Of a stretch of DNA of 51,564 bases, positions 1 to 51,564 are shown piece by piece. The translations under genes and the position numbers were made by a program. The notes beneath the pieces are model-generated. The model did no database searches. It was given only the letters and a program-made list of their open reading frames with translations, and was not told the origin of the DNA. Position 1 is the first letter of the stretch, and each line of letters starts with the position of its first letter. Source of the stretch: Candidatus Rokuibacteriota bacterium (GTDB taxonomy: Bacteria; JAUVQV01; DATDCY01); contig JANOHV010000224.1 of the NCBI GenBank assembly GCA_031406795.1, positions 1 through 51,564 of the forward strand, read 5' to 3'.

Positions 1-1119
1 GGCATCTACCGGATGCAGGCCGACGGCACGGGGCAGTCGCTGGTGATCGCCGGCCCCGCCCTCTCGCCCGCCGCGGCGCCCGGCGGACGCCTCGCCTTCG
101 CCGCCCTGCAGAACGGGGAGTGGCGGATCCACTCCGCGGCCTGGGATGGTTCGGACAGGCGCTATGAGAGCGACCGGCTGCACGACTACGGGGCGCCGGC
201 GTTCGATCCGGCATCCGGACGGATGGTCGCGCATGCCTTCGGCGGCTCGAGCGGGGACCCGCCGGTGCAGTCGCCGATCCCCGGTCCCTTCCTGGTCGAC
301 AACCAGGTTCGCGTGCCGCTGCCCGATCGCGCGCTCGAACTCTGGGCCGTGCGCGGCACGTTCCCGACGCCGGACCCCGCGGGCAAGCGCCTGGCGTTCG
401 CCGAGCATTTCGAGCGGGTGCTGACCGCCGATCCCGACGGCGGCCGTGCGCGGGTGATCTTCGAGCCGGAGCGCGAGTCCGTCTGGCGGCCGATCTGGTC
501 GCCGGATGGGCGGTGGATCGCCTGCGCCGTGGGGGCGACCTTCGGCAAGCCCGCGACCCGGGTGGACATCTGGAAGCTGCGTCCTGACGGCAGCGACGCC
601 GTGAACCTGACCGCCGGCTCGGGTGCGAACAACGGCTTCCCGTACTTTTCGCCGGACGGCAAGCGCCTGGTCTTCCGCAGCGGGCGCGACGGGAACCATG
701 AGATCTACCTGATGAATGCCGACGGGAGCGGCGCGCGGCGACTGACCGACAACCCCGCCACCGACACCATGCCCTCGTTCTCCCCCGACGGCACCCGGAT
801 CGCCTTCGTCTCAACCCGCGACGGGGACCACGAGATCTACCTGATGGAACTGGCCGGCGACGGGACACCGGGCGCGCTGCGGCGCATTACCACCAGCCCG
901 GGCTTCGACACGCATCCCGTCTTCTCGCCGGACGGCGCCTGGCTGACCTTCACCTCGCAGCGCGGCGGGCTCAACGACGAGGAGCCGCTGATCCCCGTTT
1001 TCAACCCGCAGCCCTACGGGGAGGTTTACGCCTTGCGGCTGGCGGACGGGCTGGTGTTGCGTCTGACCCACAACAAATGGGAAGATGGGACACCGGCCTG
1101 GGTGGAGCTGCCGCGCTAA
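1..1119 (+). CDS. TolB-like PD40/WD40 beta-propeller protein (5' partial)
   Basis: Frame is open from base 1 (GIYRMQADG...). Repeated PD40 motifs: PIWSPDGRWIA, PYFSPDGKRLVF, PSFSPDGTRIAF, PVFSPDGAWLTF, EIYLMNADGS. Confidence 0.8.
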   Translation, partial: GIYRMQADGTGQSLVIAGPALSPAAAPGGRLAFAALQNGEWRIHSAAWDGSDRRYESDRLHDYGAPAFDPASGRMVAHAFGGSSGDPPVQSPIPGPFLVDNQVRVPLPDRALELWAVRGTFPTPDPAGKRLAFAEHFERVLTADPDGGRARVIFEPERESVWRPIWSPDGRWIACAVGATFGKPATRVDIWKLRPDGSDAVNLTAGSGANNGFPYFSPDGKRLVFRSGRDGNHEIYLMNADGSGARRLTDNPATDTMPSFSPDGTRIAFVSTRDGDHEIYLMELAGDGTPGALRRITTSPGFDTHPVFSPDGAWLTFTSQRGGLNDEEPLIPVFNPQPYGEVYALRLADGLVLRLTHNKWEDGTPAWVELPR

Positions 1120-1285
1120 CGCGGCCGAAGCGTGGATGAGCTGTCACAAGGCTATCCGGGCCCCGGCCCTGATCGTCCTCCTCGCGACAGCGTCGGTCTG
1201 GCTTTCCCGCGCAGGCGCGCGGTTTCGTTTCGGGTTTCAATGCTGCAGTGACGGCGCAACGCACCACGGGAGAGGGAGAAGGCAG

Positions 1286-1948
1286 ATGAAAATGTCCGTA
1301 ACGATTTTCGCCCTGGCTGGAGCGCTCGCGGTGGCAGGACTTGCCGGGTGCAATGATGATGACGGCAAGCCCGTGGGTTTCTTCGTCACCAGCGATAGGA
1401 GCGCCACCGGCAACCTCGGCGGTTTGCGCGGCGCGGACGCCCGTTGCCAGCGGCTGGCGGCCGACGTCGGGCTCGGTGGGAGGACCTGGCGGGCCTATCT
1501 CAGCGTCGCGGCCGACCCGGACAACGGCAATCGGCCCACCGAAGCGCGTGACCGGATCGGGCAAGGCCCCTGGTACAACGCCCACGGCATGCTGGTGGCA
1601 AGCAACCGGGACGAGTTGCATCGGCTTGCCGGGGATGCCGATGTCTTCATCGACGAGTTCGGCAACAAGATCAACGGCCAGTGGCCGGGATCGCCGCTGC
1701 CCGTGGAGCACGACATCCTGACCGGCTCGACCGCCGACGGGAGGCTGGTGGCGGGGCTGACCTGCGATGATTGGACATCGTCCTCGCCCTCGAGGCAGGC
1801 GCAGGTGGGCCACTCGGATGGTCTGGGTGTCGGCGGCACTTCCGTGCCGCCGGCCAATTCGTGGAACTCGGTGCACGCGAGCGGCAGCTGCGCCAACACT
1901 TCGCTGCGCGGAGGCGCCGGCCGGATCTACTGTTTCGCCGCCGATTGA
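1286..1948 (+). CDS. Endostatin/C-type-lectin-like domain lipoprotein
   Basis: ATG at 1286 after purine-rich GGGAGAAGG; lipobox LAGC; motif FFVTS...GNLGGLRGADARCQRLA...WRAYLS; C-terminal IYCFA. Confidence 0.7.
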   Translation: MKMSVTIFALAGALAVAGLAGCNDDDGKPVGFFVTSDRSATGNLGGLRGADARCQRLAADVGLGGRTWRAYLSVAADPDNGNRPTEARDRIGQGPWYNAHGMLVASNRDELHRLAGDADVFIDEFGNKINGQWPGSPLPVEHDILTGSTADGRLVAGLTCDDWTSSSPSRQAQVGHSDGLGVGGTSVPPANSWNSVHASGSCANTSLRGGAGRIYCFAAD

Positions 1949-2033
1949 CGAGCACATTGTAGCGAACCTTGAACTGCAGCTCCGGCAGCAAGGTTTGCCG
2001 GGCGCAGCGTGAGGCGCGGCTGAGGAGGCGGGG

Positions 2034-3110
2034 ATGCGGCTGCTCGAGGCGCTGGGGTTGCCGAAGCCCCCGCGGCCGGTTTCCGGAGCGTGGCAGATCG
2101 ACATCACCACCCGCTGCGCGCTGGCCTGCCGGATGTGCATCCGCCAGGGGCTGCCCGGCTGGGAGTCCGCGGACATGTCGCGGGAGGCCTTTTCGCGACT
2201 GCTCCCGCTCTTCGAGGAGCGCGGCGTCGCGCAGGTTGTCCTGCAGGGCTGGGGGGAGCCGCTGCTGCACCCCGATCTCGTCTGGATGGTGGACGCGGTC
2301 AAGCAGCCTGCCGCAGTGGCGCGACGGAGCCGCAGCGCCCGGGCAGGGGCGCCGTCCGTCGGTTTCGTGACCGGAGCAACCGGACTGGATCCACAGCTCG
2401 CCAACGCGCTCGCGGACGCGGGCCTCGACTTCGCCGGAGTGTCGCTCGCCGGCGCCCGGGCCCAAACGCACGAGGCGATCCGCCGCGGCTCGAGCTTCGA
2501 CGCCGCGGTTGCGGGCGCCGCTCACCTCGCGGCGGCGCGGCGGCGCGACGGAGGCAGCCCCCGCGTGCACCTCGTCTACCTGCTGCTGCGGGACAACCTC
2601 GAGGAGGTCGTCGAGTTGCCGCGGCTGGCCCGGTCGATCGGCGCGGGAGCCGTCGTGCTGACCAACCTCGTCCACGTGTCGGATGCCTGGCAGGAGGCTC
2701 AGCGGGTCTTCGACGTGGCAGAGAGCCCGGCGTACGAGCGCCTGCTTGAGGCCGCCGAGCGCGAGGCCGCCGCCTGCGGCATCCCGCTGCTGCGGCCGCG
2801 GCTCGTCGCCGGGACGGTGCCCGTGTGCGCGGAGAACCCCCTCGCAAACCTCTACGTGACGCCGCGCGGCGAGGTGGCGCCGTGCGTCTATCTGAGCCCG
2901 CCGGTTCCTTCGCCGTTCCGGAGGGTCTTCCGCGGGACCCCTGCGTTCCAGAATGCCGTGCAGTTCGGCAATCTCTTCGATCGGCCGTTCGCCGGGATCT
3001 GGGAGGATCCGGAGTATGGGGCCTTCCGCGCGGCTTTCCGGCGACGCCGGGATAGCGGCACCGCGCCCCCCGCCCCCTGCCGAACCTGTCACAAGATCCT
3101 CGGCGTGTGA
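2034..3110 (+). CDS. Radical SAM/SPASM domain protein
   Basis: RBS GAGGAGG; CX3CX2C (CALACRMC); GWGEPLLHP; C-terminal cysteines CAENP, G.VAPCVY..FGNL, CRTCHK. Confidence 0.85.
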   Translation: MRLLEALGLPKPPRPVSGAWQIDITTRCALACRMCIRQGLPGWESADMSREAFSRLLPLFEERGVAQVVLQGWGEPLLHPDLVWMVDAVKQPAAVARRSRSARAGAPSVGFVTGATGLDPQLANALADAGLDFAGVSLAGARAQTHEAIRRGSSFDAAVAGAAHLAAARRRDGGSPRVHLVYLLLRDNLEEVVELPRLARSIGAGAVVLTNLVHVSDAWQEAQRVFDVAESPAYERLLEAAEREAAACGIPLLRPRLVAGTVPVCAENPLANLYVTPRGEVAPCVYLSPPVPSPFRRVFRGTPAFQNAVQFGNLFDRPFAGIWEDPEYGAFRAAFRRRRDSGTAPPAPCRTCHKILGV

Positions 3111-3120
3111 AATATGTCAC
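3107..3120. promoter_or_regulatory. GTGA-N6-TCAC palindromic operator (CRP/FNR- or Rex-like), copy 1
   Basis: GTGAAATATGTCAC, overlapping the radical SAM stop and upstream of the yeiH operon; reverse complement GTGACATATTTCAC matches the copies at 27325 and 38971. Confidence 0.5.
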
Positions 3121-3226
3121 CACCTTGAGGCCAGCATGATATATAGAGGGGGAAGGAACCATCGCCGCTCCGTGCCGTTTGCGGGTCGATGAGGGGGCAA
3201 CGTCCGCACAAGAAGAAGGAGGGGGC

Positions 3227-4762
3227 ATGGGAAAAGACAGCAAGCAAAGCTTCGGCTCGTCGCTCGTGAAGACCGAGGACTGGATGGCCGTCTGGCTCGG
3301 CTTCGTCGTCATCATCGCGATCCTCGTCGCCTACCAGTTCAAGCTCTTCGATCTGAACCAGCTCAACTCCAATTTCAAATGGACGACCGACAGCCAGGTC
3401 TCCTCGCGGGCGGCCAAGTGGAAAGCCTCGATCGAGCCGTTGGCGAAGGAGGCCGAAGCCAAGGGCGAGCAGGGCGCGGTGGTGCGGCTCACCGCACTGC
3501 GCGAGGCCCTGGACAAGGGCGACCGGGAACAGATCCGGAAGGCCGCGGGCAAGGTCACGAACCTCGGCGGCATCCCCGCGGAGATCGGCAAGGAGGTCGA
3601 GGACCGCTCCAAGGCCAGCCTCGACAAGGTCTTCACCGTGAAGAACATCTCCGCCGCCGTGAAGATCGGCGTCGCCTTCCTGCTGCTCTCGGCCGCGGGG
3701 ATGGCGGTGCTCGGGCGGCCGGTCGTCCCCTACGTCATCGGGTTTCCCTTCGTGTTCGCGCTGGCCTGGCTCGCGCGCTTCCTCGCCGGTAACGCGTTCC
3801 CGACCGACTACGGCATCGAGTACGTGATCTTCGCCCTCTTCGTCGGCCTGGCGATCAGCAACACCGTCGGCACCCCGAGGTTCATCAAGAACGCCGTCCA
3901 GACCGAGTACTACATCAAGACCGGGCTCGTGATCCTCGGCGCCGGGCTGCTCTTCTTCGAGATCGTCCAGGCCGGGGCGCTCGGCATCATCCAAGCGCTC
4001 CTCGTGATCTCCGTGATCTGGTACGCCTGCTTCTGGATCTGCCGCAAGCTCAAGGTCGACGACGAGTTCGCGGTCATGCTCTCCAGCGCCGTCTCGATCT
4101 GCGGGGTCTCGGCCGCGATCGCGACCTGCGGCGCCATCGACGGGGACAAGAAGAAGCTCTCCTACACGACCTCTCTGGTGCTGCTCTGCGCCGTCCCGAT
4201 GATGATCCTCATGCCCTGGGCGGTGAAAGCCTTCGGGGTCCCCGACCTCGTCGGCGGCGCCTGGCTCGGCGGCACGCTCGACACGAGCGGCTCCGTCGTG
4301 GCCGCCGGGGCGCTGATCAGCGAGGCGGCGATGAAGACCGGCGTCATCGTGAAGTTCTCGCAGAACGCCCTGATCGGCGTTGCCGCCTTCGTCCTTTCCA
4401 TCTGGTGGACCTTCCGGGCCGGGGCGGCCGCCGGTGAGCGGCCCACGGCGCGGGTGATCTGGGATCGCTTCCCGAAGTTCGTGATCGGGTTCATCGTCGC
4501 CTCGGTCCTTTTCTCCTTCGTCCTGAACCTCGACATGGTGAGCGACACCAAGGCCCGGCTCGCGGAGCTGCGGACCTGGTGGTTCGCGCTGGCCTTCGTG
4601 TCGATCGGCCTCGAGACCCGCTTCATGGACATGATCGAGATGGAGGGCGGGCGGCCGGCCGCGGCGTTCATCCTCGCCCAGGGTCTCAACGTGGTGTGGA
4701 CGCTGATCCTGGCCTACTGCCTCTTCGGCGGGATCTTCTTCGCGGCGCCCAACATCCAGTAG
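3227..4762 (+). CDS. YeiH/UPF0324 putative sulfate (sulfur-compound) exporter
   Basis: RBS AAGGAGGGGG; KTEDWMAVWLG; EYYIKTGLVILGA; SICGVSAAIA; GGTLDTSGSVVAAG; WDRFPKFVIGF; FVSIGLETRF; many transmembrane segments. Confidence 0.85.
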   Translation: MGKDSKQSFGSSLVKTEDWMAVWLGFVVIIAILVAYQFKLFDLNQLNSNFKWTTDSQVSSRAAKWKASIEPLAKEAEAKGEQGAVVRLTALREALDKGDREQIRKAAGKVTNLGGIPAEIGKEVEDRSKASLDKVFTVKNISAAVKIGVAFLLLSAAGMAVLGRPVVPYVIGFPFVFALAWLARFLAGNAFPTDYGIEYVIFALFVGLAISNTVGTPRFIKNAVQTEYYIKTGLVILGAGLLFFEIVQAGALGIIQALLVISVIWYACFWICRKLKVDDEFAVMLSSAVSICGVSAAIATCGAIDGDKKKLSYTTSLVLLCAVPMMILMPWAVKAFGVPDLVGGAWLGGTLDTSGSVVAAGALISEAAMKTGVIVKFSQNALIGVAAFVLSIWWTFRAGAAAGERPTARVIWDRFPKFVIGFIVASVLFSFVLNLDMVSDTKARLAELRTWWFALAFVSIGLETRFMDMIEMEGGRPAAAFILAQGLNVVWTLILAYCLFGGIFFAAPNIQ

Positions 4763-4816
4763 GAGCTGTTCTTGCAAGTCAACGACACAACGGCAGAGGA
4801 AAGGAGAACAACCACC

Positions 4817-5329
4817 ATGAAATTCAGCCTCTCGACGATTCTGGCCGCCGCGGCAGCGGCGACGATGTTCCTCGCGAGCGCGGCGAGCGCCGCCGACCCC
4901 AAGTATACGCCCGAGACGATGAAGGCGGTCGACGAGTGCAAGCTCCTCAAGCGCGACAAGAAGGAGATGCCCGCCGCCATCGAGGGGGTGAAGAACGTGA
5001 CCCCCGAGGACGTGAAGAAGATGCTCGACGCGAAGCAGAAGCTCGTTCTCCTGGACAACCGCCCGGTGGAGGAGTACGAGAAGGAGCACCTCCCCGGCGC
5101 GATCCGGCTTAACTCGGACGACCTGCTCGAGAACTCGAAGCTCGCCGCCGACGCCGGCCTCAAGGTCGATGACGTCATCGTCGTGTACTGCAACGGCGAG
5201 CTGTGCTGGCGCTCCCCCGCCGTGGCCTCGATGCTCAAGTGCCTCGGCTACAAAAACATCAACTGGTTCCGCAGCGGTCTCCCCGGCTGGATCAAGAAGG
5301 GGTACGAGACCGCCGAGGGCAAGAAGTAG
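4817..5329 (+). CDS. Secreted rhodanese-like protein
   Basis: RBS AAGGAG; signal peptide ending ASA-A; LLDNRP..EY...HLPGA; active-site loop YCNGELCWRS; GLPGW. Confidence 0.85.
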   Translation: MKFSLSTILAAAAAATMFLASAASAADPKYTPETMKAVDECKLLKRDKKEMPAAIEGVKNVTPEDVKKMLDAKQKLVLLDNRPVEEYEKEHLPGAIRLNSDDLLENSKLAADAGLKVDDVIVVYCNGELCWRSPAVASMLKCLGYKNINWFRSGLPGWIKKGYETAEGKK

Positions 5330-5416
5330 GCAGGCGCGTTTCCCAGAGAGGAGGGAGCTTTCGAACCAAACGATCCCGATGGCACTGGCTGTCCAACCAT
5401 CAAGGAGGCTGGGCTC

Positions 5417-6355
5417 ATGAGAAGAACCGTCCGCATGACATCCTGGTTGATTGCCGTCTTCCTCGCGACCGGCCTGGCGCCGCTCCCGGGGAGCGCGGCG
5501 CCCGCGGAGAAAGAGGCCGAATTCATCGGCAGCAAAGCTTGCCTCGAGTGCCACGACGAGATGGGTGAGACGTTCTCCGGCTCCCGGCATGCCAAGGCCT
5601 GGGCAGCCGACGCGAGATTCGGCGCCGCCGGCTGCGAGTCCTGTCATGGAGCAGGGGGCGAGCACCAGAAGGATCAGACGCGCGCCAGCATCCTGTCGTT
5701 CACGAGCGGAGCCAAGCGGGACGCGGAGCAGTTGAGCGGCAAGTGTCTGGCCTGTCACGCCGCCAGCACGGCAGTCGCCCTCTGGGACTCCGGACAACAC
5801 CGCAAGAACGGCATCGCCTGCTCGCAGTGCCACGCCATCCACCGCGGCGCCAGCCCGCTGGCCCGCCAGCCGGGCGTCTGCTACGGCTGCCATCGCGACG
5901 TGAAGTCCCAGGCGAACAAGCTCTCGCACCATCCCATCGGCGAAGGTAAACTCCCGTGCAGCAGTTGCCACAACGCCCACGGCTCGCTCACGGCGAAGAT
6001 GCTCAACGCCGAGACCGTCAACGAGCTCTGCTACAGCTGCCACGCCGACAAGCGCGGACCCTTCGTCTGGGAGCACTCCCCGGTCGAAGAAAACTGCCTG
6101 ACCTGCCACGCCGCGCACGGCAGCCGCCAGAGCAAACTGCTCGTGCAGAAACTCCCCAATCTCTGCCAGGAGTGTCACGACTGGTCGCGGCACCCGGGAA
6201 CCGCCTACGATGCCCGGACCGGCTTCGGCGGCCGCTCGCCGTCCAACCGCTTCTTCGCGCGATCCTGCCTGAATTGCCATGGGCAGATCCACGGCAGCTG
6301 GTCGCCGGTCAATCCCAACAACGGCGAAAACGCCGGCAATGTGCGGTTGCGATAG
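5417..6355 (+). CDS. DmsE/MtrA/PioA-family decaheme c-type cytochrome
   Basis: Signal peptide; ten CXXCH (CLECH, CESCH, CLACH, CSQCH, CYGCH, CSSCH, CYSCH, CLTCH, CQECH, CLNCH); KRGPFVWEHSPV; IHGS near the C-terminus. Confidence 0.92.
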   Translation: MRRTVRMTSWLIAVFLATGLAPLPGSAAPAEKEAEFIGSKACLECHDEMGETFSGSRHAKAWAADARFGAAGCESCHGAGGEHQKDQTRASILSFTSGAKRDAEQLSGKCLACHAASTAVALWDSGQHRKNGIACSQCHAIHRGASPLARQPGVCYGCHRDVKSQANKLSHHPIGEGKLPCSSCHNAHGSLTAKMLNAETVNELCYSCHADKRGPFVWEHSPVEENCLTCHAAHGSRQSKLLVQKLPNLCQECHDWSRHPGTAYDARTGFGGRSPSNRFFARSCLNCHGQIHGSWSPVNPNNGENAGNVRLR

Positions 6356-6364
6356 GAGGCCATC

Positions 6365-8548
6365 ATGAAGACACGGATCGCATCTGCATCTCTGGCAGTG
6401 CTGCTGCTTATCGGCCCCGGCGCGGCCCGCGCAGCCGGTGAACAGGAGTTCGGCGGGACGGTCACGCTGGTGCTGCGCGGCGTCAGCGGCGAGAACGAGA
6501 GCGCCAAGTCGCAGGAGTACGGGGATCTGCAGGACGGCGTCACGGCCTCGGCGGGGCTGCGCTACGGCAAAGGCGCCTACTACCTCGAGATCGACGGCCG
6601 GAACTTCGGGCTGGACGACCAGTCCCTGCGCCTGCGCGGCGGCAGGTACGGCTCCTTCACCTACACCGCCTTCTACGACGAAACGCCCCACAACTATTCC
6701 TTCGGGGCCAGGACATTCTTCACGGGCATCGGCACCGCCGAACTGGACTATTTCGCGATCTCCCGGCCAAAGGACCAGGATGCGAGGCTGACTCCGACGG
6801 TCAGCAGGGACAAGGATCTCTGGCACCGTTTCGACTACGCCATTCAGCGCCAGGAGCACGGTTCGGCGCTCGAAGTGGCGCTGAAGAGCCCCTTCTACTT
6901 CAAACTCGGCGCGAAGCAGGAGAATCGTACGGGCATCAAGCCGCTGGGCGCCGACAGCGGGGTCTTCGCGGACATCATCGGGTCGCAGACCTCCTCCTTC
7001 GGGAACGTGGTGGAGATACCCGAGCCGGTCGACTACCAGACCAATACGGCGACGTTCGAAACCGGGTACCGCACGCGCCCGGTCGTCCTGACGCTGACGG
7101 GGCTGTGGAGTTCCTTCGACAACGACAACCGCACCCTGGACTGGCGCAACCCCTTCGTGACCACGGAACGGGTGATCGAGACCAACTACCTGCCCCCTGA
7201 GAACGACTACTGGAAGGTCGGCGCGCAGGGCGTCTTCAGGATGCCGTCGCGCTCGACGCTGGCGCTGCGCGCGAGCTACGCCCACCTGACGAACGATCTC
7301 GTTCTCGGCACGACGGTGACGGACTCCGTAGCCCCCGACCCCACCAACGGGATCTCCACCGGGACCTCGCCGAGATATTTCAACAGGACGCTCGGAGTCA
7401 ATCGCAGCCGTTTCAAGGGCGACGTCGGCACCACCACCGTCAAGGTCGCCTACGACACCAGCGCGCTGAAGCTGGTCACGCTCGAGATCCTCTACGACTA
7501 CACCGGGAGGAACAACGAATCGAGCACTGTCGAATACACCAACCTCGCCACGGGCCAGACCGCCGAGAACGAGCTGTTCGAATACCGCAGGCACCACGGG
7601 GGCCTCAGCCTCGGGATGAAGCTTCCCGGGAAGACCGCGTTGAACCTCGGCTACGACTACGTCAATGTCGACCGGACGGGGCGCGAGGACGTGGAGAACA
7701 CCGCGGATCACGAGGTCTCCCTGCGGCTGAGCAACTCGGCCACCGATCTGCTGACCACCCGGGTCAAGTATCAGCACGTCTTTCGCAGTTCGGAATTCGG
7801 CCACGAGGCGGCGCAGTTCGCGCCGACCGCCCCCGAATCGATCGAACTCTACGTGCGGCGGTTCGACGTCGCCGACAAGTACCGCGACGTGGCCGGGATC
7901 GGCTTCGAGCTGGCCCCGACGGAGAGCCTGGACCTGGGCCTGGAGTACACCTTCACGCGGGACGACTTCGACTCGACCCTGCTCGGGCTGCAGCAGGAAG
8001 ACCGCCATCAGGTCTACCTCGAGCTGTCCTACAAGCTGCCGCGCGATGTCGCCTTCGGGGTCGGTGCGGGATATGAGCGCGTCGTCTCCGATCAGCAGCA
8101 GCGGCAGTTCAACCCGGGCGGCAGCACGAATCCGGCCGCCCCCGTCACGGCGACGGCCTTCAACTGGTCGGAGAGCGTGAGGAGCAACAACTGGTCCTGC
8201 GGGCTTTCGGCGAAATTCCCGATCGTGAAGGACCGCTGGGACCTGGCCGCGGCCTGGAATTACCAGCAGTCGGACGGGGAGGGGCTCTTCTCCGCGACGG
8301 GGAGAACATTCGAGAACATCGCCGAATCCGACGACTACACCAAGAACACGGTGGAGATCAAGGCGATCTTCCACGTGGCCAAGCAGCTCGAGTTGATCCT
8401 CGGCTATGTGTTCGAGAAGCTCGATTACAGCGACGACCGGTGGAAGCAGTACGCGTACGCGACCAACAACAGCTTCCTGAGCGGCGCGTACGCGGACGAG
8501 GACTACGACATCAACGTCGGCTACGCCAAGATGAAGTACAGCTTCTAA
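6365..8548 (+). CDS. MtrB/PioB-family outer-membrane beta-barrel (decaheme-associated porin)
   Basis: 9 bp after the decaheme gene with RBS AGGAGG; 727 aa; SAKSQEYGDL, PEPVDYQT, LPPENDY, RRFDVADKYRD; terminal YSF. Confidence 0.88.
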   Translation: MKTRIASASLAVLLLIGPGAARAAGEQEFGGTVTLVLRGVSGENESAKSQEYGDLQDGVTASAGLRYGKGAYYLEIDGRNFGLDDQSLRLRGGRYGSFTYTAFYDETPHNYSFGARTFFTGIGTAELDYFAISRPKDQDARLTPTVSRDKDLWHRFDYAIQRQEHGSALEVALKSPFYFKLGAKQENRTGIKPLGADSGVFADIIGSQTSSFGNVVEIPEPVDYQTNTATFETGYRTRPVVLTLTGLWSSFDNDNRTLDWRNPFVTTERVIETNYLPPENDYWKVGAQGVFRMPSRSTLALRASYAHLTNDLVLGTTVTDSVAPDPTNGISTGTSPRYFNRTLGVNRSRFKGDVGTTTVKVAYDTSALKLVTLEILYDYTGRNNESSTVEYTNLATGQTAENELFEYRRHHGGLSLGMKLPGKTALNLGYDYVNVDRTGREDVENTADHEVSLRLSNSATDLLTTRVKYQHVFRSSEFGHEAAQFAPTAPESIELYVRRFDVADKYRDVAGIGFELAPTESLDLGLEYTFTRDDFDSTLLGLQQEDRHQVYLELSYKLPRDVAFGVGAGYERVVSDQQQRQFNPGGSTNPAAPVTATAFNWSESVRSNNWSCGLSAKFPIVKDRWDLAAAWNYQQSDGEGLFSATGRTFENIAESDDYTKNTVEIKAIFHVAKQLELILGYVFEKLDYSDDRWKQYAYATNNSFLSGAYADEDYDINVGYAKMKYSF

Positions 8549-8798
8549 CCACGAAGTGTGCAGGACCCCGCCCGGGCAGCGCGGGCGATCGGGGATGCCG
8601 CGAGGCAAACCCGGGCGCTCCCGCTGCCCGGCGTGTTCTCCCGCACGGTCAGCTGCGGGACGGTCCGCAAGGTCCGCGGCCGCGGCCGCGACGCTTCCTC
8701 CCGGGTTATGCTACAGTTCCCACGCCATGCGACGAGTTCGATCGAACACGAGAGCCTGCGCTGCGGCGATCTGCCGGCGGGCCACGGGGACCTGAGCT

Positions 8799-10910
8799 CT
8801 GACGACAAAGAAGCCGAAGCCGACCCCGGCCGCCGAGTTGCGCCGCCTGGCGCGGTACACGGACCTCTACGATTTCGCACCGGTGGCGTACTTCACGCTG
8901 ACCCGGGAGGGGCAGATTGTGGAGACGAACCTCGCTGGCGCAGCCCTGCTGGGGACCGACCGTCGCCAACTGCTCCGGCGCGGGCTGAGCGGATTTGTCG
9001 CCCCACCGGAGCTGGGCCGGTGGAACCGGCATCTCGCGAGCGTGGCGCAATCGTCAGAGCGGCAGAGTTGCGAATTGCCGTTCCGTCGAAAGGACGGTTC
9101 CACGTTCTATGCCCGGCTCGACTCCATCCGGTTGGACCGGCAGGAGCCGGAGATCCGGGACGGCAGTCCGCTGCCGGCGTTGCGGGTGGCGATGAGCGAC
9201 ACCACCGAGCGCATGGAGGCGCAACGTCGCCAACAGCTTCTGGTTGAAATACTGGGCGCCCTGAACGAATCGGGGGCCTTCGGCGAGGCGGTCGCTCGCA
9301 TCCTGGCCGCGATCCAGCGGGAGACCGGTCTGGACGCGGTCGGCATTCGCCTGCAGAGCGGCGACGATTTCCCGTATTTTGCGCAGAGCGGCTTCTCCCC
9401 GGAATTTCTGCTCGCGGAGAATACGCTGGCCGTTCGCTCCCGGGACGGCGGCGTTTGCAGGGATCAGGCCGGGAACGTCAACCTGGAATGCACCTGCGGC
9501 CTGGTGCTTTCCGGGAAGACCGATCCGACGAATGACCTCTTTACGCCGGGCGGAAGTTGTTGGACCAACGACTCGTCATTTCTGCTGGACCTTCAACCCG
9601 CCCGGGATCCGAGACTGCACCCGCGGAACCGCTGCGTTCACGAAGGCTTCCGCTCCGTGGCGCTGATTCCCATCCGCGCGAACCGGGAGATCGTCGGCCT
9701 GCTGCAGCTGAACGACCGCAGAAAAGATTGTTTTACCCTCGAGACAGTCCGTTACTTCGAGGGGCTCAGCGCAAGCATCGGCGTGGCGCTGGTGCGCAAA
9801 CGGGGGCAGGAGGCGCTGTGCGCCAGCGAGGCGCGGTATCGTTCCTTGATCGAGGTCACCGGCCAACTGGGTTGGCGGACCGATGCCGCCGGCGAGGTAA
9901 CGGAAGACCTGCCGTCCTGGCGGAGGTTCACCGGCCAGACGGCGCGCGAGATTCAGGGGTCGGGGTGGGCGCAGGCCCTCCACCCCGACGACGTGCCGCG
10001 GGCCGTCGCGGGTTGGCGAAAAGCCGTCGCCGGCCTGGAGCACTACGAGATCGATTATCGCGTCCGCCGCCACGACGGGGTGTACCGGCATTTCCTGGCC
10101 CGCGGCATGCCGGTTCTGCGGGATGACGGGACGGTCCTGGAATGGGTCGGCATCTGTATCGACATCACCGACCGCAAGCAGGCCGAGGAGACCCTGCACC
10201 GGATGGCGGGGGAACTCGAGCGATCGAACAAAGACCTGGAGCAGTTCGCGACCGTGGTCTCGCACGACCTCCAGGAGCCGCTGCGAGCGGTCGCCGGCTA
10301 CTCGAGCCTGCTGCAAACCAGGTACCGCGGCCGGCTCGACGACCAGGCGGACAGGTTTCTCGCGGGAGCCGCCAGCGGTGCGGTGCGGATGCAGCGGCTG
10401 ATCGACGATTTGCTGGCCTACTCCCGCCTCGGTTCGAGAGGGGGGACGCTGCAGCCGGCGCCGGCCGGGGACGCGCTGGCCGCCGCCCTCGCCAACCTCG
10501 CTACCGCGGTCGCCGAGTCCGGCGCCGTCGTGACGAGTGATCCGCTGCCGACGGTCTTCGCGGACCGCGCGCAGCTCGCGCAGCTGTTTCAGAACCTGGT
10601 CGGTAACGCCATCAAGTTCCGCGGTGACGCCGGCTCGCGGATCCGGGTGGCCGCGGTGCGGCAGCAGCAGAACTGGCTCTTTTCTGTCGAGGACAACGGC
10701 ATCGGCATCGACCCGGCCGGCCAGAAACGCATCTTCGCCATCTTCCAGCGCCTGCACCCGCAGGCGAAGTACCCGGGAACCGGCATCGGGCTGCCGATCT
10801 GCAAGCGCATCGTCGAGCGACACGGCGGGCGGACCTGGGTCGAGTCCCGGCCGGGTCTCGGCGCGACGTTCTTCTTCACGCTGCCTGTCCACGAGGGGCT
10901 GCAGGAGTGA
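8799..10910 (+). CDS. PAS-GAF-PAS sensor histidine kinase (start uncertain: CTG 8799 or TTG 8838)
   Basis: YDFAPVAYFTL PAS; ALHPDD PAS; H-box SHDLQEPL; N-box QNLVGNAIKF; G boxes DNGIGI and GTGIGLPIC. Confidence 0.85.
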   Translation: MTTKKPKPTPAAELRRLARYTDLYDFAPVAYFTLTREGQIVETNLAGAALLGTDRRQLLRRGLSGFVAPPELGRWNRHLASVAQSSERQSCELPFRRKDGSTFYARLDSIRLDRQEPEIRDGSPLPALRVAMSDTTERMEAQRRQQLLVEILGALNESGAFGEAVARILAAIQRETGLDAVGIRLQSGDDFPYFAQSGFSPEFLLAENTLAVRSRDGGVCRDQAGNVNLECTCGLVLSGKTDPTNDLFTPGGSCWTNDSSFLLDLQPARDPRLHPRNRCVHEGFRSVALIPIRANREIVGLLQLNDRRKDCFTLETVRYFEGLSASIGVALVRKRGQEALCASEARYRSLIEVTGQLGWRTDAAGEVTEDLPSWRRFTGQTAREIQGSGWAQALHPDDVPRAVAGWRKAVAGLEHYEIDYRVRRHDGVYRHFLARGMPVLRDDGTVLEWVGICIDITDRKQAEETLHRMAGELERSNKDLEQFATVVSHDLQEPLRAVAGYSSLLQTRYRGRLDDQADRFLAGAASGAVRMQRLIDDLLAYSRLGSRGGTLQPAPAGDALAAALANLATAVAESGAVVTSDPLPTVFADRAQLAQLFQNLVGNAIKFRGDAGSRIRVAAVRQQQNWLFSVEDNGIGIDPAGQKRIFAIFQRLHPQAKYPGTGIGLPICKRIVERHGGRTWVESRPGLGATFFFTLPVHEGLQE

Positions 10911-12106
10911 GCGGGCTGCGGAGCGACCCGTTCAGGATGCTGCTGGTCGAGGACAGCCCGTCGGATGCCGAGCTGCTCCAGGCCCATCTATCCGGGGCGG
11001 TCCCCGAACGCCATACGGTGGTCTGCGCCGCCACGCTGGGCGAGGCAATCGCGCGGGCGCGGGCAGAGCCGTTCGACGTGGTCCTGCTCGATCTGTCGCT
11101 TCCCGACTGCACCGGTCAGGAGACGGTTGTCCGCGCCCGGGCCGCGTGGCCCGAGCTCCCGATCGTCGTGCTGACGGGGGCGAACGACGAGGCGATGGGA
11201 TTCGAAGCGATACGGCACGGCGTCCAGGACTTCCTGGTCAAAGGACAGGCGGGGGGACAGCTGATCGCCCGGGCGCTGCACTACGCGATCGAGCGCAAGC
11301 GCTCGGAGACCAAGATCCTGCGGATGAACCGGGAGCTGGAGCTGCGGGTCGCGGAGCGAACGGCGCAACTGCGCCAGCTGGCGCTCGAGCTCACCCTCGT
11401 CGAGCAGCGCGAGCGCAGACGGATCGCGAGTCTCCTGCATGACAACCTGCAGCAGCTGCTGGTCTTCTCGCACCTGAGCGTCGGCAGCGCGCAGGCGAAC
11501 GCCACGGACCCCGATTTGAAGGGCAACCTGGAGCGCGTCGAGCGGACGCTTGCCGACTCGATCGAGGTTGCCCGCTCCCTGGCGGCGGAGCTCAGCCCGC
11601 CGGCGCTTTACTCGCACGGGTTGGCGGCGGCGGTGCGCTGGTTCGCCGGCAGCCTGCGCGCGATGACCGGGCTGAACGTCGCCGTCACGGCGTAGGCGGC
11701 TGCGGAGCCGGCGCAGGAGAGTTTCCGCGCGCTGCTCTTCCAGTCGATACGGGAGCTGCTGACGAACGTCGTCAAGCATGCCGGGGTCACCGAGGCGGGG
11801 GTGGCAATCAGCCGGCGTGCGGGAGACACCATCGAGATTTCGGTCAGCGACCAGGGTCGGGGTTTCGATCTCGCCGACCGGAGCTGCGGGGAAATCTCGT
11901 ACTCCTTCGGCCTCTTCAGCATCAGGGAGCGACTGCATCAGATGGGCGGCCGGTACGAAATCCAGAGCCGGCCGGGCTGCGGCACGACGGTCACGCTGAG
12001 CATCCCGGGCTGCCTGCCCCCGGCCGGGCTCGAGGAGCGGGAGGAAGTTCAGTCGCCTGCTGCCGGCGCGGGCCGCGGGAGCGTGAAGCAGAAGCACGCG
12101 CCCTGA
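10907..12106 (+). pseudogene. REC + HisKA_3/HATPase (NarX-like) hybrid kinase interrupted by in-frame TAG at 11693-11695
   Basis: REC (LLVEDS, LLDLSLPD); ERRRIASLLHDNLQQ H-box; after TAG the same frame continues ...ELLTNVVKHAG...DQGRGF...GLFSIRERL...GTTVTL to TGA at 12106. Confidence 0.75.
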
Positions 12107-13341
12107 TCATCGCCGCTCTCCGCCCAGACCCGGCCGCCATGCTTCTCGACGATTCTCTTGACGACCGCCAGGCCGACGCCGGTGCCGGGAAACTCGCGCG
12201 GGTCATGCAGCCGCCGGAAGATCTCGAACAACTGGTCGTGAAAGCGCATGTCGAAGCCGATCCCGTTGTCCCGGACGCAGTAGCTCGTTGCGTTCGGCTC
12301 CTCACGGCCGCTCACTTCGATCGCCGCCGACGCACAGGCCTTGGTGAACTTCACGGCGTTCGCGAGCAGGTTGACGAGAACCAGACGGATCATCGCCGGG
12401 TCACCGAATGCCGCGGGCAGCGGCGAGATCTCCAGATTGACCTGCCGCTCGCCGATGTGGGGGTGCACCTCGGCGTACGCTTCGCGAACCACGGCCTCCA
12501 TGTCCATGGCGACCCGGTTCGGTGTGGCTTTCGAAGCCCGGAAGAACCCGAACAGGTCGTCGAGGAGGAAATTCATCCGATCGGTGGCCGCGCCCACCCG
12601 TTGCAGCTGATCGAGATCGGCGGCGTCGAGCTTGTCCGCGCAGCTCTTCTCGAGGCGTCTGGTGAAACCGCCGATGATCACGAGCGGCGAGCGCAGATCG
12701 TGGGTGGCGGAAGCGATGAAGCTCTCCAGGTCCCGGTTGGCGACCCGGAGCTGATCGTTGCGTTCCGCAAGCTCGGCGGTGCGGCGGTGCACCAGTTCCT
12801 CGAGGTGCTCCTGGTAGCGCCGCAGCTGCTCCTGGGCCTCGCGCCGCTGTGCCCGTGAGAGCCTCTCGGCAAGCGCTCGACGAACGGCGGGTGCGAGCCG
12901 CGAGGAGAGGCTCTGCTTGAGGATGTAGTCGGTGACGCCGAGCTTGAGCGTGTCGATCGCGTACTCCTCGCCCAGTTTGCCGGTGAGAATGAGGAAGGGG
13001 ACCTCCGGGCAGACCGCCCGGGCGTTCGCGAATGCCGTAATGCCGTCGAACCCCGGAAGCTGGTAGTCGGCGATGATCAGGTCGATTTCACCCGCGTGCA
13101 GGGCCGCGAGGAAATCCTGCTGCGTCTCGACGCGCCGCACGACGCAGTCGATGCCCTCCACGGCCAGGTGTTCCCGCGTCAGAACCGCATCCGAGGGGCT
13201 GTCCTCGAGGTGGAGGATCCGCAACGGCCGGCTCGCACCCGGTTCCCCCGGCAGTTGGACCGCGGGCTTTTGCGCCTGGTCCGCACCGTGCGGCGCAGGC
13301 GCGCAACCGACACAGGCGGCGACCGAACCCGAATGACTCAT
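12049..13341 (-). CDS. Hybrid response regulator / sensor histidine kinase (REC-HisKA-HATPase)
   Basis: LRILHLEDS, DYQLPGFDG; THDLRSPL; NLLANAVKF; DNGIGF; GTGVGLA. Start codon approximate. Confidence 0.85.
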   Translation of the reverse strand: MSHSGSVAACVGCAPAPHGADQAQKPAVQLPGEPGASRPLRILHLEDSPSDAVLTREHLAVEGIDCVVRRVETQQDFLAALHAGEIDLIIADYQLPGFDGITAFANARAVCPEVPFLILTGKLGEEYAIDTLKLGVTDYILKQSLSSRLAPAVRRALAERLSRAQRREAQEQLRRYQEHLEELVHRRTAELAERNDQLRVANRDLESFIASATHDLRSPLVIIGGFTRRLEKSCADKLDAADLDQLQRVGAATDRMNFLLDDLFGFFRASKATPNRVAMDMEAVVREAYAEVHPHIGERQVNLEISPLPAAFGDPAMIRLVLVNLLANAVKFTKACASAAIEVSGREEPNATSYCVRDNGIGFDMRFHDQLFEIFRRLHDPREFPGTGVGLAVVKRIVEKHGGRVWAESGDDQGACFCFTLPRPAPAAGD

Positions 13342-13394
13342 AGACGCAAGGTAGGGAAACTCGCGGGTACGGTCAATGGCGGAAAGCGGGTATA

Positions 13395-14057
13395 TCAGGT
13401 GGCGATCAGCCCTCGTTTCGCGGCGTAGGCGGTCACGCCCGAGACGCTGTGCAGATCGAGCTTGCGCATCAGATTGCCCCGGTGTTTCTCGACCGTGCTC
13501 TGGCTGATGCACAGCTGATCGGCGATCTCACGGCTCTTGTACCCCTCGGCGATCAACTTCAGCACCTCGCGCTCGCGGGTCGTGAGCGTGTCCCAGGCGG
13601 TGACCTCCGGGGGCCGGGCCTGCTCGAGGTAGCCGTCGATGTCCGGCCTGGTCATCCGGGGGCTGATATAGCGCTGGCCGGCCAGGACGGCGCGAACGGC
13701 CGAGAGCAATTCGCCGTGCGAGGCGGTCTTGAGCACGTAGCCGGCGGCCCCGGCCCGCAACGCGTCGCGCACGTGCTCCTCGGTGTCGTGCATCGTCAGT
13801 GCGATGGCCTTGGTTTTCGGGTGCTGCCGGGTGATCTCCCGGAGTGCCTCCAGCCCGGTCATCTTCGGCATCGAGAGGTCCATGATGACCAGGTCCGGCT
13901 GGAGTCTTCGCGCCTGAGCGATGGCCTCCAGGCCATCGCCCGCCTCGCCCACGACCTCGAACTGGGGGTCGGCGACGAGCAGGGAGCGCAGCCCCTCGCG
14001 CAGCAGCGTATGGTCCTCGACCAGCAGGATGCGGTACTTTCCGCGACCGGCGCTCAC
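13395..14057 (-). CDS. NarL/LuxR-family DNA-binding response regulator
   Basis: ILLVEDHTLLREGL; MDLSMP; LTTREREVLKLIAEG...EIADQLCIS..TVEKHRGNLMRKL. Confidence 0.92.
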   Translation of the reverse strand: MSAGRGKYRILLVEDHTLLREGLRSLLVADPQFEVVGEAGDGLEAIAQARRLQPDLVIMDLSMPKMTGLEALREITRQHPKTKAIALTMHDTEEHVRDALRAGAAGYVLKTASHGELLSAVRAVLAGQRYISPRMTRPDIDGYLEQARPPEVTAWDTLTTREREVLKLIAEGYKSREIADQLCISQSTVEKHRGNLMRKLDLHSVSGVTAYAAKRGLIAT

Positions 14058-14156
14058 GCTCCCCCCCGCAATCGTTCCTGGACGGTACCCGGCCCGTACG
14101 GGGCGGCACCGATCATCACGCTGAAGCCGCCGCTCGTCAAGCCGGATCTTGATGCC

Positions 14157-16610
14157 TTACTCACGGGAGTTCTCTGTCCCATCCCGCAGCGCGAAGCAGA
14201 TAGTCGATCCTTCCCCGAGCACCGACTCCACCCAGATCCGGCCGCCGTGCCGCTCGACGATCTTCTTGCAGATTGCCAGGCCGATGCCCGTGCCGGGGTA
14301 TTTCCCCCGCGAGTGCAGTCGCTGGAAGACGAGGAAGATCCGGTCGAACTGTTTCGCAGGGATGCCGATGCCGTTGTCCCTGACGGACAGCACCCACCGG
14401 CTGCCCTCGCGGCACGCGCCGACATGGATCTCGCAGCGTCGGCCCGCGCAGCGGAACTTGACGGCGTTGCCGATGAGGTTCTGGAACAGCAGAACCAACT
14501 GCAGGCTGTCCATCCAGACACTCGGCAGATCGTCGTGCGAGATGATCGCACCGGTCTCCGCGATGCTTGAGCGCAGATTGTCCAGCGCGCTGTTCAGCGC
14601 GCCCTGGGCACTGGTGCAGACCGGCTTCGGGTCCTGACGGTCGACTCGACTGTAGGCGAGCAGATCGTCGATAAGCGCGGACATCCGCCGGGCCCCGTCC
14701 ACTGCGTGGAGGATCCACGTGTCGGCTTTGGCGTCGAGCTGGCCCTGGTAGCGGCTTTTCAGCAGCTCGAGAAAGCCCGTCACCGCGCGCAGGGGCTCCT
14801 GCATGTCGTGGCTCGCGACGTAGGCGAACTGCTCCAGGTCCTGATTGGAGCGGGAGAGCTCCTTGACCATGCGACGCATGCGCTTGGCCACCCGCATTCG
14901 CGTCACGGCCATCGCCACGAGGTCGGTCACGACCTTCATCATCGAGAGTTCGCCGTCCGTGAAGCTCTCGCGGTCCCGGGCGCCGAAGGAGAGTGTCCCG
15001 AGGACCCCGCCCTCGGGACCGAGCATCGGGTGGCTGGCGAAGGCCTTGAGGCCGCAGGCCTTCGCCAGCCTGGTCTGGACATCGGGCGCGGACGGAAGAT
15101 CTTCCGCGACGGCGCGGCGCGCTTGCTCCTCGGCGGTCCCCGTGCAGACATTCAGGCGCAATTTCCCCGTCTCCTCGTCCACGAGAAAGTTGAAGAAGGC
15201 GTGGCAATGCAGGTACTGGGTCACCCGGCGGCAGATCCGCTCGATGGTCTCCCGGATTTCCGGGGCCTGGAGCAACTCCCCGCCGATCTGCGCCAGCAAT
15301 TCGAAGCGCTGCAGGCTCTGCTGCAATGCCGCCTGCGCCTCTCTGCGCTCGGTGATGTCGTGAACCATCCCGATCGATCGGATGATCCGGCCCGAGTCGT
15401 CCCGGAAATGCTCGCATTTCTCGTGGACGAAACGCACCTCGCCGGAGGGTCGTCGCACGATGCGGTGTTCGATCTCGTAAGAGTCCGTCCCCGCGCGCAC
15501 GGAATCCGCGTAGGCGGCGTCGACGGCTGCGCGATCCTCGGGGTGGACGGCCTCGAGAAAGGCTTCGTAGGTGGCGCCGAATTGCTGCGGCTCCAGACCG
15601 AAGATCCGGTAGACCTCGTCCGACCAGGTGAGGACCTTGCCGAGCAGGTCGAGTTCCCAGCTCCCGAGATGGGCGATCGCCTGCGCCTGCTCCAGGCGCT
15701 TTTCGCTCCGGCTCAAGGCCCGCTCGGCCCGCAGCCGTTGCAGGGCCTCCACGACGGCGGGAGCCAGCGCCTCCACGGACTGCAACTCCCCCGCGCCGTA
15801 GCCTCCCTCCCGGTTGGCCAGCGCGATCATGCCGATGGTCCTGCCGTCGCGGAACAGCGGCACGCCGAGGAACGAGGCGAGCGCGGGATGCCCCGCGGGC
15901 GTGCCGACGCTGTCGGGGTGGGAGGGCGGGTCGTTGGTGAAGAAGGACCGCCCTTCGAGCAGGACCCGGCCGTAGACGCCGTGCAGCTTGAAATTTCCCG
16001 GCGGCCGGCGCCGTCCGGTCTGGTCGTACATCGCGCAGGACTCCCATCCGGGGTCGCTGATAGCGATGCTGTGCAGCAACCCGTCGGATCCGATCTCGCC
16101 GATGAAACCGAACCTGCTCCCGGTCAGCTGTTTGGCGACTTCGAGACATGCGCGGCCCAGCTCCTCCTCTGTTGCGCGCCCGAGCGCCGACCGGAAGATC
16201 GTGTTGATGCCGTTCAGCACGGCGTTCTTCCGCCTGACGTCCTCCTCGCCCCGCTGGCGCGCCGTGACATCCCGGCCGTAGATGCGAATCAGCCCGGTCT
16301 CCTCGATGTGGGAAAGCGCCTGTTCATACGTCGCTCCCCCGAGCGTAACTTCCCGCTGAATCTGCTGGGCGCCCGTTCGGATGATCTGCTCCACCGCCGC
16401 GGGCAGGCCGGCCAGCCAGGGGTGCGCCCGGCCGCGCTCGGCCAGATCCGGAAAAAGGGCCCGTGCGGCCGGGTTCTGGTAAGCGAGCCGACCCTCCGGG
16501 TCCGTCTCGATGACGGGGTTCGGATCGCGTTCGGGAAAGGAGGCGAGTCGCAGCAGGTCCACCTCGGCGGCTTCGAGTCGCTCGGCGACGCTTCTATTCG
16601 TCTTGTGCAT
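14157..16610 (-). CDS. PAS-GAF-PAS-GAF sensor histidine kinase
   Basis: LASFPERDPNPV; AHLGSWE..WSDEVYRIFG; SHDMQEPL; NLIGNAVKF; GTGIGLAICKKIVERHGG. Start placed at MHKTN. Confidence 0.88.
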   Translation of the reverse strand: MHKTNRSVAERLEAAEVDLLRLASFPERDPNPVIETDPEGRLAYQNPAARALFPDLAERGRAHPWLAGLPAAVEQIIRTGAQQIQREVTLGGATYEQALSHIEETGLIRIYGRDVTARQRGEEDVRRKNAVLNGINTIFRSALGRATEEELGRACLEVAKQLTGSRFGFIGEIGSDGLLHSIAISDPGWESCAMYDQTGRRRPPGNFKLHGVYGRVLLEGRSFFTNDPPSHPDSVGTPAGHPALASFLGVPLFRDGRTIGMIALANREGGYGAGELQSVEALAPAVVEALQRLRAERALSRSEKRLEQAQAIAHLGSWELDLLGKVLTWSDEVYRIFGLEPQQFGATYEAFLEAVHPEDRAAVDAAYADSVRAGTDSYEIEHRIVRRPSGEVRFVHEKCEHFRDDSGRIIRSIGMVHDITERREAQAALQQSLQRFELLAQIGGELLQAPEIRETIERICRRVTQYLHCHAFFNFLVDEETGKLRLNVCTGTAEEQARRAVAEDLPSAPDVQTRLAKACGLKAFASHPMLGPEGGVLGTLSFGARDRESFTDGELSMMKVVTDLVAMAVTRMRVAKRMRRMVKELSRSNQDLEQFAYVASHDMQEPLRAVTGFLELLKSRYQGQLDAKADTWILHAVDGARRMSALIDDLLAYSRVDRQDPKPVCTSAQGALNSALDNLRSSIAETGAIISHDDLPSVWMDSLQLVLLFQNLIGNAVKFRCAGRRCEIHVGACREGSRWVLSVRDNGIGIPAKQFDRIFLVFQRLHSRGKYPGTGIGLAICKKIVERHGGRIWVESVLGEGSTICFALRDGTENSRE

Positions 16611-16807
16611 GGACCCCGCTCCTGTTCGGGCTGCAGCGCCGGCCGCCGTCAGATCCGCGCGGCAGGGCGTCCGGCTCGGCGACAATAGCCGATACCCGCG
16701 ATGACCGCCCCGCGGACCGCTCCCTCCGGCGGTGCACTTTACCGCACTTCTGCCCGGGTGAGAACCCTGGTCGCCGAACGACTGCGGCAATTATCGGGGG
16801 GACGCTC

Positions 16808-16849
16808 AAAACGAAAAACGAGGGGCCGGGGGAATCCCCGGCCCCTCGT
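16808..16849 (-). terminator. Rho-independent terminator of the 21110-16889 operon
   Basis: 14-bp stem ACGAGGGGCCGGGG / CCCCGGCCCCTCGT with a 4-nt loop, followed on the minus strand by TTTTCGTTTT. Confidence 0.8.
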
Positions 16850-16888
16850 CGCGATCACCCCGAGCAGACTCGAGGCGCTTGCTTCAGG

Positions 16889-19750
16889 CTAGCGCACGCC
16901 AAGGCTCGCGGTGCTGCCCACGCCGGTCGACGAGATGGCCGTCACCTTCGTGGCGGTGCCGCGTGAAACCAGACCTGCCCCGGAGAAGGACCAGGTGTTG
17001 TCCGCCAGCACCGGCACGGCCGCGATGACCGGTCCGGTCGCATCGCCTGCGTGCAGCGTGATCAGGGAGCCGGGAAGGTTGTCGGTGCCGGTGATCGCCC
17101 AGATCGCCCGCGCCACGGAGTAACTGGCGCGGGTGATCTTGAGCACTTCGGCCTGGGTGGCCTGGATGGTGAAGGTGAGCGTCGAGAACAACCCCCCCTG
17201 ATCCCTGACCCGCACGCTGACGTTGACGAGCGTTGCAGTCGCGGGTCTCCAGGCGATCAGTCCGCCGGCGCTCACGGTCATCCCCGCCGGCCCCGAAACG
17301 AGCGAGAAGGTCAGGATCGAGCCGGGGGCGTCAACGGCCGTCAACTGGAAGCGGTAGTCCCGGTTGATCAGCGCGGTCCCCGGCGGTATCGAGGTGAACG
17401 CCGGGGCGGTGTTCGTGGATCTCACCACGAGCGAGAAGGACTGCGTGGCGAAAAGACCCCCCTGATCCGTCACGCGAGCGGTAACCGGGAACGTGCCGGC
17501 CACCGCAGAGGTGAAGGAGATGCTTCCGGCGGCGCTGATCGTCATCCCCGCGGGGAAAAGGTCCAGCGAGTACGTCAGCGTGTCACCGGGGGTGTCCGTG
17601 GCGACGAGGGCGTAGACGAAGGCCTGCCCCACCAGTCCCGCCGCGGCGGGCGTCGACGTGATCACGGGCGGGCTGCCGACCGCGAGCACGAAGCTCTGCG
17701 TGGCGAACAGGCCCCCCTGATCCGTCACGCGGGCGGTGACCGAGAACAGGCCAGCCGTCGCAGGAGTGAAGGAAAAGACCCCCGTCGGGCCGATCGTCAT
17801 GCCAATGGGGGCGACGTCCAGCGAATAGCTCAGCACGTCGCCGGGGGTGTCCGTGGCCACGAGCGTGTAGACGAAGGGCTGACCCGCCAGCAAACTCGTG
17901 GTAACGGGCGTCGAAGTGATCGCCGGCGGGAGGTTCAACACCGGCACGTTTATGGAATAGATCTGGGTGGCGAAGAAGCCGCCCAGGTCGGTCACGCGAA
18001 CCGTCACGGGGAAGTCGCCGATGGCGGCAGGCGTCCAGGCGACAAGCCCGCTCGCGGAAATCGTCATGCCGAGCGGTGCGACATCCAGGGAGTAGGTCAC
18101 AGGCCCGCCGTTGGGGTCGGACGCCAGCACCTGGTAGGTGTAGGGCTGGTTGCCGATCCCGGTGAGGACCGGGAGCGACGAAATCAGCGGTGCGAGGTTA
18201 TCGGCCACCGTAATGGTGAAGGACTGCGAGACAGAGAGCAAACCCTGGTCGGTCACGGTGATCGTGACATCAGCCGTGTAGGGGAACAGCGCAGCCGTGG
18301 GGGGGAGCCAGGAGACCAGCCCCGTCGTGGGATTGATCGTCATGCCGGCGGGTGCCGTGAACAATGCGTAATTCAGCGTGCTGCCCGGGTCGTCGGTGGC
18401 CAGGACCTGGTAGCTATACGCCTCAAGCGCAATGGCGGTGGTCACGGCGGTGGAGGTGATTGCCGGCGGCCGATTGATCACCGCGACGATCACCGGTTCG
18501 GTGTCCGAGCCGCCGCCCGGAACGGCGGTCTGCGTGATGAAGGCCGGCGGGGCGATCAAGCCGGGGCCGAGAAAGACCGGAGCGTCAATGGGGGTGATGA
18601 TCGGCGGGAGCGCGCTCTGGTCGCTCGAGAGAGCGGCGAAAAGCAGGGTTTGGCTCGAGGGGTCGAAGAAATTGAGCGCCCAGACCGTATCGGTGACCGG
18701 GACGGTGACGATACCCGGCGGGACGTCGCTGATGTTCGTCACGCCGATCGTCGCCGGCAGCGGGGTCGTCGCCCCGTCGAACGGGATGCGGGCGTAGTAC
18801 CGCCCCGCTCCCGGCTCCTCCCGCATGGCCACCCCGAGGGCTCCCACCCCGGTGACCTGGAGGTTCTGCGCGGGCAGCGAACTGGCGAAGACGTCGACGA
18901 AACCGGCGCCCAGCGCGTCGCGCTGGTAGGCGGCGCGATCGACCTTGACGCCGGCGCGTGTCGCGATCTTGCCAAAGAGCACGAAATTGACCGTCGAGAT
19001 CACGGAGGTGCCGTTGATCGTGTTGAGCACGGCGCCGCGGGGCCCGACGATCATGAAGAAGTTCGTGCCGAGCGGGCTGCCGGTCACCTGATGCGGCACC
19101 TGGGGGTTCCCGAGGTAGGCGATGCCGCTGAGCGGATCGACGTAGGGCCGGGCCGGATCGACCACGTCCGGACCTACCCACCGCAGATAGGGGCCGATTG
19201 AGCTCTTGAGGGCGCCGGAGAACGGCCCGATGCCGATGTCAGCGACGTAATTGATGTCGCGTTTCCCGAGCGGGTCCCGCACGACGTTGAAGTCCAGCCG
19301 GCCGTAGGGATGATAGATGGTGTAGATCCCGTCCACCGGCAGCCCGGTGACGCGGACGCGCACCCGACCGAAAGTGATCTGGTCGCCGTTCACCGGATCG
19401 CCGGCGGAGTAGGCGGCTTCCAGACCGAGTACGAGCAGCGCGTCGACCGCACCGGCGCCGAGAATCGCGGCTTCGCCGTACCAGTAGAACGCCTCGCCCC
19501 CGAATCCCGTCTGTACCGACCAGGGATTGGCCGGATCGACGGGGTCGAAGAAGCACGGGCCGTTGAGGCCGTCGCCGTCGAGACAAAGCTCAAGCTTGGT
19601 CCCCGGCGTGTCCTGGTACCACATCGGGAAGCCGTTCGCGGGGTCGACCGGCCCCACGGCGGCGAGCCCGGCCCAGGCGGACTGCGCCAGGCCGAAGAGC
19701 AGCAGGACGAGAACTCCCACCACGTTACGCATGATCCGTTGTGCTTTCAT
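16889..19750 (-). CDS. Large secreted protein: uncharacterised N-terminal domain + five putative Ig (He_PIG/cadherin-like) repeats
   Basis: Signal peptide (AWA); GPVDPANGFPMWYQD..LELC..EAFYW..LEAAY..QITFGR..HPYG; five repeats PPxITS...Y...ATD...L.YSL..AP.GMTI...VTVRVTDQGG..ATQSF. Alternative start at 19771. Confidence 0.8.
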   Translation of the reverse strand: MKAQRIMRNVVGVLVLLLFGLAQSAWAGLAAVGPVDPANGFPMWYQDTPGTKLELCLDGDGLNGPCFFDPVDPANPWSVQTGFGGEAFYWYGEAAILGAGAVDALLVLGLEAAYSAGDPVNGDQITFGRVRVRVTGLPVDGIYTIYHPYGRLDFNVVRDPLGKRDINYVADIGIGPFSGALKSSIGPYLRWVGPDVVDPARPYVDPLSGIAYLGNPQVPHQVTGSPLGTNFFMIVGPRGAVLNTINGTSVISTVNFVLFGKIATRAGVKVDRAAYQRDALGAGFVDVFASSLPAQNLQVTGVGALGVAMREEPGAGRYYARIPFDGATTPLPATIGVTNISDVPPGIVTVPVTDTVWALNFFDPSSQTLLFAALSSDQSALPPIITPIDAPVFLGPGLIAPPAFITQTAVPGGGSDTEPVIVAVINRPPAITSTAVTTAIALEAYSYQVLATDDPGSTLNYALFTAPAGMTINPTTGLVSWLPPTAALFPYTADVTITVTDQGLLSVSQSFTITVADNLAPLISSLPVLTGIGNQPYTYQVLASDPNGGPVTYSLDVAPLGMTISASGLVAWTPAAIGDFPVTVRVTDLGGFFATQIYSINVPVLNLPPAITSTPVTTSLLAGQPFVYTLVATDTPGDVLSYSLDVAPIGMTIGPTGVFSFTPATAGLFSVTARVTDQGGLFATQSFVLAVGSPPVITSTPAAAGLVGQAFVYALVATDTPGDTLTYSLDLFPAGMTISAAGSISFTSAVAGTFPVTARVTDQGGLFATQSFSLVVRSTNTAPAFTSIPPGTALINRDYRFQLTAVDAPGSILTFSLVSGPAGMTVSAGGLIAWRPATATLVNVSVRVRDQGGLFSTLTFTIQATQAEVLKITRASYSVARAIWAITGTDNLPGSLITLHAGDATGPVIAAVPVLADNTWSFSGAGLVSRGTATKVTAISSTGVGSTASLGVR
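17155..18475 (-). repeat. Five tandem Ig-like domain repeats (~255-270 bp) within the CDS
   Basis: Near-identical DNA, e.g. CCTGATCCGTCACGCG at 17461 and 17716. Boundaries approximate. Confidence 0.7.
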
Positions 19751-19811
19751 CGTGTGCACCTTTCTTTCCATGGTCCGTTGTCAGCAGCGAAGACGTACGC
19801 CCGAGCGCTCA

Positions 19812-21110
19812 TCACGGGACGGCCGGGATCGCCGGCCCGGCGCCGCTCACCGGTTCCGCCGGGTCGACCCCGCCGGCCGAGGAGGTCACGGTGACCGTCG
19901 CCGGCGGCGCCAGCATGGGGGGGAGCGCCAGCACGCCGCCGGTGAGCGGGCCGAAGCCGGTGGCCGTCAGCACCGGCGGCACGGCCAGATCACTCGATGC
20001 GGCAGTGACCGTCAGCATGCCCGTCGCGGTGTCGTAGTTCGCCGCCGTGACGCTCACGTCGTCAACGACGGGCCGCGAGACCACGAAGTCAGGCGTGTCG
20101 GAGACGTTCGTCACCGAAACCGTGCCCGGCAGCGGGGGGGCGGCTCCGCCGATAGGCACGCGCAGGAAATACCGGCCGCTCGCCGGCTCCTCGCCCATGG
20201 CGGTCGCCGCAATCCCCGGTCCCGAGAGCTGGACCTGCTGCCCCGGGACGGAACTCGCGAAGACGTCGACGAAACCCGTGCCGTCTGCGGCCCGCGTGTA
20301 CACCGCGCGGTCGACGCCCACGCCGAAGCGGGTCGCAATCCGTCCGGTGAGGGTGAAGAACGGTTCGGTGATCGTGTTGTTCAAGACGCCACCGCGCTCA
20401 AACTCACCGGTGATGTCAACGCCGGCCGGGCCGATGATGCGGAAGAAATTCGTGCCGAAGGGGCTGCCGGTCACGGCATGCCGCAACCCCGGGTTGGCGA
20501 TCAGAGAGACTCCCGTGGCGGGATCGACGAAGGGGAAGCCCGCCGTCGGGGTCAGGAAGGGACCGATGGCCCCCGTGAGCGCTCCGGTGAAGTCCCCGGG
20601 GGCGCCGATGCCGATGTCCTCGGTGTAGTTGACCTGTCGGGAGGCCCGCGGCGCCGTGCCCAGCACAACGTTGAAGCTCTTCGTACCGTAGGGGTGAACC
20701 AGCGTATAGATTCCGTCGACGGGGAAGCCGCTCGCGCGAAAGCGCACCCGCGCGAACGTCACCTGATCGCCGTTTACCGGAGCGCCGCCGGCATAGGCCG
20801 CCTCCAGGGCGATCGTCAGGTCGCCGTTGACCGCGCGGCTATTGATGTTGCCGACGGCCATCATGTAGAAAGCCTCGGCGCCGAAACCCGTCTGCACCGA
20901 CCAGGGGATGGCGGGGTTGACCGGGTCGAAGACGCAGGGCCCGGTGACCAGGCACAGCGACAACGCCACTCCATTCGTATCCCGGTACCAGAGCGGGAAG
21001 CCGTTCCCGGGATCGGCCGGCCCGACCTGCTGAAGCGCCGCCCCCGCCGGCGCTGCCGAGAAACCGATCAGGGCTGCAAAAAGAATCGCCAAACCTGTTC
21101 TGTACGCCAT
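19812..21110 (-). CDS. Secreted protein, paralogue of the N-terminal region of 16889-19750
   Basis: RBS GGAGGAG; signal peptide (AGA); GPADPGNGFPLWYRD..LSLC..EAFY..LEAAY..QVTFAR..HPYG..GSPFGTNFF. Confidence 0.8.
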   Translation of the reverse strand: MAYRTGLAILFAALIGFSAAPAGAALQQVGPADPGNGFPLWYRDTNGVALSLCLVTGPCVFDPVNPAIPWSVQTGFGAEAFYMMAVGNINSRAVNGDLTIALEAAYAGGAPVNGDQVTFARVRFRASGFPVDGIYTLVHPYGTKSFNVVLGTAPRASRQVNYTEDIGIGAPGDFTGALTGAIGPFLTPTAGFPFVDPATGVSLIANPGLRHAVTGSPFGTNFFRIIGPAGVDITGEFERGGVLNNTITEPFFTLTGRIATRFGVGVDRAVYTRAADGTGFVDVFASSVPGQQVQLSGPGIAATAMGEEPASGRYFLRVPIGGAAPPLPGTVSVTNVSDTPDFVVSRPVVDDVSVTAANYDTATGMLTVTAASSDLAVPPVLTATGFGPLTGGVLALPPMLAPPATVTVTSSAGGVDPAEPVSGAGPAIPAVP

Positions 21111-21438
21111 TGTCGCTCCTCCCTTGCCTATTTTGTTCACTTGAGACACCCCTCAGTGCGGTTGTCCGGACCTTTCCCATTCGGGTGTTATTCATTGCTA
21201 AACTAAGCTTTGACTACGGAAATGACAATACTTATAACACACCATTCTTCAGGGGTGCCGCGCCAGGCGAGCGCGTCAGCGCAGATTCAGGCCGGCGTGG
21301 GCGGCGATGACGCGGACGGCAAGGGGCAGCGGAAAAACGCCCGAAAACCCGATCGCGGTTGCCCGCGCACGGCTCCCGGCGCCGCAGGACCGCAGGCAAG
21401 GGTTGCCGCCGGCCCCGCCGCTGTGCTACCTCTGTACC

Positions 21439-23421
21439 ATGAGTAGCGTGCTTGTCGGGAGCGGCGGCGATCTGCTGGCGGCGCTCCAGGTCCTGCAACT
21501 GCCCGCCTTCGCGATCGACGAGGCGGGCGGGATCACCGGCTGCAACGAGGGTGTCCTGCGCGTGCTGGAGTTCGACCCGGCGGCGGTGGTCGGCCGGAAC
21601 ATCGGCGAGTTGCTCTCTCCGGACCCCGCGTCGGCGCCGGCAGCCGGCCTGTTCGGCGCGACCTGCTTGCGCGGGGACGGCAGCTCCTTCCCGGCGGCGG
21701 TGGGTGTCGTGCCCCTGCCGGCCGACCCGGGCGTGCGCCTGGTCGTGGTGCGCGACGCGCCGCAGCTGCGACGGGCGGCCGCGGGGGATTTCGGGGCGGC
21801 GGGCGGCGCGGATGCGGAGCGGGTCGCGCACCTCGAGATCATCAACGAACTCAGCGGTATCATCAACTCCAGCCTGAGCATCGGCACCATCTTCCGCATG
21901 GTGGTCAAGGAGCTGCGCAAGCTGATCGACTACAGCCGCGCCAGCCTGCTGCTCTACCGCGAGAAGCAGGACGACCTGTTGATCTTCGCCCTCGACACCG
22001 AGATGCGCACGGTGATGACCAAGGGCGTCAAGGCGCCGATGGAGGGGACGAGCGCCGGCTGGGTCGTGCGCAACAACCGGCCCTGGATCAGCCACGATCT
22101 GGAGCAGACCCCCTTCGCGCTGGACCGCAAGCTGCTGCGCGAGGGGATCCGCTCGACGATCAGCATCCCGCTCTCCCACGACCGCATGCTCGGCGTCTTC
22201 AACTTCGACAGCACCGTCCCGGACCGGTACTCCGAGCGGGACCTGGCGCTGCTGCTGCCGGTGGCCAAGCACATCGCGATCGCGCTGGAGAACGCGATCC
22301 TCTTCGAGGAGATCTCGCGCGAGAAGAAGGAGTGGGAGCGCACCTTCGACGCCATCACCGACATGGTCTGGATCGAGGACGGCAAGCGCCGGGTCGTCCG
22401 GGCCAACCGCACCCTGCTGCAGAAGACGGGGTTCGCGGCGGCCGACGTCGGGAACCACCACTGCGGCGAACTGCTCGAGCGCCTCGGGGTCGCGGGCAGC
22501 CGCTGTCTGTGCGAGGAGACCCGGGAGGGCCGGCGACCCGCCTCGCAGGAGTTCAACACGGCGGGCGGGAGCATCTTTCAGTTCTACGCCTACCCGCTGT
22601 TCGACGAGGAGGGGAGGCTCTACGCGATCGTCCACTATCTCAAGGATGTCACGGGACAAAAGCGCATGGAGCAGCAGCTGATCCGCTCGGACCGGCTGGC
22701 GTCGCTCGGGACCCTGGTGGCGGGCATCGCGCACGAGATCAACAACCCGCTCGGGATCATCGCGGGCTACGCGGAAGCCCTGCTCGACCGCGCGGTCGAC
22801 CCGGGCCTGCGGGCTGTCGGCGAGTTCGAGGACTTCCCGGAGTACCTCGGGACGATCCACCACGAGATCTTCCGCTGCAAGAGCATCCTGCAGAGCCTGC
22901 TGGAGTTCGCGCGGCCTTCGGCCGGCACCTACCGCGAGATCGACGTCAACGTGCTGATCAAGGAGGTGCTGCTGCTGCTGCAGCATCGCACGGCGCGGTT
23001 GCAGCACCGGATCGACCTGCGCCTGACCCGCGAGTTGCCGAAAATCTTCGCCGACGCCGGGAGCCTGCGGCAGGTGCTGATGAACCTGCTGCTCAACGCC
23101 ATCTATTTCACCCCGGAGGGCGGGAGCATCTCCATCGCGACCGAAGCCGCCGACGCCGGCGCTCCGGTCCGGCAGGGGTTCCCGGCGCGCGCCGGCACGG
23201 TCCGGCTGACCGTCAGGGACACGGGCGCCGGGATCGCGCCGGAGGTTCTGCGCAAGGTCTTCGACCCGTTTTTCACCACCAAGCCGGTCGGGGAGGGCAC
23301 CGGGCTCGGCCTGACCATCAGCCACCGCATCATCGAGGAGCACGGCGGTTCGATCGACGTGGAGAGCACGCCGGGAAACGGGACGGCCTTCGTGATCACG
23401 CTGCCGTCGGCCGCGCCATGA
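21439..23421 (+). CDS. PAS-GAF-PAS sensor histidine kinase (NtrB-like)
   Basis: EWERTFDAI; RLASLGTLVAGIAHEINNPL; NLLLNA; FDPFFTTKPVGEGTGLGL. Start approximate (the ORF track extends it to 21307). Confidence 0.88.
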   Translation: MSSVLVGSGGDLLAALQVLQLPAFAIDEAGGITGCNEGVLRVLEFDPAAVVGRNIGELLSPDPASAPAAGLFGATCLRGDGSSFPAAVGVVPLPADPGVRLVVVRDAPQLRRAAAGDFGAAGGADAERVAHLEIINELSGIINSSLSIGTIFRMVVKELRKLIDYSRASLLLYREKQDDLLIFALDTEMRTVMTKGVKAPMEGTSAGWVVRNNRPWISHDLEQTPFALDRKLLREGIRSTISIPLSHDRMLGVFNFDSTVPDRYSERDLALLLPVAKHIAIALENAILFEEISREKKEWERTFDAITDMVWIEDGKRRVVRANRTLLQKTGFAAADVGNHHCGELLERLGVAGSRCLCEETREGRRPASQEFNTAGGSIFQFYAYPLFDEEGRLYAIVHYLKDVTGQKRMEQQLIRSDRLASLGTLVAGIAHEINNPLGIIAGYAEALLDRAVDPGLRAVGEFEDFPEYLGTIHHEIFRCKSILQSLLEFARPSAGTYREIDVNVLIKEVLLLLQHRTARLQHRIDLRLTRELPKIFADAGSLRQVLMNLLLNAIYFTPEGGSISIATEAADAGAPVRQGFPARAGTVRLTVRDTGAGIAPEVLRKVFDPFFTTKPVGEGTGLGLTISHRIIEEHGGSIDVESTPGNGTAFVITLPSAAP

Positions 23422-24773
23422 TTAAAGTCCTGGTCGTCGATGACGAGGAGCCGTTCCGCAGGCTGCTCAAGCGCGAACTGGGCCGCAAGGGCTTCTCCGT
23501 CGAGGTGGCGGCCGATGGCCGGGAGGCCCTCGGGCTGCTGCGCGAGCGGGCCTTCGACGTGATCCTGCTCGACGTGGTCATGCCGGGGCTGGACGGCCTC
23601 TCGACCATGAAGAAGCTGCGGGAGGACTCCGGTGCGCCGGCGATCATCGTGCTCACCGGCAAGGCCACCGTGGAGACGGCCGTCGAGGCGATGAAGAACG
23701 GCGCTTTCGACTATCTGACCAAGCCCTACAAGCTCGAGGAGCTGGTCATCCTCGTCAATCGCGCCCACGAATACGGCCAGCTGCGCGTGAAGAACCGGCA
23801 GCTCGAGCAGGAACTCGTCCGCCAGGAGTCCCCGGTCGAGTTCGTGGGCAGCAGCCGGCAGCTGCGCGAAATCCTCGCGCTGATCCGCAAGGTTGCGCCG
23901 ACCGACTCGCCGGTGCTCATCCAGGGCGAGAGCGGCACGGGCAAGGAGCTGGTCGCGAACACCCTCTGGCAGCACAGCCGGCGCTGCGCCTCGCCGTTCA
24001 TCCCGCTCAACTGCGCGACCTTCTCGGAGAGCCTCATCGAGTCCGAGCTGTTCGGGCACGAGAAGGGGGCGTTCACCAGCGCCGTCGCGGCCAAGCACGG
24101 CCTGGTCGAGGTGGCGGACAAGGGCACGCTGTTTCTCGATGAAATCGGCGAGATGCCGCTCGCGCTGCAGCCGAAGCTGCTGCGGTTTCTCGACGCGGGC
24201 GAGTACCGGCGCGTCGGGGGGACGCGGGCGCTGAGCGTGGATGTGCGCGTCATCGCCGCGACCAATCGCGACCTGCGCGGGATGATCGCCGCCGGCCGGT
24301 TCCGCGAGGACCTCTCGTACCGTCTCAACGTCATCACGATCACCATCCCGCCGCTGCGCGAGCGCGTGGAGGACATCCCGGAGCTCGCGCGCCACTTTCT
24401 CGGGAAATACAGCCGCAAGATGCTCAAGCCGGTGCGCGAATTCACCCCCGAGGCGCTGCGGGCGCTCGCGCACTATGCGTGGCCGGGCAATGTCCGGGAG
24501 CTCGAGAACGTCGTCGAGCGGGCGGTGATCCTCTGTGAGGGCGAGGCGATTGGCCGGGAGGATCTCGCCGTTGCCGACGGCAGCACGCCCGGGGGCGTCG
24601 CGGGCGAACGGCCCGGCACCGGTTCGCTCGAGGAGATCGAACGCGACCACATCCTGCGCGTGCTCAGAGAGACGGGGGGCAACCAGTCGCGCGCGAGCCA
24701 GCTGCTCGGGATCGACCGCAAGACGCTTTATCTCAAGCTCAGGAAATACGGGGTGCCGGAAACGCCCGCCTGA
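23418..24773 (+). CDS. Sigma-54-dependent response regulator (NtrC/AtoC family: REC-AAA+-Fis HTH)
   Basis: ATGA overlap with the kinase; VLVVDDE; GESGTGKE; ESELFGHEKGAFTSA; LFLDEIGE; WPGNVRELEN; GGNQSRASQLLGIDRKTLY. Confidence 0.93.
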   Translation: MIKVLVVDDEEPFRRLLKRELGRKGFSVEVAADGREALGLLRERAFDVILLDVVMPGLDGLSTMKKLREDSGAPAIIVLTGKATVETAVEAMKNGAFDYLTKPYKLEELVILVNRAHEYGQLRVKNRQLEQELVRQESPVEFVGSSRQLREILALIRKVAPTDSPVLIQGESGTGKELVANTLWQHSRRCASPFIPLNCATFSESLIESELFGHEKGAFTSAVAAKHGLVEVADKGTLFLDEIGEMPLALQPKLLRFLDAGEYRRVGGTRALSVDVRVIAATNRDLRGMIAAGRFREDLSYRLNVITITIPPLRERVEDIPELARHFLGKYSRKMLKPVREFTPEALRALAHYAWPGNVRELENVVERAVILCEGEAIGREDLAVADGSTPGGVAGERPGTGSLEEIERDHILRVLRETGGNQSRASQLLGIDRKTLYLKLRKYGVPETPA

Positions 24774-24787
24774 TGGCCGCGCGCTCC

Positions 24788-24818
24788 TTGACAAGGCCCG
24801 CTTTCGGCATTTTACTGT
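24788..24818 (+). promoter_or_regulatory. Possible sigma-70 promoter for the cytochrome lipoprotein / Cyc2-like pair
   Basis: Perfect TTGACA at 24788 with a weak -10 (TTTACT at 17 bp or TACTGT at 19 bp). Confidence 0.3.
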
Positions 24819-24886
24819 TAAAGAGGAATACACGATCGTGGTCACCGAGGGCATCTGACGGTTCGCATGCTGGGGAGGGTCGGCCA

Positions 24887-25339
24887 ATGGGCTGGAAAGG
24901 CGTTTTTTTCGGTTGTCTTGCGCGGTGTACGCCGGTTGTCCTGCTGCTCGCGGCAGGCTGCGCCGGGGACGGCAGCGGTGTGTCGGAGAGCGATCCGGTT
25001 GCTCTCGAGCCGACGCTGGCCAGCATCGCGGCGAACATCTTCGTGCCCATCTGCGCCGTCTCGGGGTGCCACGCGGGAGCAGGCGCCCCGCAGGGTCTCA
25101 GGCTGGAATCCGCGGGGCTGGCGCACCAGAGTCTGGTCGGCGTGCCCAGCGCCGAGCGCCCGGATCTCGGGCTGCTCCGGGTGAGCGCCGGCCGGCCGGA
25201 TGCCAGCTATCTTGTCTGGAAGATCGAGGGCCGCGCGCAGATCGCGGGTGGCCGGATGCCGCTCGGGCAGCCGCCGCTCACCGAGGCGCAGAGCGCGGCG
25301 ATCAACCAGTGGATCGCCGACGGCGCGCCGGGGCTGTGA
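24887..25339 (+). CDS. Putative monoheme cytochrome c lipoprotein with atypical CX4CH motif
   Basis: RBS GGGGAGG; lipobox-like AAGC; IF...CAVSGCH; SYLVWKIEG; RMP (candidate distal Met); INQWIADGA. Confidence 0.65.
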   Translation: MGWKGVFFGCLARCTPVVLLLAAGCAGDGSGVSESDPVALEPTLASIAANIFVPICAVSGCHAGAGAPQGLRLESAGLAHQSLVGVPSAERPDLGLLRVSAGRPDASYLVWKIEGRAQIAGGRMPLGQPPLTEAQSAAINQWIADGAPGL

Positions 25340-26508
25340 TGAAGAAGCTCCGGCTCGCCGCCATCGGTATCGGGGCTTCGCTTGCACTCTCGCTCGGCGC
25401 CCCGCGCCCGGCGCAGGCCGAGCCGTACCTTTCCGTCCGCAACGGCATGAAATGTTCTCTCTGCCACGTCAACCGCACCGGCGGCGGCATGCGGACCGAT
25501 CTGTTTAAACTGGGCGCCGCGGGATTCCTGAAGTATCCGCGCGGCTGGTTCGCCGACTCCGGGGACGCGGGGGAGCGGTTCTCCGGCAAGCTGCCCGGGG
25601 GCGTCTCCGTGGGCGCGGATTTCCGGGCCGAGAACGTCAGTCTCTTCCAGGATGAGCCCGATGGGGCGGGGCGCGTCCCGTCGAACCGCATCACGCGCCC
25701 GTACCAGGCGAACGACTTCGAAATCGGCGAAGCCGTCGGCTACTTCAAATTCGATCTGCTCCCGGAGCGGCTCGTCTTCTACGCCGCCGAGTCTTTCGCC
25801 CCCGGCGGCGCGGCGAACCGGGAGGCCTTCGCGCTTTTCCCGGTTTCTCTCGCGGGAGGCGGGCATGTCAAGGTCGGGCAATTCTACCCTTCCTACGGCC
25901 TGCGGCTGCAGGACGACGGGGCCTTCATCCGCTCGCGCACCGATTTCAATTTCGACAATCCCGACCAGGGGCTGGAACTCGGGATCGAGGCGGGATCGGC
26001 CTCGGCGGTGGTGTCCGTCACCAACGGCGGCAGCGATCCGGGCGGCGGGCGGGCGAAGCGCTATGCCGCCAACGTCGCCTATCTCAGGCCGGGCGTTCCG
26101 CTGCTGCACACGGTGCTGGTGGGCGGCTCGGTCGCCCGGAACGATCTGTCGCGGCAAACGTTCTACGGCGCCTACGTCGGGACCAGCCCCTGGCGATTGA
26201 CGTTGCTCGCCGAGGCCGATTTCATTCGCGACGAGGCGGAATCGGGGAAACCCGTCGATCGGGCGGCGGCGCACGCGGAGGTCGACTGGCTCGTCGTGGA
26301 CTGGCTGAACGCCCGGCTCGCCTATGACTATTACGATCCCGACCGGGACGTGAAGCAGGACCACCAGGACCGCTTCACCCTCGGGCTGGAGCCGTTTCTG
26401 TCAAGATTTCTGCAGATTCGGCTCTCCTACGTCGTGGCCAACGGGATTCCCCAGAGACCGCAGGACAGCTCGGCGGAACTGCGCGCGGAGGTGCACCTCT
26501 TCTTCTAG
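25339..26508 (+). CDS. Cytochrome c-porin fusion (Cyc2-like architecture)
   Basis: TGATG coupling; signal peptide (AQA); EPYLSVRNGMKCSLCH directly after it; then alternating beta-strands (VKVGQFYPSYG, GLELG, YDYYDPD); terminal HLFF. Confidence 0.7.
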   Translation: MKKLRLAAIGIGASLALSLGAPRPAQAEPYLSVRNGMKCSLCHVNRTGGGMRTDLFKLGAAGFLKYPRGWFADSGDAGERFSGKLPGGVSVGADFRAENVSLFQDEPDGAGRVPSNRITRPYQANDFEIGEAVGYFKFDLLPERLVFYAAESFAPGGAANREAFALFPVSLAGGGHVKVGQFYPSYGLRLQDDGAFIRSRTDFNFDNPDQGLELGIEAGSASAVVSVTNGGSDPGGGRAKRYAANVAYLRPGVPLLHTVLVGGSVARNDLSRQTFYGAYVGTSPWRLTLLAEADFIRDEAESGKPVDRAAAHAEVDWLVVDWLNARLAYDYYDPDRDVKQDHQDRFTLGLEPFLSRFLQIRLSYVVANGIPQRPQDSSAELRAEVHLFF

Positions 26509-26559
26509 TTCTTCCGGCAGGCTGCCTGTTTCTCGTTCTTCAGCGGCCTGCCCGGCCCA

Positions 26560-26599
26560 AGCCCACCACCTGGCGCCGGAAAGGCGAAGGTGGTGGGCT
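26560..26599. terminator. Stem-loop between convergent genes (possible terminator, no U-tract)
   Basis: 12-bp stem AGCCCACCACCT / AGGTGGTGGGCT. Confidence 0.45.
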
Positions 26600-26625
26600 C
26601 GTGAAGTTCGTCGCTGGTTTGCCGA

Positions 26626-27123
26626 TCAGTAGGTGACGCCGGCCGGAGTGTTGATCTGCCCCCGGATCTCGCCTCCCGGGTGCACCGTGCTGTGGACATT
26701 GACGTACAGGCCGTTGGTCTTCAGGGCGGCTATCTGCGCCGCCGTGAACGTGCTGCCTGCGGGGACGGAGTAGACTCCCGTGGTCCTGTTCTCGCCGCCG
26801 GCCAGCGGAACGATCACGCCGCCGTTGCTGCCCGCCGCTCCCTGGTGGATGTGCGCCCCGGTGGAATTGGAAGAGAGATTGGCGAAGCTCACCGATCCCG
26901 ACACCGCGCCGGTTGCCAGATCGACGACGAACCGCGCGGTGCCGGTGGCCGCCGTGGAGACGGGGGGCACTTCCTGCGCACCGCTCAACGCGACATCGTA
27001 GGTGATCGTGTTTCCGTCCGCCGACGTGCTGTCGTCGGAGGAGCAGGCCCCCAGCCCGAAAAGCACTGCGAACCCGAGTGCTGCCGTGAGAGAGAAAATC
27101 CGCGTTCCCTGCTTTCCGTTCAT
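26626..27123 (-). CDS. CHRD domain lipoprotein
   Basis: RBS AGGAGG; lipobox LGAC; LSGAQEVPPV..ATG; AHIHQGAAG.NGGV; LYVNVHS..HPGGEIRGQI. Confidence 0.9.
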   Translation of the reverse strand: MNGKQGTRIFSLTAALGFAVLFGLGACSSDDSTSADGNTITYDVALSGAQEVPPVSTAATGTARFVVDLATGAVSGSVSFANLSSNSTGAHIHQGAAGSNGGVIVPLAGGENRTTGVYSVPAGSTFTAAQIAALKTNGLYVNVHSTVHPGGEIRGQINTPAGVTY

Positions 27124-27324
27124 GATGCCTCCTGGTGGTGAGTGTTGGTGTTCGCTTTGTCCCGAGGCGGGACACTGTTCAAAAGCTACCGGAGTTGAGC
27201 GCCCGCAGCAATAGGGCCGACCGGGTATTTCCGTGAGCCTGTTGGCCGAGCCACGGGGAGAAGACCAAAGATGGTGTCTCACCTGTATCAGAGCCGCGCA
27301 TGGTGATTCCGTCGAGAAGAGATG

Positions 27325-27338
27325 GTGACATTCATCAC
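27325..27338. promoter_or_regulatory. GTGA-N6-TCAC palindromic operator, copy 2
   Basis: GTGACATTCATCAC in the intergenic region between the CHRD gene and mnxG. Confidence 0.5.
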
Positions 27339-27340
27339 GA

Positions 27341-27353
27341 AATCAAGTGGTTG
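27341..27353 (+). promoter_or_regulatory. IHF binding site
   Basis: AATCAAGTGGTTG matches the IHF consensus WATCAANNNNTTR and lies upstream of a sigma-54 promoter. Confidence 0.5.
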
Positions 27354-27526
27354 TAGGCATGGGACGGGAGCTGGTTGATCCCCGGTGAATCGGCAGCCGG
27401 CTCCAGATGTCTCATGTGGTCCTCCCGACTCGGGCCCGGGCGATCGCCGTCTGCACGTGGCGCATACCGATGAATTGTGTTTGTTGTCAATGGGATTCGC
27501 TGCTTGCTCAGCGGTGTCCGACAGAA

Positions 27527-27542
27527 TGGCATGGCTTGTGCT
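27527..27542 (+). promoter_or_regulatory. Sigma-54 (-24/-12) promoter of the mnxG operon
   Basis: TGGCATGGCTTGTGCT, with GG-N10-GC spacing, about 105 bp upstream of ATG 27649. Confidence 0.6.
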
Positions 27543-27648
27543 TATCAGAAATGACACGATGAAGCAGAACACCGAAGGGCAGTGCTTGGGCGCTGAGCAT
27601 CGAGTGTAGAGTGGCGGGTGAGACGAACAGCGGAGGAGGAGATCGAAA

Positions 27649-30600
27649 ATGAGACCACGATGGAGTACGCTCATCGCGTCCTTGGCCAGCGGCGTCGCCG
27701 TTGCTCTGGTCTTGGTGGCGATGCCTGGCCCGGCGCTCGCGGATGTGACGGCCAGAGTCGTCGCGATCAATCAGACGCTCGTCTATAACCGCCTCGGGGC
27801 CGTGGCCCCCGGGGGGATGATTTTTGCGTTGGAGCGGGATGTGGTTCAGAACCCCACCACCGGCTTCTGGCAGTTGAGGCCGGACAAGCGGCCACGGCCG
27901 CTCGTCCTGCGCGTGAACGAGGGCGAGAAACTGACGATCGTTTTCACGAACCGCCTTGGCCCGCGGAGCCTGGAGCAACCAGCGACGAGGCAGGTGGGCA
28001 TTCACGTTGCCGGCCTGGAACTGGCCGGCAGCATCGCCGACGACGGGTCGCACGTGGGAAGAAACGCGAGCAGCCTCGTCGCTCCCGGCGCCAGCGCGAC
28101 GTATTCCGTGCTGGCCGCGGAAGAGGGGACCTACCTGCTGAACAGCACGGGCGCGAACACGGGTGGCGAGGCGAGTATCGGCACCATGGCGGTGGGTCTC
28201 TTCGGCGCGGTGAACGTCGAGCCGGCCGGCTCCGTCTGGTACCGGAGCCAAGTGACCAAAGCGGATCTGGACCTTGCCAGGACGGGGGCCAACCCGGACG
28301 GCAGTCCCATCATCAACTATAATGCGGTGTACCCGGTCGGCCATGCTTTTGCGGGCCTGCCGATCCTCAAGATACTCGACGCCGCAAGAAACGTCGTCCA
28401 CTCCGATCTCAACGCGGTGGTCGCGAACATCCCGGCTGGCCACTACCCGTTGAATCCGGCCTACCCGAACCGGGAAGAGCCGTTCCGCGAGTTCACCGTG
28501 ATGTTCCACGACGAAATCCACGTGAACCAGGCCTTCCCGGCGATCTACCTGAACCCGGCTTTCAAGTTCGCTCTCGGCAGCGTGAAGGACGGCTTCGCCG
28601 TCAACTACGGAACCGGGGGGATCGGCACCGAGATCCTCGCGAACCGGCTTGGCGTGGGCCCCACCAGGAACTGCGACGACTGCGAGGCCGAGGAGTTCTT
28701 CCTGACCTCCTGGGCCCTGGGCGACCCGGCCATGGTGACGGACGTCCTGGCCAACGTCTCCGATCCCGCGAACGGCATCGTCGCCGAAAAGGCGCTCTAT
28801 CCGGACGATCCGTCCAACGTGTTCCACAGCTACATGAGCGACCACGTGAAGATCCGCAACCTCCACATCGGCAAGGAGCACCACGTCTTTCACCTCCACT
28901 CCCACCAGTGGCTCTTCTCCCCGGACGACGACAACTCGAATTACCTGGACTCCCAGTCGATCGGGCCGGGCACGACCTACACCTACGAGATCACGCACGG
29001 CGGCGCCGGCAACCGGAACAAGACGTTCGGGGATGCCATCTTCCACTGCCATTTCTATCCCCACTTCGCCCAGGGCATGTGGGCTCTGTGGCGGGTGCAC
29101 GACGTCTTCGAGGAAGGGACCGAACTCGACGCGGTCACCGGCATCCCGGTCCCCGGCGCCCGCGCGCTGCCCGACGGCGAGATCGTCGCCGGCACGCCGA
29201 TTCCCGCGGTGGTCCCGATGCCGGGACTCGCGATGGCGCCGCTGCCCCAGGCCGATGTGGCAATCGTCGAGAGCGTCGACGAAGATGGCCATAGGAGCGG
29301 CCAGGTTCAGATCACCCAGAAGGCTGGCACCACGGAACTCGGCAACCCGGGCTTTCCCTTCTTCGTCCCCGGCGTGGCCGGCCACCGGCCCCCGACGCCG
29401 CCTTTGGACATCGAAGTCGACGGCGGCCTGCCGCGTCACGTGATCACCGGCGGCACGAGCCTCGAGGAGCACACGCCGCTGAGCTTCTTCAAGGAGCAGA
29501 CGACTGCCACGGCGATTTATCCCCCGGAGACCGGAACCCCCGCCGAGCTTGCGGCGATGAGGTTTCACGCCTCCCGCGACGCTGCGAATCTGCCGCTGAT
29601 CCCGACCTTCACGCCGGCGGGCGTGCCGGCCAACTTCGAGGTCAACGGTCTGCCGCCGCAGCCGAGCGCTCCGTATGCCGACCCCTGCCGGACGGACGGC
29701 GCGGCGGACCCGATCGCCGTCAACCGGACCTACCGGGCCGCGGTCATTCAGCTCGACATGCAGCTCAACAAGGTCGGCTGGCACTTCAACCAGTCGCGGA
29801 TCGAGGCGCTGAACGGCGACGTGGCGGCAACGCTCGACGGGACGCGCCCCCCGGAGCCCTTCGTGATGCGCGCCAACTCCGGGGACTGCGTGGAGTTCTA
29901 CCACACGAACCTGATCCCGAGCGTCTACGAGCAGGACGACTTCCAGATCAGGATCAACACGGACGTCATCGGGCAGCACATCCACCTGGTCAAGTTCGAC
30001 GTCACTTCGGCCGACGGCTCGGCCAACGGGTACAACTACGAGGACGCGACCCTGAGCCCCGACGAGGTGCGCGAGCGGATCGACGCGATCAACGCCGCGA
30101 ACTCCCAGCCGACCCCGGGGACGGACCTCGTCGCCGAGGCGCACCCGGTCTTCGGCTCGGGCCCCGGCGGACGGTGGGTCGGGGCGCGCACCACGATCCA
30201 GCGCTGGTACGTGGACCCGCTGGTCAACAACCAGGGCGTTGACCGGGGGCTCGGCAACGTTTTCACCCACGATCACCTCGGGCCCTCCACGCATCAGCAA
30301 GCCGGCCTCTACGGCACGCTGCTGGTCGAGCCGCAGGGCTCGACCTGGCGCGACCCGGAGACGGGCGTCATGCTCGGAACGGAGGCGGACGGGGGACCCA
30401 CGAGCTGGCGGGCCGACATCCTCGCCGGCGACAAGAGCACCCGGGAGTTCTTCCTCGAGTTCTCCGACTTCCATCTCGCCTACACCGCCGACGGGATACC
30501 GGTGAACCCGCCGATGAAGGAGGAAGTCGGGCTCCCCTTCCTCGTGGCGGCGCAAGACGTGGTCCAGCCGTGCGGGCTCGTCCGGTGCCCGGAAGCGGTC

Positions 30601-32529
30601 TCCTCGAAGGACGTGGGCACGTTCGTCGTGAACTACCGCAACGAACCGCTGGCGCTGCGGTTGCGGGATCCCGCAACCAATCTCCAGGCCGACGGCCTTG
30701 CCGGGGACCTTTCCTACGCGTTCTCGTCCCGGGTGCTGCGCAAGGAAGCCAGCCTCAACACCTTCGGCCCCTACGCGGCGCTCACCCGGGGCGTGCGGGC
30801 GACCGACCCCTTCACCCCGCTGCTCAGGGTCTACGACGGCGACAACGTCAACGTGCGGATTCAGGTCGGGGCGACCGAGGAGACCCACAACGCGACGATC
30901 CACGGGGTGAAGTGGCTGCAGGAGTACGCCAGCCCGAACTCCGGCTATCGCAACTCGCAGTCCCTCGGCATTTCCGAGCAGTTCCAGCTGCGCTCGCCGG
31001 TCATCGTTGCTCCCCGGGCTGCCGGCAGGGTGGCCGACTATCTCTACACCGTGAGTTCAGCGCTCAACGGTCTCTGGAACGGCAACTGGGGACTCATGCG
31101 CTCCTATCGAACGCGCCTCCCCGATTTGCTGCCGCTGCCGAACAATCCCGTCGACGCCGCGGTCGGTCTGACGATCACCAATGCCGCGAGCTTCTCGGAC
31201 ATGTGCCCGGTGGGTGCCCCGGCGCGCAACTACGACGTAACCGCCGTCCGGGCCGCGGACGCGCTGTCCTCGACTGCCGGCCTGCGCGATGGAAAGCTGG
31301 TCTACAACTCCCGCACCCTCAACGGCGGGCCGCTCACCGACCCGACGTCGATCATGTACGTCATGACGGCGGATCTGGACCCGAACGGCCGGCTCAAACC
31401 GGGAGTGCCGGTGGAGCCGCTGATCCTGCGGGCGGCCGCGGGTGACTGCATCAACGTCACGCTGCGCAACCGGCTGCCGCCGGGGCGCGTCGCGGTCCCC
31501 GACCCGGCGTTCCCGACCACGACGAAGGACCTGGCCGGATTCACGACGCTGCCGGCGATCGTCGAGAAATTCAACGCGAACCAGATCGGGCCGTCTTCCG
31601 CGGTCGGACTGCATCCCCAGCTCGTCGCCTTCGACGTGACGAAGTCCGACGGGACGAATGTTGGCTTCAACCCTGCGCAGACCGTGAGCGCCGGCAGAGG
31701 GGTTCAGCCCATAGTCTACCGGTGGTATGCGGGCGAGGTCTGGCTCGAAGGCACGACGCTCAAGAGCCGGCCGATAGAGTTCGGCGCGGTCAACCTGAGC
31801 TCATCGGACCCCATCAAACACAGCGGCAAGGGTGCGGTCGGCGCGCTGATCATCGAGCCGCTCGGATCGACGTGGGTCGAGGACGGCAGCCCGCAGGACA
31901 CCCTCGGGCGCCCGCGCACCCGCGCCCAGGCCACGGTCACGCCGCCGCCGCCCGGCCTGAGCTTCCGCGATCACGTCCTGGTGTTGCAGAGCGACCTGAA
32001 CCTGCGCTGGAACGGCAATCTCCCGGTGCCGCCCTCGCCCGTGGGCGACGACGGCGAGGACACCGGCATGATGGCGATCAACTACAAGACCGAGCCGCTC
32101 TGGCTGCGCCTCGGCTACCTCCCCAACCTGATCCCTGAAGCCGTGAACAACCTGAACTTCTCCAACTCCCTCTCCATCGACCAGGTGGGGGGGCAGGAAT
32201 CCCAGACGCCGATCCTGACCGCGGCGGCCGGGCAGCCCGTGCGCCTGCGGGTGTTGCACCCGGGCGGCCAGGGACGCAATCCCGTCTTTACTCTTCACGG
32301 GCACGCCTGGCAACGGGAGCCTTACGTCAACGACTCCGGCGCGATCGGGCACAACCCGTTGAGTTTCCTGCGCGGCGCGCAGGAAGCAGTGGGGGCGTCC
32401 ACGCACTGGGACTTCGTGCTGGAGAACGGCGCCGGCGGGGCGAACCGCGTCCCCGGTGACTACCTCTACCGCGACTTCACGCCGCTGCACTTCGAGAACG
32501 GCGCGTGGGGTATACTGCGGGTGCAGTAG
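27649..32529 (+). CDS. mnxG: Large multi-domain multicopper oxidase, MnxG-type (putative Mn(II) oxidase)
   Basis: RBS GGAGGAGG; Sec signal; 1626 aa; RPRPLVLRVNEG; HHVFHLHSHQW; FHCHFYPHFAQGM; GQHIHLVKFD; FTHDHLGPSTHQQAGLY; FTLHGHAW; GDYLYRD; followed by a beta-propeller and two SCO genes. Confidence 0.8.
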   Translation: MRPRWSTLIASLASGVAVALVLVAMPGPALADVTARVVAINQTLVYNRLGAVAPGGMIFALERDVVQNPTTGFWQLRPDKRPRPLVLRVNEGEKLTIVFTNRLGPRSLEQPATRQVGIHVAGLELAGSIADDGSHVGRNASSLVAPGASATYSVLAAEEGTYLLNSTGANTGGEASIGTMAVGLFGAVNVEPAGSVWYRSQVTKADLDLARTGANPDGSPIINYNAVYPVGHAFAGLPILKILDAARNVVHSDLNAVVANIPAGHYPLNPAYPNREEPFREFTVMFHDEIHVNQAFPAIYLNPAFKFALGSVKDGFAVNYGTGGIGTEILANRLGVGPTRNCDDCEAEEFFLTSWALGDPAMVTDVLANVSDPANGIVAEKALYPDDPSNVFHSYMSDHVKIRNLHIGKEHHVFHLHSHQWLFSPDDDNSNYLDSQSIGPGTTYTYEITHGGAGNRNKTFGDAIFHCHFYPHFAQGMWALWRVHDVFEEGTELDAVTGIPVPGARALPDGEIVAGTPIPAVVPMPGLAMAPLPQADVAIVESVDEDGHRSGQVQITQKAGTTELGNPGFPFFVPGVAGHRPPTPPLDIEVDGGLPRHVITGGTSLEEHTPLSFFKEQTTATAIYPPETGTPAELAAMRFHASRDAANLPLIPTFTPAGVPANFEVNGLPPQPSAPYADPCRTDGAADPIAVNRTYRAAVIQLDMQLNKVGWHFNQSRIEALNGDVAATLDGTRPPEPFVMRANSGDCVEFYHTNLIPSVYEQDDFQIRINTDVIGQHIHLVKFDVTSADGSANGYNYEDATLSPDEVRERIDAINAANSQPTPGTDLVAEAHPVFGSGPGGRWVGARTTIQRWYVDPLVNNQGVDRGLGNVFTHDHLGPSTHQQAGLYGTLLVEPQGSTWRDPETGVMLGTEADGGPTSWRADILAGDKSTREFFLEFSDFHLAYTADGIPVNPPMKEEVGLPFLVAAQDVVQPCGLVRCPEAVSSKDVGTFVVNYRNEPLALRLRDPATNLQADGLAGDLSYAFSSRVLRKEASLNTFGPYAALTRGVRATDPFTPLLRVYDGDNVNVRIQVGATEETHNATIHGVKWLQEYASPNSGYRNSQSLGISEQFQLRSPVIVAPRAAGRVADYLYTVSSALNGLWNGNWGLMRSYRTRLPDLLPLPNNPVDAAVGLTITNAASFSDMCPVGAPARNYDVTAVRAADALSSTAGLRDGKLVYNSRTLNGGPLTDPTSIMYVMTADLDPNGRLKPGVPVEPLILRAAAGDCINVTLRNRLPPGRVAVPDPAFPTTTKDLAGFTTLPAIVEKFNANQIGPSSAVGLHPQLVAFDVTKSDGTNVGFNPAQTVSAGRGVQPIVYRWYAGEVWLEGTTLKSRPIEFGAVNLSSSDPIKHSGKGAVGALIIEPLGSTWVEDGSPQDTLGRPRTRAQATVTPPPPGLSFRDHVLVLQSDLNLRWNGNLPVPPSPVGDDGEDTGMMAINYKTEPLWLRLGYLPNLIPEAVNNLNFSNSLSIDQVGGQESQTPILTAAAGQPVRLRVLHPGGQGRNPVFTLHGHAWQREPYVNDSGAIGHNPLSFLRGAQEAVGASTHWDFVLENGAGGANRVPGDYLYRDFTPLHFENGAWGILRVQ

Positions 32530-32568
32530 GCTTCGGCACATCGGCGTTGAGCCGTTCCGATTGAACCG

Positions 32569-32604
32569 GGGGCGGGTGCAGCCAGCTTGAGCTGCACCCG
32601 CCCC
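32569..32604 (+). other. Intercistronic stem-loop after mnxG
   Basis: 14-bp stem GGGGCGGGTGCAGC / GCTGCACCCGCCCC with an 8-nt loop and no U-tract. Confidence 0.6.
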
Positions 32605-32622
32605 GTCATGCGAGGACAGACT

Positions 32623-34554
32623 GTGGGCAAATTCCGCGGACCGCTGCTGCTCCTGACGCTCCTTGTTCCCGGCTTCGCGCTCGCGGCTGGCATCGACGAA
32701 AAACCTGTTGTCGAGACCGCGGTCGAGAAGGGGCTGAGGATCGAGTTCTCTGTTCGCGCCGGCTCCGGACCGGACGGCGGCGCACGGCCGGTCATGGAAG
32801 GCCGCGACGCCGAGGTCGCGTTCCGCGTGACGGACGCGGCCACCGGGGCGCCGGTTTCCCCGTTGAAGCCGGCCGTCTGGATCGACCTGCTCAAAGGGGA
32901 AGAAGCGGCCGCGGGCAAACCGCTCACCGCGTGCAAGGACCGGATCAGCCGGTATCTGCAGGGTTCGCTCGCCTTCCAGCCGGACATCAACCTCAACAAG
33001 TTCTTCATCCTGGTGATGAACAACGACCACAGCATCACGGTGATCGACCCGATCATCGACGCGGGGGGGATCACGCAGCTCTATGCCATGATCCTGCTCA
33101 AGGAACGCGGCGAGGACTGGGTCGCCAGCGCGGATGGCAAAAGGCTCTTCGTCACGATGCCGAAGGCCGGCGAGGTCGCCGCTGTCGACCTGGACAGCTT
33201 CAAGGTGCTCCGCAGCGTCGCTGCCGGCGCCAATCCGGTGCGCATTGCGCTGCAGCCGGACGGCAAGTATCTCTGGGTGGGGAACGACGGGCCGGCCGGC
33301 GGGGTGACCGTGCTCGACGCCGCCACGCTCGCGGTCGCGGCCCGCATCCCGACCGGCGCCGGCCGCCACGAGATCGCCTTCCCCGCGTCGAGCCTGGTCG
33401 CCTACGTGACCAACTCCGAAGCGGGCACGGTCTCCGTGATCGATACGCAGCAGCTCAAGAAGTCCAGGGATCTGCCCGTCGGCGACCGGCCGGTCGCGAT
33501 CGCCTACTCGCCGCTGGGCAATGCGGTCTACGTGGCGAGCCAGGGGGGGGGCGTGGCGGTGATCGACGCCGCGAGAAACCAGATCGCCTCCCGGGTCGAG
33601 ACCGCGCCCGGCCTCACGGCCCTGCGGTTTGCGCCGGGAGGGCGCTGGGGGTTTGTCGCCAACGGCGGCAGCAATGAGGTGTACGTCCTCGACGCCTCCA
33701 GCGGGTTGCTGACGCACACCTTCGGAGTCGGCGCACAGCCTCAGAGCATTGTCTTCACCGCAACCTTCGCGTATGTGCGCTGCAACGGCACCGCCGAGAC
33801 GACGCTGATCCGGCTCGCCGAGTTGGGCGAGCGGACTTCCTTGTCCACGCGAACGGTTGCCTTCGGCAGCAAGGCGCCGGGTGGGTATACGATGCCCGCC
33901 TCGGCCGACGTGATCTCGCCGACCGGGGAATGGGACTCAGTGCTGGCAACAAACCCGGCCGAAAATCTGGTCTTCTACTACATGGAGGGGATGGTCGCGC
34001 CCATGGGGACGTTTCAGACGTACGGCCGCGTGCCCCGTGCCGTCCGCGTGGTCGACCGCAGCCTCAAGGAGATCGAGAAGGGCGTGTACGCGGCCAAGTT
34101 CCGCATCCCGATGAGCGGCAAGTACGATGTTGCGATGGTGATCGATTCGCCCTGGGTCTACCACTGCTTCGAGTTTTCCGCCGCGGTCGACCCGCAGACC
34201 GCCGGGGAGCGCGCGGCACTGCCGCCGAAGATCGAGTTTCACGACAAGCAGCGCCGGTTCCCGGCCGGGCAGCCCGTGCGGGTGCGCTTCTCACTGTTGC
34301 AGCAGCCCGACGGCAAGCCGCTGTCCGGCGTCGGGGACGTGGTCGTCCTCGCAGCGCGGGTGCCGGGGACCTGGCAGGAGCGCCGGCTGGCGACTCCCGC
34401 GGCCGACGGATCCTACGAGGCGCTCATCACGCCGGAGGGCCCGGGGCGCTATACGGTCTTCTTCGCGATCCCCTCCCGCCGCCTGGAATTCGAGACGTTC
34501 CCGACGTTCGGGTTCGAAGTGACCGGGAATAAGGCGCCGGAGACGCCGCGATGA
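32623..34554 (+). CDS. YVTN/YncE-family beta-propeller protein (multicopper oxidase accessory)
   Basis: GTG after GAGGA (alternative ATG at 32608); signal peptide; AYVTNSEAGTVSVIDT; LQPDGKYLWVGND; YYMEGMVAPMG. Confidence 0.8.
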   Translation: MGKFRGPLLLLTLLVPGFALAAGIDEKPVVETAVEKGLRIEFSVRAGSGPDGGARPVMEGRDAEVAFRVTDAATGAPVSPLKPAVWIDLLKGEEAAAGKPLTACKDRISRYLQGSLAFQPDINLNKFFILVMNNDHSITVIDPIIDAGGITQLYAMILLKERGEDWVASADGKRLFVTMPKAGEVAAVDLDSFKVLRSVAAGANPVRIALQPDGKYLWVGNDGPAGGVTVLDAATLAVAARIPTGAGRHEIAFPASSLVAYVTNSEAGTVSVIDTQQLKKSRDLPVGDRPVAIAYSPLGNAVYVASQGGGVAVIDAARNQIASRVETAPGLTALRFAPGGRWGFVANGGSNEVYVLDASSGLLTHTFGVGAQPQSIVFTATFAYVRCNGTAETTLIRLAELGERTSLSTRTVAFGSKAPGGYTMPASADVISPTGEWDSVLATNPAENLVFYYMEGMVAPMGTFQTYGRVPRAVRVVDRSLKEIEKGVYAAKFRIPMSGKYDVAMVIDSPWVYHCFEFSAAVDPQTAGERAALPPKIEFHDKQRRFPAGQPVRVRFSLLQQPDGKPLSGVGDVVVLAARVPGTWQERRLATPAADGSYEALITPEGPGRYTVFFAIPSRRLEFETFPTFGFEVTGNKAPETPR

Positions 34555-35180
34555 GCGCTCCGGGCGGGCGCCGAATCTTGCTGCCGCCGGGCGCGCGCCG
34601 GGTCATCCGTGGGGCGGGCGCCTGCCTCTGGCTGGCGCTGCTGGCCGCCCCCGCCCTGCCGGCCGCCGCGGCGCCTCCTGCCCGCAGCGTGGTCAAGGTC
34701 ACGGTGCCCGACCTGGACCTGACGGACGAGAATGGGCAGACCCGGCGTCTTCTGAGCGGCTTCATCGGCGACAAGCTCGCGGCGGTCACGTTCACGTACA
34801 CAACCTGCACGACGGTCTGTCCGGTGCTGGACGGGATCTTCCAGAGGCTCCAGAAGAGTCTCGGCGACCGGCTTGGCGCCGATGTCGTCCTGATCACCCT
34901 GACCATCGACCCGGTCAACGACATCCCCCAGCGGCTCAAGGCACACGCGCAGAAGCTCCACGCGGCTCCCGGCTGGACCTTCCTGACCGGCACGAAGGAC
35001 AACGTGAACCGGATTCTTCGGGGTTTGGAGGTCTACTCGCCCGACATTTTCAACCATCCCCCGACGGTCTTCGTCGTGGACGGGAGCAGCGGGGTCTGGA
35101 ACCGGCTTTACGGCTTTCCCTCGCCCTCCGTTGTCGTGGGGCTCCTCGACGAGCTCGGCGCCGCCCGCGGCCGGAAGTGA
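34551..35180 (+). CDS. SCO1/SenC family copper chaperone
   Basis: FTYTTCTTVCP (CXXXC); ITLTIDPVNDIP; WTFLTG; conserved His in FNHPP. Confidence 0.88.
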   Translation: MSAPGGRRILLPPGARRVIRGAGACLWLALLAAPALPAAAAPPARSVVKVTVPDLDLTDENGQTRRLLSGFIGDKLAAVTFTYTTCTTVCPVLDGIFQRLQKSLGDRLGADVVLITLTIDPVNDIPQRLKAHAQKLHAAPGWTFLTGTKDNVNRILRGLEVYSPDIFNHPPTVFVVDGSSGVWNRLYGFPSPSVVVGLLDELGAARGRK

Positions 35181-35193
35181 GGTGCGCGGCGTG

Positions 35194-35820
35194 ATGCGCC
35201 CCGGCCGGCGACTTCTCGGGATCTGCGCCGCGCTGGCGCTGCTGCTGGCGGCCCCGGTAACGGTTCCCGCTGCCGGCAGCACTGCCACCGCCCAGGCGCC
35301 CGAACCCAAGATCACCGGGCCGGGTCGGCCGTACTTCACCGATCTGCCGCTGGTGACGCAGCACGGCAAGGAAGTCCGGTTCTACTCGGACGTGCTCGAG
35401 GGCCGGGTCGTGCTGATCAGCGGTTTCTATATCAACTGCAAGACGATCTGCCCCCGGCAGAACCTGATCCTGTCGCGCGTCCAGAAGATGCTCGGCGAGC
35501 GTCTGGGCACGGACGCCTTCATCGTGTCGGTCACCGTGGATCCGCGGCGAGATACGCCGGACAAGGTCAAAGAGTACGCCGGGGCCTTCAGAGCGGGCCC
35601 CGGCTGGACGTTCCTGACGGGCAAGCCCGAAAACGTCGACTGGGTCAACTACCGTCTCGGGCAGTACCTGGAGGACCCGGAGCGTCACCGCGGGGTCTAC
35701 GTCATCGGGAATCTGAAAACCGGGCTCTGGGTGAAGGTCTCCCCGGACGCCGGGGCCGAAGAGCTGGTGCGGCAACTCGAGAGGGCAATAGCGGACGTGC
35801 CCGCCGCGGAAAAACCATGA
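35194..35820 (+). CDS. SCO1/SenC family copper chaperone
   Basis: FYINCKTICP; SVTVDPRRDTP; WTFLTG. Start could instead be GTG 35182 or 35191. Confidence 0.88.
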   Translation: MRPGRRLLGICAALALLLAAPVTVPAAGSTATAQAPEPKITGPGRPYFTDLPLVTQHGKEVRFYSDVLEGRVVLISGFYINCKTICPRQNLILSRVQKMLGERLGTDAFIVSVTVDPRRDTPDKVKEYAGAFRAGPGWTFLTGKPENVDWVNYRLGQYLEDPERHRGVYVIGNLKTGLWVKVSPDAGAEELVRQLERAIADVPAAEKP

Positions 35821-37436
35821 CCCGCCCGTCGTGGCCCCGACGCTCCCTTGCCCCCCTCTGGCCGATCCTCGCGGCGGCCCTCTGGCTGGCGGCCCCTGCG
35901 CTCTCCCGGGCCGGCGAGCTGACGCCGGCCCAGCAGCGGGGCCGACAGATCTACATGACCGGTCACAGCCCCTCGGGTAAGCCGATCGTGGCCTACTTCG
36001 GTGAAGAGGGCATCGAGCTGCCCGAAGAGGCCTCGACCTGTAGCGGCTGCCACGGCTACGACGGCACGGGCCGCCCCGAGAGCGGCGTGATCCCCTCCAA
36101 CGTGACGTGGGCGTACCTCACCAAGTCCTATGGCCACGCGCACCCCGACGGCCTGGAGCACCCGCCGTTCACGGTGGAGAACCTCAAGGACTACCTTGAG
36201 TCGGGTGTCTATCCCGGGGGTCGTCCCGGGGACCCGTCGATGCCCATCTACGAGATGTCCGCGCAGGACCTGGACGATCTGGTCGCATACATGAAGCTCG
36301 TGGGTGAGTACACGGACCCCGGAATCGGCGAGACCAGCGTCCGGGTCGGCACGCTGCTGCCGTCCCGGGGGCCGGCCGGCGAGATCGGGCAGGCCATGCG
36401 TGACATCCTGTTGGCCTACTTCGGCGAGATCAACCGGGCCGGGGGCATCTACGGCCGGAAGATCGAATTGGTCGTCCGGGAGGCGCCGGCCCGCGGCGAG
36501 TCCGTCTCCGCGGGGCTCCAGGCCTGGATCGCGGAGCAGGAGCCCTTCGCGCTGGTGAGCACGTTCGTCCCGGGGGCCGGCGCCGGGCTCACGGCCGCGG
36601 CGCCCGGTGCCGACCTGCCCCTCGTCGGGCCCTTCACCGTCTACCCGCTCGACAATTACGCCCTGAACCGGAGCACCTTCTATCTTTTCGCGGGGCTCCG
36701 GGAGCAGCTCCTGTGCCTGATCGACTTCGCGAAACGCCGCGCCGGGCTCGCGAGCCCCCGCGCGGCGCTGGTCTTCCCGGAGATCCCGGATCTCGAGCCG
36801 ATCGTCGCCTCGGTGGAGACCGCCGGCAGAGACAAGGGCTGGAGCGAGGTGCGCAGGGTGCCGTTTCCCGGCCCGGATTTCAACGCGGCGGGGACGGCCA
36901 CCCGGCTCAAGGAGGCCGGGGTCGAAGTCGTCGTCTTTCTCGGGGTCGAGCACCAGACCCGCTCTTTCCTGGAGGCCGCCGCCGCGCTGGAGTGGGCCCC
37001 CGTCGTGCTGACACCGGGCGTGCTGGCTGGAAAGGCCGCTTTCGACGCCCCGCCGAGTTTCGCGGGGCGCCTGTACCTCGCCTACCCCACGCTCCCGCAG
37101 GACCGGGAACCGCGGGCGTCGGGCGAACTCTCCCGGCTGATGAAGGAGCACGGGTTGTCGCCGACCCACCTCCAGGCCACGATCTCGGCCTACAGTTCGG
37201 CGAAACTTCTGGTCGAAGCCCTGCGGCTCTCGGGACGCGCGCTCAGCCGCGCGCAATTCGTCTCGGCGCTCGAAAAACTCTATCGGTTCGAGACGGGCCT
37301 GACGCCGCCGTTGACCTATACGCGCAACCGGCGCATCGGGGCCCTGGGCGCGTACGTGGCGACGCCGCAATCGGCAGCGGGGAAGGCGGGGGCGCTCGGA
37401 ACCGCCGAGTGGGTGGACCTCGAGGACCAGAAGTGA
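35817..37436 (+). CDS. Cytochrome c domain fused to a Leu/Ile/Val-type periplasmic ligand-binding domain
   Basis: Signal peptide; CSGCHG.DG.GRPE; MPIYEM; DPGIGETSVRVG; INRAGGIYGRKIELV. Confidence 0.82.
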   Translation: MTRPSWPRRSLAPLWPILAAALWLAAPALSRAGELTPAQQRGRQIYMTGHSPSGKPIVAYFGEEGIELPEEASTCSGCHGYDGTGRPESGVIPSNVTWAYLTKSYGHAHPDGLEHPPFTVENLKDYLESGVYPGGRPGDPSMPIYEMSAQDLDDLVAYMKLVGEYTDPGIGETSVRVGTLLPSRGPAGEIGQAMRDILLAYFGEINRAGGIYGRKIELVVREAPARGESVSAGLQAWIAEQEPFALVSTFVPGAGAGLTAAAPGADLPLVGPFTVYPLDNYALNRSTFYLFAGLREQLLCLIDFAKRRAGLASPRAALVFPEIPDLEPIVASVETAGRDKGWSEVRRVPFPGPDFNAAGTATRLKEAGVEVVVFLGVEHQTRSFLEAAAALEWAPVVLTPGVLAGKAAFDAPPSFAGRLYLAYPTLPQDREPRASGELSRLMKEHGLSPTHLQATISAYSSAKLLVEALRLSGRALSRAQFVSALEKLYRFETGLTPPLTYTRNRRIGALGAYVATPQSAAGKAGALGTAEWVDLEDQK

Positions 37437-37741
37437 CCCACCCGCGCCGGGCGCATGTCTTCCTCTGCTTCCTGGCGGCCGGCCTCGCTGCCGCGGGGCT
37501 GCTGGCCGCCCACGCCGCGTTCGAGGCGGCGGCGTCGGGCGCCCGACTGGAGCGTGTGGCCGGACTCGTGGCTCGACTCGGGCTGACGGACCTGTGCCTC
37601 TTCACCGACGCGCGTTACGCGCGACACCCGACCCTGGCCGACCGCCACACGCCATTCCAGGAGCACCCGATGTCCCTCGAGCACTTTCCCTCCGGCTCCC
37701 TGATGCCGCCGCCGCCTCACCTGCGCCGAGGCCACCCGTGA
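37433..37741 (+). CDS. Small hypothetical membrane-anchored protein
   Basis: GTGA overlaps on both sides; N-terminal hydrophobic helix; LGLTDLCLFTDARYARHP...PFQEHPMSLEHFPSGS. Confidence 0.65.
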   Translation: MTHPRRAHVFLCFLAAGLAAAGLLAAHAAFEAAASGARLERVAGLVARLGLTDLCLFTDARYARHPTLADRHTPFQEHPMSLEHFPSGSLMPPPPHLRRGHP

Positions 37742-38865
37742 TCGAGAAACAGCTGCATCTGCTGGACTTCACGCTGGCTTCGCTGCTGCGTCGCAAGGGC
37801 AGGAACGTGGCCCTGATCCTCGCGTACGCGGGGGTCGTCTTCCTGCTGGCCTCGGTGTCGTTCTTCGCCCAGGCTCTCAGGGGCGAGGCGGCGCGCGTCC
37901 TGACCGGGGCGCCGGAGCTGACCGTCCAGCGGCTGATGGCGGGCCGGCAGGAACTCGTCCCGGCCGCCTCTGTGGACGTCCTGAGGCACATCCCGGGCGT
38001 GCAGCGCGCGCGCGGCCGGCTGTGGGGCTACTACTACGACGAGGTCTTCGGCGCGAACTACACGCTGATGGTTCCCGAGGCGGCAAAATTCCCGGCCGGC
38101 ACCATCGTCGTGGGCTCGGGGCTCGAGCGCAGCAGCCTGGCGTCGGTCGGCAACCTGCTGGCGTTCCGCACGCACCGGGGCGCCCTCGTCACGCTGGAGA
38201 TCGGCGAGATCCTGCCGCGGGAGGCGGAACTCGTCGCCGCGGATCTGATCCTGATGACCCCGGAAGACTTCCGGGCGATCTTCGGGATGCCGGAGGGTTT
38301 CTTCACCGACGTGGTGCTGAGCGTAGGGAAACCGGGCGAAGTGGCGGCGGTGGCGAAAAGAGTCGTGGCCCAGCTCCCGGACACGAGACCCGTCGCGCGC
38401 GACGAGATCCTGAGGACCTACGAGTCGGTCTTCAGCTGGCGCAGCGGCGTGCTTCTCCTGCTGCTGCTCGGGTCCGTGCTCGCCTTCGCGATCTTCGCCT
38501 GGGACAAGGCCTCGGGCCCGAGCGACGCCGAACGGCGGGAGATCGCCATCTTGAAGGCCGTGGGCTGGGAGACCGGGGACGTGCTCGCGCTGAAGTCCTG
38601 GGAGGGGGTGGTCGTGTCCCTCTCCTCCTTCACGCTCGGGACGGTGTTCGCCTACGTTCACGTCTTCTACGGGTCGGCGGCGCTCCTCGCACCCGTGCTC
38701 AAGGGGTGGTCGGTGCTCTCGCCGGTGTTCCGCCTCTCGCCCCACGTGAACCTGGAACAGCTGGCGACCCTGTGCTTCCTCTGCGTCGTGCCGTACACCA
38801 TGGCGACCGTGGTCCCGGTGTGGCGGTCCGCATCGCTCGACCCGGCCGTGGCCATGAAATCATGA
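37738..38865 (+). CDS. FtsX/LolE-like ABC transporter permease
   Basis: SLLRRKGRN + TM helix; periplasmic loop; ERREIAILKAVGW motif; three C-terminal TM helices; A.LDP..AM end. Confidence 0.85.
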   Translation: MIEKQLHLLDFTLASLLRRKGRNVALILAYAGVVFLLASVSFFAQALRGEAARVLTGAPELTVQRLMAGRQELVPAASVDVLRHIPGVQRARGRLWGYYYDEVFGANYTLMVPEAAKFPAGTIVVGSGLERSSLASVGNLLAFRTHRGALVTLEIGEILPREAELVAADLILMTPEDFRAIFGMPEGFFTDVVLSVGKPGEVAAVAKRVVAQLPDTRPVARDEILRTYESVFSWRSGVLLLLLLGSVLAFAIFAWDKASGPSDAERREIAILKAVGWETGDVLALKSWEGVVVSLSSFTLGTVFAYVHVFYGSAALLAPVLKGWSVLSPVFRLSPHVNLEQLATLCFLCVVPYTMATVVPVWRSASLDPAVAMKS

Positions 38866-38970
38866 TGGCAGTGCTGCTCACGTCATTCCCCGGGTGTCTC
38901 ATCAATTCTCAGGAAATGACCGAATGAATGGGGACGCTGCAATCACCGCAGTACAATAAACCGGCCTTTC

Positions 38971-38984
38971 GTGACAAATATCAC
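38971..38984. promoter_or_regulatory. GTGA-N6-TCAC palindromic operator, copy 3
   Basis: GTGACAAATATCAC, extending to CGTGA...TCACG. Confidence 0.5.
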
Positions 38985-39004
38985 GCTTGCCCTGTGTTGC
39001 ACAA

Positions 39005-39035
39005 GTGTCTCACGCTCTGTCTCATTGATGTGACA
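39005..39035. promoter_or_regulatory. Candidate enhancer (UAS) for a sigma-54 activator
   Basis: GTGTCTCA (39005) plus the inverted repeat TGTCTCA-TTGA-TGTGACA (39018-39035), about 85-115 bp upstream of the -24 box. Confidence 0.45.
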
Positions 39036-39117
39036 GACGGCTTCCCCAAAGAACGACCAGCAGTAAAAATACCAATTACACAAGCAAGTTACGCGATCGT
39101 CCGCAGGGCAGCACGGT

Positions 39118-39133
39118 TGGCACCGTTATTGCA
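39118..39133 (+). promoter_or_regulatory. Sigma-54 (-24/-12) promoter
   Basis: TGGCACCGTTATTGCA, a match to the consensus TGGCAC-N5-TTGCA. Confidence 0.85.
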
Positions 39134-39242
39134 TAGAAAGTGGAAGGGTAAAAATGAATCTGCGAAAAATAGGGTCTAGTGTGTATTTACGCAGACAGTA
39201 TTTTGAGATCTACTTGAATATAACCAGAGAAGGAGTATCGAG

Positions 39243-42200
39243 ATGAAGAGTAGGAAGAGCCGCAGGTTAGGATTCCCGGTTGCCCTGTTCCCGTTGCTCG
39301 TCCTGCTCGTGGGATGGAGTGGCCTGGCTCAGGCGCAAGCGGTCCGGGCTCCGGTGAGCGGCGAAATACAGCTCGTCACGCTCAATAGCACGACCGATAT
39401 CTACTCCGGCGGAACCATCGTCGTCGGCGGACAGACCTACACCATCCCGCGGAATCTGCTGATCGACCTCCCCGCCAACCGACTGACGCTACAGCAGATC
39501 TTCGCGCAGGCTCCCGCCGCGTGCGTCGCCGCCGCCGAGTCCGGACTCGCGAAGAGCGATAGCTGCAATACCAGCGGTACGGGCGGATTCGCCACGATTT
39601 CCGCCAACCGCACCAGCAACCTCAATCTGATCGTCGGCGACATGTTCATCGAAAAGGGCGTCGAGGCGCTGACCGGCACCGTGACCTACATCGACTACGC
39701 CGGCGGCTATTATCGCGTGAACGGCATCCTCAACGATCCCGCCACCGGTGTCATGGTCCGCCTCAACGACCCCGAGGGGCGGCACACCCTGCAGCAGGGC
39801 CCCGGCTGCGCCGGCGGGCCGAACTGCAGCCCCGATCCGCGCTTCGCGCTCGACAAGGACAACTACACCAACCACTTCAGCAACGGCTACCCGCTGTGTA
39901 TTCCGAGCACGCAGCTGCGCACGTTTGCCGATGTTCTTGTCCCCCCGCTCGGCGTCACGACCGCTCAGGCCCTGGCCGACGGCACCGGCGACGTTCTCTG
40001 CCCGTCCACGAACCGGACGGGCCTCAATGCCACGGGGCAGGTGCCCGACTCGCGCAGATTCGCCCCGGTCATGCTCGGGGACCTCATCCAGGCGGAGGGG
40101 AACTTCGAGTCGATCGGCGGCGTCCGTTTCCTCTCGGCGCACACCTCGGGAGTCGGCTTTGCGCTGGGCTCCAAGCCCGATCTGGGCCAGCCGGACTATC
40201 TGACGATGGCCGAAGTCTTCCTGGACGCCATGGGTTTCCAGAACGCGCGGGCCCGGGCGCTCTTCATCGGCTTTTCGACCGGCAACACCGACATGCGCAT
40301 CTGGTCGCGCCACTGGGACCCGAGCACCAACGCAGTCCACGAGTTTCCGCTCGCCTCGACGGTCGGCTGTGACAACATCGCCGGTCCGGGAACGTGCACG
40401 GCGGTCGGGCTCGCCGCCGGCCCCGGCGGGAATATCTTCAAGATGCGCTACGATGTCGACTTTTTCGCCCCGGCCCTGATCGGCAAGAAGCCGGACCTCT
40501 ACCCGTGCGCCGTCATCAGGGCCGACCCCGAGTGGTCGCTGGCGCCCCCCCTGGTCTGCTCCGGCCCCGGGGGACAGAACATCGCGAACAACTTCGCCAT
40601 CATGAGCCCGATGCCGCACGAGATTCACGTGAAGAGCCGCAAGCAGACCGACAGCGTCAAGGTCGGCGGCACGCCGCTGGTCACGCTTGACATCCAGGGC
40701 AACGATTCGCCCAACGGCCAATATATCTTCCCGCTGGGCATCAATCTTGGCGGGATCGAGACGCCGGAGTTCGTCGAGGTCAACCTCAACCTGCTGGCCA
40801 CGCCCTGGCTCTTTACCGGGCTGCCCTGGAATCTCGACCGCCGGCTCGGCCCCGGCGGCTGCCAGAATGCCGGCGGGTGCGAGGGTACGCCGCAGCCCCT
40901 CGACCCCTTCCCGTTCGAGGGCCTCGATCCTCGCCTGCAGGAGCCGCTGCTTCCGACCGGCGGATACAACGACCCGGTCTACACGGCGAGCGCGCTGACC
41001 AGCGTCAGGGACCGCATCCTTTCGTTCGTTTCCGCCGCCGCCGGGAACTTCAACGGCAACGCCACTGTTCTCGCCTGGCCGCCGGTGAATCCGGCCGCCA
41101 TTCCGATCGTCGTTACGCCCCAGGCGATCGCCTGCGCGGCAGGGGGCGGGGGTGGGATCAACATACCGGTGACCGTCAACCACGACCCCGTGACCACGCC
41201 GTTTAATGTCCCCACGACCATCGACGTGCTGCTCAACGACACCGGCAGCTTCCTGCCGGGCACGGTGGTCGTCACCGGCGGGCTGAACCCCTCTTGGTCA
41301 GCCGTCGCTCAGACCGACGGCACGGTGATCTTCACGCCGGTCTTGGGCTTCTCCGGGCAGGCGGTCTTCACGTACACGGTCCAGGACCAGCTCGGGAACG
41401 TCTCGAGCGCGGCGACCGTGACGGTGACGGTCCTCCCCGGCGTCGGCAACACCGCGCCCATCGCAAACAACGACAATGCCGCGACGCTCGACACCACCCC
41501 GCTAATCATCCCCATTCTGGCCAACGACACCGACGAGGGGGCGCCGGTGATTCCGGCGAACGTGAATGTGACCGTGAACCTGCTGACCCAGCCCGCCCAG
41601 GGTGGCGCGGTGCTCAATGCCGACAAGACCGTGACTTACACACCCTTGCCCGGCATTTCGGCGAATGTGAGCTTCACGTACACGGTCAACGACGGGTCCC
41701 TGCTCAATAACATTTCGAACATCGCCACGGTTACCGTCGCCGTGACGGCGAACACGGCGCCGCTGCTGGCCCTGATCGCCGACCGGACGGTTGTCTCGGG
41801 GACGGCGATCAACGTGCTGGCGGTCGGCACCGACAGCCCGGGCGACACGCTCGTGTACTCGCTGGACACCGCGCCGGCCGGCATGACGATCAACCCCGCG
41901 ACGGGGCTGATCAGCTGGACGCCGGGCGGCGCCAACGTCGGCGTCAATCCCGTCACGGTCAGAGTGACCGACCTGGGCACGCTCTTCGCGACGCGGTCCT
42001 TCACCGTTACGGTGACCGGGGATCTCCCCAGAATCACGCTGGCCGAGTACCGGACCGGCTCGTTGCGGTTGCGGGTCGACGGCACGACGACCCTCCCCGG
42101 CGCGGTCATCACGATCTACCGCACGGCGACTCCCACCGGCGTGCCGCTGGGCACCGCGGTCGCCAACGTCGCGGGTGTCTGGACCTTCAGGCTGACCGCC

Positions 42201-42287
42201 GGCCCGGCGCCTGCCGCAGGTAGTTTCGTCAGCGCCGTTTCCAGTGGCGGCGGCACCGCGGCCGGTTTTGTGGTGAATGTCAGATAA
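39243..42287 (+). CDS. Large secreted protein: Cys-rich uncharacterised N-terminal domain + Ig/cadherin-like domains
   Basis: RBS AAGGAG; signal peptide (AQA); about 13 Cys in the first ~630 aa; IDVLLND, NTAPIANND, FTYTV domains; TAPAGMTINPATGLISWTP repeat. Confidence 0.8.
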   Translation: MKSRKSRRLGFPVALFPLLVLLVGWSGLAQAQAVRAPVSGEIQLVTLNSTTDIYSGGTIVVGGQTYTIPRNLLIDLPANRLTLQQIFAQAPAACVAAAESGLAKSDSCNTSGTGGFATISANRTSNLNLIVGDMFIEKGVEALTGTVTYIDYAGGYYRVNGILNDPATGVMVRLNDPEGRHTLQQGPGCAGGPNCSPDPRFALDKDNYTNHFSNGYPLCIPSTQLRTFADVLVPPLGVTTAQALADGTGDVLCPSTNRTGLNATGQVPDSRRFAPVMLGDLIQAEGNFESIGGVRFLSAHTSGVGFALGSKPDLGQPDYLTMAEVFLDAMGFQNARARALFIGFSTGNTDMRIWSRHWDPSTNAVHEFPLASTVGCDNIAGPGTCTAVGLAAGPGGNIFKMRYDVDFFAPALIGKKPDLYPCAVIRADPEWSLAPPLVCSGPGGQNIANNFAIMSPMPHEIHVKSRKQTDSVKVGGTPLVTLDIQGNDSPNGQYIFPLGINLGGIETPEFVEVNLNLLATPWLFTGLPWNLDRRLGPGGCQNAGGCEGTPQPLDPFPFEGLDPRLQEPLLPTGGYNDPVYTASALTSVRDRILSFVSAAAGNFNGNATVLAWPPVNPAAIPIVVTPQAIACAAGGGGGINIPVTVNHDPVTTPFNVPTTIDVLLNDTGSFLPGTVVVTGGLNPSWSAVAQTDGTVIFTPVLGFSGQAVFTYTVQDQLGNVSSAATVTVTVLPGVGNTAPIANNDNAATLDTTPLIIPILANDTDEGAPVIPANVNVTVNLLTQPAQGGAVLNADKTVTYTPLPGISANVSFTYTVNDGSLLNNISNIATVTVAVTANTAPLLALIADRTVVSGTAINVLAVGTDSPGDTLVYSLDTAPAGMTINPATGLISWTPGGANVGVNPVTVRVTDLGTLFATRSFTVTVTGDLPRITLAEYRTGSLRLRVDGTTTLPGAVITIYRTATPTGVPLGTAVANVAGVWTFRLTAGPAPAAGSFVSAVSSGGGTAAGFVVNVR

Positions 42288-42311
42288 GGGCATGGCGCCA
42301 AGGAAGGCTTT

Positions 42312-42572
42312 ATGGCACAGTATGAACGGCGCGAGGGCGGCTCGGACGACCTTGAGTGCACCGTCGCTCTCGCCGCCGAGCTCATCGAGTTGTCCGACAA
42401 AGGGGTCGGCGAGTGTCCGACCGAAGGCTGTCTCGTGCTGAACGGCGTATTGCTGGACTGCGGCTACCGGATTCGCGAATTAGCGGAACGGGAACTTCAG
42501 ATCCACCGCGCCGCCGCACCAACAACGCGGTATTGCGTCGAAGCATCACAACCGGGGAAAAGGGGGGCAGCA
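42312..42572 (+). CDS. Small hypothetical protein, in frame with the next gene and lacking a stop codon
   Basis: RBS AAGGAAGG; helical ~66-aa segment (LIELSDKG...CLVLNGVLLDCGYRIRELAERELQIH) followed by linker-like sequence up to ATG 42573. Confidence 0.45.
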
Positions 42573-44267
42573 ATGAAAAGCATGGCCAGAGGATTGGTAG
42601 CGGTAGTACTGTCGTTCTTGCTGTTTCCGGGTAGCGCTGCGGCAGCCCTGCTGCTGTCCGAAAGCTTCGAGACTGCCGTGCCCCCTGCCGGCTGGATCAA
42701 GCATAGTCCCGACGGCGGCACCGGCTGGAATCGTCAAACCAACGGCACGACGCCGATCCCCGGGTTTGAGAATCTCGTGGGTACGGTGACCACCCCCGCC
42801 GGCGGCGGAAACGGCGTCGCCTTTGCCACCTATCTGACCGGCGGAACCGTGCCGGACATCAACGGAGCCTTCCCCAACGACCAGTGGCTGGTCACTCCGG
42901 GAGTAGCCATAACGACGGCGGGAACGAATCTTACTTTCTGGGTCAGAAAATTCACCGATCTCATCGACAACCTGGAAGTCAAGATCTCCACGACCACCAA
43001 CGCACTGCCCAGCTTCACGACGAGCCTCGCCTTGTACGCGTTCGGCAATGTGCCGGAAGACTGGAACCAGAAAACGATCAGTCTCGACGCGTTTGTCGGC
43101 CAGACGGTCTTCATCGCCTTCAGAGAGTTCGTCGCCGACAATTTCTTCGACGGCGATGCGCTGTTTCTCGATCTGGTGACGATCGCCAGCCCGCTGCTGG
43201 ACCAGACGCTCACGGTGACCGGGCACGCCCCGGCGCGCGCGATGATCGGCGACATCTTCGCGGTGGCGGCGACGGCGACCTCGGGGCTGCCGGTTGCGAT
43301 CACGGCTACGGGTGCGTGCAGCGGCAGCGGCGCGGGTACCGCGCTGGTCACGATGACCGCTACCAACGGCAACTGTCTGGTCGCGTTCAACCAGGCCGGC
43401 GACACCAACTTTGGCGCCGCGCTGCCGGTGATGGAGCAAGTCCGCGCATTCGCGGCGAAGAACGATTTCGACGGGGACGGCCGCTCCGACCTCGGCGTTT
43501 ACAATCCGACCGGCGGCAACTGGTACCTGTTCAAGAGCGCGGAGGGATTCTCGGAGAGCCTGTTCGGCTACGCCGGAACAGTCCCCGTTCCGGGTGACTT
43601 CGACGGTGACGGCCGGGATGACATCGGGGTCTACGACGATCAGGGCGGCAAGTGGTTCCTGTCGAAGAGCCTGGAAGGGCACCAGGAGACGGACTTCGGC
43701 TACGCCGGGACGATCCCGGTGGTCGGGGACTTCGACGGCGACGGTCGGGATGACTTCGGCGTCTACGATGATGCCGGCGGCAGCTGGAACCTGTTCAAGA
43801 GCGCCGCAGGGTTCTTCCACACGACATTCGGCTTTGACGGAACGATCCCGGTCGTGGGAGACTTCGACGGTGACGGCCGGGATGACTTCGGCGTCTACTA
43901 TCCGACCGGCGGCAACTGGTATCTGTTCAAGAGCACGGAAGGGTTCTTCCAGACGGCGTTCGGCTACGCCGGCACGATCCCGGTCGTGGGAGACTTCGAC
44001 GGCGACGGCCGGGATGACATTGGCGTCTACTATCCGCCCGGCGGTAACTGGTACCAGTTCAAGAGCTCGGAGGGTTTCTCGCAGACGACGTTCGGCTACG
44101 CGGGGACCGAACCGGTGGTCGGAGACTTCGACGGCGACGGTCGGGATGACATCGGCGTGTACTATCCCCCCGGCGGCAACTGGTACCTGTTCAAGAGCGC
44201 GGAAGGTTTTTCGCAGACGACGTTCGGGTACGCGGGGACCATGCCGGTTGGCGGCACGCTGCGCTAA
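42573..44267 (+). CDS. Secreted cleaved-adhesin (choice-of-anchor J-like) domain protein with C-terminal FG-GAP/VCBS-like repeats
   Basis: RBS-like AAGGGGGG; signal peptide; LLSESFE..PPAGW, NDQWLVTP, ISLDAFVGQTVFIAFR; six DFDGDGRxD repeats; ends GGTLR. Confidence 0.78.
   Translation: MKSMARGLVAVVLSFLLFPGSAAAALLLSESFETAVPPAGWIKHSPDGGTGWNRQTNGTTPIPGFENLVGTVTTPAGGGNGVAFATYLTGGTVPDINGAFPNDQWLVTPGVAITTAGTNLTFWVRKFTDLIDNLEVKISTTTNALPSFTTSLALYAFGNVPEDWNQKTISLDAFVGQTVFIAFREFVADNFFDGDALFLDLVTIASPLLDQTLTVTGHAPARAMIGDIFAVAATATSGLPVAITATGACSGSGAGTALVTMTATNGNCLVAFNQAGDTNFGAALPVMEQVRAFAAKNDFDGDGRSDLGVYNPTGGNWYLFKSAEGFSESLFGYAGTVPVPGDFDGDGRDDIGVYDDQGGKWFLSKSLEGHQETDFGYAGTIPVVGDFDGDGRDDFGVYDDAGGSWNLFKSAAGFFHTTFGFDGTIPVVGDFDGDGRDDFGVYYPTGGNWYLFKSTEGFFQTAFGYAGTIPVVGDFDGDGRDDIGVYYPPGGNWYQFKSSEGFSQTTFGYAGTEPVVGDFDGDGRDDIGVYYPPGGNWYLFKSAEGFSQTTFGYAGTMPVGGTLR
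43461..44267 (+). repeat. FG-GAP-like cassette A: six ~132-bp (44-aa) repeats
   Basis: Unit GDFDGDGRDDIGVYYPPGGNWYLFKSxEGFxQTxFGYAGTxPVV; period 132 bp (e.g. 43593 to 43725). Confidence 0.9.
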
Positions 44268-44338
44268 CATAATCGTCGTCACATGCTGAAAGGATTACCA
44301 GACGTGGCTGCATTTAGTCGAACTGGAGGGGGAGAGAG

Positions 44339-45745
44339 ATGGAAGGGATAAAGAGGCGGGACTTTCTCAAGTACGGCTTGAGCGGCGCGGCGGCACTCGT
44401 CGTGGGCACGAAGATGCCCTGGCTGATGAAGAACGAGGCCTATGCGGCGGTCCATACCCAGACCCTCAATTTTCACATCACCGATGCCGTGAAAGACATG
44501 GTGACGCACAACGCCATCAACTCCGCGCAATGCTATTTCTGGATCTTCAAGGAAGACACTTTCCCGGCCGAGTGTCCCGGGCCCAACATCTTCACCACGC
44601 AGGGGGATGTCGTCCGCATCGTCATCACCAACGACCTGGACGCGCCGCATTCGTTCTTCATCCCGGGCATGTTCGACAGCGGCCCCATCGCCCCGGGCGC
44701 CAAGGTCACGAAGTTCTTCACTGCGACCAAGTCCGGGTCCTTCCTGTATCACGACAACCTGAACGAGCCGGTGAACCGGGCGATGGGGCTGCATGGCGCC
44801 TTCATCGTCATGCCCCGGGCGGCTGCGGCCGGGCACAAGTTCACGCCGTACGATAATCCGACGCCGATGATCCAGAAACTGTTCGACGAACTCGGCACCG
44901 CGGCCCACTGGCCCGGCCTGCCCTGGGAGCAGGGCGATCCGGCAACCGACACGCAGGCATTCCGGCAGTATGTCTGGGTGACGCACGAAGCCAGCCCCGT
45001 CCTGTTCGCAGAGGTGGGCAACGCCGCGCCCGGAACGGGCTTCCGCATCCCGGCGAACTTCGTGAACGCCATCTTCAACGACCCCTATGCCGACACCTTC
45101 AATACCGGGGTCTTCAACCGCAAGCCCCACTTCTTCACGATCAACGGACAATCCGGCCACTTCGCGCACAACAACCCGTTCATCTGCCCGAACCTCCGCG
45201 TGGGCGAACCGTGCGTCATCCGGGTCCTGGGCGCCGGGGTTAACACCCATTCCATGCACATCCACGCCAACCACGTCTACGTTCTCTCGCTGGACAACCA
45301 GCTGTCCAACGACCTCTGGTGGGTGGACACCATGACCAACAGCCCGCTGCGCGGCTTCGACTGGCTGGTGCCCTACATGCGGCCGCCCGACATCCCCAAT
45401 GTCCGCGGGATCGGCCTGGCGGATCCCGGGCTGGTAACGCTCGCCGGCGGCACGACCTGGCCGCCGAATGAAGAGCTGAACACGTTCTTCCCGCCGATCG
45501 GCACGCTGGCCGACCCGCTTAACCCGCTCTCCCCGGATATCTCGGTGCAGCTCTCCCCCCTCTGTTTTCCGATGCACTCCCACACCGAGGCGTCCCAGAC
45601 CTCCCAGGGCGGCAGCTACAACCTCGGCTTGATTTCCGGGATGAACTTTATCGGTGACCGCAACACCCCGGGCGGCGTCACGACCTTCCCGCTGATGCAC
45701 ACGGACAATCACGGTCCCGATAAGACGGGACCGGCGGCCGGCTAG
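44339..45745 (+). CDS. Tat-exported two-cupredoxin-domain multicopper oxidase-like protein
   Basis: KRRDFLK twin-arginine signal; PGPNI..QGD; FLYHD; FFTING; HSMHIHANH; PMHSH. Confidence 0.8.
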   Translation: MEGIKRRDFLKYGLSGAAALVVGTKMPWLMKNEAYAAVHTQTLNFHITDAVKDMVTHNAINSAQCYFWIFKEDTFPAECPGPNIFTTQGDVVRIVITNDLDAPHSFFIPGMFDSGPIAPGAKVTKFFTATKSGSFLYHDNLNEPVNRAMGLHGAFIVMPRAAAAGHKFTPYDNPTPMIQKLFDELGTAAHWPGLPWEQGDPATDTQAFRQYVWVTHEASPVLFAEVGNAAPGTGFRIPANFVNAIFNDPYADTFNTGVFNRKPHFFTINGQSGHFAHNNPFICPNLRVGEPCVIRVLGAGVNTHSMHIHANHVYVLSLDNQLSNDLWWVDTMTNSPLRGFDWLVPYMRPPDIPNVRGIGLADPGLVTLAGGTTWPPNEELNTFFPPIGTLADPLNPLSPDISVQLSPLCFPMHSHTEASQTSQGGSYNLGLISGMNFIGDRNTPGGVTTFPLMHTDNHGPDKTGPAAG

Positions 45746-45780
45746 CGTCAAGCAGCGCAAACAGAAGAAGGAGAGAGATC

Positions 45781-47079
45781 ATGTCGGTCGCAATCCCAGC
45801 GCATCACATATTTCGCAAGTCGGTGGTCGGCGACGAGAATGAGTGGGTCAAGATGTTCGACCCGCCCACGGAGAGCCCGGCGACCCCGGAGAATCTGTCC
45901 CCGACGAACCCCGTGCCGGCGTTCGTCGCCGCCACCGTTCCCGGGGCCACGAATGCGGTACCCAATACGGTGGAAGTCGGCCTGATGCACGGGCGGCGCA
46001 TCACGATGTGGGACGGGAAACAGGTGATGTTCTTTCTGATCGACAATGGGGATGTTCCCGCTACCGCGGCGGGCACGTTTCCGGGCCCGACCCTCCGGGT
46101 GCCCCGGGGAGTGGTCTTCCACGCCGACACCAGGGGCGCCGGGCCGCCCCCGCACACCATCCACTGGCATGGCATCGAGCCGACCCCCATGAACGACGGG
46201 GTCGGGCACTGTTCGATGGAGATCGGGCAGTACACCTACCAGTTTCAGCCCAACTTCATCGGCAGCTATTTCTACCACTGTCACCGCAACACCGTGCAGC
46301 ATTTCGAATTCGGCCTCTACGGTTTTCTGATCATCGAGCCGCCCGACGCGTATGCCCAGCAGAATCCGGCCCTCCCGAACTACGCCGGCGGCTATCCCCG
46401 GCGGACCGCGGCCAACCTCGCCAAGTTTCCGCAGTTCCCCGGTTTCGTCGCCGGCGCGCTGACCAGCGGCGACCCCCACGCGATGACCGTTCCGTACGAC
46501 ACGGAGGCTCTCTGGGTCATCGATGACCGGGACTCCACCTGGAGCGACAACATGAGCAATGCCCGGGACACCATGCCGGCGCACGGCACCCAGCCCGGTA
46601 TCAACGACGTATTCACCAAAGGGGATCTGCACGATTTCAACGCCGATTATTTCTTTGTCACCGGCGTCCCCTTCCCGGCTCCGGTGGGGAGCACGATTTC
46701 CTGCGCGCCAAACGTGGTCGTTCCCGCCGAACTGAACAGCGGCGTTGTCGGGATGCAAGTCTCGATCAATTCCCAGGTCAACAAGACCATCCTGGTCCGG
46801 TGCCTCTGTGCGTCGTACGTCAGCCTCAGGGTGAGCTTCCCCGTCGACATCACGATCATCGCCTGGGACGGCCGGGCCCTCGGGGTGCCGCCTTTCGGCA
46901 ATTACAGCGAACCCTATGTGGTGAAGGCCGGAACGCAGATCGCGCTCAGTACGGCCCGGCGCTTTGATGCGCTGATCCGATCGGCAACGCCGGTGAACTC
47001 CTTCGCCAATGTCGAGTTCATCAACAACCGGGGCGGCCAGACGCTGTTGAACGGCCGGATTCCCATTGTGATTGCTTAG
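45781..47079 (+). CDS. Multicopper oxidase-like protein without a signal peptide
   Basis: FPGPTLRV; PHTIHWHG; NDGVG; YFYHCHRNTVQHFEFGLYG; second domain lacks His clusters. Confidence 0.8.
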   Translation: MSVAIPAHHIFRKSVVGDENEWVKMFDPPTESPATPENLSPTNPVPAFVAATVPGATNAVPNTVEVGLMHGRRITMWDGKQVMFFLIDNGDVPATAAGTFPGPTLRVPRGVVFHADTRGAGPPPHTIHWHGIEPTPMNDGVGHCSMEIGQYTYQFQPNFIGSYFYHCHRNTVQHFEFGLYGFLIIEPPDAYAQQNPALPNYAGGYPRRTAANLAKFPQFPGFVAGALTSGDPHAMTVPYDTEALWVIDDRDSTWSDNMSNARDTMPAHGTQPGINDVFTKGDLHDFNADYFFVTGVPFPAPVGSTISCAPNVVVPAELNSGVVGMQVSINSQVNKTILVRCLCASYVSLRVSFPVDITIIAWDGRALGVPPFGNYSEPYVVKAGTQIALSTARRFDALIRSATPVNSFANVEFINNRGGQTLLNGRIPIVIA

Positions 47080-47110
47080 CAGAAATGCCAAAGAAGGCGG
47101 GGGGGTTGCC

Positions 47111-49726
47111 ATGTGTATAGAGAGCTTCTCAAGAAGAGCGATGCTCGTTTCTGCTCTCCTGTTCGTCGTGGGTTTCCCGTTGCTCTTTCCGGGACCTGCG
47201 GCGGCGGGGATCTCGTGGGATAAAAGAGCACGGCTGCCGCAGGGGAACCATCTGTCGGCAACGGCCGACGGCGCCGGCCTGATCGTTGCGGTGGGGGACG
47301 GGGGGACCATTCAGACCTCTCCGGATGGGATCGCCTGGACCCTGCGGAATTCGGGTGTTCTCGTGAACCTAACCGGACTGGCCTTCGCCAACGGCCTCTT
47401 CGTTGCGACCGGGAGTAACGGCACGATTCTGACCTCTCCGGATGGGGTGATTTGGACTGCCCGAACATCAGGGGTCTGGGTCGAACTCTTTGACGTCGCT
47501 TTCGGCAACGGCGTCTTCGTCGCGGTGGGAGGACACGGAACCGCACTGACCTCCACGGACGGGATCACCTGGGTCCCCCAGAATACCTTTCTCCTGAATG
47601 ACCTCGTCGCCGTGGCCTTCGGCAATGGCAGATTCGTCTCCGTGGGAATCGTCGGCAACATTGTGACCTCTTTCGACGGGGTGGTCTGGAGTTCGCAGAC
47701 CGTCGGGGTCCCGAACAACGAATTCATCCCGAACGATCTGACGGGAATCACGTTCGGGAATGGTACGTTTGTCGCGGTCGGGAGTCTGGGACTCATCCTG
47801 ACCTCCACGGACGCGGTGATCTGGACCGTGAGAGCCACGCTGAGCGCATTCGATCTCTCCGATGTGGCCTTCGGCAACAACACCTTCGTGGCCGGGGGAG
47901 GGTTCGGCACGCTGCTTTCGTCGACGAATGGAACAAACTGGACTCCCCGGGCATCCGGCACGACGAATGTGATCAACGCCGTCGACTTCGTTGCCGCCGG
48001 ATTCGTTGCCGTGGGGGATCTGGGCACGACCCTGACCTCGCCGACCGGAGTGGCGTGGTCCCTGCGCTCCTCGGGAAGCCCGGAGTGGTTCTTCGGAGTC
48101 GCGGACGGCGTCGTTCTTGGCAACGAAGTCCTGGTGGGAGTCGGGAGCGGCGGTATGATCGCCACCTCAACCGATGGGGTGACCTGGACCGCGCAGACCT
48201 CGGGGACCACCGAGGTTCTCTTCGGCGTCACTTCAGGAGTTGTTGCGGGGAACACTCTCTTCGTGGCCGTCGGGAGTGCCGGCACGGTCCTGACCTCTTC
48301 GAACGGGGTGAACTGGACCCCGCGAGCGTCAGGAACCGCGCTGGATCTGCTGGGAGTCGCCTTCGGCAACAACACCTTCGTTGCGGTGGGGCTGTTCGGC
48401 GCTATCTCGACCTCGGCCGATGGGACGGCTTGGGCTGCGCAGGTGCTGGGGAGTGACTTCCACGCAGTCACGTTCGGCAACGGCATCTTCGTCGCGGTAG
48501 GAAATGCCGGCGCGATCTCGACCTCGCCCACCGGCGCGACCTGGACGCTCGTCAACTCGGGGACCGGGCAGGATCTCTTCGGCGTCGCGCATGGCAGCGG
48601 CGACTTCGTGGCGGTCGGAGCGGGAGGCACCATTCTGACCTCGCCCGCCGGCGTGATCTGGACGCCTCGGGCATCGGGGACGGTGCACGGCCTCTATGGC
48701 ATCGCGCTGGGCAGCCACGAATTCCTGGCCGTCGGCGGATTCGGGACGGTTCTGACTTCCGTGAACGGCATCAGTTGGGCTCCCGAGGATTTCGCCAAGG
48801 CTGCTTCCACCCAATTGTTGGGCATCACCTTCGCGGGAGCCAGCTTCGTCACCGTGGGTAGTGCGGGCACGATCATGCAATCCGCGGTCCCGGCGTTGAT
48901 CGCAGCCCTGAACCAGCGGAACGATTTCGACGGCGATGGCCGCTCGGATATCGGCGTCTACTATCCGCCAGGCGGCAACTGGTACATCTTCAACAGCTCC
49001 ACCGGGTTCTTCCAGACGACGTTCGGGTATGAAGGGACGCTGCCGATCACCGGCAACTTCGACGCCGACGCGATGAGCGACATCGGCGCCTACTATCCCC
49101 CCGGCGGCAACTGGTACATGTTCAAGAGCGCGGATGGTTTCATGCAGACAACGTTCGGCTACGAGGGGACGATCCCGGTGGTCGGGGACTTCGACGCCGA
49201 CGGCATCAGCGACATCGGCGCCTACTATCCGCCCGGCGGCAACTGGTATTTCTTCAAGAGCACGGAAGGGTTCTCGCAGACGACCTTCGGCTACGCCGGG
49301 ACGATCCCGCTGGTCGGGGATTTCGACGGCGACGGCAGGAGCGACATCGCCGCCTACTATCCGCCCGGCGGCAACTGGTACATGTTCAAGAGCACGGAAG
49401 GGTTCTTCCAGACGGCCTTCGGCTACGACGGGACGATCCCGGTGGTCGGGGACTTCGACGGCGATGGGCGCGATGACATCGGCGTCTACTATCCGCCCGG
49501 CGGCAACTGGTACCTGTTCAAGAGCACGGAAGGGTTCTTCCAGACGACTTTCGGCTATGCGGGGACGGAACCGGTGGTCGGGGACTTCGATGGGGACGCG
49601 CGGGATGACATCGCCGTCTACTACCCCGCCGGTGGCAACTGGTACCAGTTCAAGAGCACGGAAGGGTTCTTCCAGACGACCTTCGGGTTCGAAGGGACGA
49701 TCCCGATCGGCGGCACGCTGCGGTAG
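47111..49726 (+). CDS. Secreted protein with ~14 BNR/YCF48-like propeller repeats and a C-terminal FG-GAP-like cassette
   Basis: Signal peptide (contains SRRAML); 14 repeats of L..VAFGN..FVAVG..GTILTS.DG..W; six DFDxDG repeats; ends GGTLR. Confidence 0.82.
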   Translation: MCIESFSRRAMLVSALLFVVGFPLLFPGPAAAGISWDKRARLPQGNHLSATADGAGLIVAVGDGGTIQTSPDGIAWTLRNSGVLVNLTGLAFANGLFVATGSNGTILTSPDGVIWTARTSGVWVELFDVAFGNGVFVAVGGHGTALTSTDGITWVPQNTFLLNDLVAVAFGNGRFVSVGIVGNIVTSFDGVVWSSQTVGVPNNEFIPNDLTGITFGNGTFVAVGSLGLILTSTDAVIWTVRATLSAFDLSDVAFGNNTFVAGGGFGTLLSSTNGTNWTPRASGTTNVINAVDFVAAGFVAVGDLGTTLTSPTGVAWSLRSSGSPEWFFGVADGVVLGNEVLVGVGSGGMIATSTDGVTWTAQTSGTTEVLFGVTSGVVAGNTLFVAVGSAGTVLTSSNGVNWTPRASGTALDLLGVAFGNNTFVAVGLFGAISTSADGTAWAAQVLGSDFHAVTFGNGIFVAVGNAGAISTSPTGATWTLVNSGTGQDLFGVAHGSGDFVAVGAGGTILTSPAGVIWTPRASGTVHGLYGIALGSHEFLAVGGFGTVLTSVNGISWAPEDFAKAASTQLLGITFAGASFVTVGSAGTIMQSAVPALIAALNQRNDFDGDGRSDIGVYYPPGGNWYIFNSSTGFFQTTFGYEGTLPITGNFDADAMSDIGAYYPPGGNWYMFKSADGFMQTTFGYEGTIPVVGDFDADGISDIGAYYPPGGNWYFFKSTEGFSQTTFGYAGTIPLVGDFDGDGRSDIAAYYPPGGNWYMFKSTEGFFQTAFGYDGTIPVVGDFDGDGRDDIGVYYPPGGNWYLFKSTEGFFQTTFGYAGTEPVVGDFDGDARDDIAVYYPAGGNWYQFKSTEGFFQTTFGFEGTIPIGGTLR
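48920..49726 (+). repeat. FG-GAP-like cassette B: six ~132-bp repeats
   Basis: Same unit and same total length (807 bp including the stop) as cassette A. Confidence 0.9.
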
Positions 49727-49753
49727 CACGCGCCATCGAGAATTTCATGGAAC

Positions 49754-49790
49754 TCTCGCCCCCGCGGCGCCCACGCCGGCGGGGGCGAGA
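49754..49790 (+). terminator. GC-rich stem-loop after the gene ending at 49726
   Basis: Stem TCTCGCCCCCGC / GCGGGGGCGAGA; no clear U-tract. Confidence 0.45.
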
Positions 49791-49933
49791 CTCGTGCCTG
49801 TCGCTTTGAACTCGACGGCGATCGGGCCGAGTCGGAGGGCCTGGTGAACCCGGCCGAATGAAGACAACGGTCAAGCTGAACGTCAGATCATGCAACGCTA
49901 CTGGGAATCTGGCATTGGTTGGAGGAGAGAGAC

Positions 49934-51564
49934 ATGAACGCGTCGAAAGCAGTTGTTGTAGCGGAGAGCCAGCGGAGGCCAAGGAGTACGGGAAGGGCAA
50001 TCCCCACGTTCCTGGCGGTCCTGGCGGTTGCGCTGGGTGGACTGTTCCCGTCCGGAAGCGCACAGGCGGCTCTGAATGCGGTCAGCCCCCTGAGGAATTT
50101 CGGGAACTTCCCGCTCTGGTATCGTGATCTCGCCGCCGGCGGGAGTCAGGTGCAATTGTGTCTGGGACTGAACCCGGATGGTACCGGGCTGCCTGACCCC
50201 CTCTGCGTGTTGCCTCCCCTGGCCCCGGGAAATATCAGTTTTCCGGCCAACTTCCCCGACGAGGCATTCTATTGGATTGCGGAAGCCGAGCATGCCGCCA
50301 TCGGTACCGGCGGCGGCCGTGCCCGGCTTCGTTTCGCGCTGGAGGCCGCATTTGGCACGGGAACCCCCGTGGCCGGCCAACAGATGACTTTCTTGCGGAT
50401 CAATTTGTTTCCGATAGCAGGACTTGCCCCGAGCAGCACCTATACGGTGTTGCATCCGTATGGCACGTTTGATTTTACGACTGAAGCAGATGGCAGAACG
50501 ACTATCACCGGTGGCCAGGCATTCAGGGCGGAAGACGGAGCTATTCCCATCGGTATCGTCGCGACCGCCTTTGAAATACTGCTTCCCGCGACGAATACCA
50601 ATATCTCCAGTCTGTTGAAGTGGGACGTGGGGGCGCCGGCAGGATATCTGGGAGACGCACTTACCCCGCATCTGGTAACGGGGGGTCCGCTGAGCAACAC
50701 GTTTACGATTGCGGCAGCAGCAGGTCCCGCATTGACCGCGGATATCGATCCGACGCTCGCCGGGGTGCAGACTTCGATCACGACGGGTCTCTTCGTGGTT
50801 TCGGGGAAGCTCTTCGCGCCGACACTTACCCAGGTGACGCCCGTCCCGACACCTACCAACGTCACCACGCCGAATTACAGCTTTACGACGAACGACGTCG
50901 GCACGATCACCTACGGCGGTGACTGCACCAGCCCGACGACGGCTGCGGTCCTGGGGACCAACACGGTGACTTTCAATCCTCTGGCGGATGGAGTTCATGC
51001 CAACTGCACGATTACGGTCACCAATGCTGCAGGAAATGCCAGCAACATCTTGAGCGTGGCACCCTTCACGATCGACACGGTGCCTCCCGTCGCGACGCAG
51101 GTGACGGCGGTCCCGACCCCGACCGGAGACAGCACGCCGACCTACACCTTCAACACGAACGAAGCCGGAACCATCGTGATCGGGGGAGGCTGCGCGAGTG
51201 CGACGACGGCTGCAACGGCAGGCAATAACACAATTGCCTTCCGCGCTCTGAAAGCCGGGCTGCACACCGGCTGCCTGATCACCGTGGTCGATCTGGCGAC
51301 GAACGTCGGCAACACGCTGAATGTGCCGGCCTTCACGGTCAGAAACGTGAAGAACGATTTCGACGGCGACGTTCGCTCGGACATCGGCTGCTACTTCCCG
51401 CCCGGGGGCGACTGGTTCGAGTTCAGGAGCGCGGAGGGATTCATCCAGACGAAGTTCGGGTTTGCCGGGACGCTGCCGATCACCGGCGACTTCGACGCCG
51501 ACGGCAAGGCCGACATCGGCGCCTACAACCCGCCCGGCGGCAACTGGTACCTCTTCAAGAGCAC
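49934..51564 (+). CDS. Secreted protein (3' partial): third paralogue of the FPxWYxD domain + Ig-like domains + FG-GAP-like cassette
   Basis: Not in the ORF track (no stop inside the window). RBS GGAGGAG; manual translation MNASKAVV...SAQA-ALNAVSP..GNFPLWYRD..VQLCL..FPDEAFYW..LEAAF..QMTFLR..HPYG; KNDFDGDVRSDIG begins in the same frame near 51350. Confidence 0.82.
   Translation, partial: MNASKAVVVAESQRRPRSTGRAIPTFLAVLAVALGGLFPSGSAQAALNAVSPLRNFGNFPLWYRDLAAGGSQVQLCLGLNPDGTGLPDPLCVLPPLAPGNISFPANFPDEAFYWIAEAEHAAIGTGGGRARLRFALEAAFGTGTPVAGQQMTFLRINLFPIAGLAPSSTYTVLHPYGTFDFTTEADGRTTITGGQAFRAEDGAIPIGIVATAFEILLPATNTNISSLLKWDVGAPAGYLGDALTPHLVTGGPLSNTFTIAAAAGPALTADIDPTLAGVQTSITTGLFVVSGKLFAPTLTQVTPVPTPTNVTTPNYSFTTNDVGTITYGGDCTSPTTAAVLGTNTVTFNPLADGVHANCTITVTNAAGNASNILSVAPFTIDTVPPVATQVTAVPTPTGDSTPTYTFNTNEAGTIVIGGGCASATTAATAGNNTIAFRALKAGLHTGCLITVVDLATNVGNTLNVPAFTVRNVKNDFDGDVRSDIGCYFPPGGDWFEFRSAEGFIQTKFGFAGTLPITGDFDADGKADIGAYNPPGGNWYLFKS

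Follow-up and report, generated by a model that had tools for sequence, protein, structure and literature searches.

The DNA analysed, a 51,564-nt stretch referred to here as the window, is probably a set of neighbouring modules, each transcribed and inherited on its own, and not a single machine. These modules surround a Pseudomonas-type mnx Mn-oxidase core and include a second, sigma-54-headed operon for a two-subunit oxidase. An earlier note on this DNA had proposed that the region might form an integrated system, with Mn/Fe oxidation linked to electron uptake. Domain, haem-motif and NCBIfam searches found all the components it had listed, and its MnxG-type oxidase/SCO operon, split oxidase, cytochrome-porin fusion and MtrAB pair without MtrC were retained; the integrated electron-uptake system was unsupported. 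Gene choice among overlapping high-GC open reading frames was decided by third-position GC. For synteny, 31 window proteins were searched against 14 related mnxG loci with flanks of 10 kb, a range beyond which MtrAB and the oxidase pair fall. Only a five-gene mnxG cassette recurred across these loci, together with a sigma-54 regulator in six.

The mnxG cassette and its regulators

The mnx block and the other regulatory features of the window were as follows.

8838..16790, both strands: five cytoplasmic two-component genes (Pfam)
21307-23421, + strand: PAS-GAF histidine kinase, MnxS-like (Pfam)
23418-24773, + strand: sigma-54-dependent response regulator, MnxR-like (Response_reg, Sigma54_activat at 2.6e-67 and HTH_8; NtrC-family matches)
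26626..27282, - strand: CHRD-domain protein (PF07452, 6.6e-33), divergent from mnxG, a probable lipoprotein with likely start 27126 (lipobox after M53)
27527..27541, + strand: sigma-54 type -24/-12 site, TGGCAT-N5-GTGC, 108 nt 5' of mnxG (9/11 scored positions)
27649..32529, + strand: MnxG-type multicopper oxidase, 1626 aa, with signal peptide and full copper ligand set (NF041487, 9bxa_A, ligand motifs)
32587-34554, + strand: YVTN beta-propeller (Pfam/NCBIfam searches, as for the next three)
34551-35180, + strand: SCO1/SenC, first copy
35131-35820, + strand: SCO1/SenC, second copy
35817-37436, + strand: fusion of cytochrome c and Peripla_BP_6 (type-I periplasmic binding protein)
37594-38865, + strand: FtsX-like permease, sixth operon gene, with four hydrophobic segments (weak PF02687, TM scan)
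39118..39132, + strand: perfect sigma-54 consensus, TGGCAC-N5-TTGC, 111 nt 5' of Ig1014 (promoter scan)

The proposal of an MnxG-type operon with SCO chaperones was borne out. MnxG scored 1454.1 bits against the NCBIfam model NF041487 (model length 1894) and did not reach the curated equivalog cut-off of 3100; under the rule of that model it is classed as a clear homologue and a non-equivalog. Its best match among solved structures was Bacillus MnxG (9bxa_A, E 1.7e-99, over four stretches). Copper ligands were identified at HxxHxH 412-417, HCHxxxHxxxxM 466-477, HIH 777-779 and HDH 874-876, and the motifs HxxHxH, HCHxxxH, HIH, HDH and HGH were invariant in the window protein and nine loci. Both SCO1/SenC proteins retained the CxxxC and distal His (C86/C90/H169 and C103/C107/H186), and CxxxC was present in 8 of 8 homologues checked from four loci. 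The haem motif of the cytochrome c/binding-protein fusion was conserved in 10/10 loci. The whole cassette, from mnxG through the propeller and two SCO1 genes to this fusion, was complete in all ten related loci of sufficient reach; the remaining four of the 14 stop within or shortly past mnxG or the propeller. The sixth gene, whose PF02687 match was weak (21.4 bits, cut-off 25.5), was found only here and in the closest relative (L001), the two copies being 75% identical.

The first five genes have the same order as in the P. putida GB-1 operon, tabulated as mnxG, YVTN propeller, SCO1, SCO1 and a substrate-binding protein that includes a cytochrome c domain (PMC11409713, Table 4), whereas the sixth is FtsX-like here and SurA-like there. 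The hosts also differ, that of the window being related to a groundwater Deltaproteobacteria MAG. Compared with Bacillus MnxEFG (9bxa), MnxG is homologous but the window lacks MnxE and MnxF genes, and the operon partners are instead SCO1, propeller and cytochrome/binding protein. The sole cultured carrier found was Rubrivivax sp. A210 (40% identity), for which the authors, as described in PMC8218464, credit a different, MofA-like oxidase. Mn(II) oxidation by the MnxG of the window's clade is putative.

The kinase and response regulator genes overlap by 4 nt, and a homologous sigma-54 regulator lies upstream of mnxG in 6 of the 14 loci. The earlier note had claimed shared promoter motifs, a claim that held for the two sigma-54 type sites ahead of mnxG and the Ig1014 operon but not for short motifs, the 8-mers common to the three regulatory regions being no more numerous than in shuffles. 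GAAATGAC was seen 4 times against 1.1 expected. The perfect site was the only one in the window, where 0.08 were expected, and 8 of 100 shuffles held one. Sites scoring at least 9/11 lay upstream of mnxG in six of the 11 loci scanned, and five of these six also carry the regulator; the chance expectation is approximately 0.06 such sites per 800 nt, an estimate taken from the eight sites of at least 9/11 that the entire window contains when both strands are counted. In L001 a LuxR-type pair adjoins mnxG, and the scan gave no sigma-54 site with a score of 9 or more.

This arrangement resembles that of P. putida GB-1 in having a sigma-54 response regulator and kinase, sigma-54 sites ahead of oxidase operons and a second oxidase operon under a similar promoter type. 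In PMC13689576, MnxR is described as a putative sigma-54-dependent activator, with sigma-54 sites before mnxG and mcoA. The window differs from P. putida GB-1 in having one kinase where the latter has two (MnxS1/MnxS2), in its adjacent regulator followed by a 2.9-kb insertion before mnxG, and in its second oxidase, a two-subunit Tat enzyme in place of McoA. As for the other two-component genes, an in-frame TAG (11693-11695) breaks the one at 10907-12106, and no TM segments were found in the three kinases scanned.

The cytochrome-porin pair and the MtrAB string

The candidate electron-transfer genes fall into two groups.

3179-4762, + strand: YeiH-family membrane protein (PF03601, 1e-45)
4772-5329, + strand: rhodanese with signal peptide (PF00581, 4e-16)
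5417..6355, + strand: periplasmic decahaem cytochrome of the MtrA/DmsE family, 312 aa (10 CXXCH; TIGR03508)
6365..8548, + strand: MtrB/PioB-type outer-membrane porin (PF11854, 262.6 bits)
24887..25339, + strand: probable lipoprotein of 150 aa whose PSCyt1-like domain has CX4CH for CXXCH (alignment to the PSCyt1 domain of a Rubrivivax protein)
25339..26508, + strand: monohaem cytochrome c-porin barrel fusion, 389 aa (signal peptide, single CXXCH at residue 39, C-terminal FF)

The lipoprotein stop overlaps the cytochrome-porin start (TGATG). A terminator-like site (26516-26530) lies 3' of the cytochrome-porin gene, and a sigma-70-like promoter of its own could be read from the sequence, though the promoter scan found none. 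The pair is placed exactly between the regulator and mnxG, a position that could still be functional.

The fusion had been described as Cyc2-like. Published Cyc2 criteria (as given in PMC8406198) comprise a signal peptide, a single N-terminal CXXCH, at least 365 aa and signature motifs. The window protein shares with Cyc2 of Acidithiobacillus and Mariprofundus PV-1 a signal peptide, one CXXCH right after it and a predicted porin-type barrel, and its haem site at residue 39 and 389 aa lie within the basic criteria. A single CXXCH was found in 106/106 aligned relatives, with the invariant family signature E-P...C-x-x-C-H...G-G-G-x-R. However, the Cyc2 motif AXPXFAR[Q/K][T/Y] upstream of the haem site was not seen, PXFAR[QK][TY] occurring in 0/106 family members; A-x-P-x-hydrophobic-[AS] alone occurred in 86 of them, with a spacing of 3, not 5. 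The PXL motif expected four residues past CXXCH was found in none of the 106 within 12 residues, GGG standing there instead in all. In addition, the name Cyc2 was absent among the 120 matches listed for this protein. Membership of the Cyc2 family was rejected based on both motifs, while the cytochrome-porin fusion and its Cyc2-like architecture are genuine. Pfam assigned Porin_4 to 11 and Porin_O_P to 7 of the 106 relatives and neither to the window protein, and the only PDB match of the family profile was a porin (E 0.088). A crude amphipathicity scan gave approximately 15 segments, compared with the 16-stranded OprO/OprP-like barrel of Cyc2. Translational coupling to a PSCyt1-like CX4CH lipoprotein is a further difference from Cyc2.

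The decahaem/porin pair without MtrC was confirmed. The decahaem protein scored 257.4 bits against TIGR03508 (cut-off 192.2) and matched the MtrA chain 6r2q_A at E 5.1e-59. The porin had a clear PF11854 match, fell slightly under the TIGR03509 cut-off (225.7 bits, cut-off 240.05) and gave no match in a PDB sequence search. In a six-frame search of the window, the decahaem gene was the only open reading frame of at least 80 aa with more than one CXXCH, which leaves no MtrC. A decahaem MtrA homologue adjoining an MtrB/PioB porin without MtrC recalls MtoAB and PioAB. The window pair differs from MtoAB, PioAB and MtrCAB in following genes for a YeiH-family membrane protein and a rhodanese of the periplasm (with gaps of 9 nt from YeiH to rhodanese and 87 nt from rhodanese to the decahaem gene) and in the absence of an MtoD/CymA/PioC partner from the window; unlike PioA, its decahaem protein has no long N-terminal extension. 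The string lies 19 kb off, with seven genes in both orientations before the kinase heading the mnx block.

Several observations would suit a single system at the cell surface, with Mn(II)/Fe(II) oxidation by the copper oxidases coupled via the cytochrome-porin fusion and MtrAB to energy-yielding electron uptake. Every part lies inside 48 kb, the cytochrome-porin pair sits between regulator and mnxG, and the mnxG cassette always includes a c-type cytochrome domain. Cytochrome c maturation genes are required for pseudomonad Mn oxidation, the role of cytochromes being called uninvestigated in PMC13689576, and PMC9040806 proposes Cyc2 and porin-cytochrome complexes as the enzymes that oxidise Mn(II) in Ca. 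Manganitrophus. We nevertheless consider such a system distinctly unlikely. The earlier note had itself named modules unlinked in relatives as grounds against it, and within the 10-kb flanks compared the cytochrome-porin gene was in 0/14 related mnxG loci, eight of which reach at least 6.7 kb upstream, including the 80%-identical L001. This gene has separate promoter-like and terminator-like sites, its family lacks both Cyc2 motifs, MtrAB belongs to a different gene string, and the oxidase pair described below is inherited alone across phyla. Multicopper oxidases hand substrate electrons straight to O2, and an inward electron conduit is therefore unnecessary.

The same genes could be supposed to work outwards, with MtrAB and the cytochrome-porin pair exporting electrons to metal oxide or another extracellular acceptor, so that the host would cycle Mn, making oxides aerobically and respiring them without O2. 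The decahaem protein is a homologue of MtrA from Shewanella, where MtrCAB is a reducing complex, and its NCBIfam family takes its name from the reductive conduit DmsE. Since the window has no MtrC or extracellular terminal reductase, neither the sequence nor any partner gene in the window indicates the direction of electron flow and there is no linkage to mnxG within 10 kb in relatives, we regard electron export as very improbable. We prefer to see the cytochrome-porin gene and its small lipoprotein partner as having been inserted independently between regulator and mnxG, and the yeiH-rhodanese-mtrAB string as a module of its own.

The split oxidase and the secreted proteins

The second sigma-54 site precedes genes for large secreted proteins and the oxidase pair; related secreted proteins are encoded on the minus strand.

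16889-19771, - strand: Ig960, secreted, with a shared N-terminal domain of ~430 aa
19812-21149, - strand: unk445, secreted, with the same ~430-aa N-terminal domain
39243-42287, + strand: Ig1014, secreted, Ig/cadherin-like (Pfam/NCBIfam searches)
42312 to 44267, + strand: open reading frame of a choice-of-anchor-J and FG-GAP protein, likely start 42573 with signal peptide (Pfam/NCBIfam searches)
44339..45745, + strand: oxidase subunit alpha, 468 aa, Tat signal (Pfam, ligand motifs)
45781..47079, + strand: oxidase subunit beta, 432 aa, no signal peptide (Pfam, ligand motifs)
47072-49726, + strand: FG-GAP propeller protein (Pfam)
49919..51562, + strand: FG-GAP propeller protein, open at the window end, with an unk445-type N-terminal domain (Pfam, alignment)

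In alpha, the first cupredoxin domain is ligand-free and the last carries HxxHxH and MHSH, half of a trinuclear site, with no T1 Cys. Beta is the reverse: its first domain carries HxxHWHG and HCH-x5-H-x4-L, the T1 site and the other trinuclear half, and its last is ligand-free. Neither chain contains both trinuclear halves (eight His). Among the matches listed, beta relatives had HxxHxHG and HCH-x5-H-x4-[LMF] in 120/120 and a Tat motif in 0/120, and alpha relatives had HxxHxH in 118/120, [MLF]HxH in 120/120, HCH in 0/120 and a Tat motif in 109/120. The two families are collinear paralogues with ligands reciprocally lost (hhalign probability 91.6, E 8e-7). The second oxidase is indeed split, and the evidence for this is stronger than that available to the earlier note.

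The alpha and beta match lists, compared by eye, share 18 identical longest-contig sizes, some only 2949 nt, and GenBank accessions were consecutive in all four pairs having them. Distance matrices for 19 pairs correlated at r 0.81, equalled by 0 of 2000 permutations. Across many phyla the pair occurs as a two-gene unit in its own right. Together, the adjacency, co-divergence and reciprocal ligand loss of these paralogues and their one Tat signal point to an obligate two-subunit oxidase, in which the two halves are predicted to associate.

Among solved structures, the closest relatives of the two halves were 3gdc, 2zwn and 3g5w, two-domain multicopper oxidases with domain-1 type-1 copper, and copper nitrite reductases. 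Two-domain multicopper oxidases of this kind, labelled 'type C', are homotrimers. The HxxHxHG ... HCH domain-1 pattern of beta matched 3gdc in the printed alignment. In 3gdc-type enzymes each chain has both trinuclear halves, whereas in the window these lie on separate, paralogous chains, and both chains have one ligand-free domain and an insert of ~100 residues.

A lead comes from the Ca. Manganitrophaceae, whose 'two novel MCOs' cluster is reported in all eight genomes, in 1-3 copies and with Pfam Cu-oxidase_3 only (PMC9040806). In strain Mn1 the cluster has a CarboxypepD_reg protein as its neighbour and a sigma-54 regulator two tags away; expression co-varies, the oxidase reaching the 95th percentile (PMC9040806 and its Table S6). 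In several lineages relatives of beta occur as CarboxypepD_reg fusions, and the pair is found in Nitrospirota MAGs; the likeness to the PMC9040806 proteins is one of description only.

The large secreted Ig/FG-GAP proteins were found as proposed (16889-21149, 39243-44267 and 47072-51562). Ig960 and unk445 share 48% identity over 448 aligned positions, and a strong terminator (16850-16817) follows their genes. The unk445-type domain has 2017 representatives at E<=1e-3 and gave no Pfam or PDB match and no known family.

These proteins bear on whether the copper oxidases act on Mn at all. They might serve in Cu/Fe detoxification or in matrix cross-linking by phenol or protein oxidation, as part of a sigma-54-controlled biofilm or cell-surface programme with the Ig/FG-GAP proteins. 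Secreted Ig, cadherin-like and FG-GAP proteins are many in both sigma-54 operons and the minus-strand operon, polysaccharide export genes lie upstream of mnxG in L001, the oxidase pair occurs in many anaerobe-affiliated lineages (e.g., Thermodesulfovibrionales, Syntrophobacteraceae, Methanoperedens), and sequence alone does not reveal the oxidase substrate. The homology to Bacillus MnxG and an operon order identical to that of the genetically proven P. putida Mn oxidase operon (PMC11409713) argue for Mn, and we think a role away from it rather unlikely.

Proposed scheme for Mn(II) oxidation

Based on their families, the cytoplasmic PAS-GAF kinase would phosphorylate the sigma-54-dependent response regulator, which would in turn activate the predicted sigma-54 promoter before mnxG. 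The signal peptide of MnxG would direct its export, and the two SCO1 proteins would help to load the enzyme with copper, as proposed for P. putida, in which the SCO1 genes may serve as copper chaperones (PMC13689576). From what is known of the family, Mn(II) would be oxidised at the type-1 copper, with electrons passing to the trinuclear cluster and on to O2, a scheme that would need neither energy conservation nor an inward electron conduit. The second predicted sigma-54 promoter would head the operon of surface Ig/FG-GAP proteins and the two-subunit multicopper oxidase. Assembly of alpha and beta most likely takes place in the cytoplasm, before joint export through Tat, and the two may constitute a second regulator-controlled oxidase, much as in P. 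putida, where MnxR governs McoA as well as MnxG.

A copper oxidase split into complementary halves seems to have been unstudied so far. The Mn-oxidising gene set and its regulator are of a known bacterial type, and the electron-transfer genes around them are probably inherited separately.

Gene content of the window and the mtrAB string

Because the window has a G+C content of approximately 67%, genes were picked among overlapping ORFs by their third-position G+C. Pfam and NCBIfam scans (32 and 25 candidate genes, respectively), together with CXXCH counts, located every element that had been named in the earlier note. Rfam and tRNA scans of the window had no matches. The features were as follows:

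5417-6355: decahaem cytochrome, 10 CXXCH motifs
6365-8548: MtrB/PioB porin (Pfam)
8838-16790: two-component gene block
16889-21149, minus strand: two secreted proteins
21307-24773: kinase and sigma-54 response regulator, genes overlapping by 4 nt
24887-26508: 150-aa lipoprotein and 389-aa cytochrome-porin fusion
Minus strand: CHRD lipoprotein
27649-32529: 1626-aa oxidase (MnxG-type)
After the 1626-aa oxidase, to 38865: propeller, two SCO1 proteins, cytochrome c/binding-protein fusion, FtsX-like gene
Running to the window end: Ig/FG-GAP operon, including oxidase-like genes 44339-45745 and 45781-47079

The decahaem cytochrome exceeded the DmsE-family cut-off (NCBIfam) and matched the MtrA chain of 6r2q with an E-value of 5e-59. 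The porin had a strong Pfam match, was slightly under the NCBIfam cut-off and had no match among PDB sequences. Both genes belong to a string with the order YeiH-family membrane protein, signal-peptide rhodanese, decahaem cytochrome and porin, separated by gaps of 9, 87 and 9 nt. A six-frame scan of ORFs of at least 80 aa identified no second multihaem ORF, the decahaem cytochrome being the only one with more than one CXXCH, and the window thus has no MtrC, as the earlier note had stated. The pair is separated from the kinase that heads the mnx block by seven genes in both orientations, five for regulators and two for secreted proteins. A sigma-54-like site before mtrA (5380-5394) was rejected as a promoter because its -12 element lacks the GC and because it overlies the ribosome-binding site, ending 22 nt ahead of the start codon.

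The region 5' of this string (1-3110) encodes a TolB-like PD40 propeller, a DUF1554-like protein and a radical SAM/SPASM maturase, the last of which scored best against the Geobacter "metalloenzyme maturase" subfamily without reaching the cut-off (NCBIfam/Pfam scans). In the two-component block, the response-regulator/HisKA_3/HATPase_c sensor gene at 10907-12106 has an in-frame TAG (11693-11695) between its HisKA_3 and ATPase parts. Nonsense mutation, sequencing error and read-through are all possible explanations.

The mnxG cassette, its relatives and its probable regulation

Homology to known MnxG proteins upheld the assignment of the 1626-aa oxidase as MnxG-type: it scored 1454 bits against the NCBIfam MnxG model, far over noise and under the equivalog cut-off of 3100, and its best solved relative was the Bacillus MnxG 9bxa_A (E 1.7e-99). 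In an alignment of the window MnxG with nine homologues from related loci, HxxHxH, HCHxxxHxxxxM, HIH, HDH and HGH were invariant. The first five genes of the Pseudomonas putida GB-1 mnxG operon, as listed in Table 4 of PMC11409713, are found in the same order in the window. The propeller matched the YVTN repeat model (NCBIfam), CxxxC and a histidine are kept in both SCO1 proteins, and the fifth gene encodes one CXXCH and Peripla_BP_6. Between mnxG and the propeller gene, a G+C-rich inverted repeat (32530-32610) was read from the sequence and was not among the terminator-scan results; it might serve to attenuate transcription or to stabilise the mRNA.

A scan of GTDB genomes for MnxG produced 14 related loci: L001, from a groundwater Deltaproteobacteria MAG (80% identity); L002-L013, from twelve Acidobacteriota MAGs (Blastocatellia, Pyrinomonadaceae; 53-56% identity) with the mnxG gene or the cassette; and L014, from Rubrivivax sp. 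A210 (40% identity). Searches of these loci, with 10-kb flanks, by tblastn with 31 window proteins identified the five-gene cassette in ten (L001, L002, L004, L006, L008, L009, L011, L012, L013 and L014), the remaining four of the 14 stopping in or just past mnxG or the propeller gene. A sigma-54 regulator was located 5' of mnxG, directly abutting it, in six of the 14 (L002, L007, L009, L010, L011 and L012). The FtsX-like gene was present only in L001, whose mnxG neighbours are a LuxR-type regulator and a PAS/HisKA_3 kinase, with polysaccharide export genes farther upstream. L014 (10001-21606), from a cultured Mn(II) oxidiser, has a cassette with a 2206-aa MnxG homologue; the genome paper of this strain (PMC8218464) reports five oxidase homologues, of which a MofA-like one is preferred.

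None of the 14 loci, within the 10-kb flanks searched by tblastn, had the cytochrome-porin gene, CHRD, MtrA, MtrB or either oxidase half. The earlier proposal that the MnxG-type oxidase, the split oxidase, the Cyc2-like fusion and MtrAB form one integrated metal-redox system was therefore not supported: judged by the note's own criterion, relatives show no linkage of the modules within the reach of these flanks. Since the regulator abuts mnxG in the Acidobacteriota loci, the lipoprotein/fusion pair and the CHRD gene look, from gene order, like a 2.9-kb insertion. Most likely, the window contains a manganese oxidase regulon under sigma-54 control, made up of the mnxG cassette and a further oxidase of two subunits that is accompanied by surface proteins; the mtrAB string beside it would be unrelated, and the cytochrome-porin pair an insertion.

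MnxR is described in PMC13689576 as a putative sigma-54-dependent activator, with sigma-54 sites preceding mnxG and mcoA, and its deletion is reported there to lower transcription of both genes. The window regulator, which overlaps its kinase, is of the NtrC type (Pfam, NCBIfam), and 108 nt 5' of mnxG there is a -24/-12 site, TGGCATGGCTTGTGC. Sigma-54-like sites matching at least 9 of 11 positions were detected within 700 nt 5' of mnxG in 6 of 11 loci scanned (L002, L005, L009, L010, L011 and L012), five of which also have the regulator, and were not found there in L001, L004, L007, L008 and L014. The chance expectation, taken from the window's own rate (8 such sites, both strands), was about 0.06 sites per locus.

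The sigma-54 elements were the part of the earlier claim of shared promoter motifs that stood. Shared 8-mers among the three regulatory regions compared were not above shuffles (2 vs 3.7 expected; 6 vs 2.9, reached in 18/200 shuffles; 6 vs 3.8, in 44/200), and TGTCTCA, although all six of its occurrences are at these regions, was rejected against 4.0 expected window-wide. The sequence GAAATGAC was present in all three regions (window count 4 vs 1.1 expected). The sigma-54 consensus with two mismatches was not enriched window-wide (31 vs 46 expected). We consider the sigma-54 elements to be the only credible shared regulatory signals.

The product of 35817-37436 and its counterparts in related loci have a single-CXXCH cytochrome c domain fused to a periplasmic binding protein, and the haem motif is kept in all ten cassettes of the related loci. 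Manganese oxidation by pseudomonads needs cytochrome c maturation genes, a link left open in the review PMC13689576; the fused domain may explain this requirement.

Three secreted proteins, unk445 (19812-21149), Ig960 (16889-19771) and the product of the open-ended last gene (49919-51562), have in common an N-terminal domain of about 430 aa (48% and 35-39% identity). For this domain, 2017 representatives reached E<=1e-3, and neither Pfam nor the PDB gave a match. The domain adjoins the mnxG operon both in the window and in its closest relative, L001, where it lies downstream (22650-24848). In addition, three FG-GAP proteins have a C-terminal module in common (about 68%).

A groundwater lineage of Deltaproteobacteria type and 12 Acidobacteriota MAGs have the mnxG cassette, which is intact in the loci that extend far enough, keeps its cytochrome c domain and is often accompanied by a sigma-54 regulator. 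Beyond the model pseudomonads, this adds to the soil and groundwater bacteria that are likely to oxidise manganese enzymatically.

The cytochrome-porin fusion

The 389-aa fusion protein, described as Cyc2-like in the earlier note, has an N-terminal signal peptide and a C-terminal FF. We found 142 relatives; none of the best 120 was named Cyc2, and 116 of these 120 had CXXCH in their first 90 residues. Residues E28, P29, C39, C42, H43, G48-G50 and R52 were invariant in an alignment of 106 of the best 120. Keffer et al. (PMC8406198) define Cyc2 by a signal peptide, one CXXCH only, the sequence AXPXFAR[Q/K][T/Y] located five residues before it (called unique to Cyc2), PXL four residues after it, a 16-stranded OprO/P-like porin and a length of at least 365 residues. 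The 106 aligned relatives all had a single CXXCH and GGG; none had PXFAR[QK][TY] or PXL within 12 residues, and 86 had only A-x-P-x-hydrophobic-[AS], at a spacing other than that of Cyc2. The fusion therefore resembles Cyc2 in architecture, and its membership in Cyc2 fails because both defining motifs tested are absent from the family.

Among the 106 relatives, Pfam identified Porin_4 in 11 and Porin_O_P in 7, with no porin match in the window's own protein. A crude amphipathicity scan gave about 15 segments, and the family profile had only a marginal porin match in the PDB (E 0.088). Clusters of a fusion homologue carried the name "putative cytochrome c domain-containing protein", with Porin_O_P in 20% of the members of one cluster.

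The 150-aa gene 5' of the fusion overlaps its start (TGATG) and encodes a probable lipoprotein, in which residues 49-148 can be aligned with the PSCyt1 domain of a protein from Rubrivivax. The PSCyt1-like haem motif of this lipoprotein (24887-25339) has a two-residue insertion, C-x4-CH where the Rubrivivax protein has CXXCH. Sigma-70-like -35/-10 elements of the pair were read from the sequence and were not reported by the promoter scan, whose -10 rule they do not satisfy; a weak terminator-like site (26516-26530) follows the fusion gene. Same-size contigs, compared by eye, gave three coincidences between the fusion and the oxidase families, which were rejected as evidence of co-location because two contigs were too short for both genes and the third came from different sources. 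The failed Cyc2 signature is a guard against over-calling iron oxidation from architecture alone.

The proposed two-subunit oxidase

The two halves of the split oxidase, alpha (44339-45745, 468 aa) and beta (45781-47079, 432 aa), have reciprocal sets of copper ligands. Beta has HTIHWHG (125-131) and HCH-x5-H-x4-L (166-179), giving its first cupredoxin domain a type-1 site and four trinuclear histidines; it has no later ligands and no signal peptide. Alpha has a Tat signal, a first domain with single, non-motif histidines, and HSMHIH (304-309) and MHSH (412-415), which supply four trinuclear histidines and no cysteine.

Relatives of beta and of alpha numbered at least 960 and 677, respectively (as sequence clusters), and the 120 listed of each were analysed. 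All 120 beta relatives had both motifs and none had a Tat motif; of the 120 relatives of alpha, 118 had HxxHxH, 120 [MLF]HxH, none HCH and 109 a Tat motif. The listed relatives, all with generic names, were from Nitrospirota, Thermodesulfovibrionales, Deltaproteobacteria, Neobacillus/Bacillus, Chloroflexi, Phycisphaerae, Treponemataceae, Riflebacteria and the archaeon Ca. Methanoperedens. The two family profiles were collinear (probability 91.6, E 8e-7, 251 columns), with the ligand motifs of each facing ligand-free positions in the other. Together, the reciprocal patterns across the listed relatives and the collinear profiles bore out the earlier reading of a split oxidase. The best solved relatives of both halves were the two-domain oxidases 3gdc, 2zwn and 3g5w and the copper nitrite reductases.

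Eighteen same-size longest contigs, some of only 2949-6807 nt, were common to both lists of relatives (by eye), and GenBank numbers were consecutive in all four pairs having accessions. Distances among 19 pairs were correlated (r 0.81, reached by 0/2000 permutations), which is expected of neighbouring genes and no proof of binding. We infer that alpha and beta form a heteromer, in which the trinuclear site would lie between the first domain of beta and the last domain of alpha, and beta would be exported on the Tat signal of alpha.

The pair is part of the gene string Ig1014 (39243-42287), FG-GAP, alpha, beta, FG-GAP, which is preceded by the window's single perfect match to the sigma-54 consensus (0.08 expected; present in 8/100 shuffles). 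The region 38001-50000, with the oxidase-pair operon, has a G+C of 0.62-0.67 vs 0.66-0.71 in the mnxG operon, a difference compatible with separate acquisition.

No two-chain multicopper oxidase of this kind, and no characterised member of either family, was found in the openly accessible literature searched; the only related match was the fungal "heterodimeric laccase", whose small subunit is a non-oxidase. A lead came from PMC9040806, which reports "two novel MCOs" encoded by all Ca. Manganitrophaceae. Its Table S6 gives a Cu-oxidase_3-only oxidase cluster in 1-3 copies in 8/8 genomes, with the oxidase of strain Mn1 at the 95th expression percentile; there its neighbours are a CarboxypepD_reg protein, one of the CopD family, and a sigma-54 regulator, with expression up in the same two samples. 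Several of the listed beta relatives are fused to CarboxypepD_reg. These MCOs are candidate counterparts of alpha and beta.

We consider it a serious possibility, if somewhat short of probable, that the pair at 44339-47079 represents a widespread, unstudied class of obligate two-subunit multicopper oxidases. On this reading, a two-domain oxidase would have been duplicated and the copies would have lost complementary copper sites; the subunits would be exported pre-assembled, the signal-less one carried on its partner's Tat signal; in the window, the pair would be controlled by sigma-54 in the neighbourhood of genes for manganese oxidation; and the enzyme may be identical to the strongly expressed "novel MCOs" of the manganese lithotroph Ca. 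Manganitrophus. The proposed two-subunit oxidase is the part of the window worth bench work, and the pair offers a clean test case for Tat co-export and for a trinuclear copper site split between chains. If this reading is correct, including the identity with the Ca. Manganitrophus MCOs, the pair would be a candidate new metal oxidase.

Follow-up and report, generated by a model that had tools for sequence, protein, structure and literature searches.

A candidate heteromeric multicopper oxidase with putative copper ligands divided between two paralogous chains

Two adjacent genes, here called A and B, were found in a 51,564-nucleotide contig of a Candidatus Rokuibacteriota bacterium (the window). 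They probably encode an obligately heteromeric multicopper oxidase (MCO) with one inter-subunit trinuclear copper cluster and one type-1 site, B being exported as a Tat hitch-hiker. We give this in silico reading a probability of about three in four; most likely A and B are functional only as a pair. In textbook MCOs all copper ligands come from one chain or from identical chains. The two-gene arrangement is widespread, occurring in bacteria and in Methanoperedens archaea.

Gene A (positions 44339-45745, plus strand) is an open reading frame for a Tat-signal-bearing, two-domain MCO-like subunit of 468 amino acids. Gene B (45781-47079, plus strand) codes for a two-domain MCO-like subunit of 432 amino acids without a signal peptide. 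The spacer between them is 35 nt long and contains a Shine-Dalgarno-like sequence, AAGGAGAGAG (45767..45776, plus strand; read directly), 5-14 nt upstream of the ATG of B. A scan of the region 42000-50200 gave 0 promoter-like sites and 5 terminator-like sites, 5.9 of the latter being expected. Judged by their cupredoxin domains, both proteins belong to the MCO superfamily: scores with Pfam Cu-oxidase_3 were 41.3 bits (A) and 53.7 bits (B; cut-off 21), and with Cu-oxidase_2 24.2 and 21.5 bits (cut-off 20.4), all above the gathering scores. Several narrower assignments were rejected. CueO (23.5 bits for A, 30.4 for B, cut-off 525) and CopA(PcoA) (21.1 and 42, cut-off 478.95) were far from matching; A and B also differ from this copper-resistance type in having two domains, not three, and no Met-rich run (Met content 3.0% and 2.5%, respectively). 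Scores with the ascorbate oxidase and laccase equivalogs were far under the cut-offs as well. A protein-atlas look-up of B returned generic multicopper-oxidase clusters only.

The copper motifs were located by script. Domain 2 of A contains HSMHIHANH (45248..45274, plus strand; residues 304-312, with H304, H307, H309 and H312) and MHSH (45572..45583, plus strand; residues 412-415, with H413, S414 and H415). The resulting His pairs, H307/H309 and H413/H415, are putative trinuclear-cluster ligands. Among 121 A homologues H307, H309, H312, H413 and H415 were invariant and H304 was present in 119. The Cys residues of A (65, 79, 283, 292 and 409) are none of them flanked by His on both sides, so that A has no type-1 Cys, and HCH was found in 0/121 homologues. 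These features bear out what the sequence-only reading had noted for A: a Tat signal, the two His motifs of domain 2 and the lack of a type-1 Cys. MHSH needs a correction in one letter: the His pair is invariant, but at 414, where the type-1 Cys would sit, Ser is the less common residue (D in 109 and S in 12 of the 121 homologues). Confinement of the copper motifs of A to domain 2 also stood in part. Domain 1 has no HxH pairs, but it is not featureless. In its remodelled type-1 region (44645..44797, plus strand), with PHSFF (H104), YHD (D139) and GLHG (H152), H104 and D139 were present in 121/121 and H152 in 120/121 homologues. In the profile alignment the PHSFF segment was aligned with PHTIHWH of B, and D139 occupied the type-1 Cys position. 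New sites for a metal or a substrate may have arisen at the remodelled positions, H104/D139/H152 and H304/D-or-S414/E417.

B carries its motifs in domain 1: HTIHWH (46153..46170, plus strand; residues 125-130, with H125, H128 and H130) and HCHRNTVQHFEFGL (46276..46317, plus strand; residues 166-179), which has the form HCH-x5-H-x4-L. As in the initial description of B, domain 2 is devoid of His clusters; the last 144 residues of B, which make up the domain, contain zero His. The pattern HCH-x5-H-x4-L occurred in 120/120 B homologues, and H125, H128, H130, H166, C167, H168, H174 and L179 were invariant in them. H125, C167 and H174 are the putative type-1 ligands with L179 as a putative axial, non-coordinating residue, and H128/H130 plus H166/H168 are putative ligands of the trinuclear cluster. 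The axial Leu had been singled out earlier; its invariance is clear, but it is not peculiar to A-B, a Leu being aligned at this position also in 3gdc and 7rab, the closest type-C enzymes of solved structure.

Neither chain has the full ligand set of a single-polypeptide MCO (A has two pairs and no type-1 Cys, B two pairs and a type-1 set). Four His pairs (eight His) and a type-1 set are complete only when A and B are taken together. By sequence, a domain-1/domain-2 contact between two A or two B chains would bring together just 4/8 His. Since each holds only this half, neither could finish a trinuclear cluster with its own copies, and in this the pair is predicted to be unlike the homotrimeric two-domain oxidases, as had been suggested from the sequence.

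Calling the enzyme a 'split' oxidase, as was done at first, proved to be a misnomer, because A and B are two whole two-domain paralogues and not halves of one gene. Their profiles were colinear over 238 columns (hhalign probability 92.4%, E 5.2e-07), and the alignment spanned an unusual linker of ~100 residues. A split gene or a frameshift was ruled out by the two complete two-domain proteins, their own ribosome-binding sites and the recurrence of the layout in other genomes. AlphaFold models were obtained with pLDDT 83.2 for B and 75.5 for A. The B model best matched 3g5w, 2zwn, 3gdc and 7rab (target-normalised TM-scores 0.60-0.64) and the A model 2zwn, 3g5w, 7rab and 3gdc (0.59-0.62). Of these structures 3gdc is an Arthrobacter MCO, 2zwn the metagenome laccase mgLAC, 3g5w the blue copper oxidase of Nitrosomonas europaea and 7rab a Marinithermus MCO. 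The sequence matches pointed the same way (B to 3gdc, 1.5e-14; A to 2zwn, 1.1e-08). Both chains are thus predicted to fold as type-C two-domain oxidases (2dMCOs) with two cupredoxin domains each, and they appear to be full-length paralogues in each of which a different half of the copper ligands has disappeared.

According to PMC13151041, two protomers contribute residues to each trinuclear cluster of the two-domain oxidases. With the type-C enzymes, as defined there, the proposed A-B complex has in common two cupredoxin domains per chain and a cluster across a subunit interface. The N-terminal type-1 site and two His pairs of the type-C enzymes correspond to those of B, and their two C-terminal His pairs to those of A. 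The type-1 site in the N-terminal domain, which serves as the type-C criterion, is present in B and absent from A, where D139 takes the Cys position. The type-C enzymes differ in having all ligands in one chain and forming a homotrimer with three clusters, whereas in A-B the ligands are divided over two paralogues, so that only an A-B contact could form a cluster. Further differences are that A and B are each ~130 residues longer (the ~100-residue linker and, in B, an N-terminal arm), that a signal peptide is found on one chain only, and that identity in the fold alignments is 12-19%.

The pairing of the genes was studied in 80 loci from isolate and metagenome-assembled genomes, collected with B alone as bait. 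In 77 of them A immediately preceded B, in the same orientation. Invariable pairing, which had been expected of the homologues, was therefore nearly but not fully observed: in two Bacillaceae loci (L013 and L018) B was present and A absent within 8 kb. The genome of one of these (L018) also has a complete pair elsewhere (L012). The pairwise divergences of A and B were correlated (r = 0.75 over 60 pairs; 0/999 permutations reached 0.75). No fused A-B protein turned up when proteins of 820-2340 amino acids were searched with A, which is weak evidence.

A complex of A and B was predicted with ipSAE 0.95 in three runs, while the best of 3 controls gave 0.00. Among solved complexes 116 of 157 attained this level, and among mismatched pairs 2 of 215; both counts are only approximate for A-B, for which custom alignments were supplied. 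The runs shared at least 94% of their contacts (381-393 contacts; partner pLDDT at least 93). On the A side the interface included residues 301-305, 307, 309-312 and 415-418, and on the B side 128, 130-137, 143-146 and 169-173. The interface also took in A 349-361 and 417-430 and B 134-144, segments that were disordered when each chain was modelled alone. The contacts of lowest error joined A 49-53 with B 8-10, the N-terminal arm of B (45781..45900, plus strand; residues 1-40, conserved throughout the B homologues) being docked on A. A passing score is a measure of likeness, not of binding, and the predictor may be recalling the domain-1/domain-2 packing of the solved homotrimeric relatives. 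Taken with the complementary, invariant half-sets of ligands and the gene pairing, the model nevertheless argues for the A/B complex with an inter-subunit cluster that had been proposed. The more specific expectation, that the His pairs meet at the interface, was borne out partly: the His motifs of both chains lie inside the modelled interface, but H166, H168 and H413 are absent from the list of confident contacts.

These data suggest the following scheme. A gene for a type-C-like two-domain oxidase would have been duplicated to give A and B, and complementary copper sites would have been lost from each copy, B retaining the blue type-1 site and two domain-1 His pairs and A two domain-2 His pairs. 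Domain 1 of B would pack on domain 2 of A as neighbouring protomers do in the homotrimeric two-domain oxidases, and eight His, four from A and four from B, would build a single trinuclear copper cluster. Electrons of the substrate would enter at the type-1 copper of B and pass through the H-C-H triad to the cluster, where O2 would be reduced to water. The complex would be assembled in the cytoplasm, where it would probably also take up copper, and the folded complex would be exported by Tat through the twin-arginine signal of A with B carried along.

The stoichiometry is the part of this scheme for which another arrangement has to be weighed most seriously. A trimer of such proteins is a ring of six domains, which one A and one B cannot close; AB, A2B, AB2 or higher assemblies are all possible. 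A heterotrimer (A2B or AB2) or a higher oligomer such as A3B3, with the modelled A-B interface as one of several, would agree with the solved relatives, which are trimers or multiples of trimers (3gdc, 2zwn, 3g5w and the dodecamer 7rab, as given in the pertinent part of PMC13151041). The A and B models each superpose on those protomers in their domain arrangement (for A, rmsd 4.3-4.4 A over 320-348 columns). We consider it unlikely, however. The contacts counted above already give the modelled heterodimer a very extensive buried surface, and this surface includes domain 1 of A and domain 2 of B, the parts that would face the third protomer in a trimer. Moreover, the extra ~130 residues that each chain has over the ~300-residue relatives sum to approximately one protomer. 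Finally, no third gene is conserved next to A-B, the next most frequent neighbour family being present in 23/80 loci. The scheme provisionally takes the stoichiometry to be 1:1.

The hosts of A-B belong to Nitrospirota, Thermodesulfobacteriota/Geobacterales, Bacillaceae, Chloroflexota, Planctomycetota, Actinomycetota and Myxococcota, and to Methanoperedens among the archaea. Many of them are strict anaerobes, an unexpected setting for an enzyme that reduces O2. Copper-handling genes were found near A-B in 32/80 loci (a raw count without background comparison). Frequent neighbours encode CusAB-like pumps, CsoR, CopC, SCO1/SenC, di-haem peroxidase-like proteins and a very large second multicopper protein. 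They point to copper handling or extracytoplasmic electron transfer, mostly in anaerobic organisms. Our best guess for the substrate, although a doubtful one, is a metal ion or a redox protein of copper homeostasis or extracytoplasmic electron transfer.

The anaerobic hosts, many of them anaerobes or nitrate reducers, would suit a copper enzyme acting on a substrate other than O2, for example a nitrogen oxide as in the NirK-type enzymes. NirK chains were frequent among the sequence and fold matches of A and B, and an archaeal two-domain-type copper enzyme yielding a nitrogen-oxide product is announced by the title of PMC11761707. Such an activity of A-B is nonetheless quite improbable: a full set of four HxH pairs marks a trinuclear cluster, whereas the type-2 site of NirK has three His, and the NCBIfam NirK model (TIGR02376) gave 28 bits with A and 18.2 with B against a cut-off of 296.3.

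Export of an O2-reducing A-B enzyme would depend on the signal of A. This twin-arginine signal peptide (44339..44446, plus strand; residues 1-36) consists of RRDFLK (residues 6-11), the uncharged stretch GLSGAAALVVG, and AYA followed by AV, the cleavage site being read by eye. With its RR motif, uncharged region and AxA site A looks like a Tat substrate. TIGR01409 matched at 16.8 bits (cut-off 16.7), and Pfam TAT_signal gave 19 bits, under its cut-off of 22.7. The RR motif was present in 114/121 A homologues; the other seven were N-terminally truncated gene calls or had the motif further in. B has RK only and no adjacent h-region. That B has no signal is judged from its lack of a Tat motif and of the n/h-region layout, and was not obtained with a dedicated predictor. 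A hydropathy scan did not separate the pair in the window (A 1.56, B 1.53); the family medians were 1.67 for A and 1.18 for B. The B homologues share a conserved N-terminus that starts from one common Met, and long forms are extended at the C-terminus only, by CarboxypepD_reg or Ig-like repeats, which are of extracytoplasmic type. No signal peptide was detected in the B homologues, including those with surface-type C-terminal domains. A signal-bearing N-terminal extension of B was looked for in six long forms (732-898 amino acids) and discarded, all six being extended C-terminally. Together with the docking of the signal-less N-terminus of B on A in the model, these features are in line with the Tat hitch-hiking predicted for B in the sequence-only reading.

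That there is no joint enzyme at all, A being a periplasmic copper-binding or scaffold protein, degenerate like SufI/FtsP, B a cytoplasmic blue-copper protein and their adjacency a matter of shared regulation, is highly improbable: degenerate MCO-fold proteins do exist (SufI, 2uxt, was among the structural matches of A), B has no signal and occurs alone in two loci, but this would leave unexplained the eight His invariant in exactly complementary half-sets, and it is opposed by the complex score of 0.95 against 0.00 for the controls, by the surface-type C-terminal domains of long B forms, which would be senseless in the cytoplasm, and by the pairing in 77/80 loci across phyla and archaea.

Like the proposed A-B complex, the fungal 'novel laccases' with a small subunit are heterodimeric laccase-like enzymes (PMC10443355). 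In these POXA3-type enzymes a complete laccase of three domains, the large subunit, is joined by a small non-MCO subunit that provides no copper ligands; they follow the eukaryotic secretory route and not Tat. Two bacterial systems are also comparable. Mnx of Bacillus sp. PL-12 (MnxG with MnxE and MnxF) is a hetero-oligomeric bacterial multicopper oxidase (PMC5622069); it differs from A-B in that MnxG is a complete oxidase, while its partners MnxE and MnxF are small accessory subunits, without similarity to characterized proteins according to that paper. Mnx has no paralogous MCO subunits that divide a catalytic ligand set between them. The extracellular multicopper oxidase IOX of Iodidimonas (IoxA with IoxC) was likewise obtained on purification as two or more proteins, and its gene cluster has SCO1/SenC genes (PMC9415286). 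Such genes also neighbour A-B in 9/80 loci. IOX is set apart in that IoxA alone has all four copper-binding regions and IoxC is without known function. For the export of a signal-less subunit on a twin-arginine partner, as proposed for B, parallels are PaoABC (PMC4273604) and the periplasmic NxrAB, for which hitch-hiking is proposed in the corresponding part of PMC3578206; these differ in being molybdo, iron-sulfur or flavin enzymes, not copper oxidases. In open-access papers and preprints no copper oxidase was found among the described Tat hitch-hikers, and no description of a heteromeric two-domain multicopper oxidase. The open-access Methanoperedens literature named other oxidases only.

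On a wider reading, A-B would be the first member of a quaternary class of MCOs that is widespread but has gone unrecognised: an obligate paralogue heterodimer with one type-1 site and one trinuclear cluster, in which the extra ~130 residues per chain replace the third protomer, a living intermediate on the proposed evolutionary route between symmetric two-domain trimers and asymmetric single-cluster oxidases, and the first Tat hitch-hiking copper oxidase. We hold this wider reading tentatively, as falling a little short of an even chance. The building of one oxygen-reducing cluster by two paralogous chains would be a new assembly principle, and A-B would represent natural subfunctionalisation after duplication, en route from symmetric to asymmetric oxidases. 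A copper enzyme would join the list of Tat hitch-hikers. In practical terms, hundreds of database entries named 'multicopper oxidase domain-containing protein', from Geobacterales, Nitrospirota, Bacillaceae, Chloroflexota and Methanoperedens, would be inactive when expressed singly, and enzymes of the A-B type would escape detection in screens for laccases or metal oxidases unless both genes were co-expressed.

Sharing of ligands by two chains may extend beyond the A-B family. In a set of 75 A-like representatives with a Tat motif (330-620 amino acids), 71 had at least two HxH in the C-terminal part, and 8 had any in the N-terminal part. A second, divergent A-B-like pair was present in one of the loci (L021).

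Genes A and B lie side by side on the + strand (44339-45745 and 45781-47079) and encode multicopper-oxidase-like proteins of 468 and 432 amino acids, both of which exceed the gathering score of Pfam Cu-oxidase_3. Direct reading of the 35-nt spacer revealed AAGGAGAGAG shortly 5' of the B ATG. All ligand motifs named in the sequence-only reading were found by script at the positions assigned to them: A contains HSMHIH (residues 304-309) and MHSH (412-415) and no His-flanked Cys, B contains HTIHWH (125-130) and HCH-x5-H-x4-L (166-179) and has no His in its final 144 residues. At E ≤ 0.001, word-indexed searches yielded 960 B and 677 A relatives; the top 120 matches to each protein were listed and aligned. 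Among these best-listed homologues H125, H128, H130, H166, C167, H168, H174 and L179 of B were invariant (120/120), as were H307, H309, H312, H413 and H415 of A; H304 of A was present in 119 of 121. HCH-x5-H-x4-L occurred in 120/120 B and HCH in 0/121 A sequences. Between the final two His, 109 of the 121 A sequences have Asp, and the other 12, with the A of the window among them, have Ser. As judged from these motifs, the ligand pattern exceeds chance.

The proposal of a split, heteromeric oxidase must be divided. A split gene can be ruled out, since A and B are each a complete two-cupredoxin-domain protein, but the heteromeric part received in silico support. For the AlphaFold models (mean pLDDT 83.2, pTM 0.86 for B; 75.5 and 0.78 for A) the best fold matches were the solved type-C two-domain oxidases 3g5w, 2zwn, 3gdc and 7rab (target-normalised TM ~0.6, identity 12-19%), and PDB sequence searches returned the same type-C neighbours for both proteins, plus NirK. 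The A and B profiles aligned over 238 columns (hhalign 92.4%, E 5.2e-07), including an inter-domain linker of ~100 residues, an unusual feature of both. Because this alignment is colinear through the linker, A and B are paralogues that descend from a single ancestor with this architecture. The domain-2 His pairs were lost from B, which kept the type-1 (blue-copper) site and those of domain 1; A kept the domain-2 pairs and lost the type-1 site and the domain-1 pairs. In two-domain oxidases, whose types are named after the location of the type-1 site, residues of two protomers form the trinuclear cluster (PMC13151041). Applied to A and B, this rule would bring all eight His together only where domain 1 of B meets domain 2 of A.

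The complex was predicted from residues 37-468 of A and from B, each with its own alignment. The A-B score was 0.95 in all three runs, whereas the best of three controls gave 0.00; among 157 solved complexes 116 attained this mark of 0.95, as did 2 of 215 mismatched pairs, a calibration that is rough here, with custom alignments. At least 94% of the contacts were common to the runs, and partner pLDDT was at least 93. The modelled interface is very large (381-393 contacts) and includes residues 301-305, 307, 309-312 and 415-418 of A and 128, 130-137, 143-146 and 169-173 of B, segments which are the His motifs or their direct neighbours. The expectation that the His pairs meet at the interface was borne out in part: the motif regions of both subunits are in predicted contact, but H166, H168 and H413 are absent from the list of confident contacts. 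The lowest predicted error was between the conserved N-terminal arm of B (residues 8-10) and A 49-53. Segments 349-361 and 417-430 of A and 134-144 of B, poor in the monomer models, fall within the interface, as expected if folding occurs on binding. Since the packing resembles that of solved homotrimers, the predictor's memory of homotrimers may have raised the score; we know of no solved heteromeric relative. The contrast in scores and the complementary invariant His argue for the earlier suggestion of an A/B complex with an inter-subunit cluster, and we put the probability that A and B form a heteromeric oxidase with a shared copper cluster at about three in four.

One genome scan with the B alignment as query matched 189 stretches. 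A relative is encoded in 162 of them, and the analysis used the best 80 loci; with this bait, pairing was scored from the B side only. In 76 of the 80 loci the gene immediately upstream of B, and on its strand, was A (tblastn matches ≥ 200 aa), and at locus L025 the final residues of A are seen at the contig edge. Homologues, expected to be always paired, were so in these 77 loci, but two Bacillaceae loci (L013 and L018) have B without A within 8 kb; L051, with only 377 nt upstream of B, is too short to judge. The genome of L018 carries a full A-B pair too (L012). In the products of both lone B genes (L013, 8001-9416; L018, 7974-9398) an acidic insertion rich in Glu, Asp and His comes after the N-terminal arm; in L018 the next genes encode CopC and a multicopper protein. 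In L066, L068 and L078 A or B is in pieces (assembly errors or pseudogenes). According to record titles the hosts of the 80 loci are Nitrospirota, Geobacterales, other Thermodesulfobacteriota, Bacillaceae, Chloroflexota, Planctomycetota, Actinomycetota, Myxococcota and the archaeon Methanoperedens. In 60 clean pairs, A and B showed correlated pairwise divergences (r = 0.75, reached by 0 of 999 permutations), which shows co-inheritance, not contact.

A starts with MEGIKRRDFLKYGLSGAAALVVG...AYA/AV, a twin-arginine signal scoring 16.8 bits with TIGR01409 (cut-off 16.7) and 19 bits with Pfam TAT_signal, under the 22.7 cut-off. Of 121 A homologues, 114 have an RR motif among their first 40 residues; in the remaining seven either the gene call is truncated at the N-terminus or a longer leader puts the motif at a later position. 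The N-terminus of the B family is conserved (consensus MS...P...IPRRSV.G.EGEW.KMFDPP), with charged residues next and no h-region. Its PRRSV.G has a superficial twin-arginine likeness, but charged residues come next; in the B of the window residues 11-17 (45811-45831) read FRKSVVG, RK replacing RR. In the complex model these residues form a strand paired with A 49-53. Six long B forms (732-898 aa) are extended at the C-terminus only, five of the extensions being long repetitive segments, and related long forms bear CarboxypepD_reg and other Ig-like Pfam domains, which fits an extracytoplasmic location. A hydropathy scan did not separate the A of the window from its B. We infer, on good grounds, that B is exported by Tat hitch-hiking on A; precedents are other cofactor enzymes, PaoABC and NxrAB (PMC3578206 for the latter).

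In domain 1 of A (44645-44797) H104 and D139 were invariant and H152 was present in 120 of 121 sequences; D139 aligns with the type-1 Cys of B in the profile alignment, and the three residues mark a remodelled yet invariant former type-1 position. A second such position is seen in domain 2 (45248-45583; H304, D/S414, E417, Q420). H143 and H114 of B are likewise invariant, and B 143-146 contact A in the model. These positions of A and H143/H114 of B may be extra metal or substrate sites.

By its motifs, the ligand pattern of A and B is that of an O2-reducing multicopper oxidase. NCBIfam models for NirK, CueO, CopA, laccase and ascorbate oxidase scored far under their cut-offs with both proteins, and these identities were rejected. 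The axial Leu L179 is common to 3gdc and 7rab in alignments; an axial Leu raises the type-1 copper potential. A and B both lack a Met-rich segment. Neighbours within 8 kb were counted in the 80 loci by crude ORF calling, misled by long antisense ORFs in high-G+C loci, and clustering, and the counts are lower bounds without background control. CusB-like proteins were encoded in at least 14 loci, CusA-like in at least 10, YtkA+SCO1/SenC in at least 9, a CsoR-like repressor and CopC in at least 5 each, and any of these in at least 32. MauG/di-haem peroxidase-like neighbours occurred in at least 23 loci, PKD-domain proteins in at least 17, Peripla_BP_6 proteins in at least 12 and a very large second multicopper protein in at least 10. 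In Geobacterales and Nitrospirota loci the Peripla_BP_6 and YtkA+SCO1/SenC proteins come after A-B. We read A-B as an oxidase that acts outside the cytoplasm and is linked with copper handling or extracytoplasmic electron transfer.

Neither a heteromeric two-domain oxidase nor a Tat hitch-hiking copper oxidase was found in open-access papers and preprints, where exact phrases for heteromeric or split multicopper oxidases also gave no match. Among the matches listed, relatives of A and B are named only 'multicopper oxidase domain-containing protein' or 'FtsP/CotA-like'. The known heteromeric oxidases documented here are described with a multicopper subunit having its own copper sites: Mnx consists of MnxG and the non-multicopper subunits MnxE and MnxF (PMC5622069), IOX has all four copper regions in IoxA, the function of IoxC being not known (PMC9415286), and fungal novel laccases contain a small subunit (PMC10443355). 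In A-B the ligands are divided between two chains.

A profile search with the A alignment against 1.84 billion representatives gave 2810 matches at E ≤ 0.001, 674 at ≤ 1e-10 and 162 at ≤ 1e-30. Among the 150 A-like matches listed, 89 were 330-620 aa long and 75 of these had an RR motif. Of these 75, 71 have two or more HxH in the C-terminal 55% of their length, only 8 have any HxH in the N-terminal 45%, and 36 have HCH. To judge from motif content, Tat-targeted two-domain proteins that carry a half-site may be common. Locus L021 contains a second, divergent pair (15971-17350) in addition to a normal one. Its A' gene (34% identity) encodes a Tat signal, HSPHFH and MHCH, with Cys at the Asp/Ser position of A (MHSH/MHDH), and is directly followed by a signal-less ORF that starts like the arm of B and inside which the locus ends.

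The + strand of the window carries the same neighbour set as the other A-B loci: a 1626-aa secreted multicopper protein (27649-32529; Cu-oxidase_3, Cu-oxidase_2, one HCH, several HxH), a beta-propeller protein with a weak YtkA-like match (32587-34554) and a cytochrome c-Peripla_BP_6 fusion (35817-37436). The 1626-aa protein shares 30% identity over ~985 aa (E 1e-83) with a Bacillaceae 1390-aa multicopper protein that adjoins A-B on the downstream side, and relatives were found in at least 10 of the 80 loci, including Methanoperedens; outer-surface multicopper proteins occur in Geobacter. FG-GAP and Ig-domain proteins surround A-B, which is flanked by secreted FG-GAP-type proteins (42312-44267 and 47072-49726, +) whose C-terminal halves are near-identical tandem units (GDFDGDGRDDIGVYYPPGGNWYLFKS...). 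From its TTG start ORF 47072 has an 8-nt overlap with the B stop; starting at a later ATG, it would be separated from B by a short gap. A third FG-GAP-type run begins in ORF 49919-51562 (+), which continues past the window end and has no Pfam match. Its relatives occur in at least 17 of the 80 loci, with PKD domains in the Neobacillus version, and often come after the large multicopper protein. Elsewhere are a cluster of GAF/PAS sensor histidine kinases (8838-10910, +; 12049-13512, -; 14157-16790, -; 21307-23421, +), a 960-aa Ig/He_PIG/PKD-repeat protein (16889-19771, -) and a radical SAM/SPASM protein (2034-3110, +). An 1839-aa ORF without Pfam match (3089-8608, -) overlaps with ORFs of 312-727 aa on the + strand; long antisense ORFs are frequent in this 65-69% G+C DNA.
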